A DNA stretch of 64,000 nucleotides, from positions 539,722-603,721 of the forward strand of contig JBBTTO010000002.1 of assembly GCA_038064195.1 (NCBI GenBank), read 5' to 3'. This document shows, piece after piece, positions 1-64,000 of this stretch. The notes under the pieces were generated by a model. That model was given only the letters and a program-made list of their open reading frames with translations. It did no database searches and was not told where the DNA came from. Source of the stretch: Patescibacteria group bacterium (GTDB lineage: Bacteria; Patescibacteriota; Microgenomatia; Levybacterales; UBA12049). Made by a program: the position numbers and the translations under genes. Positions within the stretch are counted from its first letter, which is position 1; each line of letters starts with the position of its first letter.

Positions 1-1
1 T

Positions 2-1714
2 GAGTATCGTGGTTATGACTCATGGGGAATTGCTGTTCAACATAATAAGAAAATAAGTGTTGGCAAAAGAGTAGGCAAGATTAGCGACTTAACAAATGCA
101 GAGGAGCTTGATCTTCCAACTGGTACTATCGCAGTGGGTCATACGCGCTGGGCAACACATGGTGGTGTGACACAGGTCAATGCCCATCCCCATTTTTCGC
201 AGGACAAGTCCTTTGTTCTTGCCCAAAACGGTATTGTCCAAAACTTTGAAGAGTTGAAAGCGTTACTTGTGAAGAAAAAGTATCCTTTCAAGACCGAAAC
301 AGATACTGAAGTTATTGTTCGCCTGATTGAGGAAAAACTATTGTCTGAGAACAATCTTAAAGACGCAGTGAGAAGTGCTTTTTTGGAGCTTGAGGGTCGA
401 AATACAATTATTCTGTTGTCTGACAATAAAAATGAAATTATTGCAGCCAGAAACGGGTCACCACTTGTTATTGGGCTCAACACAAAAACGGGTGAGGTCT
501 TCTTCTCATCAGATACGCTCTCCTTTGCTCCCAGTGCAGATAAGATGATTGTTATTGAGAATGGTCAACTGGTGCACTTTTTAGACGGGGAGATTACCGT
601 TTTTGCTATTAAAACAGGTAAAAAGATTATTTTTGAGATTGAGGACATCAAGATTACGGACAATAAAGTTGATAAGGAAGGCTTTGCTCATTTTATGTTG
701 AAAGAAATCAATGAGCAGCCACTGGTTATTACCCAAGTCGCTAAGCAGGATAAAATAGCCTATCTTGAGTTTGCCAAAGCAATTAAACAGGCAAAAAATG
801 TCTATACCATAGGCTCTGGAACTACGGGTATAGCCGCCGCCCAAATTGCTTATTACTTGCGCAAATTCGGTAACATTAATGTTATAAGCCTTGTAGGTGC
901 AGATGCTCAAGAGTATATTCCTTTCTTTTCGTCTCAGGATCTTCTCATCGCTCCCTCCCAAAGCGGAGAGACTGCAGATGTTTTGGAAGTTTTAGAGGTA
1001 GCTAAACAAAAAGGAATAAAGATAGCGTCATACGTGAATATGGCAGGGTCAACAATGACACGTATGTCAGATTATCAGTTTATGGCTCAAGCTGGACCGG
1101 AAATTTGTGTGATGTCTACTAAAGTCTTCGTGTCCCAAATTAGCTGGGGGTACTTAGTAGCAAAAGCAGTTGCGGGAAAATATGGTGAAGGAAAGCATAA
1201 TTTAGAAGCATTAGCGAAGTCAACTGAAAGCTACCTTAGAGATAAAAAAACACATACGACGCTTAAAAAATTAGCTACAACACTCAAAGATGTTGACGAT
1301 ATTTTCCTCTTAGGGAAGGGACAGAATTTTCAGATTATGAGAGAGGGGATGGTAAAGCTTATTGAGGGAACATACAAGCACGCACACGCTATCCCAGCAG
1401 GCGATCTGAAACACTACGCTATCACTCTTATTGAAAAGAATGTTCCAGTCATCGTTGGTTCCTCACTGGACGAGTCTTTTCAAGACACCATGAACGCAGC
1501 CAGTGAGGTAAAAGCAAGAGGAGCTTATGTCATTGGGCTAAGTAGTAAAGCACATCAAAGTTTTGACTCATTTATTCAGATTCCCGAGACTGGTGAGACG
1601 AGTGCTATTATGCAGGTTGTTCCTTTGCAACTGTTGTCTTACTATCTGACAGTTCTCCTTGGTAATAACGTTGATAAACCAAGGAATATTGCTAAAAGTG
1701 TAACGGTTAAATAA
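2..1714 (+). CDS. glmS: Glutamine--fructose-6-phosphate aminotransferase, 5'-truncated at the window edge (frame open from nt 2)
   Basis: The open frame from nt 2 reads EYRGYDSWGIAVQ...HTRWATHG (class-II glutamine amidotransferase). Two SIS domains follow, and the protein ends in the characteristic ...DKPRNIAKSVTVK tail. Confidence 0.85.
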   Translation, partial: EYRGYDSWGIAVQHNKKISVGKRVGKISDLTNAEELDLPTGTIAVGHTRWATHGGVTQVNAHPHFSQDKSFVLAQNGIVQNFEELKALLVKKKYPFKTETDTEVIVRLIEEKLLSENNLKDAVRSAFLELEGRNTIILLSDNKNEIIAARNGSPLVIGLNTKTGEVFFSSDTLSFAPSADKMIVIENGQLVHFLDGEITVFAIKTGKKIIFEIEDIKITDNKVDKEGFAHFMLKEINEQPLVITQVAKQDKIAYLEFAKAIKQAKNVYTIGSGTTGIAAAQIAYYLRKFGNINVISLVGADAQEYIPFFSSQDLLIAPSQSGETADVLEVLEVAKQKGIKIASYVNMAGSTMTRMSDYQFMAQAGPEICVMSTKVFVSQISWGYLVAKAVAGKYGEGKHNLEALAKSTESYLRDKKTHTTLKKLATTLKDVDDIFLLGKGQNFQIMREGMVKLIEGTYKHAHAIPAGDLKHYAITLIEKNVPVIVGSSLDESFQDTMNAASEVKARGAYVIGLSSKAHQSFDSFIQIPETGETSAIMQVVPLQLLSYYLTVLLGNNVDKPRNIAKSVTVK

Positions 1715-1740
1715 TTCCCTGTTTTTTCATTCTTATTTGA

Positions 1741-1770
1741 TTGCATCTCCTGCTCACTGCGGAGTATAAT
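1741..1770 (+). promoter_or_regulatory. Candidate sigma70-type promoter (TTGCAT - 18 nt - TATAAT) upstream of mraY
   Basis: Hexamers read directly from the sequence: TTGCAT at 1741-1746 and TATAAT at 1765-1770. Confidence 0.35.
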
Positions 1771-1778
1771 AAACATCT

Positions 1779-2792
1779 ATGGCAGCAATGCTTGGTCTGA
1801 CAATTTTATCTTTCTTTATAAGTATCATTTTATTTATTCCCTTTATCGATTTTCTTTATCGTGCCAGACTTCGCCGGCAACACCAGGAGACGCGTGACAT
1901 GTTCAATCAGCGCACGCCATTTTTTGACAAATTCAACAAATGGAAAGTCGGTACACCGGTAGGCGGGGGAATACTCATTATCATCGTCACTACCATTTTG
2001 ACTCTCTGGTCATATGGCATCCTCTCAATTCCTACCAAGGGGTGGGAACTCTTTGTTGTGTTCTTCGGATTTATCAGTTTTGGGCTTCTCGGACTCTACG
2101 ACGACTGGAAGAAATTAGCTGATCCTAAAAAGACTGCCAGTTTTTTCGGTCTCCGTTTTCGTCATAAATTCATTATTCAATGGGTGTTGGCACTCATTAT
2201 TGCTTCGGTATTTTATTATAAATTAGGTTATTCGTTTCTCTTTATTCACGGCCTGGGTCTCGTTGGAATCGGTATTTTCTTTATCCCCTTTGCCGCTTTT
2301 GTTATTGTTTCATTTGTGAATGCGGTCAATATTACCGATGGGCTTGACGGCCTGACTTCAGGGCTTCTGGTTATCTGTTTGGTAGGTTTTTTGGCAATTA
2401 ACTCTCAGCAAATTGATAAATCACTGGGAGTATTTATTTCGGTTTTGCTGGGTTCGGTTATGGCCTTTCTCTACTTTAATATCTATAAAGCCCGAATTTG
2501 GGTTGGGGATGTCGGAGCGCTTTCTTTGGGAGCGGCTCTGGCTATCATCGGACTTCTGACTGGTAAGACATTAACATTAGCTGTTATCGGTGGGGTATTT
2601 ATTATTGAGATAGCCTCCTCGCTTCTGCAGATTCTCAGTAAAAAAATTATGAAAAAGAAATTATTGCCTGCTGCCCCTTTCCATCTCTATCTTCAATTAC
2701 GCGGCTGGGATGAACCCAAGATTGTCATGCGGGCGTGGCTGGTCGGGATGCTTTTTGCTGTTCTCGGTGTTTATTTAGCCTTTGTTACCTGA
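1779..2792 (+). CDS. mraY: Phospho-N-acetylmuramoyl-pentapeptide transferase
   Basis: Polytopic membrane protein with the MraY signature NAVNITDGLDGL. Sits in the dcw cluster. Confidence 0.9.
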   Translation: MAAMLGLTILSFFISIILFIPFIDFLYRARLRRQHQETRDMFNQRTPFFDKFNKWKVGTPVGGGILIIIVTTILTLWSYGILSIPTKGWELFVVFFGFISFGLLGLYDDWKKLADPKKTASFFGLRFRHKFIIQWVLALIIASVFYYKLGYSFLFIHGLGLVGIGIFFIPFAAFVIVSFVNAVNITDGLDGLTSGLLVICLVGFLAINSQQIDKSLGVFISVLLGSVMAFLYFNIYKARIWVGDVGALSLGAALAIIGLLTGKTLTLAVIGGVFIIEIASSLLQILSKKIMKKKLLPAAPFHLYLQLRGWDEPKIVMRAWLVGMLFAVLGVYLAFVT

Positions 2793-2849
2793 TTTTGCTC
2801 ATCCCTCGCAACAATTCCGCCTTTTAGATACAATATAGAAAGAGGTTCT

Positions 2850-3923
2850 ATGAAAAAACTGGATCTAATCCTTCTCTGCACTATTATCTTTTTGACCGTT
2901 TTCGGCTTATTCATGATTTATGACGCGTCATCGGTTATTGCCTTTCGGGATTTTGCTGATAAATATCATTACATTAAAGAACAATGTGTTAACGCGATTC
3001 TCGGGTTTGTGGCCTTAGGCTTTCTTACTTTTTTTGATTACAAACGTTTTTATAATTTAGCCTTGATTATTCTTATCGGGGCGATGGTGATGCTTATGGG
3101 TGTTTTTTTGCCGGGGATTGGCATCTACGCGCTCGGTGCCCATCGCTGGATTAACTTAGGCATTACCGTGTTTCAGCCCGCTGAATTCGTCAAACTCAGC
3201 CTGGCAATCTATCTGGCTGCCTGGTTTTCACGTAAAGAACGGGGGAGACTGCCGGCTTTTGTACTGCTTCTCGGTTTTGTTCTTTTGCTTATCCTTGCTC
3301 AGCCTGATATGGGAACGGCCTCGATTGTCCTTTTTGAAGCAATTGTCCTTTATTTTTTATCAGGGGCCAACATCATGCAATTTATCGTGATGTTGCCGGT
3401 TATCGGTCTTGGGGGATTGATTCTTATCTTACTTGCTCCTTATCGCTTAGCGCGTTTGACAACCTTTCTTCATTTAGGAGATGATTTAGGAGGTGCTTCC
3501 TATCATGTCAAGCAGATTTTGATCGCGCTTGGTTCGGGAGGTCTTTTTGGAGTGGGAGCCGGCAATTCATTACAGAAATTTGCTTATCTTCCCGAAAACG
3601 TTACCGACTCAATTTTTGCTATTATAGCTGAGGAGTTCGGTTTCTTAGGCTCAGTCGGGCTCATTGCCTTATTTATGATAGTTATGTGGAGAGGATTTGT
3701 TATTGCATCGCGGGCGCGTGATACTTTCGGCAGGCTTCTTGCTGCGGGTATTATTTGTTTTTTAGGAGTACAGGCGGTGGTAAATTTGGCAGCTATGACT
3801 GCGCTGATACCCTTAACCGGTGTTCCGTTACCGTTTATTTCGTATGGAGGCTCGGCTCTTCTTGTCGATTTAGCCGCGATCGGAATTTTACTGAATATAT
3901 CACGTCAGGGGCATAGCGTATGA
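2850..3923 (+). CDS. ftsW: SEDS-family peptidoglycan glycosyltransferase, FtsW by context
   Basis: SEDS motifs (PAEFVKL, PDMGTA, FAIIAEEFGFLG). Located between mraY and murG. Confidence 0.8.
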   Translation: MKKLDLILLCTIIFLTVFGLFMIYDASSVIAFRDFADKYHYIKEQCVNAILGFVALGFLTFFDYKRFYNLALIILIGAMVMLMGVFLPGIGIYALGAHRWINLGITVFQPAEFVKLSLAIYLAAWFSRKERGRLPAFVLLLGFVLLLILAQPDMGTASIVLFEAIVLYFLSGANIMQFIVMLPVIGLGGLILILLAPYRLARLTTFLHLGDDLGGASYHVKQILIALGSGGLFGVGAGNSLQKFAYLPENVTDSIFAIIAEEFGFLGSVGLIALFMIVMWRGFVIASRARDTFGRLLAAGIICFLGVQAVVNLAAMTALIPLTGVPLPFISYGGSALLVDLAAIGILLNISRQGHSV

Positions 3924-5041
3924 AAATAATGATAGTCGGCGGGCATGTATCACCTGCATTAGCGGTTATTGACTCTTTACCTGAGGCGTGGGAGGTTGTC
4001 TTTATCGGACGCAAGTATGCCTTTGAAGGCGATACGGCTCTTTCTCTTGAGTATCAGGAAATCCACAAAAGAAGTATTCCCTTTCTGCCTTTAACCACCG
4101 CTCGTGTCCAGCGTTCATTATCCAAACATACTTTGCCGTCTTTTGCTAAATTTCCCTATGGATTTTATCAGGCGGTTGCCTATTTGCGCAAAGAAAAACC
4201 TGATGTAGTCCTTTCCTTCGGCGGGTATCTCTCCGTTCCGGTGGGATACGCGGCCAAAATACTCTCAATTCCTCTTGTGATCCATGAACAGACATTGGAA
4301 GCGGGGCTCGCTAACAAGCTTTTAGGAAAAGTTGCGACCAGAATTTGTATTTCATGGCAGCCGTCTGAAAAATTTTTCCCCAAAAATAAAGTTATCCTGA
4401 CCGGCAATCCGGTCAAACGTTTTGCGACAAGTGAGTTGCCGTTTAGTTTTAAGGACAAGAAATTACCTCTTTTGTATATTACAGGCGGAAGTACGGGTTC
4501 GCATGCTATTAACAAGCTCGTCTCAGACACGCTAACTGATCTTCTCACCATTTTCAGAGTTATTCACCAGACAGGCGATGCATCGCCTCATCATGATTTT
4601 GATAAGCTTGCTAACAAACGGGGAAAATTTCCTGAGGAGATAGGGGACAGATACAAAATTGAAAAGTTTATTTCCCCTGCTGTGATTGGTTCGATTATGC
4701 GGGAAGCAACACTTGTCGTCAGCAGGTCCGGGATTAATACTATTTCTGAGCTTCTTTACTTCGGCAAACCCGCCCTCCTCATCCCGCTTCCCTCAGGGCA
4801 GCACAACGAGCAGCTTAAAAATGCACGCTTTCTTAAAGAGGTCGGTTTGGCAGAGATTCTACCTCAGGAAAACGCGACAGGTGAGAAGCTGGTTGCCGGT
4901 CTTCAAAAAATGCTGATCAGACGTCAGGCTTACGCGGCTCGAGCAGCGTACGCTCAACAACTGATTCACTCCGATGCGGCTGAAAATATTATCAAAACAA
5001 TCACCTATGTGGTCAGGAAAACGGGTTCTCAAGAAAAATAA
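3920..5041 (+). CDS. murG: UDP-GlcNAc:lipid I N-acetylglucosaminyltransferase
   Basis: N-terminal GGHVSPALAV and central GGSTGS motifs of MurG. 4-nt overlap with ftsW. Confidence 0.85.
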   Translation: MKIMIVGGHVSPALAVIDSLPEAWEVVFIGRKYAFEGDTALSLEYQEIHKRSIPFLPLTTARVQRSLSKHTLPSFAKFPYGFYQAVAYLRKEKPDVVLSFGGYLSVPVGYAAKILSIPLVIHEQTLEAGLANKLLGKVATRICISWQPSEKFFPKNKVILTGNPVKRFATSELPFSFKDKKLPLLYITGGSTGSHAINKLVSDTLTDLLTIFRVIHQTGDASPHHDFDKLANKRGKFPEEIGDRYKIEKFISPAVIGSIMREATLVVSRSGINTISELLYFGKPALLIPLPSGQHNEQLKNARFLKEVGLAEILPQENATGEKLVAGLQKMLIRRQAYAARAAYAQQLIHSDAAENIIKTITYVVRKTGSQEK

Positions 5042-5441
5042 AAAAAACCTTACCAAAAAACGCATTCTTTTTATAAGCGTTCTGTCAGGGCTTGCGGGTC
5101 TGATTTTGGTGGTGACCGGATTGATAGTTATGCGGCATGAGCCTGCTTTTATCAGCCCGCTCCCGTTTCTGAAATTCCGTACGGAGGCCAGTGATCAAAG
5201 TAAGGCCATAACAAAGATGCTTGAGGAAAAAGGAATCCATCCTCAACAAGTCGTCTCGGCAGGGGGATCAATTTATAAAATTGAATTATCAGACCAAAGC
5301 ACCGTCTACATTAACGGCGCTAAGGATCTCCCTGAGCAAATATCCTCTTTACAAAGAATCGCTTCACGGCTTACAATGGAAGGAAAGAAATTTTTAAGGC
5401 TTGATTTGCGTTACGCCAAGCCTGTTATTGTATTGAAATGA
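4974..5441 (+). CDS. ftsQ: Short FtsQ/DivIB-like cell-division protein (single TM). The start is probably at an internal Met near 5007.
   Basis: Lysine-rich N-terminus followed by one TM and a small periplasmic domain. Positioned between murG and ftsA as in canonical dcw clusters. Assigned mainly by context. Confidence 0.4.
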   Translation: MRLKILSKQSPMWSGKRVLKKNKKNLTKKRILFISVLSGLAGLILVVTGLIVMRHEPAFISPLPFLKFRTEASDQSKAITKMLEEKGIHPQQVVSAGGSIYKIELSDQSTVYINGAKDLPEQISSLQRIASRLTMEGKKFLRLDLRYAKPVIVLK

Positions 5442-6739
5442 AGAATACTATAAATGAGGGTAAAATTGTTGTCGGTATCGACGTCGGAAGTTATAAAATA
5501 GTCACCCTTATTGCTAAAGTTGATGAATTCGTTAACATCCTCGGAGTCTCTGAAGTCAAATCAGCCGGTATTAAAAAAGGGCAAATTGTTGACATCGAAG
5601 AATCAGTCAACGCGATCAATGCCTCACTTGAAGCGGCAGAGCGTATGGCAGGCTATACCGTCTCACATGTTTTTGCCTCAATTGGAGGAAGTCAGATTGA
5701 AAGCCAGAACTCACGAGGTGTTGTCGCGGTATCGACTCCTCAGGGCGAGATTTCGTCCCAGGATCTGAGCCGGGTGATTGACGCGGCTAAAGCAATCTCT
5801 TTGCCTTCAACGAGAGAAATTATTCATGTTCTTCCCCGCAATTACACGGTTGACGGACAGGAAGGGATTAAAGATCCGATCAGCATGTCGGGTGTCCGTC
5901 TTGAGGTCGACACTCACATCATTACAGCCAATAGTATCGCTGTCCGCAACCTGGACCGTGCCTTCTCAGAAGTCGGAGTTGATGTTAATTCATTTGTTTT
6001 TAACGGGTATGCCAGTTCACTTGCGGTCCTCTCAGATACCGAGCGGGAGCTGGGAGTAGTCCTTGTTGACATCGGGGCGGGGACGACCGATATTTCAATC
6101 TATACTGAAGGGTCGGTTGCTTATTCTTCAGTTTTGGCAATCGGTGCCCGTCATATCACCAATGATCTGGCAATTGGTCTTCGAATTTCTTTGGAAAGTG
6201 CCGAAAAGATCAAACTCTTCCTTTCCCAACAAGCCCTCAAGAGGGTCCTTCGTCCCGATGATGAGGAAAAAGCTAGGGAGGCTAAAATTTCAGACGAGAT
6301 AGACCTCTCATCCCTTAACTTACCTGAGGAAGTCCGCAAGGTTTCATACAAAACACTTGTTGATGGGATTATCCGTCCGCGAATGAATGAAATTTTTACC
6401 ATGGTCGGAATTGAAATCAAAAAAAGTGGCTATGGTGGCCAGACACCGGCGGGACTTGTCATAACAGGAGGAGGAGCGATGACTGTGGGTATGAAAGACG
6501 CGGCCAAGAGGATGCTTGCCATGCCTGTGCGTACCGGTATGCCGACAGATTTGAAAGGAATAGTCGATGAAGTACAAAATCCTGCCTACGCGAGTGCGGT
6601 GGGGCTGCTTCTTTATGGAGCCAAAAACGATACCGGTAAATCTTCATCCGGCTTTGGAATGTCTTTCCCTAAAATGCCGGGCAGCTCGGGTAAGACGATG
6701 AGAAAGATTATCGATCTGATCAAATCATTCATCCCCTGA
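5438..6739 (+). CDS. ftsA: Cell-division protein FtsA (actin-like ATPase)
   Basis: N-terminal IVVGIDVGSYKI and DIGAGTTD actin-fold motifs. Immediately upstream of ftsZ. Confidence 0.9.
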   Translation: MKNTINEGKIVVGIDVGSYKIVTLIAKVDEFVNILGVSEVKSAGIKKGQIVDIEESVNAINASLEAAERMAGYTVSHVFASIGGSQIESQNSRGVVAVSTPQGEISSQDLSRVIDAAKAISLPSTREIIHVLPRNYTVDGQEGIKDPISMSGVRLEVDTHIITANSIAVRNLDRAFSEVGVDVNSFVFNGYASSLAVLSDTERELGVVLVDIGAGTTDISIYTEGSVAYSSVLAIGARHITNDLAIGLRISLESAEKIKLFLSQQALKRVLRPDDEEKAREAKISDEIDLSSLNLPEEVRKVSYKTLVDGIIRPRMNEIFTMVGIEIKKSGYGGQTPAGLVITGGGAMTVGMKDAAKRMLAMPVRTGMPTDLKGIVDEVQNPAYASAVGLLLYGAKNDTGKSSSGFGMSFPKMPGSSGKTMRKIIDLIKSFIP

Positions 6740-6766
6740 CGCCGTGTTGCTTGCAAATACTATAAT
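6737..6766 (+). promoter_or_regulatory. Candidate promoter (TGACGC - 18 nt - TATAAT) upstream of ftsZ
   Basis: TATAAT at 6761-6766, which is 24 nt before the ftsZ ATG. Confidence 0.3.
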
Positions 6767-6789
6767 CTTCTGCTAGGATTTACCCACGT

Positions 6790-7968
6790 ATGCTTATACG
6801 TCCTCAGACGTCAAATTTCGCCAAAATCCGTGTCATTGGAGTTGGTGGTGGAGGCGGAAATGCCGTCACTTCGATGATCACCCATAACAACATTCAAGGT
6901 GTTGATTTTGTCTCAATCAATACTGACGCCCAGGCTCTCCTTCGTAACCCCGCCATGACCAAGGTCCAAATCGGTGAAAACCTCACCAAAGGTTTGGGTT
7001 CAGGTGGAGATCCTGAGATAGGTCGTCAGGCTGCTGAGGAGTCGGCTGAGAAGATCAAAGATATGCTGGAGGGATCAGACATGGTCTTTTTGACAGCCGG
7101 GATGGGCGGAGGATCAGGTACAGGGGCCACATCTATTATTGCCAAAATTGCCAAAGAGGTAGGAGCTCTGACTGTCGCAGTTGTTACCAAGCCGTTCTCT
7201 TTTGAAGGCACTCGACGCATGGTCGCGGCTGAGGAGGGAATTGAAAGTCTTAAAGATAAAGTAGATACACTCATTGTTATCCCCAACCAGCGCATCATGG
7301 ATGTCGTTGACCGCAAGCTCTCACTTCTTGAGGCCTTCAAAGTTGCGGATTCTGTTCTCTCCCAGGGAGTCCAGGGTATCTCTGAAATCATTACGCTTCC
7401 CGGGTTAATCAATGTTGATTTTGCCGATATTCGGACCATTATGTCTAACGCCGGCTCGGCGCTCATGGGTATTGGGACGGGGATAGGCGAGAACAGGGCG
7501 CAAGCTGCCGCCAGAGCGGCCATTGCTTCACCTCTTTTGGAGGTAACGATGGATGGTGCTCGGGGAGTACTGTTCAATATAGTTGGCGGTAACGACCTGA
7601 CAATGACTGAGGTCGATGAAGCAGCCAAGATCATCTCAACCTCAGCCGACCCCGATGCCAACATTATTTTCGGCGCGACCATCGATGAATCGATGCATGA
7701 TCAGATCCGTATTACTGTAGTCGCAACTGGTTTTGATCAGACCAAGCAACGCCTGCAGCAGTTCGTCGCACCCCATTATGCGCCGCAAAAGCCTGTCAGT
7801 GAATACAACCCGCTTGTTGTGAACAGCGGCACGATGAGTAGTAACGGATCGGGTATTACCCGGGAGGAAGAGAGAATAGAGCCTGAGCCTCAGTCATCTG
7901 AGCCAGCACCCAAAGAATCAGATGAAGATAAATGGGACATCCCTGCATTCCTCAGGCAGAGAAATTGA
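6790..7968 (+). CDS. ftsZ: Cell-division GTPase FtsZ
   Basis: [10 protein letters not shown] tubulin signature and the conserved C-terminal tail ...[10 protein letters not shown]-stop. Confidence 0.95.
7939..7966 (+). repeat. Copy A of the 28-nt core ATCCCTGCATTCCTCAGGCAGAGAAATT. This is the genuine ftsZ 3' end, encoding IPAFLRQRN.
   Basis: Identical 28-mer recurs at 9715-9742. Diverged copies at 38118, 40030 and 41987. Confidence 0.9.
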
Positions 7969-8068
7969 CTTTCAGTTTTCATATTGCCTCCCTATTAACC
8001 CGCGGCTAAACGATTAGCAAGAGCATAAAACATATCGAATCATCTCATCCTTTTGATATACTGCAGTA

Positions 8069-8725
8069 GTGAATGAATATTTTAATACAGAAGTTGTAAC
8101 CTCCACCTTACGAAAGATGGTAGATGTTCTTGAAGAAAACAATATCGAATATCGTTTTTTAGGTTCTGTTGTTATTGCTGCTATTAATGGTCGTTTACAT
8201 CGAAATTTGGGGGATTTAGACTTCGTGATTGATTCTGAGGGGCGGGAGGTATTATATAAACACCTAAAACATTTCGGATTTAAACCCGCTCCTGGAATGT
8301 TTGCATTTGCTCGTAAATACCTGTGCTTAGAGCAGTTTACTCATGATGACTTTCTTGGGGTAGGGTACTTTTATGGGAAGTTTCAGCAAGATGGCTCATT
8401 CATTATGGGTAATAAGCAGTCGAATGTAAGAGTAGATGCTTTTGCACTAGAAAAGACGAAGTATACTCTTGGTGGGGTAAGTTTTATGGGTATTCCTCAA
8501 AGAGCAGCTGCTGCAGGTGTAAAAGAATCTGAATCAAACCCAAAGAGAAAATTTGAGAAGAAGATTCTAAAAGAGAAGGGCATAGAACCTTTCAAGAACA
8601 ATTACATTCACGTAACTATCTATGGAATAAATGCAGATTGGGTATACCATTTGTCTATGGCAATTCTTAATGTTATAGGAGCAGTAAGAGTAAAATTTGG
8701 TTTGGCATTTGACCCCTGGAGATAG
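8069..8725 (+). CDS. Pol-beta-fold nucleotidyltransferase, Lnu/ANT-like (lincosamide/aminoglycoside nucleotidyltransferase-like)
   Basis: GS-x14-DLDF with HRNLGDLDFVID, which resembles the LnuA-type ...GGWGVDVLTGKQQREHRDIDIDF core. The size (218 aa) fits that family. Confidence 0.45.
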   Translation: MNEYFNTEVVTSTLRKMVDVLEENNIEYRFLGSVVIAAINGRLHRNLGDLDFVIDSEGREVLYKHLKHFGFKPAPGMFAFARKYLCLEQFTHDDFLGVGYFYGKFQQDGSFIMGNKQSNVRVDAFALEKTKYTLGGVSFMGIPQRAAAAGVKESESNPKRKFEKKILKEKGIEPFKNNYIHVTIYGINADWVYHLSMAILNVIGAVRVKFGLAFDPWR

Positions 8726-8783
8726 ATGTAAATAACCTCACCTATGTCGCATTTTCCACTATTGTGCGACGTAATAATAAAAT

Positions 8784-8812
8784 TTGACAAATCAAGAATT
8801 TTAACGTATGCT
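8784..8812 (+). promoter_or_regulatory. Candidate promoter (TTGACA - 17 nt - TATGCT), preceded by the shared motif ATTGTGCGACGT at 8761-8772
   Basis: Hexamers read directly. The same 12-mer occurs at 38380-38391, upstream of another island promoter. Confidence 0.35.
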
Positions 8813-8839
8813 TACCTGAACATAAAGAAGAAAGCTTAG

Positions 8840-9589
8840 ATGAAAGATTACCCATTTAAAACACAAGAGGAAGCAATTAAATATATACAAAAACTATTCA
8901 GACGAATAGGCACTACTCCAGGAGAGAAAGTTTTTTACAAAGAAAGTGGCATGAAATTATACCCACTTCAAAAACTTGGCTTCTCCAATTATGGTCAATT
9001 AGTAAGGGAAGCAGAATTGCCTCCTAATAAGTTTGATAAAACTAAATATACCGAGGATTTTTTAATTAAAGAATTTATAAAAATGATTAGAAAGAATAAA
9101 AAATGGCCTACAAAAGCTGAATTGGATATTAAACACTTTAATGATCCAAATTTTCCTACCTCAGCAACATTCTATAAAAAATTTGGCTTAGTTAAGGGTA
9201 TGGCTGAAAATATCTTAGATTATACCTATGGGAAAAAAGGTTATAAAGACGTGAGAGACATATGCAATGAGATACTCATGAAATATGATAATTCAATGTC
9301 AAATGAAGAAGGAGATTCAAGAAGTGGTTATGTTTATATCCTTAAAAACGGAGGTCGACAAGAATATAAAATCGGGATTAGCGATAGTATACCCAAAAGA
9401 GGAATGCAATTGTCAACATTATCTCCTGAAAATTTAGAATTAATACATTCCATAAAGGCAACTAGTCCTAAAGCTGTTGAAAGATTTCTTCATGACAAAT
9501 TTAATAGCAAAAGAATACAAGGAGAATGGTTTAATCTATCAACGTCCGACATAAAATGGATTAAGAAATGGAACGGAAATGTTCTATAG
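8840..9589 (+). CDS. T5orf172 (GIY-YIG-superfamily) domain protein with two N-terminal homing-endonuclease-associated-type repeats
   Basis: C-terminal GYVYILKNGGRQEYKIGIS...R...L...W motif of the T5orf172/MUG113-like GIY-YIG family. Duplicated ...P..(F/Y)...F..YG repeat units in the N-terminal half. Confidence 0.5.
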   Translation: MKDYPFKTQEEAIKYIQKLFRRIGTTPGEKVFYKESGMKLYPLQKLGFSNYGQLVREAELPPNKFDKTKYTEDFLIKEFIKMIRKNKKWPTKAELDIKHFNDPNFPTSATFYKKFGLVKGMAENILDYTYGKKGYKDVRDICNEILMKYDNSMSNEEGDSRSGYVYILKNGGRQEYKIGISDSIPKRGMQLSTLSPENLELIHSIKATSPKAVERFLHDKFNSKRIQGEWFNLSTSDIKWIKKWNGNVL

Positions 9590-9714
9590 TCCCATACATA
9601 ATTGATCATTGACCTTTCAACTAAAACATCGTAATTTTCCTTAGGTTTTTTTAGTCCATTCGGCAGGCTCAGGATAAATAAGAATTGAAGCTAAAATGAC
9701 TGGATGTCTATAAA

Positions 9715-9742
9715 ATCCCTGCATTCCTCAGGCAGAGAAATT
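9715..9742 (+). repeat. Copy B of the 28-nt ftsZ-tail core (exact repeat of 7939-7966)
   Basis: 28/28 identity with copy A. The upstream context in-frame encodes [14 protein letters not shown]-stop. Confidence 0.9.
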
Positions 9743-10016
9743 AATCTAAAAAATTCCTTACGTAGTTTTTGCAAAGAATGCTATACATAAGCGCGTCTTC
9801 TGCTTTTTTATCAATATCAGAATTAGAAAGAACATTTGGAATGTTATCTAAAATTTTTGCGAAATAAGGTTTGACTTTAGATCTGTTTACCTCCGTAATC
9901 CTTTTCAAAGATTCTTCAGAAAAACGTTCTGCCATCTTTATTGATCTCCTGTGATACCCTATAGCAACACGCATAAGATCCATAGATAGTGATTCTATAG
10001 CTATTTTATTATTCAT
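9741..10016 (-). CDS. Hypothetical small protein (91 aa). Second gene of a two-gene minus-strand pair.
   Basis: ORF only. 4-nt overlap with the upstream 71-aa ORF suggests translational coupling. Its stop abuts repeat copy B. Confidence 0.35.
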   Translation of the reverse strand: MNNKIAIESLSMDLMRVAIGYHRRSIKMAERFSEESLKRITEVNRSKVKPYFAKILDNIPNVLSNSDIDKKAEDALMYSILCKNYVRNFLD

Positions 10017-10228
10017 AATATTTCCTGAAAGAAGAATCGGGTTAATGCATCATATCGTTTTCTAATTTCAGGATCAAGAATCTCATTTCCAGCGTTATTA
10101 TCTGTGGGTCTGATGTTAATAAAGGAATTGAAGTCAATATCTATTACTGTTTTGATGTACGAATCGAACTGTTCTTTTAGATTTTCAATTTCTTTTTTTG
10201 AATAAGGTTCAGCTTTAGTAATAATCAC
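10013..10228 (-). CDS. Hypothetical small protein (71 aa)
   Basis: ORF only, coupled to the 91-aa ORF. Divergent from the 10384 gene. Confidence 0.35.
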   Translation of the reverse strand: MIITKAEPYSKKEIENLKEQFDSYIKTVIDIDFNSFINIRPTDNNAGNEILDPEIRKRYDALTRFFFQEIL

Positions 10229-10337
10229 TCAGATAGTTTAGCATATTATCCTCGTAATTTTAAAAATGATTATGAGTAAAGTACTCTACCACAAATTCAA
10301 TCCTGCGCGACATGGATGAGCTAATAACGTTGAGTTA

Positions 10338-10366
10338 TTGAATTATTACCCCAGCCACTATATAAT
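10338..10366 (+). promoter_or_regulatory. Candidate promoter (TTGAAT - 17 nt - TATAAT)
   Basis: Consensus-like hexamers 18 nt before the ATG at 10384. Confidence 0.35.
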
Positions 10367-10383
10367 TGCCGAAAAGAACATAT

Positions 10384-11157
10384 ATGGAAAGATTTAGAAG
10401 GTTGGTCACAAGAAGAGTTCCTACAGTTGGAGAACCACCCTTAAGCATCGCAGAAGTACCTCCATCGGTTTCAGCTACTACAGCCGCACAATCGGAAACC
10501 AGAGCAAGTGAAGTTTTAGACCAAGAAAGGAAGCAATGGGAGGCTGCGTATATCGGTAGAGACTTCTTGGGTAAACGGGAATATCTGTTATCACTTGCTT
10601 TGCGGGATGACCCTTTAAAAAGAATTTACGCAGCTCTTGGAATTAATGATTTAGGGGCAGAGATTGACATTCCTCTTACTGACCTTACTCCCCAAGAAGA
10701 GTTAGCTCGGGATGCATACTTAAAAGCAACTTTTTTCGGTGAGGTTGATCCAGATAAATACCATGAATTTGCGACTGACTCATTTACAAAAGATCACTTA
10801 CTAGCGCTATTAAATAGAAATGCGGCAGGTGTCCAACCAGGCGATGTTACTGATTGGTTCCACACAACTTTTGGAGTAACCCATCTTGAACGATATGGAT
10901 CTGTTTATATTGGCTCGCATGGTGGATTAGGTGAATATGGGTATGACCACAATGCAACGATTAGCCCTTTAAAACGAGATCATGATTCTAGGCAGAGAGA
11001 TGAGACTGAGGAAATGTCGATGGGGAAAGCTATTGATTTTGCTCATGTTGTTCGTAAATCACTGCCGCATATAGATATGGTACCCTTAGCAATTCCTACC
11101 TACCTCCAAGACGCACAGGATGCTTTACAATTCCTTCCCCGAGATTGGGCAGCATAA
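10384..11157 (+). CDS. Hypothetical protein (the ORF track starts at a TTG at 10366 inside the -10; the ATG at 10384 is preferred)
   Basis: ORF with unusual composition (higher GC, Ala/Pro/Glu-rich N-terminus). No recognisable domain. Confidence 0.5.
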   Translation: MERFRRLVTRRVPTVGEPPLSIAEVPPSVSATTAAQSETRASEVLDQERKQWEAAYIGRDFLGKREYLLSLALRDDPLKRIYAALGINDLGAEIDIPLTDLTPQEELARDAYLKATFFGEVDPDKYHEFATDSFTKDHLLALLNRNAAGVQPGDVTDWFHTTFGVTHLERYGSVYIGSHGGLGEYGYDHNATISPLKRDHDSRQRDETEEMSMGKAIDFAHVVRKSLPHIDMVPLAIPTYLQDAQDALQFLPRDWAA

Positions 11158-11310
11158 GTTCTGATCTTAATACCTCTTGTCATCCTTTTTCAAAGAGCAC
11201 AAAACTTGTTGACTTTGCTTCTTGTTATTGTTACATTCAAGATGTCATAAGATGACAAAGAAATGCCATAAGAAATTTACGGTATTTCTTAAGGGCATGA
11301 AGCTAAAAAG

Positions 11311-11340
11311 CGGGCTCGCTAAGCAGGCGGCCCGTGTTTT
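11311..11340 (+). terminator. Weak rho-independent terminator candidate (CGGGC - 14-nt loop - GCCCG followed by TGTTTT)
   Basis: Hairpin plus T-run read from the sequence. Confidence 0.25.
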
Positions 11341-11365
11341 AAGACAAAGGAATTAAATCTTCTCC

Positions 11366-11394
11366 TTGTTCCCTCATTATCTTTTCAATATAAT
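11366..11394 (+). promoter_or_regulatory. Candidate promoter (TTGTTC - 17 nt - TATAAT). The ATG at 11402 is 7 nt after the -10, so the transcript would be leaderless.
   Basis: Hexamers read directly. Confidence 0.3.
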
Positions 11395-11401
11395 CCAACT
11401 C

Positions 11402-12334
11402 ATGCGTGAGAGAGATGGAAATGGTGTGTCCAGACGGGCAATTCTTGGCGCTGCTCTTGATAAAACAATTTCTCAAGACCCCCTTATCGGAAGAGCCGCG
11501 GATATACTTGCGCCTGAGACCAGACCTCAAGTTCAAAGACTCCGCGAGTTGCAAGAAGGTGTAGAGAATATCCCAACACAGATAATTGCTTCAGCTATAG
11601 GAGATGTTATTAAACTTTATCCGATAGTTTATCAAGTCGATAGTTTGGGGCCAGGTATGAACTATGTCATTGGCGCGGTTCTTCTTCCCTTAGGCTCTGT
11701 AGATGTAGAATTGCAAAATATTTATTGGCACGGAATAATTTACAGCGGTATTGAAAAATCTTCAGTCCATTTCAATCCAGATTCACAGAGTCTTGCAGAA
11801 GTACATATAAATTTTGATGGAAGTGGTGAGGATACAGGTATGTCAAATTATGGAGCAGCTGAGGATTTTAATCCTTTAATACAAATGAGCAGAGAAGAGT
11901 CTGATCTCTATGGTGAGGAGCTTGATAACCAAGGATTTCTGAACTTTGACCAGAGTATTATTTTAGAAGCTATTTATCAAGCAGTCGTCTATGGCGAGAG
12001 AAGTACCTATTGGCAAGATACTGTTGTGCCGATGCTCAGGATGGATGAATTAACCGCATTTAATAGGGCATGGCACGAGGGGTTATTGCGCTCGCGTAAT
12101 ATTGATCCCGAGTTATTTGAAGTTGTTAGTCGGCAGCTACCTATAAGAGAAAGTATGGAGCTTATTAAATCTGGAGGTAGAATAAAAAGATTGGATGCCA
12201 TGAGATATCTGGGTCGTGAAGCAACAAGGCGAGCTCGGGATTTGCTTGTGCCAAGGAATGAAGCTGGAGATTCACTGAGGCAGCTTAATGGTAGAATCAT
12301 TTTTAATGAAACTGATTTTGAAATTGATGAGTAG
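11402..12334 (+). CDS. Hypothetical protein (310 aa from the ATG at 11402)
   Basis: ORF with higher GC than surroundings. No recognisable domain. Confidence 0.5.
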   Translation: MRERDGNGVSRRAILGAALDKTISQDPLIGRAADILAPETRPQVQRLRELQEGVENIPTQIIASAIGDVIKLYPIVYQVDSLGPGMNYVIGAVLLPLGSVDVELQNIYWHGIIYSGIEKSSVHFNPDSQSLAEVHINFDGSGEDTGMSNYGAAEDFNPLIQMSREESDLYGEELDNQGFLNFDQSIILEAIYQAVVYGERSTYWQDTVVPMLRMDELTAFNRAWHEGLLRSRNIDPELFEVVSRQLPIRESMELIKSGGRIKRLDAMRYLGREATRRARDLLVPRNEAGDSLRQLNGRIIFNETDFEIDE

Positions 12335-12400
12335 TTTTTTTATATACTATCGCGTATTTCTACGGCAGAGGAACTAGCTTCAGATTAATCCCGGCAATTA

Positions 12401-13426
12401 CTATTTTGTAAATAGGAGCTGTAAGAATTCTTTATATCCTCTTTTAAATCTTCTTCGCGTCGCTACTTCAAGCATAAGTTCAATCATTGCTACAAATAAC
12501 AACCAGTAAACAAAAATAGCTATTTTCTGACTGATATATATATTACCAGATATATACGCTGCAAAGGACAAAAATATTAATACACCTGATACTAAAAAAG
12601 TTACCTCACTTCGTAAACGATAGATTAAAATACCCATCATCCAAATTATTCCAAATATACGGAAATCCTGCAGCACAAGCGAATTAAATTCAGGTGAAAA
12701 CGTCATAAAGATAATAAGAAGTGAAAGATAAAAATAATTTACTTTGGCACCGAGATTTTTATTAAACAGAGCGAAAAATACATAAAAAATGAAAGGAGTG
12801 AGATGAAGTAATTGTTGAGCTGAATCTGCTACATTTGAAGAGGGTTTTGTTGTTTTTCTTTCAATAAAATTAACTGTATCACCAATATTTAGTAGGGCAT
12901 ATTTTATGGAGTATTTGTATTTAGTGACAAAAATTTGTTCATGTGGAGAAACATAGATTGCATCATCCTTTTTACCCAGCGTTGATTCGATCTGAAAATC
13001 ATACGTTTTCCCTTTTGAGTTGACAATTACCGGAAAGCCGAAGGTAAAAAGTTGATTATCCTGGAATTGGTCAACTTTATAATTTGCTTGATAATACCAG
13101 TCTCTTTCACCTTTTTCTTTTATCTTAAAAATAAGGATGTCATTACCTGCTCGTTTATAAGTGCCAAACCTTATCGCGAGGATTCCCAAATTGTTTGAGT
13201 GTGCGACGAACTCTCCGGTTATTATTTCCCCTTTCATAAGAGGTGTTTTAATCGGAGCAATTATATCTTTTTGAGTTTTTGGGTAAGCAATTATTGAAAC
13301 TGGCTCGCTTGTATCGAAGTTACGAAAAAAATAAAGAAAAAAACCAAATAGGAGAAGAGCACAAGGAATAATGAGCCATTTTAAGAGCAGATAAAAGAAA
13401 TGATGTGTTTTCATAACAAGTAACAA
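12401..13426 (-). CDS. Hypothetical integral membrane protein
   Basis: Multiple hydrophobic segments. No motif recognised. Confidence 0.45.
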   Translation of the reverse strand: MLLVMKTHHFFYLLLKWLIIPCALLLFGFFLYFFRNFDTSEPVSIIAYPKTQKDIIAPIKTPLMKGEIITGEFVAHSNNLGILAIRFGTYKRAGNDILIFKIKEKGERDWYYQANYKVDQFQDNQLFTFGFPVIVNSKGKTYDFQIESTLGKKDDAIYVSPHEQIFVTKYKYSIKYALLNIGDTVNFIERKTTKPSSNVADSAQQLLHLTPFIFYVFFALFNKNLGAKVNYFYLSLLIIFMTFSPEFNSLVLQDFRIFGIIWMMGILIYRLRSEVTFLVSGVLIFLSFAAYISGNIYISQKIAIFVYWLLFVAMIELMLEVATRRRFKRGYKEFLQLLFTK

Positions 13427-13469
13427 TTATTCTAATCTAAATCGGTAAAATGATAAAATATCATTTTTC

Positions 13470-15014
13470 TTGTTTGCTGGGCTTTGGCATTATGTTACTA
13501 TGTTATTATGCTACCATAATGCCATAAAAATGTTTATCAACTTTCTTAAGAAAAATTTTCATATTCTTTTACTTCTCACTATCCTTTCCAGTATATTCAG
13601 AATTTTCTTTATGGACAACATTCAGTTCGCGGCTGATCAATCTTTCAGTTTTTGGACTGTATATTCCTTAGTTGTTAATCACCAGGTTCCATTTATTGGA
13701 ATGATGTCAAGTGCTGGATACTATAATTTCCCGTTATTTGTCTATTTTTTGTCCTTTCTTTCTCTTATATACACTGAGATACGATTCTTAACTTTTGAGA
13801 TCGCTCTGTTGAATGTTCTAGCTGTCCTGGGCTTCTATTATTTTGCCAGAAAATTTTATTCTCAGTTTGTGGCAGTTTCATCGTCATTATTGCTCTCCCT
13901 TGCGCCGTGGCCTATTCTTTTTTCACGTGTTATTTGGCAACAGGATGTCATTATAGTATTTCTTCTTCCTTTTCTCTATTTTCTCCATCGCCTCATCTAT
14001 CTTAAGGACAAAAATTCTTCCTTTGGCTTATTTCTTTTCGGAACACTACTTATGCAAATTCACACTTCGGGTATATTCTTTGTCGTGATAACCGCAGTCT
14101 ACGCTTACTCCCAAAAAGTTTCGATCAAAAAAATACATGCGATTTTAGGAACTGTTCTTGGACTCATACCGGCTCTTCCTTACTTCAGATATCAATTTTT
14201 CTCAGGTATCCTTTGTGCTGATTGCTCCCGCTTAGCCCATACCCGTTCAAATACATTTACCCTTGATATATTTAATTTTTTACGACCCTTAGAACTGTTA
14301 ACAACTTCTAACTTTGATTTCCAGCTAGGGAAAAGTTATCAGGAGTTTGTTAACTCCAGTTTTTTGGTAACCCCCATACAAATTGTTACGTTATTTAGTA
14401 GCATTTTGGTACTCATTGGTATCTATGTTGTTCTTAAGAAAAAGAGAAAGTATAACTTGTTAGCAGTCTACGTCATATTTTTACCAATTTTATATTTTTT
14501 TACTGGGAACGTTGCCTATATGCATTACTACGCTGTTATTGTTCCAATTGTGGCCTTACTTGCCGGTCTCGGGTTCCAGTATTTGCTGCAGCTAACCAAA
14601 AACAAAAGAATACGGAGATCTCTTTACGTTCTGTTTTCACTTGTTTTGATAAGTTTTTTTCTTTTTGAAGTTCTGTTTAATTCATTTCTCTCGACCAAAA
14701 AGATAGTGTTAGGAGATTATGCTCGTATCTGGGAAGTCGGAGAAAATATAATGAATCGCCGGCTACAACCGTATAGGCATGAACCTTATTATACAGAGTT
14801 AAAATACCTTTCATCTATTTATATCTATAGTACTCTGTTTCATTTAGTAGCAGGAGATTATTTAGTAACAAAAAACAATGTAAAAGGAGCCATCTTTGAA
14901 TATTCACAGTACTTAGATGGTACACCTGACATACCAGGTACACCTGGCGATATTCAAGTAAGACAAAAACTGGAAAACCTTAAAGGCTTACTGCAAAATG
15001 AAAAGCAGAAGTAA
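13470..15014 (+). CDS. Polytopic membrane protein, possible GT-C-type (ArnT/PMT-like) glycosyltransferase. Start may be at 13530.
   Basis: At least 10 predicted TM segments and a composition similar to the GT39/83-like proteins elsewhere in this window. Confidence 0.35.
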   Translation: MFAGLWHYVTMLLCYHNAIKMFINFLKKNFHILLLLTILSSIFRIFFMDNIQFAADQSFSFWTVYSLVVNHQVPFIGMMSSAGYYNFPLFVYFLSFLSLIYTEIRFLTFEIALLNVLAVLGFYYFARKFYSQFVAVSSSLLLSLAPWPILFSRVIWQQDVIIVFLLPFLYFLHRLIYLKDKNSSFGLFLFGTLLMQIHTSGIFFVVITAVYAYSQKVSIKKIHAILGTVLGLIPALPYFRYQFFSGILCADCSRLAHTRSNTFTLDIFNFLRPLELLTTSNFDFQLGKSYQEFVNSSFLVTPIQIVTLFSSILVLIGIYVVLKKKRKYNLLAVYVIFLPILYFFTGNVAYMHYYAVIVPIVALLAGLGFQYLLQLTKNKRIRRSLYVLFSLVLISFFLFEVLFNSFLSTKKIVLGDYARIWEVGENIMNRRLQPYRHEPYYTELKYLSSIYIYSTLFHLVAGDYLVTKNNVKGAIFEYSQYLDGTPDIPGTPGDIQVRQKLENLKGLLQNEKQK

Positions 15015-15067
15015 CTATTACTAAATCTGCTGGACCTCTGAAATCCCTAAAGTCGTATAATACGTAA

Positions 15068-17383
15068 GTGTACATGAATTTCTTAAGATTTCTCGGAATA
15101 TTTTCTTGTTGCCTCTTACTCGTTAGTTTTATAATCTACCTTTTCCCTAAATTTAACAATATAGCCACTTTTTCAGCAGCTATCCAGTCTGCACATAACT
15201 CAGGTTCCGTCAAATTATTTCCCATTGAGTCATTTGTTTATTTCTTGATGTTAAGCGGGGACTGGCTTTTTGCAAGAATAGATAACCTCATTCCGTTCTT
15301 TCCATCGTTTATCCGAGTTGTCTGGTGGAATACTCAGGTAATTTCTTTCGTTTCGTTAATACCGGTGATCGGATTATTTGCCTTCGGGATCTTGAGAAAA
15401 CCCAAAGTTTCACTATTTCTTTTCTGTCTCTTTTTTCTCTGGCTACTTTCTCCCGGCAAATTGATGACCAATAGCTGGAATTCCTATGTTATTACCCATA
15501 GATTTGACATCAAATTTCCCTGGTCAGAAAGATATATTTGGATGAATGACGGCAATGATCATAACAATGAGTATGTACAGTACAACTATTCCTGGCTTCA
15601 GAAAAATAGAATACAAAAGTCAGAGATTACTATTTCTTGCCTCGGACATTATCGTCTCTCAGTCAATAATAAGCGAGTTTATCATGGTCCAGCATTTGCT
15701 GTTTTACCGAAAGTCTATACTGATACGCTGAATATCGCTCCATTTATACATCTAGGGGAGAATGAGATCGAAATTGTCTGTCTTCATATTGATGGTATAA
15801 ATCATGAATATCCTGCTTATCTTACAAGCGGTCTTTTGGTCGGAGGTCAAATTCAGGATGGGATTTTGGCTCATAATTTGGCTGACAATCGGCTGTGGAA
15901 GCACACCATTACGCAAACAGTCAAACCTGTAGAGCGGATATTTGATGCTGGGTATAAAGAGGCATATGACCTTACCAAGTCAGAAGTATTTTCTCATATT
16001 CCTTATAAAATCGAACCAAAATATATAATTCTTCCTCGTCCAATACCTCTTTTGAACTATCAGTTTGCTAAGTTAAATGAGATAGCCCCAGGTATCTATG
16101 ATTTAGGTACTTTCTCAACCGGTTATTTACGTATACAGTCAAAGCAAATCAAACCGTGTAGCGAAAATATTATATACGGAGTAAGTCTCGATCAGACCGG
16201 CTTTCCTCTGATCTATATGGGACAAAAAGATTCGTTAGTTTTTCCGGCAAAAAGTATAGACTGGGAACAAATGTCACGTCGATCGGGAAGGTATATCGGA
16301 TTTAAAGGTAATTGTGATATGAATAAAATGAAGGTTTCCTTCACACGGGTTTTAAATAACTTATCTCTCCCCAATGCTCCGAAAAGTTTAACAGCCGAGG
16401 ACAAATCAATTTTTGAGATCAGTCTTAATTCTCTGCGAAATAATGTTCAGGATCATATCGAAGATTCTGTTGATCGGGAGAGAGCGACTTATTTGGGGGA
16501 CGCTCTTGCCGTCTCACGCTGTCTTCTTGTTGAAAGCGGCAATGAGGATATGGTCAAACAAACGATTTTACAATTTGCGGAGAGTCAAAAGAGCAATGGT
16601 TCTTTCCCGTCAATGGCTCCCTCAGGCCTTGATCAGTTCATACCATCGTACTCACTCCAGTGGTCTGAGCTTTTGGATTTGTATATGGTTAAAACCAATG
16701 ATAAGCAGTTTGCTAAGGCAATGTGGCCCCATCTTCAAAAATTGGCAGGTTGGGCTAAAGACAATACTTCTCCGGAGGGGTTTTTTACAAACATTCATCA
16801 TGAAAAAAACTGGTGGAATTTTTTTGACTGGACACCCACCTCGACATCACTTGCGTATCAAACCCAAAATCAGTTGTTGTACCTGCGCACGCTGGAAATT
16901 ACAGCGGAAGTAACAAAAACACTTGGTAGGGATTCAGATCAATATCAAAAACAAGCACTAACACTTAAGAAAAATCTTTTGGTCTATGCCTTTGACTCAA
17001 ATAAAAAAGTGTTTTTTGATAGTTTTGATTTGACAAAGAGAGATGGAATTAGCTTGGTAACCAACGCTCTGGCAGGATCATTGGGAATTTTTCCAACCAG
17101 TCTGGCCAATGATTCAGCAATCGAGTATTTTAAGGATGACTACACAACGCAAAGTCCATATTCCGAATCTTGGGTAGTAGACTGGATGATCCGTTCCGGT
17201 AAAAAAGATTTGGCTTTACATACAATACGTGACTACTGGGGAGGTATGGTCAGAGACGGAGCCACAAATGTTTACGAGGTTTATAAGCCCGGGGTACTGA
17301 GGCCTGACGAGCTCAACCAAAGCTATTCTCATGCCTGGGGCTGTGGCCCTGTATATCAATATAAAAAGATAGTTACGGAGTAA
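15068..17383 (+). CDS. Membrane-anchored six-hairpin glycosidase-like protein (GH78 alpha-L-rhamnosidase-like C-terminal domain)
   Basis: N-terminal TM segments. The C-terminal region has DRERATYLGDA, which resembles the RDER.GW.GD motif of GH78, and W/F-rich (alpha/alpha)6-type sequence. Confidence 0.35.
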   Translation: MYMNFLRFLGIFSCCLLLVSFIIYLFPKFNNIATFSAAIQSAHNSGSVKLFPIESFVYFLMLSGDWLFARIDNLIPFFPSFIRVVWWNTQVISFVSLIPVIGLFAFGILRKPKVSLFLFCLFFLWLLSPGKLMTNSWNSYVITHRFDIKFPWSERYIWMNDGNDHNNEYVQYNYSWLQKNRIQKSEITISCLGHYRLSVNNKRVYHGPAFAVLPKVYTDTLNIAPFIHLGENEIEIVCLHIDGINHEYPAYLTSGLLVGGQIQDGILAHNLADNRLWKHTITQTVKPVERIFDAGYKEAYDLTKSEVFSHIPYKIEPKYIILPRPIPLLNYQFAKLNEIAPGIYDLGTFSTGYLRIQSKQIKPCSENIIYGVSLDQTGFPLIYMGQKDSLVFPAKSIDWEQMSRRSGRYIGFKGNCDMNKMKVSFTRVLNNLSLPNAPKSLTAEDKSIFEISLNSLRNNVQDHIEDSVDRERATYLGDALAVSRCLLVESGNEDMVKQTILQFAESQKSNGSFPSMAPSGLDQFIPSYSLQWSELLDLYMVKTNDKQFAKAMWPHLQKLAGWAKDNTSPEGFFTNIHHEKNWWNFFDWTPTSTSLAYQTQNQLLYLRTLEITAEVTKTLGRDSDQYQKQALTLKKNLLVYAFDSNKKVFFDSFDLTKRDGISLVTNALAGSLGIFPTSLANDSAIEYFKDDYTTQSPYSESWVVDWMIRSGKKDLALHTIRDYWGGMVRDGATNVYEVYKPGVLRPDELNQSYSHAWGCGPVYQYKKIVTE

Positions 17384-17436
17384 CTGCGAGAATTTAAGCC
17401 TGTTTTTTCTTCTCCAGACAGGTATACTGGAGAGAG

Positions 17437-18780
17437 ATGAAGAGAATCGCTTTTTACGGTGCTTCCGGTGAGGTTACGGGATCTTCATATTTGGTTACCA
17501 ACGCGAATGATTCCCAATTTCTTATAGATTTTGGTATGTTCCAGGGTCCCAAAGAAGTCGTTGATCTCAACTACAAACCCCTGCCCTTCAAACCCTCAAG
17601 TATTGCTGCTGTTTTTCTGACGCATGCTCATTTAGATCATTGCGGGAGACTGCCCTTACTTGTTTTTAACGGATTCAACGGCAAAATCTACATGACCGCT
17701 CCGACCAGAGCTTTTGTCGAGATCATCCTGAATGATTCCGCCAAAATTGCCATGGAGAGTACGGACTATGCTCCGCTTTATGGTATGGAGGAAGTAGAGA
17801 AAGTCATGCGAATGATTGAGGTAGTCAGTTACGAAAAAGAGTTCTCGGTTGGCAATTCATCAATTATCTACCATGATGCAGGTCATATTCTCGGTTCCGC
17901 AAGCATTGAAATTCATGACCGGGGGGATAATAAGCGGATGGTTTTCAGCGGTGATCTGGGTAACAGCCCCGAAGACATTGTCAGGCCAACAACCTTTATT
18001 GATCAGGCAGATTACGTCGTCATGGAGTCAACGTATGGTGATAAATCCCACCCTAGAGAGGATGTTTCAGTAATTATTAAAGAGGAAATTAACGCCACTG
18101 AAAAAAACAGCGGCGTTCTTCTCATTCCTGCCTTTTCACTTGAGCGGACACAGGAACTTTTGCACCGGATCCATCATTTAAAAAAAGACGGCAGCATTAA
18201 CGCCGATACGCCGGTTTTTCTGGATAGTCCCATGGGTATTCATGCCACAGTCATTTTCAGGGACTTCAAAGAGTTTTATAACGACGAGCTTAGATCACAT
18301 ACCGATGATCCTTTTGATTTTCCGGGACTGGTCATCACTGAAGAGGCTCGGGATAGTAAAGAGATTATTAAAGCCATGGCTCCTAAAGTCATCATTGCCG
18401 GATCGGGAATGCTCTCAGGCGGCCGCATCATGCATCACGCGGTTAATTATTTGAGTGATAAATATACGCGGGTGCTTTTTGTAGGCTATCAGTCAGAAGA
18501 GACGTTGGGGCGAAAAGTCAGTGAGGGGGCTAAGCATATCCAGATTGATCGTCATCAGATCAACGTAAAAGCAACAATTAATTCGATTCAGTCACTTAGT
18601 TCACATGCCGACCAGCCAAAGCTGATTACCTGGATAGGTCATATAAAAGGCGTGCAAAAGCTTTTTCTTACCCATGGAGAAATCACTCAGCGGGAAGTCC
18701 TTGCCCAAAAGATTAAAGATACTCTCCACTCACCAAGCATCATACTTCCGCTCAACGGTCAGGAGGAAGTCTTAGAATAA
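17437..18780 (+). CDS. MBL-fold beta-CASP metallo-hydrolase (RNase J / CPSF-like RNA-metabolising nuclease)
   Basis: HAHLDHCGRLP metallo-beta-lactamase motif plus a beta-CASP-like C-terminal half. Confidence 0.7.
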   Translation: MKRIAFYGASGEVTGSSYLVTNANDSQFLIDFGMFQGPKEVVDLNYKPLPFKPSSIAAVFLTHAHLDHCGRLPLLVFNGFNGKIYMTAPTRAFVEIILNDSAKIAMESTDYAPLYGMEEVEKVMRMIEVVSYEKEFSVGNSSIIYHDAGHILGSASIEIHDRGDNKRMVFSGDLGNSPEDIVRPTTFIDQADYVVMESTYGDKSHPREDVSVIIKEEINATEKNSGVLLIPAFSLERTQELLHRIHHLKKDGSINADTPVFLDSPMGIHATVIFRDFKEFYNDELRSHTDDPFDFPGLVITEEARDSKEIIKAMAPKVIIAGSGMLSGGRIMHHAVNYLSDKYTRVLFVGYQSEETLGRKVSEGAKHIQIDRHQINVKATINSIQSLSSHADQPKLITWIGHIKGVQKLFLTHGEITQREVLAQKIKDTLHSPSIILPLNGQEEVLE

Positions 18781-18799
18781 GTTAATAGTAATTATCCTC

Positions 18800-18828
18800 T
18801 TGACAGTGTTATTAGCAAGGAGTATATA
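18800..18828 (+). promoter_or_regulatory. Candidate strong promoter (TTGACA - 17 nt - TATATA) for the RHS/Tc-like operon
   Basis: Consensus -35 at 18800-18805 and -10 at 18823-18828. Confidence 0.4.
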
Positions 18829-18857
18829 GTGAGGGTAAGGTAGAGATCCTACCATAT

Positions 18858-20168
18858 ATGGGTAAGCTAACACACAAAGTTGCCCTGTTATCATTAACAA
18901 TTCTTTTCTTCTTTTCCACCTCGGTTGCTCCTGCGCTGGCTGCAATTACTTACCTTTATGATGCCAACGGTAATCTGACATCCGACGGGAGCAAATGTTA
19001 TGAGTACAATCAGGAAAATCAATTGGTCAAAGTTAAGACGTGTGGCAACAGTCAGACTATCGCCGAGTATGTCTATGATTATCAAGGTCAGCGATTAGTC
19101 AAAAAAGAATACAGTAACGGTACGCTGCAAAAGACCACTTTTTCTCCCGGCGATTCATATGAAACCGTAAAGTTAGTAAGCGGTACGACGCAAAACACTT
19201 CATATTATTTTGCCAATGATGAGCTCATCGCTAAGAAAAATCCCGATGGCTCAAAAAATTATTTCCTCACTGATCACTTAGGCTCTGATTCCGTCCAGAC
19301 AAATCAAACCGGGACATCGGTTGAGTCTACTCAATACGATCCGTGGGGAGAAGTATTGGCTGGAGGAACGAAAAATAAATTCCAGTACACAGGTCAGGAA
19401 AAAGACAGTGAGACAGGGCTCAACTACTACAACGCGCGCTACTACGATCCCCACACCCGCCATTTTACCCAGGCAGATGGGTTAGTGCAGGACATTTATG
19501 ATCCACAACTACTTAACAGATACGCTTACGTACGTAATAATCCGATCAAATATTCAGATCCAAGTGGAAACTTTGTTTTCTTGGCTGTACCTCTAACAAT
19601 GTGGGTGGTAGCAGCATTCTTAGGTGGTTCAGCAGTCTATACTGCAACTCCTCAGGGACAAAAAACAGTTCAGAGTGCACTTAGATCGGCTTATCAAGGA
19701 GCCAATAGTTTAGTATCACAGTCTAGGAACGCTGTATCGAATGTATCAAAAGCAATAGCTAATTCTACAAAAACTGGATCTCAATCTACCAACCCGTCCA
19801 ACTCTTCTCCAAAGAATAACTCACCATATGGGAAGAGTCCAAACTTAGGGCCAATTCAAAAAATAGCACCACTCGCTCCAGCAGCAGAACAGGCAATCGA
19901 AAAAATCCATGGTAACGATCTCAGAAATTCTTTGAATACAATTGGTTACACCTTGAGAGATACAGGTTCCGGGGTCATTCAAAAATTCGGTATAACCTCA
20001 AATCAAGCGAGTAGATATTCCCAAACTTATCTCAATTCAAATAAGCTTGAGCTTGTACAAGAGGTTGAGGGCTCCAGGCATGATGTTTATGTCTGGGAGC
20101 ATGAGCAAATAGGAGAGTACTTAATGAAGAATTTAGAATTACCTTCACTTAATAAGTCATTGCATTAG
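18858..20168 (+). CDS. Secreted short RHS protein: signal peptide, a few YD repeats, RHS repeat-associated core, and a variable C-terminal toxin domain
   Basis: Signal peptide. YD repeats (YLYDANGNLTSDG...). Rhs core ...GLNYYNARYYDPHTRHFTQADGL...NRYAYVRNNPIKYSDPSGN (TIGR03696-type). This is followed by a ~200-aa unrelated C-terminal domain with a hydrophobic helix. Confidence 0.7.
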   Translation: MGKLTHKVALLSLTILFFFSTSVAPALAAITYLYDANGNLTSDGSKCYEYNQENQLVKVKTCGNSQTIAEYVYDYQGQRLVKKEYSNGTLQKTTFSPGDSYETVKLVSGTTQNTSYYFANDELIAKKNPDGSKNYFLTDHLGSDSVQTNQTGTSVESTQYDPWGEVLAGGTKNKFQYTGQEKDSETGLNYYNARYYDPHTRHFTQADGLVQDIYDPQLLNRYAYVRNNPIKYSDPSGNFVFLAVPLTMWVVAAFLGGSAVYTATPQGQKTVQSALRSAYQGANSLVSQSRNAVSNVSKAIANSTKTGSQSTNPSNSSPKNNSPYGKSPNLGPIQKIAPLAPAAEQAIEKIHGNDLRNSLNTIGYTLRDTGSGVIQKFGITSNQASRYSQTYLNSNKLELVQEVEGSRHDVYVWEHEQIGEYLMKNLELPSLNKSLH

Positions 20169-20170
20169 TT

Positions 20171-20581
20171 ATGAGATTTTTTATTACATCAGAAAACCAT
20201 ACAACTATAGCAGATAAGGTGAGATCTGTTCGTAATTCGATTGGACAGAAAATTAGTAAAATGGCTGAAATGAAAGATTATGGACAAAGCGTTAGTTATT
20301 GGGGCCATATCTCAATTGTAAATCCTTCTAGTGTATATGATAAGGGTTTCTATCCTGAAGTTAAAAAATATTCTGGTAGTAAAAAAGAGGTCGAGCTTCG
20401 ATTGAAAATAGACTATGATGATGTCGTTAATGGTGACGAGAAAAAGTTATATACACTTTTTACGGATTCAATTCTTAGAGGAGTTCATATCGCAGAATCT
20501 GAATTAAAAATTGATGACTTTGATTTCAAAAGATTTAGAGCAGATTTAAATGAACTGTTTAGTAAGGAGGGATGGCTATGA
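20171..20581 (+). CDS. Putative cognate immunity protein of the RHS C-terminal toxin
   Basis: Small cytoplasmic ORF starting 3 nt after the toxin gene. It overlaps the next gene by 10 nt. Assigned by position only. Confidence 0.3.
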   Translation: MRFFITSENHTTIADKVRSVRNSIGQKISKMAEMKDYGQSVSYWGHISIVNPSSVYDKGFYPEVKKYSGSKKEVELRLKIDYDDVVNGDEKKLYTLFTDSILRGVHIAESELKIDDFDFKRFRADLNELFSKEGWL

Positions 20582-23500
20582 GAATATCTTTTGGGATCAT
20601 TAAAGTATTAGTTATAGTATTATTATTCGTAATTGCTAGTGTAACTACGACTTCAGCTGCGATGCAGGTGATTCCGCAAAATAATCCCCCGCAACAACCG
20701 AGGGATAAATTCCAGACAGATCTTTTTACCGGATCAGCTACCTATAGCTATCCTATTAACGTGCCAAAGGGCACCAATGATCTTACCCCCGAAGTTAGCT
20801 TTTCATACAACAATCAAGGCGCACACGACACAACAATGCAAAATGGTCTGGGGTGGCAGTTGGAGCGTGATTATATCCAAAGAGATGTTAATTACTCACC
20901 CTGGAATATTACAGATGACAAGTATAAACTGCATTTCAAAGGCCAGACCTATGATCTTGTCTATAACCCAACCGACAGTCTCTTCCATACAAAACAGGAG
21001 TCATTTCTTAAAATTCAACAATTCTTAACCGGCGGACAAGGGACAACCGGTATGTACTGGCAGGTGACTACTCCCGATGGAACGCTCTACCGTTTCGGTT
21101 ATACTACAAACTCAGCTCTTATTTGTGGCGGTCAGACATATGATGGATCCTGGAATGTGGATCAGGTAACTGATACGCATAACAATCATATCTATTTTAG
21201 CTATTTGCAGACTAATGGTGTTGCCTATCTCAGTCAGATCAAATACAACAACGATCAGCTTAGGGAAGTCAACTTTACCTACACTTCCAACTCTTACCAA
21301 AAGCCTGTCTCAGTCCAGGGATGTAGTATTAACGAGACATCAAAATTGTCTGCTATTTCAATCAAAGCAAGCGGAAGTGTCGTCAGAGGCTATGATCTTA
21401 CATATACAAATGCTTCAAATGGTCAGCCGTTGCTCTCCTCAATAACTGAAAAAGGTTCTGACAGCTCCTCTCCCCCCCCAACCACATTTACCTATAACCC
21501 TTCAAGCTCAGGGAATGGTTCAGGTATTGATTTCACAGGTGGAACAAATATAGATGCGGAGCTCAATCATTCAGATGTTGGTCTTTGTGATATGAACGGT
21601 GATGGGTACGTCGATCTTATAAAAACAACAGGAGGAGGGAATTTCAATTGGAATGTTAAACCAGGCAGTGGTACTGCTTTTGCAGCCACCTGGGTAACTA
21701 TGGCCTCAATTCCTGTTCAGTTAGGCGCTTCCAATATGAGACTTACTGATGTGACAGGGGACGGGAAATGTGATGTGGTTCAGACCGTCTATCGGGGAGG
21801 ACCAAATCCTAATTATGACTGGTTTGTCTGGACCAACACATCCGACAAACAGGCCGGGACACTTTCTTTTAGTGGTCAGACCAAATGGGAAGACAATATT
21901 AACTTTGATCAGGCAGCCGGCCTCACTGATACGAGCCTCACGCTTATCGATATGAATGGTGATGGGCTTTCTGATATTGTGCATGTCGGACAAAACAATG
22001 ACTGGGCAGTCTATCTTAACTTACCGGGACAAAATACCTGGAACAATGACAATACTAACTGGGCGCATGGGGTCTCATCTTTCAATAATCCGAGTACCAG
22101 ACTTGCTGATGTGAATGGTGATGGATTCCCTGATGTCATTATCTCAAGTAGTAACGGGGGGCCAAATGAAACCTATGAGGTTCTTCTTAATAGTGGTGGC
22201 TCACTCATGCCTTCTAAGAAATGGATTGATAATGCGAGTGTTGATGCCATTGATTTCAGTAATCACAACGTAGTTATTGCCGATGTCAATGGAGATGGAC
22301 TCCCTGATATTGTGCGGGGCAATGGCTTTAATTCAAGTAATACCAGTGCCCATTGGCAGGTATTACTTAATATGGGAGATCATTTTTCTACAACTATTAC
22401 TACCTGGTTTGATGCGACTATGAATGGGAGTAATGACTTTGACTTAGTTAAAGTTGTCGATCTCAATGGTGATGGTCTGACAGATGTTCTCAATCAGGCT
22501 TTTGGTTCATGGCAGGGTTATATTTCCCAGGGTTTTGCTCCTAATGCTCTTTATGAAATTACCACATCACAAGGGGGGTATATCGCCTTCGATTATACTC
22601 CGTCCACACGGTATTCTAATGGCAGTAATTTATCGTTCCCTCTTTGGCTGGTTAATAGGATGACTGTGCGGAATGGGCTTCCGGCACCGCACAGTACATC
22701 TGATGTTACAAACTATTTCTATGGAAATGGTAAATACAATGTCCAGCAGAGAGAGTTCCGAGGCTTTGGCAGCGTCAATGAAATATTAGCTAGTGGGACT
22801 AAGAGAGCATATAATTTTAATCAAGACGACGCACTGAAAGGAAGGCTTGCGTTGGAGGCTACCAGGGACACTAATGATAACCTCTACGCACGAACCGATT
22901 ATAGCTGGAGTAATTCACAAAGCAATAGTATTTATACTGTCTTGCTACAGTCTCAGCAAAAGTTTACCTATGATGGTGCGGGTGCAAATGCAAAGATCAT
23001 CCAGACTGATTATACGTATGATATCTTCGGGAATATTACCAAAACCTCAGAACTCGGTGATACGAGTTTAACAGGAGATGAGCGCTTCACTTACTCAGAG
23101 TATGCCTCAAATCCGACTCTTTGGCTGGTTAGCACTCCGAAACATACGTATAAAAGAGCAGCCGACGACACGACTAAACTCTCAGAGTCATGGTTTTACT
23201 ATGACGGTCATACAGGTCTTGATGACGCACCGACGAGAGGTGATGTCACGAAAGAAGTTAAATGGCTTAATACAGCCTCCGTAAATCCGACTATTCTTTC
23301 TGAGTATGATGCGTTTGGTAATCTTATTAAAGTAACTGATGCCAATAGTCACATTACGGGGTATCACTATGGTACGAGTGATACCACCTCAACATACCCT
23401 GACAATTCAACCAACGCCAAAAATCAAATAACTTCATACCTGTATGATCTCGGGACTGGCAACCTCCTTTCATCGTCTGATCCGAACGGATTTATCACTT

Positions 23501-26500
23501 CTTATCTGTATGATACTTTCGGCAGACTCAGCAAGGAGATCAAACCATATGATACCGCCAGCTTCCCAACGACTAGTTATCAATATTTTACTGATGGAGT
23601 AGCTCCTGAGGGTATCCTGGTTGCCAAACGTCAGACCAGCGGAGCTGCAGGAACACTTGATACCTATACCTGGGCTGATGGACTCGGAAGGGTTCTTCAG
23701 ACACGTGCACCTGCAGAGAATACTTCTCAGCAGATCGTAGTTGATTCATTCTATGGGCCAAGTAGTAAGGTAATTAAGCAAACAGTGCCTTATTTGACGA
23801 CGCTGAGTGCTGCGTATGCAACGCCTGTGAGTGGAGTAAGGGCGACAACAACGGTCTATGATCCGCTTGATCGGCCGACACTTGTAACCAATCCCAACGG
23901 GACGACTCGCACTACAGCGTATGATCACTGGAAAGTCAGTACAACTGATGAGAATAGTCATGTCGTGAATAAGATTTTCAACGCTTTTGACAAAATAATC
24001 AGAATTGAAGAGATTGTGGCCTCACTCCCACAAGTCACCACGTATGCTTACAATGGGTTAGACAATTTGATCGCGATTACCGATAGCGCGGGTAACAATT
24101 TTTCACTCTCCTATGACTCATTGGGTAGACGAGTTACTCAAGTCGATCCGGATTTGGGTACATGGCGCTATGAATATGATAGTGTCGGAAATCTGACGAA
24201 AAGAACAGATAATCGTAATATAGCGATTGTGAAAAACTATGATGAGTTAGATCGCTTGACTAAAGTAGATTATCCAACTGATACCGATATCACGTATACC
24301 TATGATGGTAATACGAGGATTGGGAGCCTGACATCTGTCATCGATACAGCCGGGACGATCAACTATACTTATGACAACCGTCTCCGCAAATTATCAGAGC
24401 AACGCACGATCGATGGTACGAGCTGGACGACACAATACGCCTACGATGCGCTTGATCGGATAATGAGCCAAACAAATCCGGATGGCGAGGTGGTAGGGTA
24501 TACCTTTAACTCCCAAGGCGAGATAGATAAAGTGACCGGAATTCTCAACAATATCGACTACAGTGCTTTGGGAAAGATTACTAAAAAAGATTTTGCCAAT
24601 GCTTTGTCTACAGTATATTCGTACAACTCCGATGACTTCCGGCTGCATAACATCAAAACAGGTTCGCTGCAGGATCTGACCTATACATACGATAATGTGG
24701 GGAATATAACAAGTATTGCTAATGCAGTAACGAGTAAGACTCAAAATTTCGGTTACGATGATCTGAACAGGTTGCTTACAGCTTCGCTCACCGGAGGCTA
24801 TAATTATGCTTACAGCTACAACGCAATCGGTAATTTACTGACATTCAATAATGGTTCAGCCACTATTAATTACACATATGGCCAGAATGTCGGGGTACAT
24901 GCCCTGACCACCTCTTCCGAAACTGCAGTAGCTACACCGACGCCGACTCCAACGTCCACCCAACCTACGCCCACTCCGACACCATTACCTGGGGGCGGGA
25001 CTGAACTCCTGGGTACGATCTGGACGCTCTCAGGCAATAATAGTGACGCACAGAATGATAAAGTAATTACTTCCAATTCTCTTAACGGGATGACATCGGC
25101 TCAGGTTACGTTCAATTTACATGGCAAGACATTCGGCACAGGAGACGATGAAGCATCAATTATCTTTATTCAAAATGGAGTATGGCTGGCAGCAAATGTC
25201 ACCAAATTCGGTGCTCAAAATGGTTTGGATGGTTTACAAACGGTAACGATCCCCTTGACAAGCTTCCATAAGGTTAATGATGCAAGTGTAACCCTCGATC
25301 CGAGTCAGCCAGTCTCAAATCTGCATGCCAGGTTCTGGAATAGTTTTTCATTCACAGTCGATATTACGAGCGTTAAAGTCACAGCAGTGACGAGTACTCT
25401 TCAGTCTCAGGGTAAACCAATCGTCGCATCGACACAAAAGACGGGATATGAGGCCACAAAAGCCAATGATGGCAATATTGGTTCGTACTGGGAAGGAGTG
25501 GATCATGCCTTTCCAGCTTCGCTTACGGTGGATTTGGGAGCAGTCTATTCAGTAGACAAAGTGGTTATGAAGCTTAACTGGGGCGCGAGAACGGAAAATG
25601 TTACGATTTTAGGGAGCACGGATAACACTACTTTCACCACTATCGTTGGAGCTACTAATTATTCTATAGGCAATGTTCCTGTTACCTTTACGTCGCGAAA
25701 TATACGTTATGTACGGATTATGGTTAATGCCAATAGTGTAACGCCTGCTGGACAAATGGCAGAGTTTGAAGTATGGGGACAAGGTTCAGGTGGACCGACT
25801 CCAACCCCTACAGTTCAGCCAACGCCTACACCAACTGCTACACCCACTCCAACACCAACGCCTGCAAGTGGTTATACTGGTCAGTACTATTCAAATAAAA
25901 CACTCTCTGGTTCACCTACGTTGACGAGAAATGATACTGCCATTAATTTTGACTGGGGATCTGGAAGACCCGATCCATTGCTGCCTGTTGATAACTTTTC
26001 CGTACGTTGGAACAGAACCATTAATTTCACAGCCGGTTCATATAAATTCTCGATGACCGGGGATGATGGAGTAAGACTTAAGATAGACGGAGTCACAGTA
26101 ATCGATAAATGGATTGACCAGGGACCAACTACCTATACAACCACCCAACAGTTAACAGCAGGTAACCATACGATAGTTATGGAGTATTACGAAAGTGGTG
26201 GTGGAGCTGTGGCTAAACTCTCCTATCTGGAAGTTCAGGCGCCGACCCCAACGCCTACGCCCTCTGGTAGTGGCACAGAGATACTCGGAACTATCTGGAC
26301 GCTTATCGGCAATAATGGTGCTGCTGAGAGAGACAAAACACTTGCGGCCAATACCTTAAATGGTAAAACATCCGCACAAATTACCTTTGATCTGCATGGT
26401 GCAACTTTCGGCGGGGGAGATGATGAGGCCTCAATTGTTTTCGTCCAAAGCGGCGATTGGCGGGCAGCCAACGTCACTAAGTTCGGGGCGCAAAACGGCT

Positions 26501-26664
26501 TGAATGGGAGTCAGACAGTGACGATCCCATTGACGAGCTTTCACAAAGTAGGCAATGCGGGTATTACTCTTAATCCTGCGCTGTCAGTTTCCAACCTCCA
26601 TGCCAGGTTCTGGAGGAGCTCTTCATTTACTGTTGATATAACCAGCGTCAAGCTCCTCCCCTAA
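20572..26664 (+). CDS. Giant secreted SpvB/TcB-like YD(RHS)-repeat protein. It has FG-GAP-type beta-propeller repeats and C-terminal PT-linkers, a discoidin-like domain, a PA14 domain and two copies of a ~130-aa lectin-like domain. It has no RHS core or toxin tip.
   Basis: Signal peptide. SpvB N-terminal motif DLFTGSATYSYPINVPKG...LGWQL. Repeated D(V/M/L)NGDG(L/Y)(P/T)D units. Many YD repeats (YTYDIFGNITKT, YDSLGRRVTQ..., and others). PA14-like segment (GYTGQYYSN...NFSVRW...). Discoidin-like segment (ANDGNIGSYWEG). Two ~65%-identical C-terminal modules. Confidence 0.8.
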   Translation: MAMRISFGIIKVLVIVLLFVIASVTTTSAAMQVIPQNNPPQQPRDKFQTDLFTGSATYSYPINVPKGTNDLTPEVSFSYNNQGAHDTTMQNGLGWQLERDYIQRDVNYSPWNITDDKYKLHFKGQTYDLVYNPTDSLFHTKQESFLKIQQFLTGGQGTTGMYWQVTTPDGTLYRFGYTTNSALICGGQTYDGSWNVDQVTDTHNNHIYFSYLQTNGVAYLSQIKYNNDQLREVNFTYTSNSYQKPVSVQGCSINETSKLSAISIKASGSVVRGYDLTYTNASNGQPLLSSITEKGSDSSSPPPTTFTYNPSSSGNGSGIDFTGGTNIDAELNHSDVGLCDMNGDGYVDLIKTTGGGNFNWNVKPGSGTAFAATWVTMASIPVQLGASNMRLTDVTGDGKCDVVQTVYRGGPNPNYDWFVWTNTSDKQAGTLSFSGQTKWEDNINFDQAAGLTDTSLTLIDMNGDGLSDIVHVGQNNDWAVYLNLPGQNTWNNDNTNWAHGVSSFNNPSTRLADVNGDGFPDVIISSSNGGPNETYEVLLNSGGSLMPSKKWIDNASVDAIDFSNHNVVIADVNGDGLPDIVRGNGFNSSNTSAHWQVLLNMGDHFSTTITTWFDATMNGSNDFDLVKVVDLNGDGLTDVLNQAFGSWQGYISQGFAPNALYEITTSQGGYIAFDYTPSTRYSNGSNLSFPLWLVNRMTVRNGLPAPHSTSDVTNYFYGNGKYNVQQREFRGFGSVNEILASGTKRAYNFNQDDALKGRLALEATRDTNDNLYARTDYSWSNSQSNSIYTVLLQSQQKFTYDGAGANAKIIQTDYTYDIFGNITKTSELGDTSLTGDERFTYSEYASNPTLWLVSTPKHTYKRAADDTTKLSESWFYYDGHTGLDDAPTRGDVTKEVKWLNTASVNPTILSEYDAFGNLIKVTDANSHITGYHYGTSDTTSTYPDNSTNAKNQITSYLYDLGTGNLLSSSDPNGFITSYLYDTFGRLSKEIKPYDTASFPTTSYQYFTDGVAPEGILVAKRQTSGAAGTLDTYTWADGLGRVLQTRAPAENTSQQIVVDSFYGPSSKVIKQTVPYLTTLSAAYATPVSGVRATTTVYDPLDRPTLVTNPNGTTRTTAYDHWKVSTTDENSHVVNKIFNAFDKIIRIEEIVASLPQVTTYAYNGLDNLIAITDSAGNNFSLSYDSLGRRVTQVDPDLGTWRYEYDSVGNLTKRTDNRNIAIVKNYDELDRLTKVDYPTDTDITYTYDGNTRIGSLTSVIDTAGTINYTYDNRLRKLSEQRTIDGTSWTTQYAYDALDRIMSQTNPDGEVVGYTFNSQGEIDKVTGILNNIDYSALGKITKKDFANALSTVYSYNSDDFRLHNIKTGSLQDLTYTYDNVGNITSIANAVTSKTQNFGYDDLNRLLTASLTGGYNYAYSYNAIGNLLTFNNGSATINYTYGQNVGVHALTTSSETAVATPTPTPTSTQPTPTPTPLPGGGTELLGTIWTLSGNNSDAQNDKVITSNSLNGMTSAQVTFNLHGKTFGTGDDEASIIFIQNGVWLAANVTKFGAQNGLDGLQTVTIPLTSFHKVNDASVTLDPSQPVSNLHARFWNSFSFTVDITSVKVTAVTSTLQSQGKPIVASTQKTGYEATKANDGNIGSYWEGVDHAFPASLTVDLGAVYSVDKVVMKLNWGARTENVTILGSTDNTTFTTIVGATNYSIGNVPVTFTSRNIRYVRIMVNANSVTPAGQMAEFEVWGQGSGGPTPTPTVQPTPTPTATPTPTPTPASGYTGQYYSNKTLSGSPTLTRNDTAINFDWGSGRPDPLLPVDNFSVRWNRTINFTAGSYKFSMTGDDGVRLKIDGVTVIDKWIDQGPTTYTTTQQLTAGNHTIVMEYYESGGGAVAKLSYLEVQAPTPTPTPSGSGTEILGTIWTLIGNNGAAERDKTLAANTLNGKTSAQITFDLHGATFGGGDDEASIVFVQSGDWRAANVTKFGAQNGLNGSQTVTIPLTSFHKVGNAGITLNPALSVSNLHARFWRSSSFTVDITSVKLLP
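24999..25392 (+). repeat. Internal coding repeat unit 1 (~130-aa module GTELLGTIWTLSGNN...FTVDITSVKV)
   Basis: Paralogous to 26266-26661 at both DNA (~75%) and protein level. Confidence 0.7.
26266..26661 (+). repeat. Internal coding repeat unit 2 (GTEILGTIWTLIGNN...FTVDITSVKL)
   Basis: Paralogous to 24999-25392. Confidence 0.7.
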
Positions 26665-26695
26665 CTGCAATTTATTTTTATTTAGAGTTCCTCCC

Positions 26696-26743
26696 TTGAC
26701 AGTATGGTCTTTCGGGTGTTTAATATCCCTGTAGGGGGGATAT
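26696..26743 (+). promoter_or_regulatory. cop operon promoter (TTGACA - 17 nt - TTTAAT) overlapped by a CsoR-type operator palindrome ATATCCCTGTAGGGGGGATAT (26723-26743)
   Basis: Perfect 7-bp inverted arms ATATCCC/GGGATAT of the GC-rich type described for CsoR operators, over the -10 and immediately upstream of csoR. Confidence 0.55.
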
Positions 26744-26762
26744 TCTTGAGAAAAGGACACAT

Positions 26763-27038
26763 ATGTCATACCGACCGAAAAATACTGACGAACGCATCTT
26801 GCACCGCTTGAAAATTGCCCGGGGGCACTTGGAGAAGGTTATTTCTATGGTTGAGAACGATACATATTGTATTGACGTCATGCATCAAATGCAGGCTGTT
26901 GAGAAAGGACTTAATCAAACAGGAAATCTTATTCTTGAAAATCACTTAAAGACATGTGTCGCGGATGCTATCAGTAAGGGGCGAAAGGACGAAGCGATAA
27001 CTGAGATAATGAGCGTCTTTAAGCAAAAAAACAGCTAG
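26763..27038 (+). CDS. csoR: CsoR/RcnR-family copper-sensing transcriptional repressor
   Basis: About 90 aa. HRLKIARGHL...YCIDVMHQ...AV...C pattern with the Cys-His-Cys metal ligands. Confidence 0.75.
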   Translation: MSYRPKNTDERILHRLKIARGHLEKVISMVENDTYCIDVMHQMQAVEKGLNQTGNLILENHLKTCVADAISKGRKDEAITEIMSVFKQKNS

Positions 27039-27052
27039 AAAGTAAGCTAACT

Positions 27053-27412
27053 ATGGAAATTGATAAGATAATTATTTTGCTGTCAGGATTAGGCGGAATT
27101 GCACTTACCTATTGGTTTTTTCTCATGAAAAAAGATGAAATCGTAAAGGCCAGAGGGGAAATAAAAATACTTGTGAAAGGCGGCTATAAGCCAAGCGTCA
27201 TTGAGGTTCCACGAGGGGAGAGGACGACACTCACATTCCTGCGAGAAGACCCCAGCACGTGCCTTGAAGAGGTTATCTTAGGGGATTTTAAGGTTAAAAA
27301 GTATTTACCCCTTAATGAGGAAGTAAAGATCGAAATAATTCCGCAAAAAAAGGGTGTCTTTCATTTCTCATGTGGAATGAACATGTTTCATGGAAAGGTA
27401 TTAGTAAAGTGA
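27053..27412 (+). CDS. Membrane-anchored cupredoxin-like (cupredoxin_1-type) copper-binding protein
   Basis: N-terminal TM. C-terminal [18 protein letters not shown] matches the G.Y.F.C...GH..M.G.L.V cupredoxin pattern. Confidence 0.5.
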
Positions 27413-27413
27413 T

Positions 27414-29636
27414 ATGACACAGGTCACCAAAACATACCCGTTACTCGGCATGCATTGTGCTTCATGTGTACGGGTGACAGAACGTGCGTTAAAGAAAGTT
27501 CCTGGTGTGAAAGACGCTGTCGTGAATCTCTCATCAGAAAAAGCCACTGTTATCTATGATGAAGAAGAGTGCTCTCCTGAAAATCTCTCAGCGTCAGTTG
27601 CTAAGACTGGCTACACACTCTCAATTGACGAAAAAAGTGAGGAGCGAATAAAAGCCACCAAAGAAAAAGAACTCCGAGATCTTCGAATCAAGACTACTTT
27701 TAGCCTCGTAGGAGGGTTATTTATCTTCTGGGGAAGTTTTCCAGGGCTGATGGACTTTGCCCCTGAGTTTTTGAAGAGTTTTCTTATCCAGTTTTTGATC
27801 GCTCTTCCGATTCAGTTTTGGGCTGGTTCAACGTTCTATCGCGCAGCAGTCCCAGCGCTTAAGAACCGTCTGGCAAATATGGACACGCTTGTGGCGCTTG
27901 GGACGACAGTGGCTTTTGTCTACTCAGCTTTTGTGACCTTTTTCCCAACTCTTATTGAACAAATTGGACTGGAGGCTAGTCCATATTTTGACGTTGCAAC
28001 CATTGTCATCGGCCTTATTCTTTTAGGTCGGTACTTTGAGGCACGAGCAAAGAGCCGGACCTCAGAAGCCATTAAAAAATTGATTGGAATGCAAGCGAAA
28101 ACAGCTCGCGTTGTGCGCGATAATAAGGAAATTGATCTACCTATCGAACAGGTAATTATTGGGGATGTAATTAGGGTCAGGCCCGGAGAGAAGATCCCAG
28201 TTGATGGAGAGATTATCGAAGGCAATTCAGCTATCGATGAATCAATGGTGACGGGTGAGAGTATGCCTGTAGAAAAGACTCCGGGTGATGAGGTTATCGG
28301 TGCAACACTAAATAAATCTGGCTCATTCCTCTATAAAGCAACTAAAGTAGGTGATGAAACCATGCTCGCACAGATTATTAAGCTGGTCCAGGAAGCGCAA
28401 GGGAGCAAAGCCCCCATCCAGCGAATTGCCGATACGATTTCATCATATTTCGTTCCGATCGTTATTATGCTCGCGATCCTAACCTTTGTAATCTGGTATT
28501 TGTTTGGTACATCACCGGCATTTCTTTATGCAATGCTAAATACTGTTGCTGTACTGATTATCGCCTGTCCATGTGCGATGGGACTTGCTACACCCACAGC
28601 GATAATGGTTGGGACAGGGAAGGGAGCTGAACATGGGATTCTGATAAAAGATGCAGGGAGCCTTGAGATTGCCGGGAAAATAAAAACAGTGATTTTTGAT
28701 AAGACAGGAACGCTCACTAGAGGCGAGCCGGAGGTGACCGATGTAGAGTCACACAATGGATTTTCTGAAGAGCAGGTCCTTCAAATAGCAGCCTCTTTAG
28801 AGAAAGGCTCAGAACATCCATTAGCAAGTGCAATTTTAAAATACGCTGAAACGAAAAAAATTGAGGAGAAAAAAATTGATAATTTTAGCGCGATTGCAGG
28901 GCATGGCATCACGGGAAAAGTTGGCGAGAAGCAGCTGCTCCTTGGCAACAAGCGCCTTATGGAAAAAGAAAAGGTTGATATGAATGTATTTACCGATAGT
29001 ATTAAACGTTTAGAGGGTGAAGCGAAGACGGTTATATTAGTTGCTGTTGATACTAAGATCGCAGGTATCATTGCAGTTGCAGATACTATAAAAGACTCGG
29101 CAAAGGAGGGAGTAAAACTCCTACAAAAGATGGGTATTGAGGTTATCATGCTTACAGGTGACAACACGGCCACAGCACAAGCGATAGCAGAACAGTTAGG
29201 TATATCACGCGTGATCGCTGAAGTTCTACCGGGTGATAAAGAACGTCAGGTGCGAACGGTTCAACATGAGGGGAAAGTAGTTGCCATGGTGGGAGACGGT
29301 ATCAATGATGCACCGGCGCTGGCGGCTGCAGATGTTGGCATAGCCATGGGCAGTGGGACAGATATAGCAATTGAGGCTGCTGATATTACTCTCATTAACA
29401 AAGATCTTCAAACAGTAGGTCAGGCTATCAAGCTCTCCCGTAGTACGATGCGAACCATCAAACAAAATTTATTTTGGGCATTTGCTTACAATGTGATCCT
29501 TATTCCGGTAGCGATGGGAGCTTTATACCCATTGTTCGGGTTGCTTCTTAGTCCAATTTTTGCTTCAATAGCCATGGCTTCCAGCTCAATTTCAGTTGTT
29601 TCTAACTCATTATTGCTTAAAAGGACGAGGTTATAA
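27414..29636 (+). CDS. copA: Copper-translocating P1B-type ATPase
   Basis: N-terminal HMA domain [11 protein letters not shown] motif ([11 protein letters not shown]), DKTGTLT and GDGINDAP. Confidence 0.9.
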
Positions 29637-29637
29637 T

Positions 29638-30759
29638 ATGCGGATAAAAATCTCAAAAAAGGTTCTCAAAATTTTTATGGGGCTTGGAGGAGTGATTCTC
29701 TTTTTCCTTGCGCTCAATATATTTATTAAAGCACCAAGCACGGGGAGTGGAACACAGGTAAATCTGATAAGTGTATTCTTAACGGGACTGCTCACCGGTG
29801 GACTCACCTGTCTGGCAGTTCAAGGTGGGTTATTAGCAGCCACTCTTGCTCAGCGTGAGGAGCAAAAATTAAAAGAAAAAACAGTGAGCTCCGGTAACGC
29901 CATCCCGATTCTTTCTTTTCTCCTGTCAAAACTTCTGGCTTATACCATACTCGGAATGTTGCTTGGCTGGCTTGGTTCGCTCTTTACTCTTTCACTTTCA
30001 GCCATGGGAATTATCACGATCGTGGTTGGGGTATTCATGATAGGTACTGCTCTCAATATGCTGAACGTCCACCCCATCTTTAGATACTTTGTTATCCAAC
30101 CTCCGCGTTTTTTGACACGATTTGTCCGTAAACAGTCAAAGAGTAGTGATCTCTTTGCTCCGGCTATTGTTGGTTCTTTGACTGTCTTTATTCCTTGTGG
30201 CACGACACAGGCCATGATGGCTTTGGCAATTGCGTCTGCTAATCCGTGGCTTGGGACGCTTATTATGTTTTCATTCGTGTTGGGGACATCACCTGTCTTT
30301 TTTACTCTCGGGTACTTTACAACAAAACTCACCGAGTCCTTACACGGAAAATTTCTTAAGTTCGCGGCCGTTATGATTATCCTGATTTCTCTTTACACGA
30401 TGAATAATGCCTTATTTCTGACAGGGAGTAGATTCGCAGCGCAAAATTTTCTCTCTTTAGCTAAGGAAGGCACTCCTTCTGATCAACAAGTCGTGACTGA
30501 AGCAACAATAACAATTAATGATAAAGGTTATTCACCTCAGGAAATCTCAATGAGAGCAGGTGAGAAAGTAAAGATCACCTTCGTTAATACAAATGGTCTT
30601 GGCTGTCAGCAAGCCTTCAGTATCCCGCAGCTTAATTTTCAAAAAATCATAAGAGTAGGAGAGACATCAACAGCTGAAGTAGTTATGCCGAAGGAGAGCG
30701 GGGATATTGCTTTTACTTGTAGTATGGGTATGTATACGGGGGTGATACACGTTATATGA
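29638..30759 (+). CDS. Polytopic membrane protein (TauE/CcdA-like permease fold) fused to a C-terminal cupredoxin-like domain. The ORF track start 29596 overlaps copA; the ATG at 29638 is preferred.
   Basis: Multiple TM segments with conserved Cys. The C-terminal ...GDIAFTCSMGMYTGVIHVI is paralogous to the 27053 cupredoxin domain. Confidence 0.45.
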   Translation: MRIKISKKVLKIFMGLGGVILFFLALNIFIKAPSTGSGTQVNLISVFLTGLLTGGLTCLAVQGGLLAATLAQREEQKLKEKTVSSGNAIPILSFLLSKLLAYTILGMLLGWLGSLFTLSLSAMGIITIVVGVFMIGTALNMLNVHPIFRYFVIQPPRFLTRFVRKQSKSSDLFAPAIVGSLTVFIPCGTTQAMMALAIASANPWLGTLIMFSFVLGTSPVFFTLGYFTTKLTESLHGKFLKFAAVMIILISLYTMNNALFLTGSRFAAQNFLSLAKEGTPSDQQVVTEATITINDKGYSPQEISMRAGEKVKITFVNTNGLGCQQAFSIPQLNFQKIIRVGETSTAEVVMPKESGDIAFTCSMGMYTGVIHVI

Positions 30760-30971
30760 TGACGATAACTCTTAAAATAAATGGCATGCATTGCACAAGC
30801 TGTGCTTTCAATATTGACGGCGAATTGGAAGATATGGATGGAGTGAAGGAGGCTTCAACTAACTATGCCAAGCAGGTGACACGTGTCACCTTTGATGAGC
30901 AAAAAGTATCCCCCGATAAATTCCAAATGATTATTTCCGGACTCGGTTACTCTGCATCTGTTGAAAATTAG
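30756..30971 (+). CDS. copZ: HMA-domain copper chaperone
   Basis: GMHCTSCAFNI heavy-metal-associated motif. 71 aa. Confidence 0.7.
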   Translation: MMTITLKINGMHCTSCAFNIDGELEDMDGVKEASTNYAKQVTRVTFDEQKVSPDKFQMIISGLGYSASVEN

Positions 30972-31060
30972 TTGAATTGAAGACTTCGGTATGGCCTTAT
31001 TGGCATTGTTATTACTCTTGATCTAATTGACTTATTTTATTTTTCTGATATAAGAAGAAC

Positions 31061-31522
31061 ATGCGTCTAAGTAAAGACAGTGGGTACCTGTTTGTTGATG
31101 TTTCAGTAGGAGAAGCCTATAGGTTGATGGAGGGAAGAGGTTGTGGAGAACGTGGTGGTCTGACTCCTGATGCAAAAGTAGAAGTATATCCTCTAAGTAT
31201 GAGAGATCCTGAAGCCGCAGTAGTAAATCCCTACACTGAGAGTAGTTTATATCTTACTGCTTTGAAAACAAGCCAAGAGCCAAAACCACAAGCAGAGCTC
31301 CTCGGAAATGAAGACTTGCTCGTTTTTGTCCCCGATATTGTTCCTCACAGACAAGATATAGGAGGGGTGCATGTCCCAAGAAGCACTATTCAGACTCCGG
31401 GGGTTGAAGAAGATGCAAGAGAACATCGATTAGGAATAGTGCCAAGAGGAGGAGTTATCGTTAATTTTGACGATTCGATAGTCAGGATCGCTCCGACGTA
31501 CCGTTTCCCTGACGAGAAGTAG
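31061..31522 (+). CDS. Doubtful ORF with GC-rich, atypical composition. Possibly a foreign fragment or non-coding leader.
   Basis: ORF only. Composition (Gly/Glu/Pro/Val-rich, GC about 48%) is unlike neighbouring genes. An overlapping antisense ORF also exists. Confidence 0.2.
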   Translation: MRLSKDSGYLFVDVSVGEAYRLMEGRGCGERGGLTPDAKVEVYPLSMRDPEAAVVNPYTESSLYLTALKTSQEPKPQAELLGNEDLLVFVPDIVPHRQDIGGVHVPRSTIQTPGVEEDAREHRLGIVPRGGVIVNFDDSIVRIAPTYRFPDEK

Positions 31523-31529
31523 TACCTCA

Positions 31530-34436
31530 TTGAACAATCTGCTTATTTCAGCTAGAATTGAGGCTATGGTAACGCAGTTCAAATCCGTCAGTCCCAAAGT
31601 CAATTTCCCTGAACTTGAGCAGGACATACTCACATTCTGGAAAGATAAAAAGATTTTTGAAAAGTCGATCGAGTCTCGCCCCGTAGACAAAAAATGGACC
31701 TTTTTAGACGGTCCGCCATTTGTCACCGGTATGCCTCATTATGGTTCATTACTTTCTAGTATCCCCAAGGACGTTTTCGGCCGTTATTTCACCATGAAAG
31801 GTTATCGTGTCAGGCGTGTCTGGGGTTGGGACGGGCATGGTCTGCCGATTGAGAATAAAGTTGAGAATAAATTAGAGATCAAACGTAAAAAAGATATTGA
31901 AGATGTCGTCGGAGTCAAGCGATTTATTGAGGAATGTAAAAAATACGTTACTGAGATCTCAGGGGAGTGGGAATGGTATGTCGATCATATCGGACGTTGG
32001 GTAGATTTTCAAAACGCCTACAAGACGTGGGATACGCCATACATGGAGTCGGTGATGTGGGTTTTCAGGCAGCTGTATGATAAAGGCCATATCTATAAAG
32101 GACTCAAGGTTACTCTTTACTGTCCCCACTGTGCCACCCCTATCTCCAACTTTGAAGTTGCGATGGATGCGGATAACTATAAAGAAGTCCCGGATGCAGC
32201 CACAACATACAAATACCAACTACGATCTACCAACTACGATCTACCAACTTATATTCTGGCCTGGTCGACCACTCCCTGGAACAAAATTGTGACACCGGCA
32301 CTAGCTGTCAATCCTGAGCTCACCTACGTCAAAGTAAAGCAAAACAATGAGTTTTATATTCTGGCCAAGCCGACACTCAAGATACTCGGAGAGACACCTT
32401 ACGAAATTGTTGAGGAAATGAAAGGTGAGGATTTGATCGGTACTAAATTTGTCCCGCACTATGATTACTATAAAATAAAAGAAGGGGAGAAAGCTTTTGT
32501 GGTCATCGGCGGTGACTTCGTGACAGCCGAAGAGGGGACAGGTGTCGTGACTATAGCAGCATATGGCGAGGAAGACTTGGTCGTTATGCTCAAAGAAAAC
32601 ATCCACATCGAAATGCATGTCGATGAGGAGGGTATTATAAAATCTGACGTGCCTAAATTTGGCGGGATGTATTATTTAAAGGCCAATAAAGCCGTTAATG
32701 AAGATTTGGCCTCTCGTGGACTGATTTACAAAGACGAAGAAGTACCCCACAATGTTCCCCTCTGTTGGCGTTGTCATACCCGGCTTTACTATGCGCCGAT
32801 TGACGCCTGGTATGTCAATATTCAGAACATGAAAGAACTTCTCAAAAAGACCAATGAAGACGTCAACTGGTTTCCTAAGCATTTTAAAACTGGCCGCTTT
32901 CTTAAAAGTCTTGAGAATGCGCCTGACTGGAATATCTCACGCAACCGCTACTGGGGATCGCCTGTTCCGGTCTGGGAATGTGAGTGCGGAGAGCGTTTTG
33001 TTCCCGGATCGATCAAAGAGCTTGAAGAAAAATCCGGGAAAGAAATAAAGGATTTACACAAACCCGAAATTGATGAAGTCACAGTTCCCTGTAGCAAATG
33101 CGGTAAGGATATGCATCGTGTATCTGAGGTTTTGGATAGTTGGATCGAAGCAGGGAGCGCGTCATTTGCCGAGAGACATTTCCCCTTTAATTCGACTGAA
33201 AAGCTGGAAGACTTTTTCCCGCCTGACTATATTGCTGAGTATACAGGACAGATCAGAGCCTGGTTTTATGTCCTCCATGTTATAGGTGGCGCGCTGTATG
33301 ATTCTCCCGCTTTCAAAAATGTTTCGGTAAGCGGTGTTATTTTAGGTACTGACGGGCGTAAGATGAGTAAGAATTTCAAAAACTACCCAGATCCGAAAGA
33401 AATGCTCGAGAAATTCGGGGGAGATGCTCTCAGGCTTTATCTCATGGGAAGTCCTGTGATGAACGGGGAAGATATCCTTATTTCTGAGGAGCAATATCGC
33501 AATCAAGTGCGTGGCATGATGCTTATTTTATGGAATGTCTATAATTTCTTTATTCAAAACGCGTTGATTGACGACTGGACACCGGGTGAGGAGGTAGCAT
33601 CAGAAAATGTTTTAGATCAGTGGTTGGTGTCTCTTCTTCATGGATTGGTCCGTGATGTAACAAAAGCGCTTGACTCCTATGACACGGTTGTCGCTATCGA
33701 TCAGATTAAAGTTTTTGTCGATAATTTTTCGACCTGGTATCTCAGACGAAGTCGTGATCGGGTCGGACCTAACGCAGATGATGACTCAGATAAAAATGCC
33801 TTTTATGCTACCTCCTACGAGGTGCTTGTTACACTGACTAAGCTTTTAGCCCCTATAGCGCCTTTTATTTCAGAGTCAATATATAAGAATTTGACTGATG
33901 AAGAGTCAGTGCATCTCTCAGATTGGCCTGCATTTGATGACTCAAAAATCAATAGAGAGCTGGAAGAGCAGATGGAGTTGGCACGTAGGCTAGTTGAGGT
34001 TGGACATTCACTTAGGAAAGAATTAGGCATTAAATTGCGTCAGCCTTTAGAGAGGGCATGGCATGATGAACCTAAAAAGAAAATCAGCAATATAGATGTT
34101 TTACATCTTGTTCTTGGGGAAGTGAATGTTAAATATTGGATCAATAACGAAGCTTATGATGAGTTTGAAAAAAAAGATGGGGTTAAGTTTAAAAATATTG
34201 ACGGGTTTACATTTTATCTTGATACGACTTTGACACCCGAACTTGAGGCTGAAGGACAAGCTCGAGAGATTATCAGAAAAATTCAGGATGAGCGAAAAAG
34301 GCTCGAAACCAGCCCAACTGAAGAGATAATCGTTACTCTTGAAGAGTGGCCTGAACAATTTGAGTCAGAGATAAAAAAGAAAACGCTAAGTAAAACTCTT
34401 TCCAAAGGACCTTTTAGTGTTACCCGTTTAACATGA
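31530..34436 (+). CDS. ileS: Isoleucyl-tRNA synthetase, eukaryote/archaeal-like type 2 (start may be the Met at 31566)
   Basis: PPFVTGMPHYGSLL variant HIGH region, KMSKNFKNYPDP (KMSKS), editing-domain and anticodon-binding regions. Type-2-like signature and length. Confidence 0.9.
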   Translation: MNNLLISARIEAMVTQFKSVSPKVNFPELEQDILTFWKDKKIFEKSIESRPVDKKWTFLDGPPFVTGMPHYGSLLSSIPKDVFGRYFTMKGYRVRRVWGWDGHGLPIENKVENKLEIKRKKDIEDVVGVKRFIEECKKYVTEISGEWEWYVDHIGRWVDFQNAYKTWDTPYMESVMWVFRQLYDKGHIYKGLKVTLYCPHCATPISNFEVAMDADNYKEVPDAATTYKYQLRSTNYDLPTYILAWSTTPWNKIVTPALAVNPELTYVKVKQNNEFYILAKPTLKILGETPYEIVEEMKGEDLIGTKFVPHYDYYKIKEGEKAFVVIGGDFVTAEEGTGVVTIAAYGEEDLVVMLKENIHIEMHVDEEGIIKSDVPKFGGMYYLKANKAVNEDLASRGLIYKDEEVPHNVPLCWRCHTRLYYAPIDAWYVNIQNMKELLKKTNEDVNWFPKHFKTGRFLKSLENAPDWNISRNRYWGSPVPVWECECGERFVPGSIKELEEKSGKEIKDLHKPEIDEVTVPCSKCGKDMHRVSEVLDSWIEAGSASFAERHFPFNSTEKLEDFFPPDYIAEYTGQIRAWFYVLHVIGGALYDSPAFKNVSVSGVILGTDGRKMSKNFKNYPDPKEMLEKFGGDALRLYLMGSPVMNGEDILISEEQYRNQVRGMMLILWNVYNFFIQNALIDDWTPGEEVASENVLDQWLVSLLHGLVRDVTKALDSYDTVVAIDQIKVFVDNFSTWYLRRSRDRVGPNADDDSDKNAFYATSYEVLVTLTKLLAPIAPFISESIYKNLTDEESVHLSDWPAFDDSKINRELEEQMELARRLVEVGHSLRKELGIKLRQPLERAWHDEPKKKISNIDVLHLVLGEVNVKYWINNEAYDEFEKKDGVKFKNIDGFTFYLDTTLTPELEAEGQAREIIRKIQDERKRLETSPTEEIIVTLEEWPEQFESEIKKKTLSKTLSKGPFSVTRLT

Positions 34437-35515
34437 GGAAAAAAAGTCTGCTCGGAATTGACTGGTGGCTATTTACTCCTGTTATAGCACTCATTGCTAT
34501 TAGCCTGGTGACACTTTTGTCACTGAATAAAGCTCTTTTCTTCAATCAGTTATTTACACTCTGTGTCGGTCTGGTGGGATTTTATCTTATCTCACGTCTT
34601 CGTATTGAGACGCTTCAGCAGCTAGCAGTTCCGATCTATATCGTCTCACTTATTTTACTCTTTATTGTTCTTATCATAGGCTTTGAAAGCCACGGAGCAG
34701 TACGCTGGATCTCACTCTTTGGATTTCCCATCCAGTTCTCAGAGGTTCTTAAGCCTTTTCTGGCCTTGGCTCTCGCGTCACATCTGAGCAAAGTCGACAA
34801 ATCATCATTCAAAAGTTTTTTAATGATAATAGTGCTATTATTGCCTGTATTTCTACTCATCGCTTTTCAGCCTGATTTGGGTAACGCGGTCATCTATGCC
34901 GGAGTCGTTTTGTTGGTACTTGTTGTGTACGGGTTTCCCTGGCGCTGGTTTTTGCTCCTTTTGTTACCTTTTCTTTTGGTTTCACCGGTTCTCTGGAGTA
35001 TCCTCCACGATTATCAAAGAAGACGCCTTTTGACTTTTCTTAATCCGACCAGTGATCCTTTGGGCGCGTCTTACAACGTTATTCAAGCCACGATAGCCGT
35101 CGGTTCGGGGATGTTTTTGGGCAAAGGACTAACGCAGGGCACTCAGTCCGGACTTCGTTTTTTGCCTGAACGCCATACCGACTTTATTTTTGCTACTCTG
35201 TCAGAAGGCCTGGGTTTTGTCGGAGGTTTTATCGTGCTTATTGCTTTTTTTGCTCTTAGTTTGAGGATTTATATGATTTTTAAAGAAATAGATGACTCAT
35301 TTGCCAAGCTTTTCAGCGTAATAATGTTTTTCTTTTTTGTGTCACATTTTTTTATCAATATAGGGATGAATGTGGGTTTGCTGCCTATTGTCGGTGTCAC
35401 CTTGCCGTTTGTTTCGTATGGAGGCAACTCATTGTTATCTAATTTTATTTTTCTGGGTATCCTGTCCGCGACAGCCGCTACTTATTCACGGCGTAATGTG
35501 CTGGAAATCAAGTAA
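34433..35515 (+). CDS. rodA: SEDS-family protein, RodA-type
   Basis: PDLGNAVIY, FIFATLSEGLGF and VSYGGNSLL SEDS motifs. Second SEDS gene, outside the dcw cluster. Confidence 0.7.
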   Translation: MRKKSLLGIDWWLFTPVIALIAISLVTLLSLNKALFFNQLFTLCVGLVGFYLISRLRIETLQQLAVPIYIVSLILLFIVLIIGFESHGAVRWISLFGFPIQFSEVLKPFLALALASHLSKVDKSSFKSFLMIIVLLLPVFLLIAFQPDLGNAVIYAGVVLLVLVVYGFPWRWFLLLLLPFLLVSPVLWSILHDYQRRRLLTFLNPTSDPLGASYNVIQATIAVGSGMFLGKGLTQGTQSGLRFLPERHTDFIFATLSEGLGFVGGFIVLIAFFALSLRIYMIFKEIDDSFAKLFSVIMFFFFVSHFFINIGMNVGLLPIVGVTLPFVSYGGNSLLSNFIFLGILSATAATYSRRNVLEIK

Positions 35516-35530
35516 ACTTTCTGCTATAAT
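35502..35530 (+). promoter_or_regulatory. Candidate promoter (TGGAAA - 17 nt - TATAAT) for rplU, inside the rodA 3' end
   Basis: Hexamers read directly. Confidence 0.3.
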
Positions 35531-35533
35531 GTC

Positions 35534-35935
35534 GTGACAACTATGAACTACGCAGTCATCCGCACGGGTGGTAAACAATATAAGGTTTCAGAGGGTGATA
35601 TTATCACTATTGAGCGTGTATCTAACCCTGCTCAGGATCAGATCACGTTCACCGATGTATTGATGACCGCTCAGGACGGTCAGGCTAATTTTGGCCAGCC
35701 GCTTATTACAGGCATGACAGTTACCGGTAAAGTGCTTGAGCACATCCGCGGAGAGAAAATCCGTGTTGCGAAATACAAAGCTAAAGTACGCTACCGACGT
35801 GTTACAGGTCACAGGCAGGAGCTCTCTCAGGTTCAAATTGAATCTATCGGGGGAGCGAAAAAAACGTCTGTAAAAGCAGCAACTGAAGCCAAAACACCTA
35901 GCGAGAAAAAGACACGAAAATCTTCTCAAAAATAG
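35534..35935 (+). CDS. rplU: 50S ribosomal protein L21 (with Lys-rich C-terminal extension)
   Basis: MNYAVIRTGGKQYKVSEGD... L21 signature. Confidence 0.9.
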   Translation: MTTMNYAVIRTGGKQYKVSEGDIITIERVSNPAQDQITFTDVLMTAQDGQANFGQPLITGMTVTGKVLEHIRGEKIRVAKYKAKVRYRRVTGHRQELSQVQIESIGGAKKTSVKAATEAKTPSEKKTRKSSQK

Positions 35936-35938
35936 CTA

Positions 35939-35967
35939 TTGACATCTGTGAAAACAAGGTCTATGAT
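35939..35967 (+). promoter_or_regulatory. Candidate promoter (TTGACA - 17 nt - TATGAT) upstream of rpmA
   Basis: Consensus -35. AAGGAG ribosome-binding site before the ATG at 36018. Confidence 0.35.
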
Positions 35968-36017
35968 AATCTTGTTTTCACAACGTCAAACGTTGCCGAG
36001 GTAAAGGAGAATAAAAA

Positions 36018-36269
36018 ATGGCACATACAAAATCACAAGGGGCAGTCAAAGGTAATAGAGATTCCATAGCCAAAAGACTCGGTGTCAAGGTATACGGCAA
36101 TGGTGTTGTCAAACCCGGTAGTATTCTCGTTCGTCAACGCGGGACACAGTTCCGCGCGGGTGAAGGAGTCGAAATGGGTAAGGACTTCACACTCTTTGCC
36201 ATTAAAAATGGTAACGTTAATTTTAAGACCCGTAAGGGAAAGAAAATCATTGAAGTAACCAATGGATAG
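36018..36269 (+). CDS. rpmA: 50S ribosomal protein L27
   Basis: [16 protein letters not shown]...[11 protein letters not shown]27 signature. Confidence 0.9.
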
Positions 36270-37143
36270 TACAGTCGGTCAACTAACAGAACTCGAACCA
36301 GCCCAACTCCAGTCCAACCCTCTTCAGCCCCGTGGTGTCATTCTCCAGGACTCACTCACTGATCTCGTCGAGTCAATTCGTGAACAGGGAATCCTCGAGC
36401 CGATCGTCGTTGCCAAAACACCGGCAGGTTTTCAAATCATCGCAGGCGAGAGACGTTGGCGGGCAGCCAAGATTTTGGGTCTTCCCAAAGTACCGGTTGT
36501 GATCAGAGAGACGACTCCACAGGGGATGCTGGAGATGTCAATTGTGGAGAATGTGCAGCGGGAAGATCTTAACCCCATCGAAAGAGCTCTCTCATATAGA
36601 AGATTGATTGATGAATTCGGACTCGGTACCAATGAGGTCGCTAAGAGAATCGGTAAAAGTGCACCAACCGTCTCCAATACCATTCGTTTGCTTTCACTCC
36701 CCGATGCTATTAAAGATGCACTCGTTGCGGGTGTTATCACCGAGGGGCATGTACGTCCTCTCATATCACTTGGTGATCCTAAATTAATGCTTGAGCTTTT
36801 TAAGAGAATTCTACGGGACAATCTGACGGTTAGACAGACTGAGGACATATCACGCAAAGTAAAAGGTGAAGTCCAGCAAAAAGAGCCGATCACGAAAAAA
36901 GATCGACTTTGGGTACCTGAACAAGATACCATGGCCCAGCAACTTCAGGAAAAGTATCGGGTTGACGATGTAAAAATATTTCAGTCCAGCAAATTGGCCC
37001 GCATGACGATTGTTATTAAAGGGGATGTCGATGTCACGACCAAAAAACTCAAACAGCTTCATGAAATACTCAGCGGGGCGGATGTTAATGAAGAAAATCT
37101 TCAAGAAGAGCCGGCAGCTCCTGAAACCCTCACAGCTCAATAA
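36262..37143 (+). CDS. parB: ParB/Spo0J chromosome-partitioning protein
   Basis: [26 protein letters not shown] and HTH region. Confidence 0.85.
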
Positions 37144-37148
37144 CTAAG

Positions 37149-37718
37149 CTATTTATAAGGATTTGAGATGGCGTGTGCTTCACTTATCGGCCAATAGACA
37201 AAGAAAGATTTACCGATCACCTCAGACTTTTTCAAAAATCCCCACTCCCGTGAATCAGAACTGTTAGCTCTGTTATCGCCCATAACAAAGATCTCGCCTG
37301 TAGGCACTTTTTTGGGTGCATTTTCAGGTAAAAATGTCCCACCAAACGTTTTGACATCAGAGCTGAGATAACTCTGTTCATTCAGTCTTTCACCATTGAC
37401 ATAGACGCTGCCTTCTTTGATCTCTACAGTGTCACCATTCATACCGATAACTCTTTTTATGAAATCCTTACTGCTATCAACCGGAGCCTTAAAGACGATC
37501 ACGTCCCCCTTATTAAGATGTCCCATTTTAAGTCCGATAATATTAGTGAAAATATATTCTTTATCTTTGTAGGTCGGGAACATCGAATCACCTGAGACCT
37601 GAAAAGGTCTAGCGATGATAAAATAAATCACCAAAAAGACGGCCAGTGCCATGCCGAAAGTCTGCAGAGTGTCTGAAAAAAATCCCAGGGCTTTTTTGTG
37701 AACAGGTTGTTGTTCCAT
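37149..37718 (-). CDS. lepB: Signal peptidase I
   Basis: GDSMFPTY (catalytic Ser box) and GDNRANSSDSREWG (box E). Convergent with parB, stops 5 nt apart. Confidence 0.85.
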   Translation of the reverse strand: MEQQPVHKKALGFFSDTLQTFGMALAVFLVIYFIIARPFQVSGDSMFPTYKDKEYIFTNIIGLKMGHLNKGDVIVFKAPVDSSKDFIKRVIGMNGDTVEIKEGSVYVNGERLNEQSYLSSDVKTFGGTFLPENAPKKVPTGEIFVMGDNRANSSDSREWGFLKKSEVIGKSFFVYWPISEAHAISNPYK

Positions 37719-37752
37719 AATGATTGGTCTATTATTCAGGACTACGCACGAT

Positions 37753-37781
37753 TTGTCAACCGCAATTCAATTTGCTAAGAT
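37753..37781 (+). promoter_or_regulatory. Candidate promoter (TTGTCA - 17 nt - TAAGAT) for the tRNA transcript
   Basis: Hexamers read directly. Confidence 0.3.
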
Positions 37782-37850
37782 TCCTGTACGGTTGCATAGC
37801 TCAGCCCCGATTTAATCGGGGTCAGCAGGTTAGACCTGTCCGACATGTCT

Positions 37851-37924
37851 GGATCCTTAGCTCAGTTGGTTAGAGCGTTGCATTCACATTGCAAAGGTCG
37901 GAAGTTCGAGTCTTCTAGGATCCA
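37851..37924 (+). tRNA. tRNA-Val (anticodon CAC), CCA not encoded
   Basis: Folded by hand. 7-bp acceptor GGATCCT/AGGATCC. D-arm TAGCTCAGTTGGTTAGAGC. Anticodon stem TTGCA/TGCAA with loop TTCACAT. T-arm GGAAGTTCGAGTCTTCT. Discriminator A. Confidence 0.85.
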
Positions 37925-37944
37925 CATTCCGCGTTGGTTCCCTG

Positions 37945-37979
37945 CCCGCCATAGCTATCGCTAGGCGATTGCAGGCGGG
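37945..37979 (+). other. Branched GC-rich stem-loop immediately 3' of tRNA-Val (CCCGCC...GGCGGG with inner hairpin ATCGC-TAG-GCGAT). Possible processing or terminator structure.
   Basis: Inverted repeats read from the sequence. No adjacent U-run, so a terminator call is weak. Confidence 0.25.
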
Positions 37980-38117
37980 GAGTCCAGCTGCGACCACAGA
38001 TTATTTTCTCAGAAAATAGGTATTCCAATAGTAACATTCGGGTTAATGAAGGCTACTTATGCGCTTTCTTCTGGACTTTCTTGAATTTCCCGACGTTCAG
38101 GCATACGAGCTGATTAT

Positions 38118-38138
38118 ACATTCCTCAGGCATAAATGA
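38118..38138 (+). repeat. Copy E: degenerate ftsZ-tail core (ACATTCCTCAGGCATAAATGA), 200 nt after tRNA-Val
   Basis: 13/13 match to CATTCCTCAGGCA of the core. Flanks diverged. Confidence 0.5.
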
Positions 38139-38404
38139 AAATAGAGGGCTATTAATCCATAACTGGTTTGTGGATAGGTTAATAGACTTAAATAAATACC
38201 ATAAATATCTTGAATTCAAGTCCTTTTCATCACAATGAGATATGGTTCATAAGGTTGTGGTAGAGATGAGATCTTAGCCTTACTCTTTTCGAGGATTAGC
38301 CACAAATTGTGATAAAGTAGCCTCAAAAATTTCCGATCCACAACCCACAACTTGTGGTGTTTTAATACAGACAACAATCATTGTGCGACGTTAAAGCTTA
38401 CTTT

Positions 38405-38433
38405 TTGATAAACTTAAAGTTTTGATGTATAAT
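38405..38433 (+). promoter_or_regulatory. Candidate promoter (TTGATA - 17 nt - TATAAT). The ATG at 38440 lies 7 nt after the -10 (leaderless). Shared 12-mer ATTGTGCGACGT at 38380-38391.
   Basis: Hexamers read directly. The 12-mer is identical to 8761-8772. Confidence 0.4.
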
Positions 38434-38439
38434 TTCACT

Positions 38440-38856
38440 ATGAATCAATCTAAGGTGAACTTTATTCATTTATGTGATGCTGCAACTATTGACGGGTCAG
38501 GTAAATTAAATATGCTTGGAATATTTAGCATAATTTATCTACAAGAAATCCCTGGTAAGTTTCCAAAGTTCACTGCAGTTGTGAGTATCGGAATTGAGGG
38601 GAAAGAAGGCTCAAAAAATATTTTAGATATTAAAATTGTTGCGCCAGATAATAAAGATTTGACTGTTAACCCTCCCATAAAAACTGAATTTACTACACCT
38701 AAAATACCTTTTAAAAAAACACCAACGCTTAATTTAATTCTTGATATAGGCAATCTCGGATTTAACACTGGTGGGAAACACACCCTAAATGTTTTTTTAA
38801 ATGGGAAGAATATTGGTTCTAAAAGTTTCGATGTTGAAAAAAGAGAGGTTAAATAA
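38440..38856 (+). CDS. Hypothetical protein, gene 1 of a tightly coupled three-gene cassette (the ORF track starts at a TTG at 38422 inside the -10)
   Basis: ORF with no recognisable domain. 2-nt gap to the next gene. Confidence 0.5.
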   Translation: MNQSKVNFIHLCDAATIDGSGKLNMLGIFSIIYLQEIPGKFPKFTAVVSIGIEGKEGSKNILDIKIVAPDNKDLTVNPPIKTEFTTPKIPFKKTPTLNLILDIGNLGFNTGGKHTLNVFLNGKNIGSKSFDVEKREVK

Positions 38857-38858
38857 AT

Positions 38859-39359
38859 ATGTGGGTAACACCTATACCAGCAACTCAAACAGCCGTTAAT
38901 GATTTTTCAGAAAGAAACCAATTAACAAGTGGCTTCGTTAGCAATGCTTTGAAAGTGGAAAGCTTGAAACCATTGCAAAACCTAACATCGGTATACGTGT
39001 CTGGAGCAACAATTATTGAAGGCATCATAGCTTTCCGACCCCAGCCTATACAAAACATGCTCAGTTCTGGTGTGGTAACACTTGCGGGTAATTATCCTGA
39101 GGAACAGGGGTTGAAGGCATTAGATTTTGTCGATATGACAACTCAGACTATGTTAAATTATTTTGACCCAAGTATTCAAAGGGGTCTTCCTGCTCCTAGC
39201 GAAACTTTAGTAAAAGACGAACAAGATGAGCTTATAGATTATATGTTAAAAAATGAAAATGTAGAATTTCACCCTCATGCGAAAACCATGCAGATTACTG
39301 TAAAAATTGGCAAAGCAGAGCACATCGTCCCTCAAATATCTATAGATGATGACGAATAA
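38859..39359 (+). CDS. Hypothetical protein, gene 2 of the cassette
   Basis: ORF with no recognisable domain. Its stop overlaps the next start (ATAATG). Confidence 0.5.
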   Translation: MWVTPIPATQTAVNDFSERNQLTSGFVSNALKVESLKPLQNLTSVYVSGATIIEGIIAFRPQPIQNMLSSGVVTLAGNYPEEQGLKALDFVDMTTQTMLNYFDPSIQRGLPAPSETLVKDEQDELIDYMLKNENVEFHPHAKTMQITVKIGKAEHIVPQISIDDDE

Positions 39360-39910
39360 TGAGTCAAAGATTCAAATGGTATAAGCGAGTATCAAGTGCT
39401 TCAGATTTGGAGCAAGGGGATTTTATTTATGGGTGTCCAATTATTGTTCCCCCAGACGAATATCCTGAACGTTTAGAAAATGCAACCATAAATACCACAG
39501 TTAAATCAAATAACGTTATAATTCTGACTCAATCATGCGACTTAATTGGAACCAGAGATAAACCAGAAGTTATTTTGGTCTGTCCGTATTGGGAGTTTCA
39601 TGAAGTTAAAGAGTCAAATCCCACATTATTAAGTAAGAGCTTTATAGAATCTGTAAAAAAGGGCTATCGGCCACGCTTCCACATTCTTAATAAATGCGAT
39701 ATAAATGGACACAAAAAGGAATATATGCTAGTAGACTTTACATATGTCTACGCTATCCCTACAGTTTCGCTCCCTAAGATTTTAACTCGGAATAAGACTA
39801 GGTTAAGAATGCTTCCTCCATACAGAGAACAGTTTGCCCAATCTTTTGCACACTTTTATAGTAGAATAGGGTTGCCAGAAAATTTGCCTGCCGGAATCGG
39901 TAGCATATAA
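39359..39910 (+). CDS. Hypothetical protein, gene 3 of the cassette (four conserved-looking Cys, including a QSCDL motif)
   Basis: ORF with no recognisable domain. Confidence 0.5.
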   Translation: MSQRFKWYKRVSSASDLEQGDFIYGCPIIVPPDEYPERLENATINTTVKSNNVIILTQSCDLIGTRDKPEVILVCPYWEFHEVKESNPTLLSKSFIESVKKGYRPRFHILNKCDINGHKKEYMLVDFTYVYAIPTVSLPKILTRNKTRLRMLPPYREQFAQSFAHFYSRIGLPENLPAGIGSI

Positions 39911-40007
39911 ATCTGTTGGTTGACTTCTTAGAGCTTCTTTGTTAAATTCATCTTGTAGACTTAAAAAGCAAACTTTATTTTCAGGTGTTTTACTTGAATT
40001 TAGCTTC

Positions 40008-40059
40008 AAAAGTAGGGGATGACTCATGAATCCCCGCATTCCTCAGACAGCGTAATTAA
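40008..40059 (+). repeat. Copy C: AAAAGTAGGGGATGACTCATGA + ATCCCCGCATTCCTCAGACAGCGTAATTAA. The core still encodes IPAFLRQRN-stop via synonymous changes.
   Basis: 25/30 nt identity to the ftsZ end, with all differences synonymous in the FtsZ reading frame. The 5' flank is shared with copy D. Confidence 0.7.
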
Positions 40060-40125
40060 CTAGTTTTAGCTTCAACTTTCTAGTAAGCACCTTAGGGTGC
40101 TTTTTTAATTGTCATAGTTTCAGCA

Positions 40126-40798
40126 CTACCAATATACAATGTCGCCTTTAGCTGTGTATAAAACGATTTTAAAAAATCTACTTTGATCAACAATAACTTT
40201 TCTTATATATGAAGGTTTTATTGATATTTTCGAGATGGATTCATCGAGATTGAAAAGGTCTCTGTTGGCAAGAACGAACTTTCTCACTTTTGTCTCTTCA
40301 TTGTTAATAACACCATCTCTATGGACAAGAATGTTTCTGATCTCAATATAACGTTGAAGTGTAGTAAGAAGCTCATCTGAAAGTGAAGTTATATTTGGGT
40401 GATTGGATTTCTGTAGAAGCTCTCTAAACCATTTTTCGAAGAGGCTCATTTTATGTTCATGTTTAGGATTGTATGTTATTGAAGGGTTATTTTTCGAAAT
40501 TGTTCTGGAGATAAGATCAATATGCTTTTCAAATGCAGTGTTGAGTGTAATTCCCAAACCACTTAGCAAATTCCTTTCCAGCTCAGATATCATAAATGAG
40601 TCGTCTGAAAAGGAGTCGATTCGTGATTGGTAATACTCTTCGTTCTTAATTCGTTCATGCTCGTTTTCATTTATCCACTGTTGTGCAGAAACTTCGAGCT
40701 CGTCCTTTTTTTTTAGATATTAGTTCTTCAATTTCTCCAAGAACAAAAATACTTGTTTCAAAGTCAAAGTGAGGGTCAATAAATGATATTATTGGCAT
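40126..40798 (-). pseudogene. HEPN-like (R-x4-H) protein gene, apparently frameshifted at an A9 tract (plus-strand T9 at 40712-40720). The annotated 155-aa ORF (40126-40593) is the downstream frame. An ATG at 40798 opens the upstream frame 8 nt after the PIN gene stop.
   Basis: Frames traced by hand. MPIISFIDPHFDFETSIFVLGEIEELISKKK then shifts +1 into ...DELEVSAQQWINENEHE...MISELERNLL.... With 8 rather than 9 A the two frames fuse into a ~225-aa protein. EIRNILVHRDG matches the HEPN Rx4-6H motif. Confidence 0.45.
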
Positions 40799-40804
40799 TT
40801 TCTT

Positions 40805-41929
40805 CTAAAATATAGTGTAGATTTCCTCACAATTAGGACAAACTTCACCAAATTTTACTTCTCCAGAAGCACAATACCCGCAAGTTTTATCAATTTTTAT
40901 GTCAGGTTTATAGAATGAGCTATATTTTGCTAATAGTTCTTCGGGTATTATCTCCTGATATTTCTCAATAAGATGACTAAAGAATGTTTTGACGTCATCA
41001 TCTTCTATAATCAGCAGTATTTGGTCATTATCTAGGCCAGCTTGAAGCATCTTACATACTTCATTATCGGAAAAGTTAGTAAATAATGATAATCTTCTAA
41101 GAACAGCATGTGTTGTTGCGAATGATGGGCTTTCTACTAAGATTTGAACATAAGGCTCATGTTCTAATTCACTTGCGAGTTTTATATTTGGGAAGTGCTG
41201 ACTGAAAAATGCAGAGAGGGTAGTGTAAAAGAAGATTTGAGAGTTTTTTTCTTGATTCCATTCTTCTTGTAGGAAATCTGAAATTGCTTCAGCACTAATC
41301 TTAGAAATATAGTCTTTATCTTTTGCAATCAAATGTAATCCTTCCTCGTCTGGAACTGCGCTTAGAAGGCTTTCCCAATTTATTGAATCACCATAAGAGC
41401 CATCTTTGCCAGGTGGGTTTCCTATTTCATATCTACGTCTTGCTTGGTTTAGCAACTCAGAAGTAGTAGGGATAACCTTAGCAAGATTAAACAAGTTAAG
41501 AATTAGCTTGTCAGCATCTAAAGACTTATTTTCTATATCTACATGAACTTTTTGAAGGAGTTGATCTTTTGTCCGTATATAATCCCCAATGAGCGATTTT
41601 AGTTTGGAGTATTCTTGATAATCGTGGACGAACCTAGGAAATGAGTCAGGAATTGATTGAACACTCATTACTTTGAGAGAACTGGCAATCTTTGCCTCCC
41701 TATTTCTCCGATACTCGCCTATTGTTTGTTGAGGAACAAAAAGATTTATTTTCTTAGCTTTGATAGCTACCTCTAGTTTTCTAAGTTCTTCAATATCATC
41801 TTTAGAAAAATCATAGAATGTTAAATAAATATTTGTGTCGATAAACAAATTCATGAGCTCTATTATATCACTTGATTGACTTTCATTAGCTTTGCTGTTA
41901 AATTCTTTTCTAAGACATAAGAAAGTCAT
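40805..41929 (-). CDS. PIN-like nuclease domain protein with a C-terminal CxxC...CxxC zinc ribbon
   Basis: N-terminal LFIDTNIYL (PIN first-Asp motif), downstream acidic residues including GKDGSYGDSINW, and C-terminal CGYCASGEVKFGEVCPNCEE. Confidence 0.45.
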   Translation of the reverse strand: MTFLCLRKEFNSKANESQSSDIIELMNLFIDTNIYLTFYDFSKDDIEELRKLEVAIKAKKINLFVPQQTIGEYRRNREAKIASSLKVMSVQSIPDSFPRFVHDYQEYSKLKSLIGDYIRTKDQLLQKVHVDIENKSLDADKLILNLFNLAKVIPTTSELLNQARRRYEIGNPPGKDGSYGDSINWESLLSAVPDEEGLHLIAKDKDYISKISAEAISDFLQEEWNQEKNSQIFFYTTLSAFFSQHFPNIKLASELEHEPYVQILVESPSFATTHAVLRRLSLFTNFSDNEVCKMLQAGLDNDQILLIIEDDDVKTFFSHLIEKYQEIIPEELLAKYSSFYKPDIKIDKTCGYCASGEVKFGEVCPNCEEIYTIF

Positions 41930-41964
41930 TTCTTAATAGGTGTCTTTTAGGAGTTTTTAAGGCT

Positions 41965-42006
41965 AAAAGTAGGGGACAACTAATGAATTCCCGCATTTCT
42001 AAGACG
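41965..42006 (+). repeat. Copy D: AAAAGTAGGGGACAACTAATGA + ATTCCCGCATTTCTAAGACG. The core encodes IPAFLRR.. (synonymous changes plus loss of one codon).
   Basis: Aligns with copy C over ~45 nt. Overlaps the stop of the 41999-42745 gene. Confidence 0.6.
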
Positions 42007-42745
42007 TTTTTACTGCGACAATTGAAATATTGGATTCGCCAAACATTGGGATTGTATAGGAGTCAAGTGTTGTAACCAGATTGGATAAATGTCCCCGAAT
42101 AAATCTGACTGACTGTCCAAGAATTTTACTTGTAAATAAAAAATTCCTAAGAACACCTTCATGCCTACCTGACTGAATTACCTTATAGCCATTATTCTCT
42201 ACAAGAGATATAAGATTAGATAATGTATAACGTCGTAAGTGTCCGACCTCTTTATCAAACCTGTTTAACAATCCGAGACGGTACAAGGGCGCATTTAAAG
42301 AAGGAGTTGTAATAACAAGTAATCCATTTGGTTTGAGAACACTTCTGATATCACGTAAAGCTTTTGCATCATCCTCAAGGTGTTCGATAACTTCCGAGAA
42401 TATGACTAGGTCATAGTTTTTTGTTGGAATTTTAGATGGAAATGCAGCATTAATAAAAGTTATCTTTTTATTAAGATTAAATAATTCAGCATTTTTTCTT
42501 GCAAGTTCCACAGCACTTTTAGAAATTTCTATTCCAGTAACTTCTTTACCTTTTGAAGCAAGGTAAAAATCTATCGTACCAACTCCGGAACCTATATCTA
42601 ATATCTTTTTGACTTTTGGAAGGTAGGGTTTTAAAATTCTTATCAAATGACGATATGTAAAATCATTTTCATTGATGATTCTTTTCTGTAGACGTCGATC
42701 TTGATGAAATGCTTGATAGAGAGCTAAATCTTTTTTCATAGTCAT
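41999..42745 (-). CDS. Class I SAM-dependent methyltransferase
   Basis: Motif I ILDIGSGVGTIDF and post-I acidic residue (EISKSA). DLVIFSEVIEHL motif. Confidence 0.7.
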   Translation of the reverse strand: MTMKKDLALYQAFHQDRRLQKRIINENDFTYRHLIRILKPYLPKVKKILDIGSGVGTIDFYLASKGKEVTGIEISKSAVELARKNAELFNLNKKITFINAAFPSKIPTKNYDLVIFSEVIEHLEDDAKALRDIRSVLKPNGLLVITTPSLNAPLYRLGLLNRFDKEVGHLRRYTLSNLISLVENNGYKVIQSGRHEGVLRNFLFTSKILGQSVRFIRGHLSNLVTTLDSYTIPMFGESNISIVAVKTS

Positions 42746-42791
42746 CTTGCAAAGTAGTATATCAGATGAGCCAATCTAGTATAATATTATC

Positions 42792-43808
42792 ATGAAAAAA
42801 TTGAACATAGTTTTCCTTACTCGGTCGTATTATCCCAATGTAGGTGGGGTGGAGAAGCATGTTTATGAGATTTCCAAAAGATTAGCTGCTTTAGGTCATC
42901 ACGTTACTATCATTACCGAGGATACAAAGAGGGAAAAAGGAGTAGATTTTGATTTCCGGCTAAAAAATGTTGATGTCATTGAGATTCCTGTAGGAGGGGA
43001 TGATTGGTTTAAAAAGTTTCGTATCTGGAAATGGGTGTGGCAACATAAAAATATTTTTCTCAAATCAGATATCATCCATTGCCATGATGTCTTTTTCTGG
43101 TATTTACCTTTAGCATTTCTTTATCCTTTGAAAAATGTTTATACCACTTTTCATGGCTACGAAAGTTATCCAATTAAAAAAAAGGCAATTATTTATCGCA
43201 AGATATTTGAATACATGTCCAATCGCACGATCTGCGTAGGCGCCTTTATGACGAAGTGGTATCACGCTCATCCGGCCAAAATGATCTATGGAGCAGCTGA
43301 GATTCCTAAAAAAACTACTGCTCCTAAGAAAAATTCAGCGATTTTTATTGGTCGCTTGGATGAACATACCGGAATTGATGTCTATCTAAAGGCAACAGAG
43401 TTAATCAGAAAAAAAATAAAGAACTTCACCCTCACAGTATATGGTGACGGGCCATATACTGAGCAATTAAAAGGTCAGAAAGGCATCATTTTCAAAGGGT
43501 ACGATCTCTCAGCTGAGAAGGAAATTATTAAATATGAATATGCCTTCGTCTCGCGCTATTTGGCAATTCTTGAAGCGCTGGCAGCTAAACGTCGAGTTGT
43601 CGCAGTCTATGATAATCCAGTAAAGAAAGATTATTTAACGATGACCCCCTTTAAGGACTGGATCGATATTTGTCGCGATGAAGAAGATGTTGCAAAAATT
43701 GTCACAGAAAAAACCGGTAATGAAGCGATAACCAAGGCGTACACCTGGGTTAGCGAGCAGACCTGGGTCCGACTCGCCGAGGTTTATCTTTCTCTTTGGC
43801 AGAAATAA
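42792..43808 (+). CDS. Glycosyltransferase family 4 (GT-B)
   Basis: N-terminal YYPNVGGVEKHVYEISKRLAALGHHVTII and C-terminal LAILEALAAKRRVVA regions typical of GT4. Confidence 0.65.
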   Translation: MKKLNIVFLTRSYYPNVGGVEKHVYEISKRLAALGHHVTIITEDTKREKGVDFDFRLKNVDVIEIPVGGDDWFKKFRIWKWVWQHKNIFLKSDIIHCHDVFFWYLPLAFLYPLKNVYTTFHGYESYPIKKKAIIYRKIFEYMSNRTICVGAFMTKWYHAHPAKMIYGAAEIPKKTTAPKKNSAIFIGRLDEHTGIDVYLKATELIRKKIKNFTLTVYGDGPYTEQLKGQKGIIFKGYDLSAEKEIIKYEYAFVSRYLAILEALAAKRRVVAVYDNPVKKDYLTMTPFKDWIDICRDEEDVAKIVTEKTGNEAITKAYTWVSEQTWVRLAEVYLSLWQK

Positions 43809-45558
43809 TTATATTTTTAGAATGTTTAGTTTTTAGACAAAGATTGAGCAATCCAAAAATTCCTAATGCTATTGCTGTCAAAAGACTCACCATCTTAGCT
43901 ATCCACCGATCAGGAGTATCCCTAAATATCACATCAATTTTTGCAAGCCCTTCCGGAACTCTAAAAGTTATCACACCAGAATATTTTTTATTTTTAAAAT
44001 CAATTGGGGTGGGCTTATTGTTGATCAATACTTGCCAACCAGGATAGTAGTATGTATTCTCTTTCAGAAGCAGTGGAGTAGTCGCGTCGATAAGATACTG
44101 ATGTCGGGTCATGTCATGACGTAGGGTTTTGATCTGGGTCTTGGGCCCTGATAGAACTTCGATTGATTGATTTGGTATAGTTCCAATCCACGACTGGCTT
44201 CTGTCAACTGAGTGGGGAGTTGTGATGTCCACCCAGTTTGGTCGCTCATCAAAGAGTTTTTGCGAATATATCATTGCGTCGGTCATGGGATAGACTGTTT
44301 TGCGATTACCCCAATTTAAAATAGTATAGAGGGAGGTTATCAAGCATAAGAGAACTATAAAATATTTATTTTTGAAAACTTTGACTACAATCCCTGCCAT
44401 TACGGAGATAAGGAAAATATTTTCAAGCATCAGTCTCCAGGTGAACTGAAAATTCTTAAGAAAAGGCAAAATATTCCAAACCGGTCGGGTAACTTCTTGC
44501 ATAAGAGCAAAAAATATTACAAATAACCCTACGACTGCCCCAAGCAAGTAGAACTCTTTATGCTTTACTTTATGTTTAAGAAGAATATATATTGCTAGCG
44601 CAACGATGATCCATTCTGTGTATCCGACATTAAAATATAATTCACCGAAATGCCCCTGAAACAATAAGCCATAACGATTAGGTGAAAAAAGAAAACTCGT
44701 AATAGGGTGGAACTCTATCTTATTATCAGCTACATACCATGTGAGTTTGCCTTCAAAAAGAATTGGTAGCCAATAAAATGCGGTAAGGAGCATACCGATC
44801 AGTAGGCTTATTCCTAAAAGTATAAGAGGTAATATTTTTTTCCTTTTGCTTCTCAACCACACCAAAAATCCATAGCCAACCAACAATGGTAGAGAAACCA
44901 GGGATGAAACTTGATGCGAGAGGATCATTGAGCCAAAAATAAGAGCCTGTATTAGTACAGCATTGAATTCTTTTGTTTCAACAATTTTTTTGGTGAAGTA
45001 AAAAGCAAAAGGAAGAAAAGTCATAGAAAGAAGTTCTCCGATGCTTACTCTAAAATGAAGATCGATGAGATGAAAAGGAGCAAAAAGGTAGAAAATACTG
45101 GCGACAAAAGCAGATTTTTCTCCTAACTCATTTTTTATCCAGATATACATTCCTACCCCTGAGATGATAAATGAAGATGCGATCAGAAGTTTGACACTAT
45201 CGACAAAAGAAAAACCGATAAGGTGGAAGATAGAAGCAATATAATAAGGTAAGAAAAAAATAAAGATATAAACAGGACAACCATACGTCGCGCAGTGCCT
45301 ACCCATCCATTCAGGTATGATATTCCCTTGCATGATGTTATCAAAAAATTGAGCAGTAAATTTAGCATGGAGAGTCAGATCACCGCTTTCATAGGATCCC
45401 TTTCGCAGGATGCTGATAAGTGGCAGTAATGAAATAATAATAAGTAAAGCTAACAAATTTACTTTACGCTTAAAAATTTGCGTGTAGATAAAAAGTCCTG
45501 TCAGTAGTATCCCTGAGGCAATAATGTTGATGACTACCATTTTGTAAGGTTCAAGCAT
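43750..45558 (-). CDS. Large polytopic membrane protein, possible GT-C-type glycosyltransferase/polymerase
   Basis: At least 12 hydrophobic segments. Context is a glycan locus. No definitive motif. Confidence 0.35.
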   Translation of the reverse strand: MLEPYKMVVINIIASGILLTGLFIYTQIFKRKVNLLALLIIISLLPLISILRKGSYESGDLTLHAKFTAQFFDNIMQGNIIPEWMGRHCATYGCPVYIFIFFLPYYIASIFHLIGFSFVDSVKLLIASSFIISGVGMYIWIKNELGEKSAFVASIFYLFAPFHLIDLHFRVSIGELLSMTFLPFAFYFTKKIVETKEFNAVLIQALIFGSMILSHQVSSLVSLPLLVGYGFLVWLRSKRKKILPLILLGISLLIGMLLTAFYWLPILFEGKLTWYVADNKIEFHPITSFLFSPNRYGLLFQGHFGELYFNVGYTEWIIVALAIYILLKHKVKHKEFYLLGAVVGLFVIFFALMQEVTRPVWNILPFLKNFQFTWRLMLENIFLISVMAGIVVKVFKNKYFIVLLCLITSLYTILNWGNRKTVYPMTDAMIYSQKLFDERPNWVDITTPHSVDRSQSWIGTIPNQSIEVLSGPKTQIKTLRHDMTRHQYLIDATTPLLLKENTYYYPGWQVLINNKPTPIDFKNKKYSGVITFRVPEGLAKIDVIFRDTPDRWIAKMVSLLTAIALGIFGLLNLCLKTKHSKNIIISAKEKDKPRRVGPRSAR

Positions 45559-45644
45559 ATATAATTATCATTATAAGCTTTGGGGTTGGTTATGCAAAGG
45601 GCTTGATTTTCCGACCACAATTAACTAGTATGTGATTATTATTA

Positions 45645-46865
45645 ATGAAAAAAAGTAACTCCTCTCTCCGCGTCACTTATGCCAAAGCTGTCCATGATGA
45701 AAAAGAAGAAGCGGCAGTTATTAAGGTCCTCCGCGAACATAGAACAATTCTTGGCCAGGAAACCAAGAAATTTGAAGAAGGTGTTGCTAAAGAATTTGGT
45801 AAAAAATTTGGCATCATGACCAATTCCGGTTCAAGTGCTAATTTATTGGCAGTGGAGCTCCTTAGTCTCCCTAAAGGTTCTGAGGTTATTACTCCTATGC
45901 TTACCTTTTCAACTACAGTTGCACCTCTTATCATGAAAGGGCTGATACCTGTTTTTATTGATGTAGTGCCTCAGACCTATCAGATTGACGTCAGCAAAGT
46001 TGAAAAAGCCATCACCAAAAAGACTAAAGCCCTTTTCATTCCTAATCTCTTGGGAAATATTCCTGATATGGCAGCGCTGAGTCGGATTGCCAAAAAATAC
46101 AAATTATTTTATATCGAGGATTCATGTGACACATTAGGTGCAACGTTTAACGGAAAGCCGACCGGGGTATATTCCGATATTTCTACGACCAGTTTTTACG
46201 GGTCACATATTATTACAGCAGGAGGAGGCGGTGGAATGCTTATGGTTAATAAAGAGACATGGCGAGACAGAGCGAAAGTCTTGCGTGGATGGGGGAGAGG
46301 ATCTGCCTCACTCAATGAATCCGAAGATTTAGATTTACGGTTTGCAACTAAAATTGGCAAAATGCCTTATGACGCCAAATTTATCTTTGGTGAGATTGGT
46401 TATAACTTTTTGCCGATAGAAATGGGAGCTGCCTTTGGTAATGTTCAGCTACAAAAGCTACCAAGATTTCGCCGCAGCAGGGAGCGAAATTATGCCAGGC
46501 TCTCTAAATTCTTTGCCAAATATACTGATTACTTTGCACTGCCAATTCAGGATTCCAAAGTTATTACCCAGTGGCTGTCGTTTCCTTTGACTATTAAAAA
46601 GAGTGCTCCATTCACCAGATTAGATATAGTAACCTATCTTGAACAGCATAATATTCAGACACGACCCATCTTTACCGGAGTTATTACCAAGCAACCCGGT
46701 TTCAAAAGCATAAAACATAGAAATGGTCAAAGATCATTTCCCGCTTCCGAGGAGATTATGGAGAGAGGCTTTGTCGTGGGTGTCCATCATGGCATGGAGC
46801 CCGAACATCTGAAAAAACTTGAAGAGACTATTACAGAATTTGTTACACGTTTCCCCAAGGAATAA
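45645..46865 (+). CDS. DegT/DnrJ/EryC1/StrS-family PLP/PMP enzyme. Likely CDP-4-keto-6-deoxyglucose 3-dehydrase (E1/DdhC-like) by context.
   Basis: DegT-family N-terminal region ...LGQETKKFEEGVAKEFGKKFGIMTNSGSSANLLAVELL. Length ~406 aa. Neighbouring rfbF, dehydratase and RfbJ-like genes. Confidence 0.5.
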   Translation: MKKSNSSLRVTYAKAVHDEKEEAAVIKVLREHRTILGQETKKFEEGVAKEFGKKFGIMTNSGSSANLLAVELLSLPKGSEVITPMLTFSTTVAPLIMKGLIPVFIDVVPQTYQIDVSKVEKAITKKTKALFIPNLLGNIPDMAALSRIAKKYKLFYIEDSCDTLGATFNGKPTGVYSDISTTSFYGSHIITAGGGGGMLMVNKETWRDRAKVLRGWGRGSASLNESEDLDLRFATKIGKMPYDAKFIFGEIGYNFLPIEMGAAFGNVQLQKLPRFRRSRERNYARLSKFFAKYTDYFALPIQDSKVITQWLSFPLTIKKSAPFTRLDIVTYLEQHNIQTRPIFTGVITKQPGFKSIKHRNGQRSFPASEEIMERGFVVGVHHGMEPEHLKKLEETITEFVTRFPKE

Positions 46866-46867
46866 AT

Positions 46868-47755
46868 CTAGAATTTCTCCAAACTACTCATATCAATTAT
46901 ACTTTTGTTTTGCTCGTAGTAACTGTAAAGTTTTTTCAGAGCTTCATCAAGTGGAGTAAAATAAAGTTCTTTGATCTCATTTTTTAGCCGTTCGATATTA
47001 CACGTATATTCTTTCCCTAAGTTTTTATTTTTGATGACTATTGGTTTATTACTTTTTGAGATTGCGATGATTTTTTGAGCAATAGTATAAAGATCGACTT
47101 TTTGTCCGACTCCGATATTGTAGACTCTATACTTTGGAGTATGAGTGAGGAAATATTCAAGTATTTTCATAAAGTCGTCGATATAGAGATAATCAAAATA
47201 TACGTTTTGATTGATAGTTATTGGGACTCCAACGATGCTTTTACAAATTGATTGCGATATAAAACGGATGTCGTAATCTTCGTATTTACCATAAAGCCCA
47301 AAAATTCTCAGGATTACTGCATCTTTATCATTTTCCAATAATTTTGAGCATAAAAATTTATATAAGCCATAATCGTCTTTTGGTATTGATCGTCCGAAAT
47401 TCTCTTCCTTGATATCAATAAGTGGGAATTCTTTATTATACTCAGCTCCGGAACCAAAAAATATAATTTTTTTAAAGTATTTCCGACACCTCAGGAGATT
47501 AACAAACATTCTCAAATTGGGATTTAGATAATTCAGAGTCGGATCGGATTTGCGGGTCCCTCCAACGTTTGCAGCGTGAATGAGAACATCCGATGGATGA
47601 GCTTTAAGAAACTCTCCGACTTTCTCTATATCAAGTAAGTCCAGTTCCCGATGTGTTGGGGCGATGATAGTATATCGGTCAGAAAATGCTTCTTGGATAT
47701 TACGGCCGATAAAACCATTTCCACCGGTAAGGAAAAGAGTAGTTGTTTTCATCAA
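46868..47755 (-). CDS. Extended-SDR NAD(P)-dependent reductase/epimerase, CDP-abequose/paratose synthase (RfbJ/RfbS)- or YerF-like
   Basis: TGGNGFIGRNI Rossmann motif. ~295 aa. Context. Confidence 0.5.
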   Translation of the reverse strand: MMKTTTLFLTGGNGFIGRNIQEAFSDRYTIIAPTHRELDLLDIEKVGEFLKAHPSDVLIHAANVGGTRKSDPTLNYLNPNLRMFVNLLRCRKYFKKIIFFGSGAEYNKEFPLIDIKEENFGRSIPKDDYGLYKFLCSKLLENDKDAVILRIFGLYGKYEDYDIRFISQSICKSIVGVPITINQNVYFDYLYIDDFMKILEYFLTHTPKYRVYNIGVGQKVDLYTIAQKIIAISKSNKPIVIKNKNLGKEYTCNIERLKNEIKELYFTPLDEALKKLYSYYEQNKSIIDMSSLEKF

Positions 47756-47758
47756 GGG

Positions 47759-49552
47759 TTAGTCTTCTTTGGGAGGAACTCCTAGCTCATTTTCCATTAA
47801 CTCTTTACGAGAAAGGAAAGGGAACATATCCTCATAGGTCTTAGAGACCATGGTCCCATCCGGCTTTTTGTAGGAGGAAATTCGGGGGACAATTGGTTGC
47901 CAGAGAGGTGTCATCACATCGCAAATGACAGGGCCATCGTAGTCCAAAACTGCTTTTAATTTGCTGGCTAAGTTACGAGATGAAGAGATACGTACACCTT
48001 TTATCTTGTACGTTTTTGCAATCTCAAGCATGTCGGGAAGCCAGAGACCCGTCTCAGGGCTTTCTCCCATAAATCTACCCTCCATATGCGTTTTCTGGGT
48101 ATGGCGGATCAGAAGGTAGCCGTTATTATTAAAGATAAACAATTTGATCGGAAGATTATTTTGTTTTATTGTTGCCAGTTCCTGAATATTCATTGATAGA
48201 CTGCCGTCCCCCGTGATGACAATAGTTCGTTTTTTAGGACTGGTCATCGCTAGCCCAAGGCCTGCGGGCCAGTAACCTAGCGTTGAGAGTCCGCCTGTAG
48301 TCATGAAGCGCTGGCCCTTTTTGATTTTCCATGCCTGACAAACGACATGAAAGCACGAACTTGTATCGATAAGTATGCTATCGTCGTTGCTCGCGATATC
48401 TGAAAGAACATCGCTGAAATAATAGGTATTTACTAATTTTTCCTGTCTGTATTCAGGTAAAGTAGTGGGATATTTTTCTTTCCACTGATTGCAAATTTTA
48501 ACCCATTCACTAAAGCTTGGGAAAATAATTTTCTTTCCTTGTTTGAGTACTTCTGCTATAAATACTTTTGCATCACTCTGAATTTTGAGGTCGATGGAAA
48601 CACCTGGTTTTGCGAGCTCACTTGATTCCAGGTCGACAACAACTTTTTTTGCATTACGTCCCCAGTCTTTCGGATCATAGCCGACAAGTCCGGTATCGAG
48701 TCTTGCACCAATTGCGATGATAAGATCGGCATTCTGAACAGCAAAATTTGCATAACGATCACCATAAAGCCCCGGCCTACCGGCAAAAAGCCTGTTATTG
48801 CTATCGATCAGATCAATGCCGAGTCGTGTAGTGATCACCGGAGCTTTCAAGAGTTTCAGGAGCTCATCAAGTTCTTTTTCTGCATGCGCAATTTTTATAC
48901 CCTGCCCTGCAAGGAGAAGGGGGCGTTTAGCTTTTTTAAGCATATTCAGGAGTTGATTGATGTCGCTTGATCTTGGTTGAGGCGTCGTCTCTTTGGGTGG
49001 CTGAAAATGTGTAAGCAGCTTTTCCGGGACTTGCATACGTTGAATATCAAGCGGGACATCAATCCAGACGGGACCGGTTCTCCCACTCATTGCCAGATAG
49101 TAAGCTTCTTCGAGGTAATAGGCAATTTTTGAAGGATCATCGACTCGTTTAAAGTATTTAGTACTTGCTTTACCAAAGGGGGCCATATTGATGCCTTGAA
49201 TACCGTACTGCCTTATATCATTTTGTTCCATATATTCAATGACTGAGGAATTAGACTGGCCAGAAATGACCATCATTGGGGCAGAGTCAACAAGTGCTCC
49301 GACTACACCGTTGAGAATATTCAGACCGGCCGGGCCAGCAGTTACCATGGCTACACCCAATTCTCCGTAGGCTCTTCCGTATGCTTCCGCAGCCATTCCT
49401 GCTGCTTGTTCATGGTGCGTAAAGATTGGGGTAATTGTTTTGTGTCGGTATACAGAGTCGTTAAGAAACATTGCTTGCCCACCAGTTAGCATAAAGATAG
49501 TTTTAACGCCTTTTTTGACGAGAAAGTTGACGATGTAATCCGCTACATTCAT
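47759..49552 (-). CDS. Thiamine-diphosphate-dependent acetolactate-synthase-like enzyme (YerE-like C2-branching enzyme candidate)
   Basis: Three-domain TPP enzyme architecture (N-terminal Pyr domain GGQAMFLND..., central domain, C-terminal PP domain with GDG...N motif region). ~597 aa. Confidence 0.55.
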   Translation of the reverse strand: MNVADYIVNFLVKKGVKTIFMLTGGQAMFLNDSVYRHKTITPIFTHHEQAAGMAAEAYGRAYGELGVAMVTAGPAGLNILNGVVGALVDSAPMMVISGQSNSSVIEYMEQNDIRQYGIQGINMAPFGKASTKYFKRVDDPSKIAYYLEEAYYLAMSGRTGPVWIDVPLDIQRMQVPEKLLTHFQPPKETTPQPRSSDINQLLNMLKKAKRPLLLAGQGIKIAHAEKELDELLKLLKAPVITTRLGIDLIDSNNRLFAGRPGLYGDRYANFAVQNADLIIAIGARLDTGLVGYDPKDWGRNAKKVVVDLESSELAKPGVSIDLKIQSDAKVFIAEVLKQGKKIIFPSFSEWVKICNQWKEKYPTTLPEYRQEKLVNTYYFSDVLSDIASNDDSILIDTSSCFHVVCQAWKIKKGQRFMTTGGLSTLGYWPAGLGLAMTSPKKRTIVITGDGSLSMNIQELATIKQNNLPIKLFIFNNNGYLLIRHTQKTHMEGRFMGESPETGLWLPDMLEIAKTYKIKGVRISSSRNLASKLKAVLDYDGPVICDVMTPLWQPIVPRISSYKKPDGTMVSKTYEDMFPFLSRKELMENELGVPPKED

Positions 49553-49553
49553 A

Positions 49554-50648
49554 TTAGATCAGGGCTTCTATTTCTGCATTTTTATTTTTAACATTTTTTT
49601 TATTTTTTAGATAGAGGGCGACGTCAATGATAATTCCTTCTTGTCCGGCAATTATTTCTCGTTTGCCAAGCTCTACCAGAATATCACGTGGATCTACATC
49701 AAACCTCTTGCCTGCTTTGACCGCATGTCTGCCAAAACCTGAGAAAACACCAGCCAGGCCGCTTGTAAGCCCGATTCCGTCAATGACCTGAGGTTTGGTC
49801 ATAATAGGTGCAATGATTTTGTCACTATTATCCATAAGCGTATAGAGATCAAGCCCTGTTTTAAATCCCATTTTTTCAATAACAGCTACAAAAACTTCCA
49901 GTTGACAGTTCCCGGCACCAGCTCCCATTCCTCGAGAAGTAGTGTCGATGATAGTTGCACCAGCTTCAACTGCCGCCACTGAATTCATTACAGCCAGACT
50001 CAAATTATTATGAGCATGAAAACCCACCTCAACTGAAAGACCATTGACGAGTATTCCGACTTTCTCTGTTACATCCTCTGGGAGATAAGCTCCTGCAGAG
50101 TCCATTAAAAGTACACCTTTTACACCATATGCTTGCATTAAGAGTGCTTGCGCGAGAAGTTCTTTGCTGGAGATCATATGCGACATCATCAGTACACCAT
50201 ATGTGGTGAGCTCTTTTTTTTTGGCATGGAGGAGATGCTCTTTGGTGACATTGGCTTCTGTACAATGTGTCGCTACCATTAGGGTCTCAAGGCCTGCTTC
50301 TATTGCCGGGTCAAGATCATCTGTAATCGTACCAAACCCAGGAATCAAAAAAGCACCCAGCTTGGTGTTTTTAAGTTCTTTTTTTGCTGTCATGAGCATC
50401 TCCTTATCACTCAGTAAAGATTTACCTAGTTGAATAGAAGAAGCGCCAAGTCCGTTACCATGCCCGACGATAAGTAGCTCTATCCCTGCTTTCTCAGCCC
50501 CTCTGGCATAGTCTTTGATATGTTCTTTACTAAATTGATGGGCAATTGCATGTGATCCGTCTCGAAGCGTTGAGTCCACTACTAAAAGTTTTTTTCCTGA
50601 TGTGTTATTTTTGTTTTGCATATGCTTCAGCTGCTGCGATTGCAGCAC
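49554..50648 (-). CDS. DmpG/HMGL-like aldolase (4-hydroxy-2-oxovalerate aldolase family)
   Basis: LVVDSTLRDGSHAIAHQFS pyruvate-carboxyltransferase (DRE-TIM) motif as in DmpG/BphI. Confidence 0.6.
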   Translation of the reverse strand: MLQSQQLKHMQNKNNTSGKKLLVVDSTLRDGSHAIAHQFSKEHIKDYARGAEKAGIELLIVGHGNGLGASSIQLGKSLLSDKEMLMTAKKELKNTKLGAFLIPGFGTITDDLDPAIEAGLETLMVATHCTEANVTKEHLLHAKKKELTTYGVLMMSHMISSKELLAQALLMQAYGVKGVLLMDSAGAYLPEDVTEKVGILVNGLSVEVGFHAHNNLSLAVMNSVAAVEAGATIIDTTSRGMGAGAGNCQLEVFVAVIEKMGFKTGLDLYTLMDNSDKIIAPIMTKPQVIDGIGLTSGLAGVFSGFGRHAVKAGKRFDVDPRDILVELGKREIIAGQEGIIIDVALYLKNKKNVKNKNAEIEALI

Positions 50649-51474
50649 AATTGATAATATCTAGATTACCTGCATAGGGTGGCAGATAATCTCCTCGTCC
50701 GACGACCTCACTAATCATAGTGATGACCCCGTTATCATAGAGAGGTGCGACAGTGAGTTTGTAGCCGGGGACATATTTTTTGATTGCTATAACTGTTTTA
50801 TCGATCGCTTTACTAATTGTATCGATTTTGGCATTCTTGACTTGAGTATAGACCATGTTGTGCATGATGATAGGGGGATCAGCGGGATTGAGGATAATGA
50901 TAGCTTTGGCTTTGGGTACATTCGTAAAGCTTTTAATACCCTCACTGGTTGTCTGAGTATACTCATCAATATTGTTACGCGTTCCAATGCCTGCTGATTT
51001 AGAGGAAATACTCCCTACAATTTCTGCATATTCTGTCTGGGGTTCAAGTTCTATGAGCGTTTTGATCAGTGGAATAGTGGCCTGACCTCCACAAGTTATC
51101 ATATTGATATTGTCTTCTTTAAGACATTCATCCATATTCAGAAAAGGGATGCACATTTTGCCGATACGAGAGGGTGTAAGATCGATAGTAAATTTCTTAA
51201 GCTTTTTAAGGATAGGCGCATGGATTACATGTGCGTCAGCAGTTGTAGCATCAAAGACGATATCACAACATTCAGGATTGTTTTCTATTGCTTGAATGGA
51301 AAGGTGAGAGGTAGGGACTCCAAGCTTTTTGGCTCTGGCAATATTTTCTGATTCTGGGTTTTGTCCGGCAAACATTCCCACCTCCAAGTATTCAGATTTG
51401 AGGGCTTTCATCAAAAGATCAGAACCAAGATTTCCGGTTCCAATGATACCAACTTTTACTTTCTTTTTTGTCAT
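50605..51474 (-). CDS. Acetaldehyde dehydrogenase (acetylating), DmpF-like
   Basis: KVGIIGTGNLGSDLLMKALKS...DIVFDATTADAHV... closely parallels the DmpF N-terminus (KVAIIGSGNIGTDLMIK...DFVFDATSA). Directly upstream of the DmpG-like gene, as in dmpFG. Confidence 0.6.
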   Translation of the reverse strand: MTKKKVKVGIIGTGNLGSDLLMKALKSEYLEVGMFAGQNPESENIARAKKLGVPTSHLSIQAIENNPECCDIVFDATTADAHVIHAPILKKLKKFTIDLTPSRIGKMCIPFLNMDECLKEDNINMITCGGQATIPLIKTLIELEPQTEYAEIVGSISSKSAGIGTRNNIDEYTQTTSEGIKSFTNVPKAKAIIILNPADPPIIMHNMVYTQVKNAKIDTISKAIDKTVIAIKKYVPGYKLTVAPLYDNGVITMISEVVGRGDYLPPYAGNLDIINCAAIAAAEAYAKQK

Positions 51475-51524
51475 GGATCTAAGCTTCGGCTATTGTAACA
51501 TACCAAAGAACGAGTAAGGGTAGG

Positions 51525-52427
51525 TTATTTTTTGGCGGAGAGTCCAAATGTTTTATCAACAATGAATTTTGGCCGATTTCGAGTTTCGTCCATAATTCGT
51601 TTGATATATTCATTTTGTATACCAAGAATGATGCAAATGAGCGTGAAGCCAAAAAGAACAACCGCGAGTTCAAGTCTTAGAAATGCAAAGGCAATAAGTG
51701 TCGCAATCCCAAAAAATCCTCCAAACATCCAGGGTGAGAGGAGAGTAATATAGGAAAATGAGTAAATACCGTTCAGCGCAACTCTAAACATTGTGACATA
51801 ATCAGCCTTTGACTTGCCAGCAAATCGTTCAGGACGGTCAAAGGGGATGCCAATTTGCTTAAATCCTACCCAGACGGCTATCCCTCTAAAAAATTGATTA
51901 TGTTCAGGAATTTTTGTTATAACGCTATAGACACGTCGGTCGAGAAGGCGAAAGTCACTAACATTTTCAGGGAGTGAACCTTTGGTAGTAAAGTCCATAA
52001 GGCGATAGAACGCTAAACTTCCGATAATCTTGAGAAATGGAACTTTTTTTCGTTTTTTTACTATTCCATATACGATATCGTAGCCTTCCTCCCATTTTTC
52101 AGTAAATTGAGGAATCAGTTCGGGAGGCTCTTGCAGGTCAGCCATCATGATGACTGCTGCGTCGCCTGAGGCGAAATTAAGCCCAGCGATAATTCCTCCA
52201 TCACATCCTTCATTTTTCGCCAGTTTAAGGATTTTAATACGTTTATCTTTTTTGTGAGCTTTGATGAGTTCACTCAGTGTTTTATCTTTGGAGCCATGCT
52301 CAACTACTACAACTTCAAAGTTGTATGTTGTAAACGTGTCCATGAATTTACTGAGTCTCTTCGTAAGCTCCGGTACAACTTCTTCCTCATTATAGGCGGG
52401 GATGACAATGGATATGAGCTTCTTCAT
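51525..52427 (-). CDS. GT2 polyprenyl-phosphate glycosyltransferase (GtrB/ArnC/DPM1-like) with C-terminal TM helices
   Basis: ISIVIPAYNEEE and ADLQEPPE (DxDLQDPPE-type) motifs. Two C-terminal TM segments. Confidence 0.7.
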   Translation of the reverse strand: MKKLISIVIPAYNEEEVVPELTKRLSKFMDTFTTYNFEVVVVEHGSKDKTLSELIKAHKKDKRIKILKLAKNEGCDGGIIAGLNFASGDAAVIMMADLQEPPELIPQFTEKWEEGYDIVYGIVKKRKKVPFLKIIGSLAFYRLMDFTTKGSLPENVSDFRLLDRRVYSVITKIPEHNQFFRGIAVWVGFKQIGIPFDRPERFAGKSKADYVTMFRVALNGIYSFSYITLLSPWMFGGFFGIATLIAFAFLRLELAVVLFGFTLICIILGIQNEYIKRIMDETRNRPKFIVDKTFGLSAKK

Positions 52428-52443
52428 GTGTAGCTATTGTACA

Positions 52444-53478
52444 CTAAAATATCCGTTTCCAGTAGAGGTGCTTAGTGAGGCTTTTTGTCTTTAGATGTTT
52501 TTTGAGAGCTGTAAGACGCGCATATCGCTTTGAGAGAAAGTCATCACTGCTAAAGTTAGTCTTTTTAAGACCTGAGACGAGATCTGCTACCGACTTCTCG
52601 ATGTCCCACTCCTGCTTGATATGAGGCATGATCTTCTGAAATCTCTGGAAATTCACTTTATAACTGCGTGAGTCTGGTTGAGTACCGGTATAACTGATTT
52701 TAGTATCCGGGAGTTTTTGATGAACTATCTTTACGAGTTCATTGACCTGGAAATTATTTTCAGGATAACCGATATTGATAATTTGCTTATTCACTTTTCG
52801 GGAGTCAATCTTCAGGAAGTGGATAAAGATACTACTAAGGTCACGCACGTCAATCAAAGGTCTCCATGGGCTTCCATCGCTTTCAATTCTAATTTCACCC
52901 ATTGAATATGCACAGGTGGTAAAGTTGTTGACGACCAAATCGTTGCGGAAAGCAGGGGAGAAGCCATAGACAGTTGAGTTCCTCAGTGATATCACACAGA
53001 AAGACCGATCTGCAAGCTCCTTAAGACTTTTTTCGGAAGCGATTTTTGAGCGGGCGTACTCAGTAAGTGGGTGGGGAATCGATTCCTCTGTGACAGTGTC
53101 TTGATCAGCGATTCCATAGATACTACAAGATGAGGAGAAAATAAAACGTTTAACACCGGCTTTTTTACTTAATGAAGCTAATCGTTTAGTTGCTTTGAAA
53201 TTAATTGAGCGAGTTAATTTTGATTCCAGTTCACCCAACGCGTCATTTGAAAGCGCTGCTAAATGGATGACGGCGTCAATCCCTTGAAGATCGCTCAACG
53301 TAACTTTCCTGACGTCCTTGCGTAGGAGTCTGTATTGAGCTTGAGGGCTGACTTTCGTATCTTGAAAAAAAAGCGTATCCAGTCCGACGACATCGTACTC
53401 TTCCTCCAGAAGCTTATCAATGAGTACCGAGCCAATATATCCTTCAGAACCGGTTACCAATACTTTTTTTATGGCCAT
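52444..53478 (-). CDS. NAD-dependent epimerase/dehydratase (extended SDR); candidate CDP-glucose 4,6-dehydratase by context
   Basis: VTGSEGYIGSVL Rossmann motif and YxxxK region. ~344 aa. Overlaps rfbF by 10 nt. Confidence 0.5.
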   Translation of the reverse strand: MAIKKVLVTGSEGYIGSVLIDKLLEEEYDVVGLDTLFFQDTKVSPQAQYRLLRKDVRKVTLSDLQGIDAVIHLAALSNDALGELESKLTRSINFKATKRLASLSKKAGVKRFIFSSSCSIYGIADQDTVTEESIPHPLTEYARSKIASEKSLKELADRSFCVISLRNSTVYGFSPAFRNDLVVNNFTTCAYSMGEIRIESDGSPWRPLIDVRDLSSIFIHFLKIDSRKVNKQIINIGYPENNFQVNELVKIVHQKLPDTKISYTGTQPDSRSYKVNFQRFQKIMPHIKQEWDIEKSVADLVSGLKKTNFSSDDFLSKRYARLTALKKHLKTKSLTKHLYWKRIF

Positions 53479-54287
53479 AATTTCCAGGGTGGATTATCAC
53501 TATTCCAGATTTTATTAAGATCTTCAAGTTCTTTGTATGTATCTACTGCAAACCAAAAGCCACTGTGCTTATAGACAGATAGGGTTTTCTCTTCTGCCAT
53601 TTTAGTAAGTAACTCAATTTCTGAATTATAATCCTTGAATTTTCTGAGCACACTTCTATTAAATACCATATAGCCACCATTCACCCAATCTGATAAAGTA
53701 GGTTTTTCCTGAAATCCCGTGACCGCGTTATCGACACTTATTTTAATATGGCCATATTTGGACCTCGGATGCACACCTGTGATCGTCCCCAAGCGTTTAT
53801 TCTTCTTATGGAAGCGGAGGAGTTCTTTCATGTTTAGATTGGTTACTCCATCTCCGTACGTCACCATAAAGTACGGATCGTTTGTCGGAACGTACTTACT
53901 ACAGCGAAAAATCCTCTCTCCTGGAAGACTTTCAAGTCCAGTATCGACAAATGTGATTTTGAAGTCATCAGTACCGCGTTGTTTTTTGATATGGTAGGTC
54001 GTTTTATGATTTTTTGTTTCGATTGTAAAGTCTGAAGTAAATGCTTTTTGGTTAAGGAAAAAGTCTTTTATATAATTTGCTTTGTAGCCGAGAGCGAGGA
54101 TAAAATCATTATACCCATAGGAGGAGTAGATTTTCATGATGTGCCAAACGATTGGCTGATTGCCTACCAAGACCATGGGTTTTGGCTTGAACTCGGTCTC
54201 CTCTTTGAGTCTGGTGCCCGCCCCTCCACAGAGAATAATAACTTTCATCTCGAAAATTATTCTAAGCAAAAGAGATTGAAATAGCAA
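53469..54287 (-). CDS. rfbF: Glucose-1-phosphate cytidylyltransferase
   Basis: VIILCGGAGTRLKEETEFKPKPMVLVGNQPIVWHIMKIYSSYGYNDFILALGYK parallels RfbF/DdhA (AVILAGGLGTRL...KPKPMVEIGGKPILWHIMK...). Confidence 0.7.
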   Translation of the reverse strand: MLFQSLLLRIIFEMKVIILCGGAGTRLKEETEFKPKPMVLVGNQPIVWHIMKIYSSYGYNDFILALGYKANYIKDFFLNQKAFTSDFTIETKNHKTTYHIKKQRGTDDFKITFVDTGLESLPGERIFRCSKYVPTNDPYFMVTYGDGVTNLNMKELLRFHKKNKRLGTITGVHPRSKYGHIKISVDNAVTGFQEKPTLSDWVNGGYMVFNRSVLRKFKDYNSEIELLTKMAEEKTLSVYKHSGFWFAVDTYKELEDLNKIWNSDNPPWKLWP

Positions 54288-54354
54288 CCATAATATATGA
54301 TCACTCGATTTTCCTGGGCTGGTTTCAAAGCTACCTATACGCTACAATACACAT

Positions 54355-55545
54355 ATGAACTCTATGCGGATCTTCGCATTTGTTGGTCTGGTAGTTTTTC
54401 TCTATTATTGCCTCTATTATCTTTATTTCGGCTTTTTACATCCGATGCCTGGTCTGGGTGATAGCTGGGATTACCATATACCTATTTCTCAAACAATTTT
54501 GCAAGGGACATTTCTCAGCCCGGTACAGGTGAAGCTGCCGCAGTGGTATTATCCAGGCTCGGCTGAAGCTATTAACGGTATTCTTATATTTTTAGGTATC
54601 CCTTTGACAATTTCTAACCTGTTGGCAGTTTTTTGTTTATTTTTTATTTGCTGGAAATTAGGAGGAGTCTTCAAATTGAGTTTTTATGAAAGTCTTTTTT
54701 TTGCTTCCACGATTGTGACTTTAAATGTCTTTGTTCGTTGGTACAATGCCGTCAGTGTTGATGTTTGGTTGGTCAACTTCTTTCTTCTTGGGATTATTTT
54801 GTTTGAGAGGCCCAAAGAGAGTCTGCGTTATGTTCTTTTCCTGGGTTTTATTCTGGGGATGTTAATTGGTACGAAATTAAGTGGGTGGTATTATCTTGTT
54901 ATGCTTAGTCTCATCTATGGAAAATCTTTGCTTGCGCTTATGTCTTTTAAAAAGATTATCATTTTTATGATCCCTTTTTCCATTTTTGGACTCTTTTGGT
55001 ACCTGCGCAATCTGTTACTTTTTGCTAATCCATTTTATCCAATAGCCTTTTTATCTCTTCCTATGAAAATGTATTTTCCTATCAAAATATCAACAATTAT
55101 CGTTTCATCCCCAAAATTTTTCTGTGACGCACTCATTGCCGAATACAAGGTTTGGGTAGTAGTCATTCCGCTAGCAATTTTTACGAGTATCAGACCTATA
55201 TTCAGTCATACAAGGGTTTCTTCTCAGATGATCAAGCTTTTGTTACTTATAACTTTTAGTTTTGGCGTTTTTCTGTTATCACCATCTGAATTTCAAGCTG
55301 AAGTAGTTGTCTCAAGCCTTCGCTATTCATATCCGGCTTTCATTTTGATGATCCTTCTCACATTTATTGTCGCCAAGCATTATCATAAATTGGAAATGCT
55401 CAGTATACTAAGTATTGCCTCGATGATTATGGTGACATCGTTTCTTTATTATCCGAAATTAGTTTTTATCTATGGCTCGTTGAGTCTTTTCGTTGTCTTT
55501 TTACTGGACAAATATCAACGAACACTGGAGAGGATTTTTGCCTAA
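54355..55545 (+). CDS. Hypothetical polytopic membrane protein (possible glycan polymerase/GT-C)
   Basis: Many TM segments. No motif. Confidence 0.4.
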   Translation: MNSMRIFAFVGLVVFLYYCLYYLYFGFLHPMPGLGDSWDYHIPISQTILQGTFLSPVQVKLPQWYYPGSAEAINGILIFLGIPLTISNLLAVFCLFFICWKLGGVFKLSFYESLFFASTIVTLNVFVRWYNAVSVDVWLVNFFLLGIILFERPKESLRYVLFLGFILGMLIGTKLSGWYYLVMLSLIYGKSLLALMSFKKIIIFMIPFSIFGLFWYLRNLLLFANPFYPIAFLSLPMKMYFPIKISTIIVSSPKFFCDALIAEYKVWVVVIPLAIFTSIRPIFSHTRVSSQMIKLLLLITFSFGVFLLSPSEFQAEVVVSSLRYSYPAFILMILLTFIVAKHYHKLEMLSILSIASMIMVTSFLYYPKLVFIYGSLSLFVVFLLDKYQRTLERIFA

Positions 55546-55547
55546 CT

Positions 55548-56486
55548 ATGAAAATCTCACTTATTACTACTATCTTTAATGAAGAGAAATCGATTAAAGA
55601 GTTTCTTGCAGGTTTGTCGGGACTATCGCTGATGCCAGACGAAGTAATTATTGTTGATGGGGGATCAACGGATCAGACATTAGCCAAGATTGCAGAGTTT
55701 AGGGATGATACAAAGTTACCTTTTGATTTTATTATAGCTACTAAAAAAGGGAATCGCTCAGTAGGGAGGAACGAGGGCGTACGAATTGCCAAAGGAGAGA
55801 TTATTGCTTTCACTGACGCTGGTTGTATTTTGGACAAAGACTGGCTTAAAGAGATTACCAAACCATTCGCGGACAGAAGCGTTGATGTTGCAGCCGGCTA
55901 CTATGCAGCCAGGGCGGAGACTATCTTTCAAAAATGTCTGGTTCCGTATGTTCTGGTGATGCCTGACAAAGTCAATCCGGATAGTTTTTTGCCAGCTACT
56001 CGTTCAATGGCTATTCGTAAAAGTGTTTTTGAAAAAATGGGAGGATTTGATCCTAAATATTCTCACAATGAAGATTATGTTTTTGCCCGTAAGTTGCGCT
56101 TTGAGGGAAGGACAATAGTATTTGCCCCCAAAGCAATCGTCAACTGGATCCCGCGCCGAACTCTCAAAGAAGCATATACTATGTTTTGGAGATTCGCCTA
56201 TGGAGATATTGAGGCCGGTATCCTTAGACCAAAGGTCTTATTGATTTTCACAAGGTATGTACTAGGAATTATTCTGGTTATTACTTTTCTCTTAACGTTA
56301 AATTTTTACATTCTTATAATGCTTATTTTGGGTTTAGTTGGTTATGCTATTTGGGCAGTACAGAAAAATTATCTTTATGTAAAGAATAGGCAAGCGATTT
56401 ATGTTCTACCTCTTATTCAATTTACCGCAGATGCTGCTGTTCTTATGGGTTCTACCCAGGGAGTGATAAAACGATATGGGATATAA
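55548..56486 (+). CDS. Glycosyltransferase family 2 with C-terminal TM segments
   Basis: ISLITTIFNEE...IIVDGGSTDQT GT2 N-terminal motifs and DAG (DxD-like). Confidence 0.65.
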   Translation: MKISLITTIFNEEKSIKEFLAGLSGLSLMPDEVIIVDGGSTDQTLAKIAEFRDDTKLPFDFIIATKKGNRSVGRNEGVRIAKGEIIAFTDAGCILDKDWLKEITKPFADRSVDVAAGYYAARAETIFQKCLVPYVLVMPDKVNPDSFLPATRSMAIRKSVFEKMGGFDPKYSHNEDYVFARKLRFEGRTIVFAPKAIVNWIPRRTLKEAYTMFWRFAYGDIEAGILRPKVLLIFTRYVLGIILVITFLLTLNFYILIMLILGLVGYAIWAVQKNYLYVKNRQAIYVLPLIQFTADAAVLMGSTQGVIKRYGI

Positions 56487-57702
56487 AAAAGATGTTATCA
56501 AGGGAATATCCTGGATTGGAATTCTTCGTTTTCTAACGAAAGCAATAGGATTTGCCGAAGCGATAATTTTGGCGAGAATTCTTCTTCCAGAGCAATTCGG
56601 GGCATATGCGGTAGCTCTCCTGGCACTTGGGCTTCTCGAGGTTATAACAGAGACTGGAGTCAATATCGTTTTGATTCAGGAACAAAATGTGGATGACTAT
56701 GTTAGCTCAGCATGGATAGTTTCCATCGTGAGGGGAGTAGGAATTATGCTTATTCTTCTCATTGGATCTCCTTTTATTGCTGGTTTTTTCCACTCTAGCC
56801 AATCACTTCCATTACTCTATATTATCGCCATAGTTCCGCTTTTAAGAGGTTTTATCAATCCGGCGATTGTCAAATTCCAAAAAGACCTGCTTTTTGGTAG
56901 AGATTTTTTGTATCGACTTGCTATTCTCTTAGTTGATACATCAATTTCTTTAACAGTTACTTTATTAACTAAAAGTCCAATTGGTATAGTATGCGGCTTA
57001 GTTTCAGGGGTAATTGTTGAAGTGGTACTTTCTTACATAATTATTAGTCCTCGACCTCATCTTGATTTCAAAAAAGGTTATCTTCATAGACTATTCCATA
57101 GGGGTAAATGGATTACAGGAACGAGTATCTTCAATTATTTGTTTTTTAACGCAGACAATATTGTTGTAGGTAGATTACTGGGTGCGGGATCTTTAGGTAT
57201 ATATCAGCTTGCGTATTCGTTATCTGTCGTTCCACTCACAGAATTAAGCAATGTATTTGTTCACGTTACCTTTCCGATTTTCAGCAAACTTTCTAGTGAT
57301 CATAATCGTCTTAAATCTGGGTTTTTTAAAACAATGCTTCTGCTCTCAATTTTAACTTTGCCGCTAGTATTCGTACTTGTTTTTCTGCCGGGAATATTTA
57401 TTTATATCCTTGGAGAAAAATGGTCGGGGATAGTTTCTGTATTACCTATTCTTGGGATTTTGGGTTTGATAAAAACAGTCTTTGGTTCTTCAACTGCGTT
57501 ATTTTTGAGTGAAAAAAAACAAAGCTATGCTACAGTAACTTCTCTCATTAATATTCTTGGATTAATGATTCCCATTGTCCCACTTGTGAGTCACTATGGA
57601 ATTGTTGGAGCAGGAACGGCTGCTCTTATTGGTTCGTTGGTTGCGACTCCATTTTATATTTACTATATTGCAAAAATATTCCAATTTCATAAGAATATCT
57701 GA
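56476..57702 (+). CDS. MOP-superfamily polysaccharide flippase (Wzx-like)
   Basis: ~408 aa with 12-14 predicted TM helices, typical Wzx-like N-terminal region. Sits in the glycan locus. Confidence 0.55.
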   Translation: MGYKKDVIKGISWIGILRFLTKAIGFAEAIILARILLPEQFGAYAVALLALGLLEVITETGVNIVLIQEQNVDDYVSSAWIVSIVRGVGIMLILLIGSPFIAGFFHSSQSLPLLYIIAIVPLLRGFINPAIVKFQKDLLFGRDFLYRLAILLVDTSISLTVTLLTKSPIGIVCGLVSGVIVEVVLSYIIISPRPHLDFKKGYLHRLFHRGKWITGTSIFNYLFFNADNIVVGRLLGAGSLGIYQLAYSLSVVPLTELSNVFVHVTFPIFSKLSSDHNRLKSGFFKTMLLLSILTLPLVFVLVFLPGIFIYILGEKWSGIVSVLPILGILGLIKTVFGSSTALFLSEKKQSYATVTSLINILGLMIPIVPLVSHYGIVGAGTAALIGSLVATPFYIYYIAKIFQFHKNI

Positions 57703-57704
57703 AT

Positions 57705-59330
57705 ATGAGGCAATTGAAAAAAGTCAACCTGGGTTCTGGCAGAGATTATCTCGAGGGATGGATAAATGTAGATATAGATCCGCACGCTAAGGTTGATGTC
57801 GTTGCTGATTTGAGCTCAACCTTCCCTTTTAAAGACGACACTATTGATGAAGTCAAGGCTTCGGATATACTGGAGCATTTCACAAAAGAGGATGGAGTTA
57901 AGTTCTTGACAGAATGTCATCGTGTACTACGTCACGGAGGTAAAATTTTTATCAGGACTCATGATCTTCAGGCGATCACTAGGAAATTTTCCGGTGATCC
58001 CTTAGTTATGACGCATTTCATCTATGGAGATACTTCAGATACAGGGGTTTTTGGAGCTCACAAGTATGCGTATACTGAAGATTCTCTTCGATTTGTCCTT
58101 AAAAAAACAGGATTTGAAATTGAATCGTATCGTTTGGATGAGACAAATCACGTCGTCGCGGCTGTTAAGAAGCCAATAAAAAAGAAAAATTTGAAGATCG
58201 CAATTATTCAGCAAACCCCCGACATTGGGGGAGCGGAGACTTATATGCATTCCCTCGTTGAAAAATTCCTAAAAAAGGACAATCAGATCTACTTAGTAAC
58301 AAATCTTGACCGATATGTAAAGTTATTTTCGGATCGCGTTGTTATAGATATTGTGCCATACAATTTAGATTTCAATGGAGATTGGAGAGGATTAATAAAA
58401 TCAACATTTATTCTCCCCATGGCTATTATTTACTATTTACGTTTGCTAAATAGGTATAGGAAAGAAGGAGTTGATGTCCTTTTGGCTAGTAATTTTAGCG
58501 ACAAGCTTTTGGTAACATTTCTTTCACTGTTTTATCACCTGCCAATAGTTTGGATTGAATATGGTAGGTTAGGAGCTATCTTTAAGCGTAATTTTTTGAT
58601 TCCTAAAATTCTATATCGCTTATTTAAAAATATTCCGAAAGAAGTAATCGTCCCTAGCAAAAATACACAACAAAGCTTGATTGTTGACGCGAGGGTATCC
58701 TTGGCCAAACTCCGTGTTATTCCATGCGGTACGGAGATTCAGTCAAAAAAAATAAAAAAGTCCAAATTATCAGCAGAGTTTAAAGATAATTTTGTTATCG
58801 GTAACATATCCCGCATGACAAGAGAAAAAGGACAGCAAGTTATTATTAATGCCGCTCCGCTTATTATTAAGAAAGTTCCCAATGCTAAGTTCCTACTTGT
58901 GGGTGATGGGCCTGATAGAGATTATTTTCAGTCGTTAATAAATACACTTGGATTAAAGGAATATTTTATCCTCCCCGGATTTGTTGAAGACACGAACGAA
59001 TATTATTCTTTAATGGATATTTTTATTTTCCCGACTATATGGGAATTAGAAGGATTTGGTGTAGTAGCGATTGAGGCAATGATGAGGGAGATTCCTGTTA
59101 TTGCAAGTAACTTCGGACCTATTCCTGAGATTATCGATGATTGCAGGACCGGGTTACTTTTCAAACCTGGGGACAGTGAGGATTTGTCCCAAAAGGTTAT
59201 AAAATTGGCAGATGACTCGAAATTGAGAACTACGCTGGCCGGGAATGCTCTTAATAAAGCCAGGGAAGAATACGCTATTGATAAGATCAGTGAAAAGGTG
59301 CTTGAGGTGCTTAATGATGCTACGCTTTAA
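57705..59330 (+). CDS. Fusion protein: N-terminal class I SAM methyltransferase and C-terminal GT4 glycosyltransferase
   Basis: N-terminal VNLGSGRDYLEGWINVDID...LRHGGKIFI. C-terminal GT4 motif EGFGVVAIEAMMREIPVIASN. Confidence 0.6.
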   Translation: MRQLKKVNLGSGRDYLEGWINVDIDPHAKVDVVADLSSTFPFKDDTIDEVKASDILEHFTKEDGVKFLTECHRVLRHGGKIFIRTHDLQAITRKFSGDPLVMTHFIYGDTSDTGVFGAHKYAYTEDSLRFVLKKTGFEIESYRLDETNHVVAAVKKPIKKKNLKIAIIQQTPDIGGAETYMHSLVEKFLKKDNQIYLVTNLDRYVKLFSDRVVIDIVPYNLDFNGDWRGLIKSTFILPMAIIYYLRLLNRYRKEGVDVLLASNFSDKLLVTFLSLFYHLPIVWIEYGRLGAIFKRNFLIPKILYRLFKNIPKEVIVPSKNTQQSLIVDARVSLAKLRVIPCGTEIQSKKIKKSKLSAEFKDNFVIGNISRMTREKGQQVIINAAPLIIKKVPNAKFLLVGDGPDRDYFQSLINTLGLKEYFILPGFVEDTNEYYSLMDIFIFPTIWELEGFGVVAIEAMMREIPVIASNFGPIPEIIDDCRTGLLFKPGDSEDLSQKVIKLADDSKLRTTLAGNALNKAREEYAIDKISEKVLEVLNDATL

Positions 59331-60741
59331 TGTTTTTTTTACTAGAAAACCCTTTATTCCTCTGTTAGGTATTCCTCTTTATTTTTTTTATAGTTACAAC
59401 ATAACGCAGTTAATGCCTTTTTACGGAGATATAGGTTGGTTTTATCTTTCAGCGAGGGATTTATTACTAGGGAAGGGGTTTCCTCTCGTAGGTATAACTT
59501 CGAGTCATACTTGGCTTCATCAAGGCCCCCTATGGACATATTTTTTGAGTGTTGCATTGTGGCTCGGTAATTTTGACCCTCTTGCAGGAGGATATCTGTC
59601 AATATTACTGGGAATTTTAACAGTATACTGTATCTACTATATAGGCAAAAGAATGTTCTCAGAAAGGGTGGGTGTGATAGCGGCATTTCTCTATAGCTTG
59701 TCACCTTTGGTTATTCTAAATATCCGTACTCCTTACCATACGACTCCTATTCCGATTTTTGCACTTTTATACTTCATGAGTATCTATCTTTGGGTAAAGG
59801 GTCAAAAGTCATTCTTAGGTTTTAGTCTTTTTTTCCTGGCCATTCTGTATAATTTGGAACTTGCCACTGTCATATTGGTAGTACCAATGGTGGCTTTTCT
59901 CATGTATGGGCTATGGCAAAAAAAGAGCTATACAAAAAAAATAGGGAAGACTGACGCGTTCAAGGCATTCTTACTGGGGCTGATTCCGATGCTTCCTATT
60001 CTTATTTATGACGTGACACACGGATTCAAACAAACTCTCATTTACGGGGGTTGGTTGTTTTATTCCTTTACAAGGGGACTTCTCGGATTTTTATACGGTT
60101 CATCTGACACAACAGAAAAAATTGAAGTTCTGAATTTTCTCTATTCTTCACTGAGAAGCCTTATTTTTTTTGATAACGGTTTGATTGCTCTTTTACTCCT
60201 GGGGATCTCATTTTTATGGGTAGCTTATTTATTATTTAGACAATATAAGCAGTCTAGAATCAACCCTGCATATGTATTAGTTATTTTTTGGTTTTTATTA
60301 ACGGTTAGTATTTTGATTCTTAATGGAGTAGCATCTGATGCTTATCTTCCTCAGCTTTATCCTGCCATTTTTTTAATTTTGGCCTTAGGGGCTGATTCAT
60401 TACATCGCATTTCGCCTAAGTTACCATATTTTATTATAATTGTAGTTTTCATATTTAACATACACTCGGTTATTACTCATAACTACTTTATGGCTGAAGG
60501 TGAAGGTATACCGTTGAGTTCACGTCAAGCAATCGCTAACGAGATGATTAGCAAATCTGACTCCAAAGCCATTATAATAAAAGGTGAGGGGATTGGGAGT
60601 CAATTCAGAAGCTTTACTATGCCTTACGAATATTTAGTCTGGTATTACGATCCGGGTAGGCGTGTCGGCAAGTCCTCTAAATTATTTATAGTAAGCGAAA
60701 GAGAATTTAGGATTAACCTTGATGAGAAATACTATGATTAG
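59314..60741 (+). CDS. GT-C-type membrane glycosyltransferase (ArnT/PMT-like). The ATG at 59314 is preferred over the ORF track start at 59245.
   Basis: Many TM segments. Similar architecture to 61485 and 13470. Confidence 0.4.
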   Translation: MMLRFNVFFTRKPFIPLLGIPLYFFYSYNITQLMPFYGDIGWFYLSARDLLLGKGFPLVGITSSHTWLHQGPLWTYFLSVALWLGNFDPLAGGYLSILLGILTVYCIYYIGKRMFSERVGVIAAFLYSLSPLVILNIRTPYHTTPIPIFALLYFMSIYLWVKGQKSFLGFSLFFLAILYNLELATVILVVPMVAFLMYGLWQKKSYTKKIGKTDAFKAFLLGLIPMLPILIYDVTHGFKQTLIYGGWLFYSFTRGLLGFLYGSSDTTEKIEVLNFLYSSLRSLIFFDNGLIALLLLGISFLWVAYLLFRQYKQSRINPAYVLVIFWFLLTVSILILNGVASDAYLPQLYPAIFLILALGADSLHRISPKLPYFIIIVVFIFNIHSVITHNYFMAEGEGIPLSSRQAIANEMISKSDSKAIIIKGEGIGSQFRSFTMPYEYLVWYYDPGRRVGKSSKLFIVSEREFRINLDEKYYD

Positions 60742-61501
60742 CGCGGTAGTACTCGTAAAAAATCAGGAAGGTCAGCTTAAAGATTGTCTGGACTCATTAA
60801 AATGGTGTGATGAAATTGTGGTGATCGATGATGATTCCACTGATTACTCTGTTGAAGTCGCTAAAAATATGGGGGCTAAAGTATACACACGTTCTCTTCG
60901 AGGCAATTTTTCACAGCAACGCAACTACGCTCTGGAGAAAGTAAAAAATGATTGGGTTCTTTTTGTCGATGCTGATGAGAGAGTGAGTCCGGAGCTTTCA
61001 GAGGAGATCTATCAGCAGACCTCACAGTTTCTGACCTCTGTTAACGGTTTTTTAATACCCAGAGTAGATTACTTATGGGGAAGACGATTGCGTTTTGGTG
61101 AGACTAAGTCCAGCAAATTTTTACGATTGGCGAGAAAGGATAAAGGAGAGTGGGTAGGACAAGTCCATGAACAGTGGAAAGTCATTGGTAATACCGCAAC
61201 CTTTAAGAACTCGCTAAGTCACTATCCGCATCAGACTATCAGAGAGTTTCTCTCAGAGATCAATTTCTACTCTACCTTACGAGCTCAAGAATTGCATTCC
61301 CAAAAGAAATCGGTAACCAAACTTGAAATCTTGTTATACCCATTAGGTAAGCTCTTCTATAATTATTTTCTAAGACTTGGTTTTCTTGACGGTGTGCCCG
61401 GATTACTCGTCTGTTTTATGATGAGTTTTCATTCTTTCTTAGTGAGAGGGAAGTTGTGGCAGTTAAATCAACGAAAAAAAGACTATGATTTCGGGAATTA
61501 A
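60719..61501 (+). CDS. Glycosyltransferase family 2 (WaaE/KdtX-like)
   Basis: ISAVVLVKNQEGQLKDCLDSLKWCDEIVVIDDDSTDYS...FVDADERV motifs. Confidence 0.65.
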   Translation: MMRNTMISAVVLVKNQEGQLKDCLDSLKWCDEIVVIDDDSTDYSVEVAKNMGAKVYTRSLRGNFSQQRNYALEKVKNDWVLFVDADERVSPELSEEIYQQTSQFLTSVNGFLIPRVDYLWGRRLRFGETKSSKFLRLARKDKGEWVGQVHEQWKVIGNTATFKNSLSHYPHQTIREFLSEINFYSTLRAQELHSQKKSVTKLEILLYPLGKLFYNYFLRLGFLDGVPGLLVCFMMSFHSFLVRGKLWQLNQRKKDYDFGN

Positions 61502-62996
61502 ACGATTTAGCCTCAGGCATCCTCTTATTCTCCTGAGTACTTTTTTTCTTTTTTTAAGATTACCATACCTTACAAAACTCCCGATTTTTAACGATGAGGC
61601 TATTTACTTAGATTGGGGCTGGAGAGAAACGCATAATCCCGGTTTTCTTTTTTACTCATTATACGACGCTAAGCAGCCTTTAATTATGTGGGCTTTTGGT
61701 TTGTCACAAGAATTATTCTCCGACACTCTTTTGGCGGGAAGATTGGTATCGGTTCTGATCGGCCTACTGGGAGCTTTGGGATTATATAAGTTACTCAGCC
61801 AAACAATTAATAGACAATATGCATTAATCGGTTCTTTGATCTATAGTCTAATACCTATTTTTCTTTTCTTTGATAGACAGGCCCTTATGGAGAGTGCGAT
61901 GGTGACTGTAGTTTTTTGGGGATGTTTTTACACACTTGAAGTTATCGAAAATCAATCGTTCGGCTCATCTGCCATGCTGGGAGTCGTCTATGGGCTGGGA
62001 TTTTTTAGTAAATCAACTGCTTTATTATTCTTCCTAGTTTCTCTGCTTATTATTTTGTATAGCTTTGTTAAGGAACGCAAAACCGCGTTAACCATAAGAC
62101 ATCTATCCTTGATACTCCTGGTTTTTTTGGGAGTATGCTTGTTACTTCTTATCCAGCCTGAATTCTGGGCTACATTAGGGTCAAATAGTAGGTACACCCT
62201 CTCACTCAAAGAGCTAGTTAATCAGTCATCCTTATATTGGGTAGATAAGGCCAGCAAGAATACTCTTATTCTTTTCTTAAGTTTGACTCCAATAATAGTT
62301 CTGACTGGTATATTTGGGATATACAAGAGCTTAAAAGGTAAGGAGGATCTCCTTAAAAGGGTCGTATATATATTTGCTATTACGTTTTTTTTACAATTTC
62401 TCTTTTCACGCTTCGCTACTCCGCGTTACTTAGTTACCTTTATGGCACTATTTACCCCATTTATCATATTTGGCTACAAATCTTTGACTGAAAATCTCAA
62501 GCGTGTTTTTCTCATCTCGCTTATTATGCCAGTCACAATTTCATTATTATCCATTACTTATCCAATACAATATTTGAACCTTATTGGCTTTGGAGTTGAT
62601 GAGGGATACACGAGAGGGCAGACTTCAGGAATAGGTGTGAAAGAGGCAGGGTACTATGTTCAGTCTCTTACTAAAGGCAAAAGAGCATTCGTGGCAATGG
62701 CATTAAATGCAGGAAATCCGGAAAGCGGTATTATTGATTTTTTTCAAAAAGATGAACTTATTAAGACTGGATTTATGGATAGTCAGGGTTTAGGAGATTT
62801 AAGCTCAATTGAGTGTCTTAAAGCACCTATACCTCTGTATTATCTTACACGCAATGAAGAGATAGGGGAGTTTGCTCGGTATTTCAAGAAAATAAAAACT
62901 ATTCATCAACCCTCAGGGGGATACTCAATCGGCATTTATCAGCTAAATACGGAGTGTAAAGGTAAAAGTATTACACTAAAAACTATTAAAACATGA
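61485..62996 (+). CDS. GT-C-type membrane glycosyltransferase (GT39/GT83 ArnT/PMT-like)
   Basis: N-terminal LPYLTKLPIFNDEAIYLDWGWRE-type first-loop motif with conserved acidic residues. At least 10 TM segments. Confidence 0.45.
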   Translation: MISGIKRFSLRHPLILLSTFFLFLRLPYLTKLPIFNDEAIYLDWGWRETHNPGFLFYSLYDAKQPLIMWAFGLSQELFSDTLLAGRLVSVLIGLLGALGLYKLLSQTINRQYALIGSLIYSLIPIFLFFDRQALMESAMVTVVFWGCFYTLEVIENQSFGSSAMLGVVYGLGFFSKSTALLFFLVSLLIILYSFVKERKTALTIRHLSLILLVFLGVCLLLLIQPEFWATLGSNSRYTLSLKELVNQSSLYWVDKASKNTLILFLSLTPIIVLTGIFGIYKSLKGKEDLLKRVVYIFAITFFLQFLFSRFATPRYLVTFMALFTPFIIFGYKSLTENLKRVFLISLIMPVTISLLSITYPIQYLNLIGFGVDEGYTRGQTSGIGVKEAGYYVQSLTKGKRAFVAMALNAGNPESGIIDFFQKDELIKTGFMDSQGLGDLSSIECLKAPIPLYYLTRNEEIGEFARYFKKIKTIHQPSGGYSIGIYQLNTECKGKSITLKTIKT

Positions 62997-63126
62997 AGAT
63001 CGTTCAGAAAAACAATAAGGACAAATACATGCCCCTTCTCTTCTTAGTATGGACTATAGCTATAATGTTTTTTTTTGTTTATCATTTACTTTGTAAAAAC
63101 AAATTCTGCTTATTAGGAGAGCTATT

Positions 63127-63828
63127 ATGGTGAATTATAGAGGAGTCAAAACATTAGAAGTTCTTGAGGGAGCGAAGAATTATAATCGCTGGATCGCTTC
63201 CGAGATGAGCAAGTATATAACCGCTCCCGTTCTTGAGATAGGAGCTGGTTCTGGAAGCGTTTCTTCCTTAATTATCAAAAAACGTCCATATACTCTTTCA
63301 GATATTGATAGCGGATTAGTGAAGCTTTTAAATGAAAAGTTTAAAGGAAAGATCGGCATAGCAGTTAAAATACTTGATATTGAGAAAAAACCACCTTCTC
63401 ATTTGCAAAATACTTTCAAGTCTATAGTAGGAGTTAATGTCTTTGAACATATTCGCGATGATCGTAGGGCATTTATTCATGCGAACCAGCTTCTTAAAAA
63501 GAGAGGAAGACTGATTATGCTTGTTCCCGCCAAGCAATTTGCCTTTACCAAACTTGATCGGGAGCTAGGACATTTTAGGAGATATGAAAAAGCAGAACTT
63601 GAACAGAAACTTTTAGGTGCGGGATTTATCATTGATCATATATATTTTTTTAATCTCGTAGGTCTTATAAGTTGGCTTATTCGCGATCGTGTCGACAGAA
63701 GTCATATTCAGTTGAAACCGTATCAAATCAAACTTTTTGATAGCATAGTTCCTATACTTCGCTTTGTCGAAACTAAAATTCGTCCGGTCATAGGAATTTC
63801 TCTAATAGTAGTAGCTCGCAAAGTTTGA
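63127..63828 (+). CDS. Class I SAM-dependent methyltransferase
   Basis: VLEIGAGSGSVSSLI motif I. IVGVNVFEHI motif. Confidence 0.65.
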   Translation: MVNYRGVKTLEVLEGAKNYNRWIASEMSKYITAPVLEIGAGSGSVSSLIIKKRPYTLSDIDSGLVKLLNEKFKGKIGIAVKILDIEKKPPSHLQNTFKSIVGVNVFEHIRDDRRAFIHANQLLKKRGRLIMLVPAKQFAFTKLDRELGHFRRYEKAELEQKLLGAGFIIDHIYFFNLVGLISWLIRDRVDRSHIQLKPYQIKLFDSIVPILRFVETKIRPVIGISLIVVARKV

Positions 63829-63829
63829 C

Positions 63830-64000
63830 ATGAAAAAAAATATTGTCGCTCATATAGTTGTTTTTCTCTTATTCTTTTTTTTAGCTGCTTTTATAACCTA
63901 CCCGCTTATTTTTCATCTGGGGGATCTTTCGACTGGTACGGGTGATGAGCTTCTTATTGCGTGGATAAATAAATGGATTATTCACGCGCTTACGTCCCAA
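63830..64000 (+). CDS. 5' part of a membrane protein gene, truncated by the window end
   Basis: ATG at 63830, 2 nt after the previous stop. Hydrophobic N-terminus (IVAHIVVFLLFFFLAAFITYPLIF). Confidence 0.35.
   Translation, partial: MKKNIVAHIVVFLLFFFLAAFITYPLIFHLGDLSTGTGDELLIAWINKWIIHALTSQ

Follow-up and report, generated by a model that had tools for sequence, protein, structure and literature searches.

The ftsZ locus and copies of its 3' end

The 64-kb stretch of DNA analyzed here (the window) belongs to a 1,075,823-bp Hainich groundwater contig of Candidatus Levybacteria (CPR), whose nearest genomes are those of Candidatus Levyibacteriota. The gene ftsZ (6790–7968, + strand) is a 392-aa ORF with Tubulin and FtsZ_C domains and sits in a murG-ftsA-ftsZ cluster. 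Its final 28 nt (7939–7966) recur exactly at 9715–9742, as the initial annotation of this DNA had reported, while no match is expected in shuffled sequence. We refer to the resident ftsZ end (7939–7968, +), which reads IPAFLRQRN plus TGA, as copy A, a candidate attL-type core, and to the second copy (9715–9744, +) as copy B, a candidate attR-type core with an apparently displaced tail and a TAA stop.

A tail profile built from 12 ftsZ tails with nhmmer was used to scan the window and recovered copies A, B and C at E < 1e-7 and copy D at E = 0.003. Copy C (40030–40059, +), identified by tail alignment, profile and its flanking arms, is the core of a putative attP-like junction consisting of a P arm, the core and a P' arm. 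It differs from the ftsZ tail at 4 of 27 coding positions and has TAA in place of the TGA stop, but still encodes IPAFLRQRN-stop. Copy D (41987–42005, +), a candidate attR-type core, is clear over 19 nt (ATTCCCGCATTTCTAAGAC) and reads IPAFLRR, so both diverged copies encode the tail as had been claimed. The 19 nt are identical to an inverted tail copy in the related locus L008, and the tail may continue beyond an insertion of about 11 nt. Copies C and D have a 64-nt left flank in common (73% identity).

Two degraded copies had been overlooked. Copy F (12349–12377, +; nhmmer E = 0.001), a degraded tail that lacks one base, lies where the variable segment ends on the right, and synteny of L008 with the window resumes just past it, at 12403. 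In copy G (11299–11356, +), the arm motif GAAGCTAAAA is followed by a spacer and then by the degraded tail CCCGTGTTTTAAGACAAAGGAATTAA (11331–11356), the tail alone scoring E = 0.26. This layout matches that before the third tail copy in loci L011 and L108, where spacer plus tail recur at 17146–17204 and 14044–14094, respectively. The 13-mer at 38119–38131 (+), copy E of the initial annotation, was not accepted as a family member. Its profile score is at chance level (E = 0.47), local alignment gives no extension, the flanks have no arm homology, and about a dozen other sites in the window score equal or higher. The earlier count of five copies is thus upheld for A to D and not for E.

Accessory DNA downstream of ftsZ

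The tail copies coincide exactly with borders of low-GC accessory DNA. The first unit, island 1, begins with a left arm (P' arm, type 2; 7969–8040, +) recognized by arm homology. Together with the TGA stop, this arm is homologous to the sequence after the ftsZ stop of L116, which has an integrase-bearing island; a further homologue of the arm flanks the inverted tail copy of L008. The cargo (8069–9589, +; GC 0.32–0.36 vs 0.48–0.51 in ftsZ) comprises, from Pfam matches, a 218-aa nucleotidyltransferase-like ORF (8069–8725) and a 249-aa T5orf172/MUG113 protein (8840–9589), with a weak match to PDC-S57 in PADLOC. Other genomes encode homologues of the 218-aa protein at places that do not adjoin ftsZ. 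The right arm (P arm; 9609–9714, +) bears a promoter-like element, TTGACC-17-TAATTT, that faces the core. It aligns with the arm found to the left of the distal core in each of L106, L107 and L009, and in blastn it matched the integrase-island arm of L106 (18576–18639, E = 7e-5). The earlier proposal that copy B lies on the element side and that the element restores the end of its target gene is supported.

The second remnant (9745–11298) contains a split DUF5674 gene (9741–10228, −) and a 263-aa ORF (10366–11157, +), and has no homologue at any other ftsZ locus compared. The third (11366–12334, +) is a 322-aa ORF for which no family match was found. We consider it likely that three integrase-less remnants lie in tandem after ftsZ, bounded by copies A, B, G and F. 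As A and B are identical over the repeat, the unit between them would be the youngest, whereas the degraded copies G and F point to older units.

The cluster beside tRNA-Val

A second cluster adjoins tRNA-Val(CAC) (37851–37925, +). We treat this tRNA gene as a landmark only; its 3' end has no repeat anywhere in the window, and the same gene is syntenic in L013. The cargo left of copy C (38422–39910, +) encodes a DUF6941 protein and ORFs of 166 and 183 aa. It is followed by the P arm of copy C (39919–40029, +; blastn, promoter scan and alignment), which has a promoter-like TTGACT-17-TAAATT. In blastn searches, this arm plus the core (39919–40059) matched the right ends of the integrase islands of L011 (17003–17144, E = 4e-14) and L108 (13936–14043, E = 1e-14). 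On the other side of the core, the type 1 P' arm (40060–40110, +) contains an intrinsic terminator found by terminator scan, AAGCACCTTAGGGTGCTT followed by a T run. The core plus this arm (40030–40109) matched the ftsZ tail and post-stop sequence of L011 (11060–11139, E = 3e-9), and a type 1 arm likewise comes after the ftsZ stop in both L106 and L108.

The cargo between copies C and D (40126–41929, −) consists of a broken ORF (40126–40790, with a T run at 40707–40716) and a gene for a 374-aa PIN_12 protein (40805–41929). The P arm of copy D (41876–41986, +; alignment and promoter scan) carries a promoter-like element as in the P arm of copy C. The P-core-P' layout of copy C, judged from its sequence, is as expected of an attP or a tandem junction, and the same holds for L100, where a tail copy and an integrase gene are found with no ftsZ upstream, in an attP-like arrangement. 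Two remnants are probably present beside tRNA-Val, bounded by copy D and by copy C as a complete attP-like junction of two tandem elements. The initial annotation had likewise divided this region into two tandem cassettes; the tandem units stand, but with copy E rejected, the cluster has no defined border on its left.

Origin of the copies

In all nine copy pairs compared, the nucleotide differences are synonymous only. For copies A and C, this pattern exceeds a nucleotide-level null (P = 0.0017), the model against which the initial annotation had proposed to judge the conservation of reading frame. Eight further pairs from other genomes keep the peptide despite 3–10 differences each; their P values range from 0.011 to 0 of 200,000 simulations. 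Synonymous-only differences indicate that the copies trace back to translated ftsZ ends. The view that they descend from real ftsZ 3' ends and probably mark the borders of integrated elements is therefore supported.

Integrase-bearing islands in related genomes

Other cargo bracketed by the same core, which the initial annotation had suggested looking for, was found in 7–8 related loci as islands of 3.7–9.8 kb between direct tail copies. The tails lie at 11060 and 17116 in L011 (integrase gene at 11247–12266), 9810 and 18608 in L106, 9707 and 13420 in L107 (3.7 kb), 4194 and 14014 in L108, 11209 and 5611 in L109, 17081 and 9684 in L110, and 11102 and 16789 in L116. Each of these islands encodes an Xer-like tyrosine recombinase with a complete R-K-H-R-H-Y catalytic set. 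The family matches the Pfam profile Phage_integrase (PF00589, 3e-32), and residues R151, K176, H240, R243, H266 and Y276 (P0002 numbering) are kept in 88–92 of its 92 sequences. The integrase gene is inside the island in L011, L106–L110 and L116, as well as in L020, L097, L099 and L102, four Roizmanbacteria-type loci where it starts 190–230 nt past the ftsZ stop. The ftsZ 3' end is the context of this family in 11 of the 12 contexts examined. The enzymes are not the XerC/XerD/XerA dimer resolvases, as they score 97–151 bits vs equivalog cut-offs of 220–335; nor are they a universal host gene, being found in only a minority of genomes and inside islands bounded by direct repeats.

Arms of about 50–130 nt next to the window copies are homologous to the ends of these integrase islands. 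The homology covers the arms beside copies B, C and D, as well as the sequence right of A and C.

Proposed integration at the ftsZ 3' end

We believe, with a probability of about 0.8, that the tail repeat serves a family of integrative elements as its core attachment site, and that in Levybacteria and related Microgenomates (CPR) this family inserts into the ten final codons of ftsZ. The window repeats would then be attL-, attR- and attP-type sites, and an ordinary tyrosine integrase would suffice as the mechanism. The initial annotation had named non-canonical machinery as one possibility, which the homologous islands speak against, since those with the same core and arms carry the Xer-like tyrosine integrase beside ftsZ. 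A circular incoming element would carry an attP with an ftsZ tail copy of its own, and the integrase would recombine attP with the ftsZ tail acting as attB. The resulting attL is predicted to regenerate the intact C-terminal peptide of FtsZ and the stop codon, together with a terminator for one of the arm types, whereas attR would keep the displaced tail. The next element could again enter at the intact ftsZ end, so that older elements would be shifted downstream and decay. The remnants themselves are presumably not self-mobile and would at most be moved by an integrase arriving with a new element.

Several observations count against this explanation. The tRNA-Val cluster is 30 kb from ftsZ and has no recognizable left-hand core. 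Plain integration does not account for the inverted tail copies in L008 and L009, and in two Roizmanbacteria-type elements a second tail was not found within 6.5–11 kb. Simple decay does not predict that all five window remnants lack an integrase when several of their arms are well preserved.

Absence of an integrase and occupancy of the site

Neither an integrase nor a fragment of one is present in the window, in agreement with the initial annotation; Pfam gave no match, and the best hit of the family HMM in all six frames had E = 0.14. As homologous islands have the integrase, the window units are derivatives and not complete members of the family. The ftsZ-end elements are accessory. An integrase was found in 2 of 80 species-representative ftsZ loci, and it is absent from L017, L018 and L025 although their FtsZ is ~90% identical to that of L020. 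Island 1 is present in all contigs of the window's species (100% or 99.6% identity); neither an empty site nor an excision product was seen for the window's own islands, which likewise counts against the integration reading. A copper operon lies directly after ftsZ in L010; L116 has this operon just past its island, and the window has it at a distance of 18.7 kb, while other flanks are too divergent for comparison. Two assemblies with the FtsZ of L116 break at the tail.

The same units could instead be functional non-autonomous cassettes that an Xer-like recombinase excises, reinserts and shuffles in trans, secondary sites such as that beside tRNA-Val included. Such mobilization would fit five of five units without even an integrase fragment, their small size (1–2 kb), the perfect 28-nt repeats A and B, the two intact arms of copy C and the simple Xer-like nature of the integrases, and it would offer the relocation route that a second cluster away from ftsZ needs. 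We nevertheless regard it as unlikely. Genes are broken in three units (DUF5674, 9741–10228; ORF 40126–40790), cores G, F and D are degraded, the sampled population showed no polymorphism, and the other ftsZ sites yielded no related cassette. Moreover, the cognate integrase was not found on the window's own contig, none of the 104 integrase-family clusters being on a contig as long (1.07 Mb).

It is far less plausible that, instead of being recombination sites, the copies arose by local duplication of the ftsZ 3' end or represent a motif retained for a function of its own, such as a terminator, a small RNA or a mini-peptide mimicking the FtsA-binding tail. The conserved peptide sequence, the promoter-like elements in the P arms and the long covarying hairpin of which the ftsZ tail is part in another CPR class would suit such a role. 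But stop codons directly upstream of copies B, C and D mean that no ORF ends in the tail peptide, no RNA fold is conserved across the P arm and core, Rfam has no match, and the copies lie exactly at borders of low-GC accessory DNA and bear the arms of integrase islands. Movement by a new, non-canonical homing system, for example through the T5orf172/GIY-YIG-like protein of island 1 that the initial annotation had put forward, is hardly credible, for nothing beyond the missing integrase and a nuclease-superfamily domain in one cassette speaks for it, while the protein occurs in only one of the five units and belongs to a family often carried as phage and defense cargo, and the homologous arms and cores belong to conventional tyrosine-integrase islands.

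Comparison with known systems

Integration at the end of a gene is familiar from e14 and phage 21, which insert at icd. Genomic islands with a tyrosine integrase inserted at gene 3' ends are collected in the Islander database (PMC4383910), and SGI1 is such an island at trmE (PMC8409611). In these islands as in the ftsZ elements, the element bears a copy of the target 3' end whose differences from that of the host are mostly silent, the gene is regenerated, the displaced fragment remains as a direct repeat on the far side, the integrase adjoins one end, and the cargo is variable and often defense-like. The direct repeats of regenerated end and displaced copy are present in the window (A/B exact, F/G degraded), as in seven related islands, and so are arms homologous to the ends of autonomous elements (blastn E = 1e-14 to 7e-5). 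The ftsZ elements differ in targeting the C-terminal FtsA-binding peptide of an essential division gene in CPR hosts, and the window units in having no integrase.

Tandem accretion with derived cis-mobilizable elements (CIMEs) is known for the ICESt1/ICESt3 family at the fda 3' end of Streptococcus thermophilus. The window likewise has several att-flanked units in tandem at one site, and its inner units lack recombination and transfer genes while their att sites are related to those of autonomous elements. It differs from that family in having no conjugation or mobilization genes and in a further cluster that lies at a distance from the primary site. Xer-dependent elements include IMEX at dif and the pdif modules on Acinetobacter plasmids. 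They resemble the window in their short integrase-less units, recombinase sites of 28–30 bp and an Xer-like recombinase family, but the site here is the coding end of ftsZ and not dif, the autonomous relatives encode their own recombinase, and the sites are mostly direct repeats instead of alternating inverted ones.

Integron arrays are also similar in that small accessory units are split by copies of one recombination site beside a fixed chromosomal anchor. The window is nevertheless not an integron: no integrase, and so no intI next to attI, is present, the sites have no conserved fold of the attC palindrome type, and genes lie on both strands in units that bring their own promoter-like and terminator elements. 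The element is of a classical kind, in which a tyrosine-integrase island occupies the 3' end of a conserved gene, a fragment of the target is displaced, elements accrete in tandem and some derivatives lack the integrase. A full-text literature search found no report of ftsZ as an integration target. Thus, of the undescribed kind of element proposed earlier, only the target gene appears to be new, and the integration mechanism is already known.

Possible implications for CPR genomes

We also considered, as a rather improbable extension, that the integrase-less units form a living pool of miniature cassettes shuffled in trans by incoming Xer-like integrases between the ftsZ end and secondary sites. 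If so, streamlined CPR genomes would have an integron-like array of accessory genes anchored on an essential division gene. As the resident ftsZ receives its stop, its terminator and possibly its last codons from the element, integration could also alter the FtsA-binding tail of FtsZ or the expression of the gene.

Recurrence of the FtsZ tail in the window

The repeated sequence is the 3' end of ftsZ (6790-7968, + strand). The last 28 nt of the gene (7939-7966, within copy A) recur without mismatch at 9715-9742 in copy B, exactly as the initial annotation had stated and against an expected count of 0 in shuffled sequences. A six-frame scan of the window found IPAFLRQRN-stop three times, at 7939, 9715 and 40030 (copy C), and IPAFLRR once, at 41987 (copy D), which bears out the claim that the two diverged copies C and D keep the reading frame. 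In copy C, four coding positions and the stop codon depart from the ftsZ tail without altering any amino acid, and copy D matches the tail over 19 nt. C and D also have a 64-nt left flank in common. A nucleotide profile built from 12 Levybacteria-type tails recovered A, B and C at E<1e-7 and D at E=0.003.

Five copies had been counted originally. Copies A-D hold (exact repeat, in-frame peptides, profile E<=0.003), and the fifth, copy E, is dropped: it is a bare, armless 13-mer with a profile E of 0.47, about a dozen other window positions score equal or better, and Smith-Waterman alignment against A with its arm, the resident ftsZ end (attL) of locus L116 and the copy in L008 gave no extension past 13 nt. 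Two further copies had been overlooked. Copy F, 12349-12377 by eye, gives a profile match at 12354-12376 (E=0.001), and copy G (11331-11356) a weaker one at 11337-11356. G is credible because the arm motif GAAGCTAAAA lies before it together with a GC-rich spacer, as it does before the third tail copies of L011 and L108. Another 13-mer, GCATTTCTAAGAC at 51674-51686 on the - strand, occurs identically within copy D and the L008 copy; with a profile E of 1.5 it is probably there by chance.

Tyrosine recombinase islands at ftsZ in related genomes

Among 80 species-representative ftsZ loci, several repeat their own FtsZ tail within 10 kb. In L011, from a Levybacteria bin, tails at 11060 and 17116 flank a 6-kb island whose first gene, 160 nt past the ftsZ stop, encodes a tyrosine recombinase (Pfam Phage_integrase, 3e-32). 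Locus L020 carries an integrase 42% identical to that of L011 just past ftsZ. A metagenome scan with both integrases returned L097, L099 and L102, each with ftsZ immediately upstream, and L100, with a tail copy and an integrase and no ftsZ, an arrangement that looks attP-like or tandem.

A protein search found about 95 clusters of the integrase family, and the genomic context of seven was examined. The integrase follows ftsZ in L106 (tails at 9810 and 18608), L107 (9707 and 13420) and L108 (4194 and 14014). It is convergent with ftsZ in L109 (11209 and 5611), where the island includes a small-terminase gene, and sits at the distal end of the island in L110 (17081 and 9684) and L116 (11102 and 16789). 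In the seventh, the phage-like contig L111, the integrase is only 32% identical and no tail was detected. Altogether, 11 of the 12 integrase-family contexts examined lie at the ftsZ 3' end. L111 (38.8 kb, from SRR26786855) encodes Phage_rep_O, NinG, CHAP, an M23 peptidase and an SU10-type adaptor, and could represent a temperate CPR phage that uses another target. Viral contigs scanned with the integrase alignment gave no match.

The catalytic residues R, K, H, R, H and Y are kept in 88-92 of 92 integrase sequences. These proteins are simple Xer-like recombinases that fail the tests for Xer equivalogs, scoring far under the XerA, XerC and XerD cut-offs. They are accessory genes, present in 2 of the 80 representative loci and missing from L017, L018 and L025, loci whose FtsZ shares about 90% identity with that of L020. 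A host Xer gene that merely adjoins ftsZ is rejected, given that the integrase is an accessory gene found within DR-bounded islands.

Shared arms connect the window to the integrase islands

Alignments showed that the P arm, a stretch of about 110-130 nt left of the distal tail copy (the core), is conserved in L011, L106, L107, L108, L109 and L009 and is also present at window copies B, C and D. By blastn, window 39919-40059 matches L011 17003-17144 (E=4e-14), the arm region of C matches L108 13936-14043 (E=1e-14), and window 9683-9746 matches L106 18576-18639 (E=7e-5). To the right of C lies a terminator (AAGCACC..GGTGCTT and a T run); core C with this right arm is homologous to the ftsZ tail and post-stop sequence of L011 (E=3e-9), and L106 and L108 have the same arm. 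The TGA stop and the sequence right of A find their homologue in the left end of the L116 island. By this arm homology, A is attL-type, B and D are attR-type (displaced tails), and C, which has both arms, is an attP-like site joining two units in tandem.

No integrase or integrase fragment was found in any window frame, in agreement with the initial annotation, and the contigs bearing the 104 integrase-family clusters are all shorter than that of the window (1,075,823 bp). The suggestion of a non-canonical or unknown machinery does not survive, as the same core and arms occur in islands with a Phage_integrase tyrosine recombinase beside ftsZ; the T5orf172 protein, once put forward as the recombinase, gained no support.

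Each P arm in the window holds a promoter-like element facing the core (TTGAC[CT]-17 nt-TA[AT]ATT; 9609-9637, 39920-39948 and 41876-41904), which might restore transcription of the downstream host genes or drive the integrase in a circular form. Nine sequences of P arm and core gave no consensus RNA structure. An RNA function of the copies was rejected, the sole Rfam match in the window being the tRNA and no fold being conserved.

Organization of the inserted units

The genomes nearest to the window are Candidatus Levyibacteriota (CPR/Patescibacteria group). Synteny with the closest species, L008, spans ftsA-ftsZ and restarts at 12403, which delimits 7969-12400 as a variable segment; its GC content is 0.32-0.40 versus 0.48-0.51 in ftsZ. 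Starting from A (7939-7968, + strand), the first unit (island 1) encodes a nucleotidyltransferase-like ORF and the T5orf172 protein and ends at B (9715-9744, +). The second, up to G (11331-11356, +), comprises a split DUF5674 gene (9741-10228, - strand, in pieces of 91 aa and 71 aa) and a 263-aa ORF, and the third holds a 322-aa ORF and is closed by F (12349-12377, +). Core decay rises with distance from ftsZ, which is the outcome predicted if elements insert repeatedly at the intact end of the gene. The left arm of island 1 is type-2, as in L116 with its distal integrase, and its right arm is type-1, as in L106 and L107 with their proximal integrases. Exactly this structure would result from a single hypothetical deletion that spanned the boundary between two tandem elements and took out both integrases.

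A second cluster follows tRNA-Val (37851-37925). A DUF6941 protein and two further ORFs lie left of C, which with its P and P' arms occupies 39919-40110. Between C and D are a PIN_12 protein and a broken ORF (40126-40790, - strand, interrupted at the T run 40707-40716); the P arm and core of D (41876-42005) are followed by glycosylation genes. C and D are 30 kb from ftsZ, beside tRNA-Val, and have no left-hand core. This placement may reflect integration at a secondary site, the relocation of an array, or transport within another island. The tRNA gene, which is syntenic in L013, was rejected as the att site, its 3' end being unrepeated in the window.

Candidate defence families gave weak matches only, to the T5orf172 and PIN_12 proteins, and cargo annotation is otherwise thin. 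No homologue of the cassette proteins was found in any other ftsZ locus; homologues of the 218-aa nucleotidyltransferase-like cargo protein, found on four other contigs, lie away from ftsZ and lack tails.

Occupancy of the site and inverted copies

The exact FtsZ protein is found on a Hainich groundwater contig of 1,075,823 bp and in several other assemblies, all with the same post-ftsZ insert at 99.6-100% identity. L003 and L004 differ from the window by single-base gaps only and, as assemblies of about 4x coverage, carry no population information. No empty site was seen within this species. Comparison of right-flank synteny was uninformative save for a copper operon in L010, L116 and the window. 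In L010 (4498-4580), the closest stand-in for an empty site, a promoter and operator-like palindrome (TTGACA ... TATCCC-N4-GGGGGATAT) and then a copper-ATPase operon come straight after the ftsZ stop. The operon lies just past the island in L116, and the window counterpart of the L010 promoter is at about 26,700 (26690-26770), 18.7 kb from ftsZ. A 2030-aa ORF (20572-26664, + strand) occupies part of the intervening DNA.

Inverted tail copies occur 1.5-1.7 kb past ftsZ in L008 (12845-12874, -) and L009 (12559-12588, -). The L009 copy has a complete inverted P arm. The L008 copy has the arm seen after the window ftsZ stop, and over its first 19 nt it equals copy D; integrase-mediated inversion would fit its origin.

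Independent assemblies of the window's species (L091-L096) stop in or near tRNA-Val, and those of the L116 species stop at the ftsZ tail (L117 45 nt past ftsZ, L118 inside the tail). These breaks are consistent with a repeat, or with strain heterogeneity, at both places.

Silent differences and the site of crossover

Nine copy pairs from nine genomes show 3-10 nucleotide differences each and no amino-acid change. The probability per pair under random substitution ranges from 0.011 down to 0 of 200,000 simulations, so the synonymous-only pattern exceeds a nucleotide-level model. The K/R state of the penultimate residue agrees within every genome. Both observations follow if each copy is, or recently was, a translated ftsZ end, which would be either a displaced host end or an element-borne end that becomes the end of the gene upon integration.

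Across all eight attL/attR pairs, the sole block without a difference is CCNGC (core positions 4-8), which suggests from sequence a crossover within the Pro-Ala codons. In that case the element would have supplied the later codons of the resident ftsZ, its stop and the arm downstream. This fits the window and L116, where attL shares TGA and the same arm, versus TAA at attR in both. However, window C and the second tail of L108 have in common both a P arm and a rare CGY codon for arginine, which speaks against it, and mapping from attL/attR identity blocks is ambiguous.

A different arrangement is seen at Paceibacterota/Kaiserbacteria-type loci (L075 at 5333-5410, L081, L057, L080, L037, L042 and L087), which have a hairpin where ftsZ stops, at about 11200 in the 21-kb loci. 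The last ~30 nt of the coding sequence (VPAFLRRSKLK-stop) run straight into their reverse complement, with 23-29 tail nt paired, and partner-strand changes match silent-site tail variants. The hairpin may act as a terminator made out of coding DNA or, alternatively, as a palindromic attachment site. L075 has three FtsZ-tail copies (5333, 5501 and 5643) within 310 nt and no cargo between them; the first equals the third, and the middle copy has 10 silent differences and its own matching hairpin partner. This triplet looks like the scar of a lost element.

Relation to known elements and implications

An integron model for the window units fails, as there is no intI and no attC fold and genes lie on both strands. 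That the units form a trans-mobilised cassette pool is improbable. Their counterparts as tandem, integrase-less units are accretion products and cis-mobilisable elements. Classical tyrosine-integrase islands enter a conserved gene at its 3' end, which they regenerate, leaving a displaced fragment at the far border (PMC4383910), as SGI1 does at trmE (PMC8409611). The islands at the ftsZ tail probably have the same mechanism. The proposal of a previously undescribed kind of element is accordingly narrowed, in that the mechanism is classical and only the target, the FtsZ C-terminal peptide, and the host group appear new. No report of ftsZ as an att site or of its integrase family was found in the full-text literature searched.

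The puzzling repeat of the window is now ordinary and explicable. In Levybacteria and related CPR bacteria the ftsZ 3' end emerges as a dedicated hotspot for integration, and its integrase family is identified too. Mobile elements are poorly charted in CPR metagenome bins, where a second FtsZ-tail copy is a simple sequence marker for mobile islands and their borders. By bringing its own silent-site variant, an element can safely target a peptide-coding segment that is essential and highly constrained.

Follow-up and report, generated by a model that had tools for sequence, protein, structure and literature searches.

The segment at positions 7969 to 9714 of the 64-kb stretch of DNA analysed here (the window) is an insertion at the 3' end of ftsZ and is the younger of two cassettes stacked at that site. 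We consider it probable that the cassettes arrived by site-specific integration at an attB formed by the ftsZ terminus, through an integrase that acted in trans or has since been lost. In this proposal, the last nine ftsZ codons would serve as attB for tyrosine-recombinase integrative elements of Levybacteria and other CPR bacteria, and each element would bring along a copy of the ftsZ terminus. FtsZ would remain intact after integration because the element carries this copy, and the previous terminus would be pushed downstream as a direct repeat. Cassettes A and B would have been moved by an integrase encoded elsewhere, or would be remnants which have lost theirs, and both genes of cassette A would be cargo.

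Duplicated ftsZ terminus and stacked cassettes

The ftsZ gene (6790 to 7968, plus strand) is intact and encodes a 392-aa protein (Pfam Tubulin, 6e-50; FtsZ_C, 2.5e-36) with identities of 98% to P0073 and 94% to P0074. Its last nine codons encode the conserved C-terminal peptide IPAFLRQRN. The final 27 nt of the gene and the first base of its stop codon form the attL-like first copy of a 28-nt repeat (7939 to 7966, plus strand), and an identical second copy is located at the junction of cassettes A and B (9715 to 9742, plus strand). In the 64-kb window this 28-mer, ATCCCTGCATTCCTCAGGCAGAGAAATT, has exactly two occurrences, confirming the perfect repeats that an earlier note on this DNA had described as bracketing two genes after ftsZ, and it was not observed in any of 100 shuffles even when three mismatches were allowed. 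Each copy specifies IPAFLRQRN and then a stop codon, which is TGA in copy 1, completed by the GA supplied by the left end of cassette A (7967 to 8068, plus strand), and TAA in copy 2, completed by the AA that follows it. Sequence similarity ended sharply at the edges of both repeats; no terminal inverted repeats and no similarity extending past the repeat were found. The exact 28-mer had no match in the JGI metagenome contigs. An imperfect inverted repeat noticed by eye inside the 28-mer was not kept in other copies, and a dif/Xer-type site, considered on account of the 28-nt length, was set aside, the sequence being coding and bearing no evident likeness to known dif sites.

The cassette structure was present in two independent ENA assemblies (L001 and L002) at 99.7% identity, the differences being almost only homopolymer deletions typical of sequencing error. 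An empty site was observed in a relative whose FtsZ is 94% identical (L123), where ftsZ is followed by 24 nt and then by a convergent homologue of the gene at 12401 to 13426 of the window. The window aligned to this empty site from within the ftsZ terminus onward, starting at position 12353. The gene at 12401 to 13426 (minus strand), encoding a 341-aa membrane protein, is the native convergent neighbour of ftsZ and forms the distal border of the insertion hot spot. The direct target repeats at both cassette ends, together with the empty site in L123, bore out the earlier proposal that the segment was inserted at the 3' end of ftsZ. The G+C content of the insert (33.8%) is below that of the upstream dcw genes (44.6%) and the window (40.2%), but base composition is not decisive for a foreign origin because the native neighbours are similarly low (32.1% for the 12401 to 13426 gene).

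Comparison with the empty site also revealed a third copy of the terminus (12349 to 12377, plus strand), which had been missed by a window search allowing three mismatches. This attR-like copy is the ancestral ftsZ terminus, now displaced and decayed. FLRQRN and a TAG stop are still encoded, with seven differences from copy 1 in that part, all of them synonymous, and the copy is followed by the ancestral ftsZ-downstream spacer (12378 to 12400, plus strand, beginning CTTCAGATTAAT), which is collinear with the L123 empty site. Because of this third copy, two cassettes can be recognised at one site, B being the older and A the younger. Cassette B (9743 to 12348) has four ORFs and ends in the decayed copy. 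Two ORFs on the minus strand encode 91 aa (9741 to 10016; no family match) and 71 aa (10013 to 10228; partial DUF5674 match), and two on the plus strand encode 263 aa (10366 to 11157) and 322 aa (11366 to 12334), both without a family or PDB match. No noteworthy Pfam, NCBIfam, PHROG, PADLOC or PDB sequence matches were obtained for the cassette B proteins.

Cassette A (7969 to 9714, 1.75 kb) lies between the identical 28-nt copies and contains two genes on the plus strand, encoding a 218-aa nucleotidyltransferase (8069 to 8725), whose GTG start agrees with the N-termini of its homologues, and a 249-aa T5orf172/MUG113 protein (8840 to 9589). The stretch from ftsZ to the nucleotidyltransferase gene showed no terminator-like site, and a promoter-like site (TTGACA, 17 nt, TATGCT; 8784 to 8812, plus strand), a consensus match only, is located ahead of the T5orf172 gene. 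Neither cassette carries its own integrase: tblastn searches at E values up to 10 found no integrase or remnant of one in cassette A, cassette B or the 64-kb window.

The same site in other genomes

The interval between ftsZ and its neighbour differed in every relative examined, with FtsZ identities of 98% (L121), 87% (L016), 81% (L126) and 79% (L017). In a member of the Levybacteria with an FtsZ 74% identical (L019), the same three-copy arrangement was found with the same left boundary, at the Ile codon. Here a tyrosine integrase (Phage_integrase, 3.2e-32) begins 158 nt past the ftsZ stop codon, in a 6-kb island whose cargo includes SLFN_AlbA_2 and a trypsin-like protease. A 42%-identical integrase was found directly after ftsZ in L028. 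The IMG/VR contig UViG_3300027835_000014, in which no ftsZ was detected over 10.8 kb, has two ftsZ-terminus mimics adjoining a pair of integrases, one of them 44% identical, with Mrr_cat as cargo. A search of IMG/VR with the window FtsZ found no relative. The cargo at the L017 site appeared by eye to include a Doc-type toxin. No report of an ftsZ-terminus attachment site was found in a literature search.

Across eight pairs of terminus copies there were 51 nucleotide differences and only one amino-acid change, the simulated P for synonymous bias being ≤0.002 for each pair, and the orphan copy of L017 retains the host-specific Q-K-N ending. Such almost wholly synonymous divergence is what element-borne replacement of a coding terminus should give.

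A second shared feature is an arm motif, TTGAAGCTAAAA, found in cassette A at 9685 to 9696 (plus strand), which places it 33 nt ahead of the copy 2 Pro codon. The motif or its reverse complement lies 33 to 35 nt upstream of the Pro codon in six of nine orphan copies, among them the right repeat of cassette A, which is in register with the other genomes. It is present in 1.8% of random 48-mers, giving a P of ~2.5e-9 that is somewhat optimistic, as the motif was defined from the same sequences. Cassette A has the same core left boundary and arm motif as the attachment sites of the autonomous, integrase-bearing members. Its left flank showed a weak likeness to other sites by eye which was not reported by blastn-short. 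The window itself holds a second locus (40030 to 42005, plus strand) with orphan ftsZ-terminus mimics at 40030 to 40059 (X1) and 41987 to 42005 (X2) and the arm motif. Between X1 and X2 lie a 155-aa ORF and a PIN_12 nuclease (40.8 kb), and the two sites at 40.0 and 42.0 kb have 45 nt of flank in common with the IMG/VR site.

Proteins of cassette A

The nucleotidyltransferase has a Pol-beta-type fold, and its closest solved relatives are LnuA (PDB 4wh5, 4fo1) and ANT(2'')-Ia (PDB 4xje, 4wqk), whose type of fold covers the whole 218-aa enzyme; the MenT1 toxin and FKRP were nearly as close. The likeness to lincosamide and aminoglycoside nucleotidyltransferases put forward in the earlier note thus holds for the fold but does not extend to the curated families, since the protein scored 19.9 bits against Pfam PF10706 (cut-off of 21) and 16 bits against NCBIfam Lnu(E), far under the cut-off of 350. 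At the sequence level a match was confined to the N-terminal ~68 residues, and 25 of 35 family members matched PF10706 at E ≤ 0.01 (best, 1.1e-5). In a 35-sequence alignment, G32, S33, D49 and D51 were invariant, forming the G-[SG] ... D-x-D catalytic motif, and position 88 (E88 here) was found by inspection to be E or D throughout, its location suggesting that it is the third catalytic carboxylate. The G-S...D-x-D core is common to LnuA and ANT(2'')-Ia, whereas overall identity to them is 13 to 17% and the cassette enzyme is ~55 residues longer at the C-terminus, ending in an invariant FDPWR.

The family is small and conserved (217 aa, fixed length, 48 to 72% identity), and its members elsewhere are located in unrelated chromosomal contexts, never adjoining ftsZ or a T5orf172 gene. 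The enzyme gene is not a typical mobile resistance gene, and nothing was found to indicate clinical relevance as a resistance determinant. Recurrent neighbours of the family are an HXXEE membrane protein (five loci) and an ABC exporter (three loci), which fit small-molecule handling better than an anti-phage or toxin module. With the motif intact, its most likely function is nucleotidylation of a small molecule, the chief alternative being action as a MenT-like toxin.

The second protein matched MUG113 (54.3 bits; cut-off of 22.3) and T5orf172 (42.3 bits; cut-off of 20) over residues 163 to 244, confirming the C-terminal T5orf172 domain noted earlier, and this domain of the GIY-YIG clan was also matched by all ten relatives. 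G163, V165, Y166, Y176, G179 and R187 were invariant in the alignment and position 229 was E or D, preceding an invariant W230-F231; by analogy, these would represent the conserved GIY...YIG tyrosines, arginine and catalytic glutamate. The N-terminal region is helical and weakly HNH_repeat-like. The two homing-endonuclease-associated repeats reported in the earlier note were weak here, as there was a single below-cut-off HNH_repeat match (E value of 0.012) and the two halves aligned at an E value of 0.069, but five of the ten relatives matched the HNH_repeat family (best, 3.8e-6). A PDB fold search with the full-length model (pTM 0.39) returned nothing significant, only weak local matches to Slx1. 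The T5orf172 region matched the PADLOC defence candidate PDC-S57 (7e-8).

The ten relatives are found in differing contexts, such as after UDG or after a class-I aminoacyl-tRNA synthetase gene (Pfam tRNA-synt_1c), with no convincing flanking repeats, whereas in the window the gene is inside a repeat-bounded cassette. DNA similarity to the closest relative is limited to the ORF. Members in phages, including ICP1-like and T5-like phages, are putative homing endonucleases of a GIY-YIG subfamily whose genes cluster beside essential genes and encode repeated N-terminal DNA-binding modules (PMC10448857). The cassette gene resembles them in combining a C-terminal nuclease with an N-terminal modular region and in being free-standing beside an essential gene, but its modules are HNH_repeat-like helices rather than CapR-type zinc fingers and it is chromosomal, in a CPR bacterium. 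We suggest that it is a GIY-YIG-type nuclease, an independent selfish or defence gene and not the enzyme of integration.

Mechanism of insertion and known systems

The earlier note had proposed that the T5orf172 protein could mediate homing of the cassette, in which case the nuclease would cut cassette-free ftsZ ends, repair would copy the cassette, and the right 28-nt copy would be portable homology. The conserved nuclease core, the ten relatives in different contexts, the ORF-only DNA similarity expected for a self-moving gene and the putative homing role of phage members near essential genes (PMC10448857) all accord with this. Homing, however, leaves no target duplication, the relatives are without flanking repeats, and the duplicated terminus occurs without a T5orf172 gene in cassette B, L019, the IMG/VR contig and the 40-42 kb locus. 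As the right repeat also bears the arm motif common to integrase-associated sites, we regard homing of the cassette as unlikely. A staggered break 28 nt apart, filled in during transposition-like insertion or end joining, would produce a true target-site duplication without a site-specific recombinase, consistent with copies that are perfectly identical and sharply bounded and with the lack of a recombinase in cis. We found neither a transposase nor terminal inverted repeats, and the boundaries recur across independent events and genomes with synonymous differences which in-place duplication cannot yield; a 28-nt duplication is also not usual for known bacterial transposons, and such an origin is very unlikely. 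It is barely credible that the cassette was joined to ftsZ by misassembly at a short repeat. This is a metagenome assembly and the related assemblies have only ~4x coverage, but three assemblies are identical base for base at both junctions, and neither the decayed third copy nor the parallels seen in other genomes depend on the window assembly. A 28-nt repeat is also shorter than the k-mers usual in assemblers.

Site-specific integration remains the explanation we favour, and several observations weigh against it. No integrase or remnant was found in the cassettes or the window, and copies 1 and 2 are 100% identical whereas copies elsewhere have diverged synonymously, an identity that target-site duplication would give too. 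The genomes with an integrase at the site belong to other species (FtsZ 74% and 59% identical), and any action of their enzymes on the window site is putative. L121, with an FtsZ 98% identical, has a different insertion without a recognisable repeat. Compatible with any insertion mechanism is the idea that the two genes of cassette A form an anti-phage or toxin module instead of pairing a drug-modifying enzyme with a selfish gene, as suggested by the PDC-S57 match and by the defence- or toxin-like cargo at similar sites (SLFN_AlbA_2, trypsin-like protease, Mrr_cat, PIN_12 and the apparent Doc). Elsewhere the two genes are never found side by side, the nucleotidyltransferase family keeps its sequence and length well, and its HXXEE and ABC exporter neighbours are better suited to small-molecule handling, leaving the module possible but doubtful.

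Tyrosine-recombinase islands and integrative elements insert at the 3' ends of tRNA or protein genes, and tandem accretion with integrase-less cis-mobilisable elements (CIMEs) has reportedly been seen for ICESt1 of Streptococcus thermophilus. As in such islands, the direct repeats at ftsZ correspond to the 3' end of the target gene, the gene is restored by the element, and the integrase adjoins the gene-proximal repeat in autonomous members (L019 and the IMG/VR contig); as in CIME accretion, elements stack at the site and some are without an integrase. The differences are that the target consists of the final nine ftsZ codons, encoding an essential conserved C-terminal peptide, that the hosts are CPR bacteria, and that the cassettes, of one to four genes, are very small, with no integrase seen in the window. 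The cassette is therefore a mobile island of an ordinary type, at a target unreported in the literature searched. Little is known of mobile elements in CPR/Patescibacteria, which have tiny genomes and few described integrative elements. If this explanation is true, a recurrent docking site at the ftsZ terminus, with arm motifs by which it can be recognised and an integrase family to match, would be a simple marker for accessory and defence cargo across CPR phyla and a clear case of an element obliged to carry a faithful copy of an essential peptide-coding end. Within the LnuA/ANT(2'') fold, the nucleotidyltransferase family offers a tractable candidate for a new substrate specificity.

The site also resembles integron arrays in having small cargo cassettes parted by recombination sites, with a tyrosine recombinase at one end in some genomes, and in that the cassettes may be read through from upstream. 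In contrast to integrons, the sites are coding-sequence mimics with an arm motif rather than folded attC hairpins (attC likeness judged by inspection), no IntI-type integrase was identified, and the cassettes are multi-gene, in both orientations and in some cases equipped with their own promoter-like sites. In the broadest and rather improbable form of the idea, the ftsZ terminus would anchor an integron-like system widespread in CPR in which a dedicated tyrosine recombinase shuffles, stacks and perhaps inverts small cassettes for defence, toxins and detoxification downstream of the cell-division operon, possibly read through from ftsZ, while sites that are synonymous mimics of the codons for the FtsZ C-terminal peptide always restore the essential gene. 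In such a system the cassette with the nucleotidyltransferase would be a single exchangeable unit, perhaps bringing a new small-molecule-modifying enzyme. Inversion is conceivable because L016 and L017 hold inverted orphan copies of the ftsZ terminus.

Copies of the ftsZ terminus and an empty site

The window derives from a member of Candidatus Levyibacteriota (CPR/Patescibacteria), the name carried by the closest ftsZ loci among reference genomes. The division genes murG, an ftsQ-like gene, ftsA and ftsZ lie on the + strand, with ftsZ ending at 7968. The 28-mer ATCCCTGCATTCCTCAGGCAGAGAAATT, comprising the final 27 nt of ftsZ and extending one base into its stop codon (copy 1, 7939-7966), was found to have a second exact occurrence at 9715-9742 (copy 2), and both encode IPAFLRQRN followed by a stop. 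No further copies with up to three mismatches were found window-wide, nor were any found in shuffled sequence. The perfect 28-nt repeats that the earlier note had described around the segment carrying the nucleotidyltransferase and T5orf172 genes (cassette A, 7969-9714) were confirmed. The repeat edges are sharp, with similarity stopping there, and a search for terminal inverted repeats found none. Misassembly was ruled out: the junctions recur in two further public assemblies of this organism, whose differences are nearly all homopolymer deletions. Between ftsZ and the nucleotidyltransferase gene (7967-8068), no terminator-like site and only a weak promoter-like match were found; the division operon may supply read-through transcription of the first cassette gene.

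Closer relatives were recovered by an FtsZ search. In one of these (L123, FtsZ 94% identical), a convergent gene of 341 aa, homologous to window 12401-13426, has its stop codon only 24 nt beyond ftsZ. Because the alignment of the window to this empty site begins at 12353, within the last 28 nt of L123 ftsZ, the stretch at 12349-12377 is a third copy of the ftsZ end, now decayed. It still encodes FLRQRN and a TAG stop and is still joined to the ancestral spacer. The order is ftsZ, copy 1, cassette A, copy 2, cassette B (9743-12348), copy 3, ancestral spacer and neighbour, and the four ORFs of cassette B gave no informative matches. The proposed insertion at the ftsZ 3' end was therefore borne out by the empty site and by the collinearity of the window with L123 from 12353. 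The gene content between ftsZ and the neighbour also differed in L121 (FtsZ 98% identical), L016 (87%), L126 (81%) and L017 (79%), and this interval is an insertion hot spot.

The same site beside tyrosine integrases

A scan was made of 82 ftsZ loci, each searched downstream for its own terminal 28-mer. A Levybacteria locus (L019, FtsZ 74% identical) had three terminus copies with the same left boundary as in the window, bounding an island of 6 kb; its first gene lies 158 nt past ftsZ and encodes a tyrosine integrase (Phage_integrase, 3.2e-32). In L028, a 42%-identical integrase directly follows ftsZ. A degenerate codon pattern of the terminus retrieved the IMG/VR contig UViG_3300027835_000014, which has two terminus mimics (FtsZ-terminus-coding sequences away from ftsZ) and no ftsZ detected across the 10.8 kb searched. 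A 44%-identical integrase adjoins one mimic, and a second integrase lies on the other side.

A peptide-level scan revealed a second mimic pair in the window itself, in the region 40008-42005, 32 kb from ftsZ. The first mimic (40030-40059) encodes IPAFLRQRN-stop, and the second (41987-42005) matches over 19 nt and then diverges; approximately 25 nt upstream are common to both, including the 12-nt arm motif TTGAAGCTAAAA. The pair surrounds a PIN_12 nuclease gene (40805-41929, minus strand) and a 155-aa ORF, and the downstream flank of the first mimic shares a 45-nt match with the IMG/VR contig site.

In L016 (~10842-10868) and L017 (~10559-10585), the peptide-level scan also found inverted orphan copies, both on the minus strand, that encode the terminus of the respective host's FtsZ. 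Located 1.4-1.7 kb past ftsZ, they bracket the cargo genes, which in L017 resemble, as judged by eye, toxin-antitoxin pairs including a Doc-type toxin. The inverted sites could let the segment flip. Among the 82 ftsZ loci, short duplicated ftsZ ends were also observed in Paceibacterota and Peribacteria genomes (L083 and L071). The L083 repeat (5333-5425 and 5642-5734) is ~90 nt long and near-perfect, hairpin included, and the L071 copies (4130-4159 and 4359-4388) have four differences, all silent (three synonymous codon changes and the stop). Between the copies of each pair lie no more than ~200-220 nt, in which no gene is evident; this may be a scar or a miniature element.

Nature of the element

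Across eight copy pairs, 51 nucleotide differences produced one amino-acid change, and the Q-K-N ending of the L017 host FtsZ was retained in its orphan copy. The copies therefore diverged under constraint to encode the FtsZ terminus. Such divergence is expected if the elements carry a replacement end, but not if the terminus was duplicated in situ with subsequent decay. The arm motif or its reverse complement was located 33-35 nt upstream of the copy's Pro codon in six of nine orphan copies, including the right repeat of cassette A (motif at 9685-9696). Its frequency in random 48-mers was 1.8%, and the P value is generous since the motif was derived from the same sequences; the in-register positions are nevertheless hard to dismiss.

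No integrase or integrase fragment was found in cassette A, cassette B or the whole 64-kb window, from which we infer that both cassettes are non-autonomous or decayed members of an integrase-associated element family. That copies 1 and 2 are perfectly identical is consistent with a recent event using a matching attP, although a target-site duplication would also give identical copies, which counts against site-specific integration. The earlier note's observation is thus confirmed and extended, and its interpretation is supported in part. The whole is a cassette lacking an integrase, placed at an ftsZ-terminus attachment site that recurs. It is a mobile island of known kind, with no report of an ftsZ-terminus target found in the literature searched.

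Proteins encoded by cassette A and other genes of the window

The C-terminal domain of the T5orf172 protein was solidly matched to T5orf172/MUG113 with conserved GIY-YIG-type residues, as the earlier note had recognized. The N-terminal half is helical, and where the note had described two homing-endonuclease-associated-type repeats, a single HNH_repeat unit was weakly detected. Phage T5orf172 genes are regarded as putative homing endonucleases adjoining essential genes (PMC10448857). Homing of the cassette by this protein was not upheld, as it leaves the repeats unexplained and none of the ten relatives found, each in another context, had flanking repeats. At the DNA level, the closest relative was similar only within the ORF. 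The protein also matched PADLOC PDC-S57, and the gene may be a selfish passenger or a defence nuclease. In L014, a direct repeat of 52 nt (2161-2665; 96% identical) surrounds an 82-aa GIY-YIG ORF just upstream of a T5orf172 relative, and this looks like a separate small insertion.

Relatives of the nucleotidyltransferase number 62 (48-72% identity); nearly all are 217 aa long with an invariant C-terminal FDPWR. An exhaustive profile search returned only 96 clusters at E <= 0.001 among 1.84 billion representatives. Elsewhere the gene occupies unrelated chromosomal contexts, never beside a T5orf172 gene; in one same-lineage genome it is on the same 225-kb contig as ftsZ, >10 kb from it. Two neighbours recur: a small HXXEE-domain membrane protein of ~115 aa (five loci) and an ABC exporter, which the gene follows in three loci. 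Adjacency to the HXXEE gene was noted in L003/L004 (6704-7051), L096 (2819-3178), L097, L100 and L107. A functional partnership with the HXXEE protein, whose gene is absent from the window, is possible. On two metagenome contigs (L116, 2495-3152; L117, 1973-2630), the homologue is split into two ORFs, the result of a frameshift or else of an error in sequencing.

Elsewhere in the window, a 436-aa protein with an RHS-repeat match (18858-20168) is followed by a 2030-aa ORF (20572-26664).

Follow-up and report, generated by a model that had tools for sequence, protein, structure and literature searches.

The 12-mer ATTGTGCGACGT occurs as two exact copies, both on the + strand, in the 64-kb stretch of DNA analysed here (the window), at positions 8761-8772 and 38380-38391. 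Comparison with other genomes provides good support for the 12-mer being the terminal and best-conserved block (ATTG, TRCGAC and RY) of a DNA module specific to the Levybacteria, which are tiny groundwater bacteria of the CPR. The same support covers its position as the left end of small gene cassettes in the hypervariable region immediately behind ftsZ. The module is probably, though by no means certainly, a cis-acting end (an att-arm or an insulator) of integrase-less cassettes that accreted at the 3' end of ftsZ. Exact search recovered both copies reported in the initial annotation, and the view taken there that the repeat links two cassettes as members of one element family holds, as both cassettes have an identical layout. 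The features of the window are as follows.

7939..7968, +: true 3' end of ftsZ, which carries the dyad ATTCCT-N7-AGAAAT
8733..8772, +: site A, left-end module in its short form (covariance model, nhmmer, folding, alignments), made up of TAACCTCAC (8733-8741), the left arm ATGTCGCA (8744-8751), a loop (8752-8760) and a 3' part (8761-8772) that is the 12-mer and consists of ATTG, the right arm TGCGAC and GT
8784..8812, +: promoter-like TTGACA-17-TATGCT, 11 nt after the 12-mer and just outside the conserved module
8840..9589, +: cargo A, a T5orf172/MUG113 (GIY-YIG-like) protein of 249 aa with its ATG at 8840 (Pfam; PADLOC candidate PDC-S57)
9685..9744, +: right end of cassette A, with TTGAAGCTA (9685-9693), about 21 nt and the ftsZ-tail copy
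9715..9744, +: ftsZ-tail copy ATCCCTGCATTCCTCAGGCAGAGAAATTAA, which translates to IPAFLRQRN*
12357..12383, +: ftsZ-tail remnant FLRQRN* with synonymous variants, its stop codon being the TAG of TAGCTTCAG
38118..38138, +: degenerate ftsZ-tail remnant TFLRHK*, left of cassette B
38274..38391, +: site B, left-end module in a long, disrupted form (nhmmer ranks 2 and 3; alignment), with blocks TTAGCCTTA (38274-38282), TAGCCACAA (38297-38305), ACAAATT and TAGCCTCAAAA (38318-38328), then a degenerate left arm with about 32 nt of inserted sequence containing a small hairpin (38338-38357), and finally the 12-mer (38380-38391)
38405..38442, +: promoter-like TTGATA-17-TATAAT (38405-38433), 13 nt after the 12-mer, followed by 6 nt and the ATG of the DUF6941 gene (leaderless type)
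38440..39910, +: cargo B, comprising DUF6941 (38440-38856), orf166 (38859-39359) and orf183 (39359-39910)
39957..40110, +: right end of cassette B, with AGACTTAAAAAG..AGGTG..TTAGCTTCAA (40001-40009), about 20 nt and the tail copy
40030..40059, +: ftsZ-tail copy of cassette B, IPAFLRQRN* with 4 synonymous differences
40067..40075, +: second TAGCTTCAA in the right end of cassette B, followed by a terminator (40085-40102; terminator scan)
41987..42007, +: ftsZ-tail remnant IPAFLRR.., with AAAAGTAGGGGA ahead of it, as at 40008

Both cassettes follow a recurrent layout which, in the direction of ftsZ, starts with the tail (IPAFLRQRN*) and, after 0-870 nt, continues with the module. The cargo comes next, spanning 1-5 kb and carrying its own promoter, and the far end is formed by a conserved right-end module (about 100 nt) and a tail copy. 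Inserted DNA is flanked by direct repeats of the 3' end of the target gene, as is characteristic of att sites; the repeat is exact over 28 nt between 7939-7966 and 9715-9742, and the window holds six ftsZ-tail copies or remnants in total. The tail copy at 40030 and its terminator are collinear with the native ftsZ end and terminator of a relative (L027). Among the remnants, TFLRHK* begins 192 nt past tRNA-Val(CAC) (37851-37925), the one at 41987 closes a second unit containing orf155 and PIN_12, both on the - strand, and the one at 12357..12383 delimits, on the right, the variable region behind ftsZ. This region is hypervariable among the Levybacteria, and synteny with L024 returns only from 12402. 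A right-end module and tail copy are found 1-5 kb downstream in L111, L119, L128, L132, L106, L118 and L027 as well as at both window cassettes, the module follows the true ftsZ stop codon directly in L112, L115 and L119, and an FtsZ tail is also present in 15 of the 30 element-bearing metagenome loci. In cassette A the ftsZ tail and the module are separated by one gene (orf218); L105, L108, L111 and L120 likewise have a gene in between. A simple attL picture fails to explain this gene.

The module, which was found in about 25 contigs besides the window, has the consensus (5' to 3') TAGCYTCAAAWCC, RYGTCGYA, a loop of about 9 nt and ATTGTRCGACRY. It is 40-120 nt long and begins right after the stop codon of ftsZ or of another gene, and its long upstream form adds TTATAGT..TTAGCCTCAAG..ACAATTT.. 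before TAGCYTCAAAWCC. Its outer blocks are TAGCYTCAA, of which the window has only 5 exact occurrences, and TTGARGCTA; most copies lack the right outer arm, while L025 and L027 have full palindromes. The module travels with its cargo: it precedes DUF6941 homologs in L016 and L115 and Schlafen/AlbA_2 cargo in L027 and L118. Two loci of weak homologs, L012 and L016, have module-like sequences and no ftsZ tails nearby; the former, a T5orf172 homolog locus, retains ATTGTACGACAT.

Both window sites were recovered by profiles built without window sequence, from other genomes only. A covariance model derived from L025 and L027 alone had its best match in the window at 8729-8790 (20.8 bits, E ~1e-3). 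An nhmmer profile of 22 metagenome elements ranked site A first in the window (E 0.011), with ranks 2 and 3 going to the two halves of site B (38372-38391 and 38289-38328), which are collinear within about 100 nt. When metagenomes were scanned with the other arm alone, TRCGACRYGGWTTTGARGCTA, leaving the 12-mer block out of the query, 30 loci were retrieved (about 28 scoring as full elements), and the block was present across the loop from the queried arm in 22 distinct elements. Its information content is A 0.9, T 1.4, T 1.5, G 1.6, T 1.7, R 1.1, CGAC 2.0, R 1.1 and Y 1.0, and falls to background thereafter. Conservation ends within a few bases past the 12-mer, giving way to the promoter and coding region of the variable cargo, and element-to-element BLAST alignments between unrelated contigs mostly stop -2 to +4 nt from the block.

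The main idea of the initial annotation was that a transcription factor co-regulates the promoters of the cassette cargo, which would place it on the dyad GTCGYA-N13-TRCGAC, with the 12-mer as one half of the dyad plus ATTG. This is rather unlikely, though several observations are compatible with it. The block is located at about -45 to -65 from the predicted starts at both window promoters, it is conserved at the sequence level without covariation, as a protein site would be, and it lies a fixed 36-37 nt from the -10 box in three DUF6941 loci (the window, L016 and L115) that also keep the TATAAT-6 nt-ATG arrangement, even though the L016 and L115 homologs share just 79% and 36% identity. What L016 shares with cargo B extends over the first gene and no further than the beginning of the second. 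Elsewhere, however, the block is 34 nt (T5orf172 in the window), about 95 nt (L012) or about 8-27 nt (other cargo families) from the -10 box, such that its distance to the nearest -10/-35 varies from about 8 to 95 nt across families and is constant only within DUF6941. Further arguments against an operator are that the conserved unit is 40-120 nt long, has several further blocks and starts at the stop codon of the upstream gene, that site B lacks a second half-site, that the cassettes come with no associated regulator gene, and that other promoters in the window show no enrichment of the motif, its two copies in 64 kb falling short of a discrete site recurring at several promoters.

Nothing specific favours the activator or repressor site that had been proposed. 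The other option named there, part of the recombination site, comes close to the preferred reading of a cassette left end. The 12-mer does not stand alone as a promoter-proximal factor site of 12 bp, but is the last block of a 40-120-nt module. The promoter boxes reported downstream of both copies are present, but the gaps are 11 and 13 nt rather than 12 and 14, and the TAA said to follow both copies is found only at 38392-38394, site A continuing with AATAAT. Sites A and B belong to two cassettes of this kind, which accounts for the shared 12-mer and for the -35 box at a similar distance from it. The promoter of the T5orf172 gene travels with the gene, as TTGAYAAATCAAGA..ATTTTAA is also kept upstream of a 48%-identical homolog in L021.

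Another unlikely explanation is that the hairpin acts in the RNA as a 3'-end element, terminating or stabilising the transcript of ftsZ or of whichever gene precedes it and insulating the cargo, with the similarity among sites reflecting common descent of the cassettes. Site A folds well, forming a 10-bp hairpin (dG -13.2 kcal/mol, z -2.8) in which the 12-mer is the 3' arm of the hairpin or dyad. The module lies 0-50 nt past a same-strand stop codon in about 10 loci, and in several loci the stop codon TAG belongs to TAGCYTCAA. At the corresponding position other tail copies have a canonical terminator (TAGCTTCAA..AAGCACC..GGTGCTT-TTTT), and GGTTTTGA follows the hairpin on the opposite strand. 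Of the hallmarks of an intrinsic terminator, though, the G+C-rich hairpin is seen at site A and not at site B, where the partner arm is degenerate and there is no stable hairpin (z -0.4), and the sense strand has no T-run after the hairpin, the downstream sequence being variable and not T-rich. The terminator scan calls nothing at 8740-8790, and site B and L016 have lost the hairpin while keeping the blocks. Nineteen diverse copies showed no compensatory changes and four invariant stem pairs in a covariation test, and although 91% of cells in the stem pair, so do those of 128 of 500 shuffles. The absence of covariation indicates that the constraint is sequence-specific rather than purely structural. 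Scans against Rfam 15 gave only tRNA-Val at gathering score for the window, and no family overlapping the elements at E <= 1 for nine element-bearing loci.

Integron cassettes with attC sites are small and mostly co-oriented, carry toxin-antitoxin genes and genes of unknown function, and have at their junctions a conserved imperfect palindrome that is similar within a lineage, as in chromosomal integrons. The module could by analogy be an attC-like palindrome, folding in single-stranded DNA and serving as the substrate of an integron-type integrase, with the ftsZ end as attI. The small co-oriented cassettes, several with toxin-antitoxin or defence-type genes, the outer-arm, inner-arm and loop architecture of the full palindromes in L025 and L027, and the proximity of the next start codon agree with this proposal, which is nevertheless very improbable. 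No IntI-type integrase was found in the window, and the recombinases of L027 and L036 score 71-85 bits against an integron-integrase cut-off of 265, with only the C-terminal catalytic part matching. The aligned elements, by inspection, lack the RYYYAAC/GTTRRRY core sites (the R''/R' motifs of integrons), most copies are missing the right outer arm, and some cassette junctions have no copy. In contrast to integrons, the cargo genes have their own promoters, the junctions carry copies of a host-gene end, and it is sequence and not structure that is conserved.

The recurrence of the 12-mer exceeds chance, though not for the reason given initially, that a random 12-mer is not expected twice in 64 kb. 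That general rule is wrong, as the window contains 382 direct 12-mer pairs (about 189 in shuffles). When only intergenic DNA (3454 nt) is considered, equally improbable shared 12-mers are expected 0.06 times, and P(>=1) is 0.045. A chance recurrence, or a dispersed selfish repeat of the REP or MITE type unrelated to the cassettes, would fit with the abundance of exact 12-mer repeats, with the lack of enrichment of the motif at <=2 mismatches (5 found in the window, 2.8 expected) and with contigs that hold several copies per locus, but is most improbable given that independent profiles recovered both sites, that the cassette flanks share further rare words and ftsZ-tail copies, that each of the two copies in 64 kb adjoins ftsZ-tail copies rather than being one of many dispersed copies, that in 1.28 Mb of other CPR ftsZ loci the element is confined to two Levybacteria (L025 and L027), where it lies in the variable stretch behind ftsZ, and that neither terminal inverted repeats nor target duplications are visible at the boundaries.

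The cassettes would most likely be integrase-less remnants or cis-mobilisable units of elements inserted into the ftsZ tail by an Xer-like tyrosine recombinase. The 3' end of ftsZ (7939..7968) is proposed as the attachment core, in which the core proper would be the dyad ATTCCT-N7-AGGAAT. Every insertion would restore the ftsZ end and leave one tail copy, and repeated insertion would lead to tandem accretion. The module would be an element-borne arm adjoining the core, and its sequence-level conservation (the dyad GTCGYA-N13-TRCGAC and the TAGCYTCAA repeats) suggests a putative protein-recognised cis site, either a recombination accessory or a boundary. It may also part ftsZ read-through from the cargo promoter right behind it. 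An Xer-like tyrosine recombinase with a SAM-like N-terminal domain is encoded directly after ftsZ in two relatives, L027 and L036. No recombinase gene was found among the window ORFs (Pfam-scanned or in gene tables) or in the short metagenome loci, and a circular or attP junction, in which the right-end module, tail and left-end module would adjoin in that order, was absent from the element loci examined. All 20 contigs encoding an identical FtsZ have one identical layout, and therefore offer no empty site or polymorphism.

In the attP site of phage lambda, about 100 nt of conserved DNA with repeated short blocks lies on each side of a short core, and after integration one arm adjoins the target gene and the other is at the far end, which resembles the arrangement seen here. 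Unlike in lambda, the sole candidate recombinase is Xer-like and the arm role of the module is putative. For Xer-like recombinases a simple core site is usually enough and arm sites are normally unneeded, so the module need not act as an arm. Loss of the partner arm at site B means that the dyad is not needed for persistence of that cassette.

The layout follows a logic already described for tandem accretion and for cis-mobilisable elements (PMC5704250), and also for ssrA-specific islands (PMC3146451). As in the ssrA islands of Dehalococcoides (PMC3146451), insertion is at the 3' end of one conserved single-copy gene, gene-end repeats delimit several tandem islands, the variable cargo is set apart from a conserved module on the integration side, and strain-level variation stems in large part from the locus. 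What is targeted here, however, is the stretch encoding the FtsZ C-terminal peptide and not an RNA gene, the units are very small (1-3 kb, 1-3 genes) with no integration genes in the window, and the left-end module has no described counterpart in those islands (PMC3146451). CIMEs of the ICESt1/ICESt3 family of streptococci (PMC5704250) similarly retain attL and attR after loss of the integrase, but the cassettes described here have no linked conjugation or integration genes, their mobility is putative, their host is a CPR bacterium, and it is ftsZ that they target, not fda or a tRNA gene.

Gene acquisition and exchange are little understood in the CPR bacteria, whose genomes are tiny. The evidence singles out the sequence encoding the FtsZ C-terminal peptide as one fixed hot spot, at which GIY-YIG-like nuclease, DUF6941, PIN, Fic/Doc and Schlafen-like genes accumulate in units with recognisable conserved left and right ends. 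TAGCYTCAAAWCC-RYGTCGYA-N9-ATTGTRCGACRY together with tail copies encoding IPAFLRQRN* provides signatures for such cassettes in metagenomes, and the evidence also supplies a substrate on which recombination can be tested. A caution is that a motif common to two promoters may reflect a shared mobile-element end and not shared regulation. It is conceivable, if doubtful, that the Levybacteria and perhaps other Microgenomates use the end of the essential ftsZ gene as a dedicated platform for cassette exchange. An Xer-like recombinase acting in trans would shuffle tiny integrase-less, promoter-bearing cassettes of defence, toxin-antitoxin and nuclease genes, each bearing a bipartite attachment region that spans about 250 bp (the right-end module, the ftsZ-tail core and the left-end module), and a dedicated accessory or boundary protein would recognise the 12-mer dyad. 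Such a platform, if it exists, would be an integron-like system made of different parts in a CPR lineage.

The window has exactly two copies of the 12-mer ATTGTGCGACGT, both on the + strand, one at 8761-8772 (site A) and one at 38380-38391 (site B). Site A lies 0.8 kb behind ftsZ (6790-7968) and site B 0.45 kb behind tRNA-Val (37851-37925). The DNA lies on a 1.08-Mb contig from a Hainich groundwater metagenome, and its closest proteins are those of Candidatus Levybacteria, which belong to the CPR. Downstream of both copies is a strong promoter-like site, as described in the initial annotation, with gaps slightly shorter than the approximately 12 and 14 nt given there. TTGACA-17-TATGCT (8784-8812) begins after 11 nt and is located 28 nt upstream of the ATG of the T5orf172/MUG113 gene (8840-9589), and TTGATA-17-TATAAT (38405-38433) begins after 13 nt and is located 6 nt upstream of the ATG (38440) of the DUF6941 gene, the first of a three-gene group. 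The TAA reported directly after both copies is present at site B and absent from site A.

Since 12-mer repeats are common in 64 kb, chance was the first reading considered. The premise that a 12-mer should not recur over this length does not hold, as the window has 382 same-strand identical 12-mer pairs versus ~189 in shuffles, and near-matches of the 12-mer are not enriched (5 observed, 2.8 expected). The intergenic share of the window is only 3454 nt, and an equally improbable shared 12-mer among intergenic regions is expected 0.06 times (P ~0.045); other rare words are also common to the flanks of both gene groups in this intergenic-only test. Pure chance recurrence was rejected on this test together with independent profiles built from non-window sequences. 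The same-species loci (n=11) are identical around sites A and B, so strain variants carry no information on footprints or constraint.

Related sequences are found in relatives (L-numbers denote loci from other genomes or metagenome contigs). Another Levybacteria genome, L012, has ATTGTACGACAT upstream of a 60%-identical T5orf172 homolog, and in L016 a 79%-identical DUF6941 homolog is preceded by ATTGTGCAATAT, with alignable homology to the window starting exactly there. Among 80 GTDB-genome ftsZ loci, near-matches of the 12-mer in relatives are confined to L027, where both form the 3' arm of a dyad, ATGTCGCA-N12-14-TRCGAC, with TAGCYTCAA in front. L025 has a full palindrome of this kind between two convergent toxin-antitoxin gene pairs. 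All seven element sequences (window, L012, L016, L025, L027) can be aligned, and a covariance model trained on L025 and L027 only has its top match in the 64 kb at 8729-8790 (20.8 bits, E ~1e-3). Applied to 1.28 Mb of CPR ftsZ loci, the same model recovered nothing new apart from its training loci, and cargo-gene homologs at greater distance (L019, L021/22, L023; 46-48% identity) are without the motif. The second-best match of the model in the window, at 60553-60607 (18 bits, E ~0.01), is a hairpin, GACTCCAAAGCC..GGATTGGGAGTC, within a PMT_2 glycosyltransferase-type gene; its outer arms are similar to CTTCAAATCC, and it is probably a generic hairpin.

Metagenome contigs were scanned with the arm across the loop, TRCGACRYGGWTTTGARGCTA, a query from which the 12-mer is absent. 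The scan recovered 30 loci, several from other Hainich wells, and ~28 score as full elements; viral contigs scanned with the arm pattern gave no match. On the strand of the window 12-mer, the element consensus is TAGCYTCAAAWCC-RYGTCGYA-(~9 nt)-ATTGTRCGACRY, and a longer form has additional upstream TTATAGT, TTAGCCTCAAG and ACAATTT. Information content across the last block (A0.9 T1.4 T1.5 G1.6 T1.7 R1.1 C2 G2 A2 C2 R1.1 Y1.0) falls to background within a few bases beyond it, so the 12-mer coincides exactly with the conserved block that ends the element, and BLAST alignments of elements between unrelated contigs mostly stop -2 to +4 nt from the block. When an nhmmer profile built from non-window metagenome elements was run on the window, site A ranked first (8744-8772, E 0.011), site B second and third through its right (38372-38391) and left (38289-38328) parts, and TAGCTTCAAAA at 39995-40011 fourth. 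Since both of its halves are matched, site B is a long-form element. These comparisons show the 12-mer to be the last block of a conserved left-end module, one common to a family of small cassettes that are linked to ftsZ-end copies.

A 28-nt direct repeat (7939-7966 and 9715-9742) codes for the FtsZ C-terminal peptide IPAFLRQRN*. Copies or remnants of this tail are present at six intergenic places in the window, always on the + strand and some with synonymous differences only, and they mark the limits of gene groups that follow ftsZ and tRNA-Val.

Copies and remnants of the ftsZ tail in the window
7939-7968, +, true ftsZ end
9715-9744, +, tail copy, identical across the 28-nt repeat
~12357-12380, +, tail remnant with synonymous variants
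38118-38138, +, degenerate tail remnant
40030-40059, +, tail copy with four synonymous differences
41987-42007, +, further tail remnant

The native ftsZ end of L027, terminator included, is collinear with the 40030 tail copy plus the terminator downstream of it. Extra tails behind ftsZ also occur in L024, L025, L027 and L091 (another CPR group), and the FtsZ tail is present in 15 of the 30 loci fetched through the element arm alone. The element begins 2-17 nt after the true ftsZ stop codon in L112, L115 and L119, and a downstream tail copy is located at 1-5 kb in the window (twice), L111, L119, L128, L132, L106, L118 and L027. Downstream copies are preceded by a conserved right-end module, AGACTTAAAAAG..AGGTG..TTAGCTTCAA or its complement, and then ~20 nt. 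The recurrent unit starts with a tail, continues with the left-end module, whose end is the 12-mer block, and then has the cargo, the right-end module and a tail copy; both window sites fit it (cassette A, 8733-9744; cassette B, 38274-40059). DNA behind ftsZ is hypervariable; the nearest relative regains synteny only at 12402, just past the 12357 remnant, and the IleRS gene (window 31566) is near ftsZ in other relatives.

Several further arrangements were observed around the tails. The array at 38118-42007 is 30 kb from ftsZ, and its ftsZ-end sequences and native-type ftsZ terminator (40085-40102) adjoin tRNA-Val; rearrangement or capture from another genome are candidate explanations. In L016, a tRNA-Val homolog is 4.8 kb from the DUF6941 gene in opposite orientation. 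The two closest relatives have a second tail copy inverted relative to ftsZ (L024:12840-12871 and L025:12556-12588, minus strand), bracketing 1.4-1.7 kb that in L025 includes two convergent toxin-antitoxin gene pairs; inversion between these copies would leave ftsZ intact. Tandem extra tails (PAFLRRSKLK*) directly behind ftsZ in members of other CPR phyla, at L091:5333-5680 (Paceibacterota) and L073:11210-11420, indicate that targeting of the ftsZ end may extend beyond Levybacteria. A second conserved arrangement consists of a tail, GCGRAGTTCGGCGAGGC.. and a second partial tail, PAFLRQ[RK]N* (L025:11144-11187, L027:17147-17203, L104, L118). In the window, orf218 (8069-8725), with a weak nucleotidyltransferase-fold match (Aminoglyc_resit, E 9e-4), separates the left-end module from the ftsZ tail; single genes in this position also occur in L105, L108, L111 and L120, and a simple attL model does not account for them. 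The variable region that separates ftsZ from IleRS also includes an Imm44 immunity-protein gene (20171-20581) directly ahead of a 2030-aa ORF (20572-26664). Since a neighboring 436-aa ORF (18858-20168) matches the YD-repeat shell family (TEN_YD-shell), this looks like a polymorphic-toxin locus.

The left-end module moves with the downstream gene. It precedes the T5orf172 genes of the window and L012 and the Schlafen/AlbA_2 genes of L027 and L118; for DUF6941, the block lies 36-37 nt ahead of TATAAT-6 nt-ATG in the window and at the homologs in L016 (79%) and L115 (36%, E 2e-33). In a context table of 31 rows, a same-strand ORF starts 14-71 nt after the element in 12 rows and one ends 0-50 nt before it in ~10. 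Cargo promoters lie immediately outside the conserved block, which explains the similar spacing from the 12-mer to the -35 at sites A and B. An operator or activator site serving the promoters that follow both copies is unlikely. A leaderless transcript conserved among DUF6941 genes is suggested by the retention of TATAAT exactly 6 nt before the ATG in three genomes (window 38428-38442, L016:5989-6003, L115; 36-79% protein identity). The promoter region of T5orf172, TTGAYAAATCAAGA(T)ATTTTAA (window 8784-8806; L021:about 3395-3425), is conserved at a 48%-identical homolog that follows a Fic gene and has a different phylum-level context, indicating that the promoter moves with the gene. L135 and L136 (ERZ1300416, ERZ2470813) are the same strain as the window, with scattered single-base differences only (49 over ~7 kb), and those that break the orf218 and T5orf172 calls may be assembly errors, not pseudogenes.

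The dyad could alternatively form the hairpin of an RNA 3' end or terminator. Site A folds into a 10-bp hairpin (dG -13.2, z -2.8), and the same position after other tail copies is held by a canonical terminator. At site B, the left arm has decayed, the loop has gained ~32 nt and the fold is lost (z -0.4). Across 19 diverse copies, the eight stem pairs are 91% pairable, a value equalled by 128 of 500 column shuffles, and the covariation score is equalled by 124 of 500; four pairs are invariant and the variable pairs change independently. An apparent covariation between site A and L012 (C-G to T-A) was lost in the larger alignment, and Rfam searches of the window and element-bearing loci returned no family matching the element. 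An RNA 3' end is rather improbable, and the pairing statistics argue for sequence-specific recognition of GTCGYA-N13-TRCGAC rather than selection on fold.

In L027 (Phage_integrase, 3e-32) and L036, the gene immediately following ftsZ encodes a tyrosine recombinase; the proteins are Xer-like, with scores too low to pass as XerC, XerD or integron integrase under the respective model cut-offs. No recombinase was found among the window ORFs scanned with Pfam or listed in gene tables, and no empty site among 20 contigs with identical FtsZ, all of which share one layout. The tail itself, through its codon choice for Phe-Leu..Arg-Asn, has a dyad, ATTCCT-N7-AGGAAT in L027 (11060-11089) and ATTCCT-N7-AGAAAT in the window (7945-7965), that looks like a tyrosine-recombinase core site and could act as one. 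The cassettes would be decayed or cis-mobilizable units of elements inserted into the ftsZ tail by an Xer-like recombinase, with successive insertions accreting in tandem. The left-end module would be an element-borne arm beside the core, recognized by a protein, and might also keep ftsZ read-through apart from the cargo promoter. That the module is a conserved cassette end is held with considerable confidence and its role as a recombination arm or boundary tentatively; the two combined, as part of Xer-type tail insertions, are somewhat favored.

Tandem accretion of successive insertions has been described for other targets (PMC5704250, PMC3146451), and the ftsZ cassettes work in the manner of CIME accretion and of islands arrayed in tandem where a conserved gene has its 3' end. 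They resemble integron arrays in cassette size and cargo but fail the defining tests of integrons, and an integron-type attC is very improbable. A REP/MITE-type repeat was likewise set aside, and a chance or dispersed repeat is equally remote; a dif-like site was set aside, the resemblance to dif being judged by eye only. Literature searches on integrons in Patescibacteria or islands at ftsZ yielded nothing relevant, and no description was found of ftsZ as an integration target or of the left-end module. The 12-mer alone is a small observation, and it leads to a recognizable, previously unnoted cassette system in CPR bacteria.
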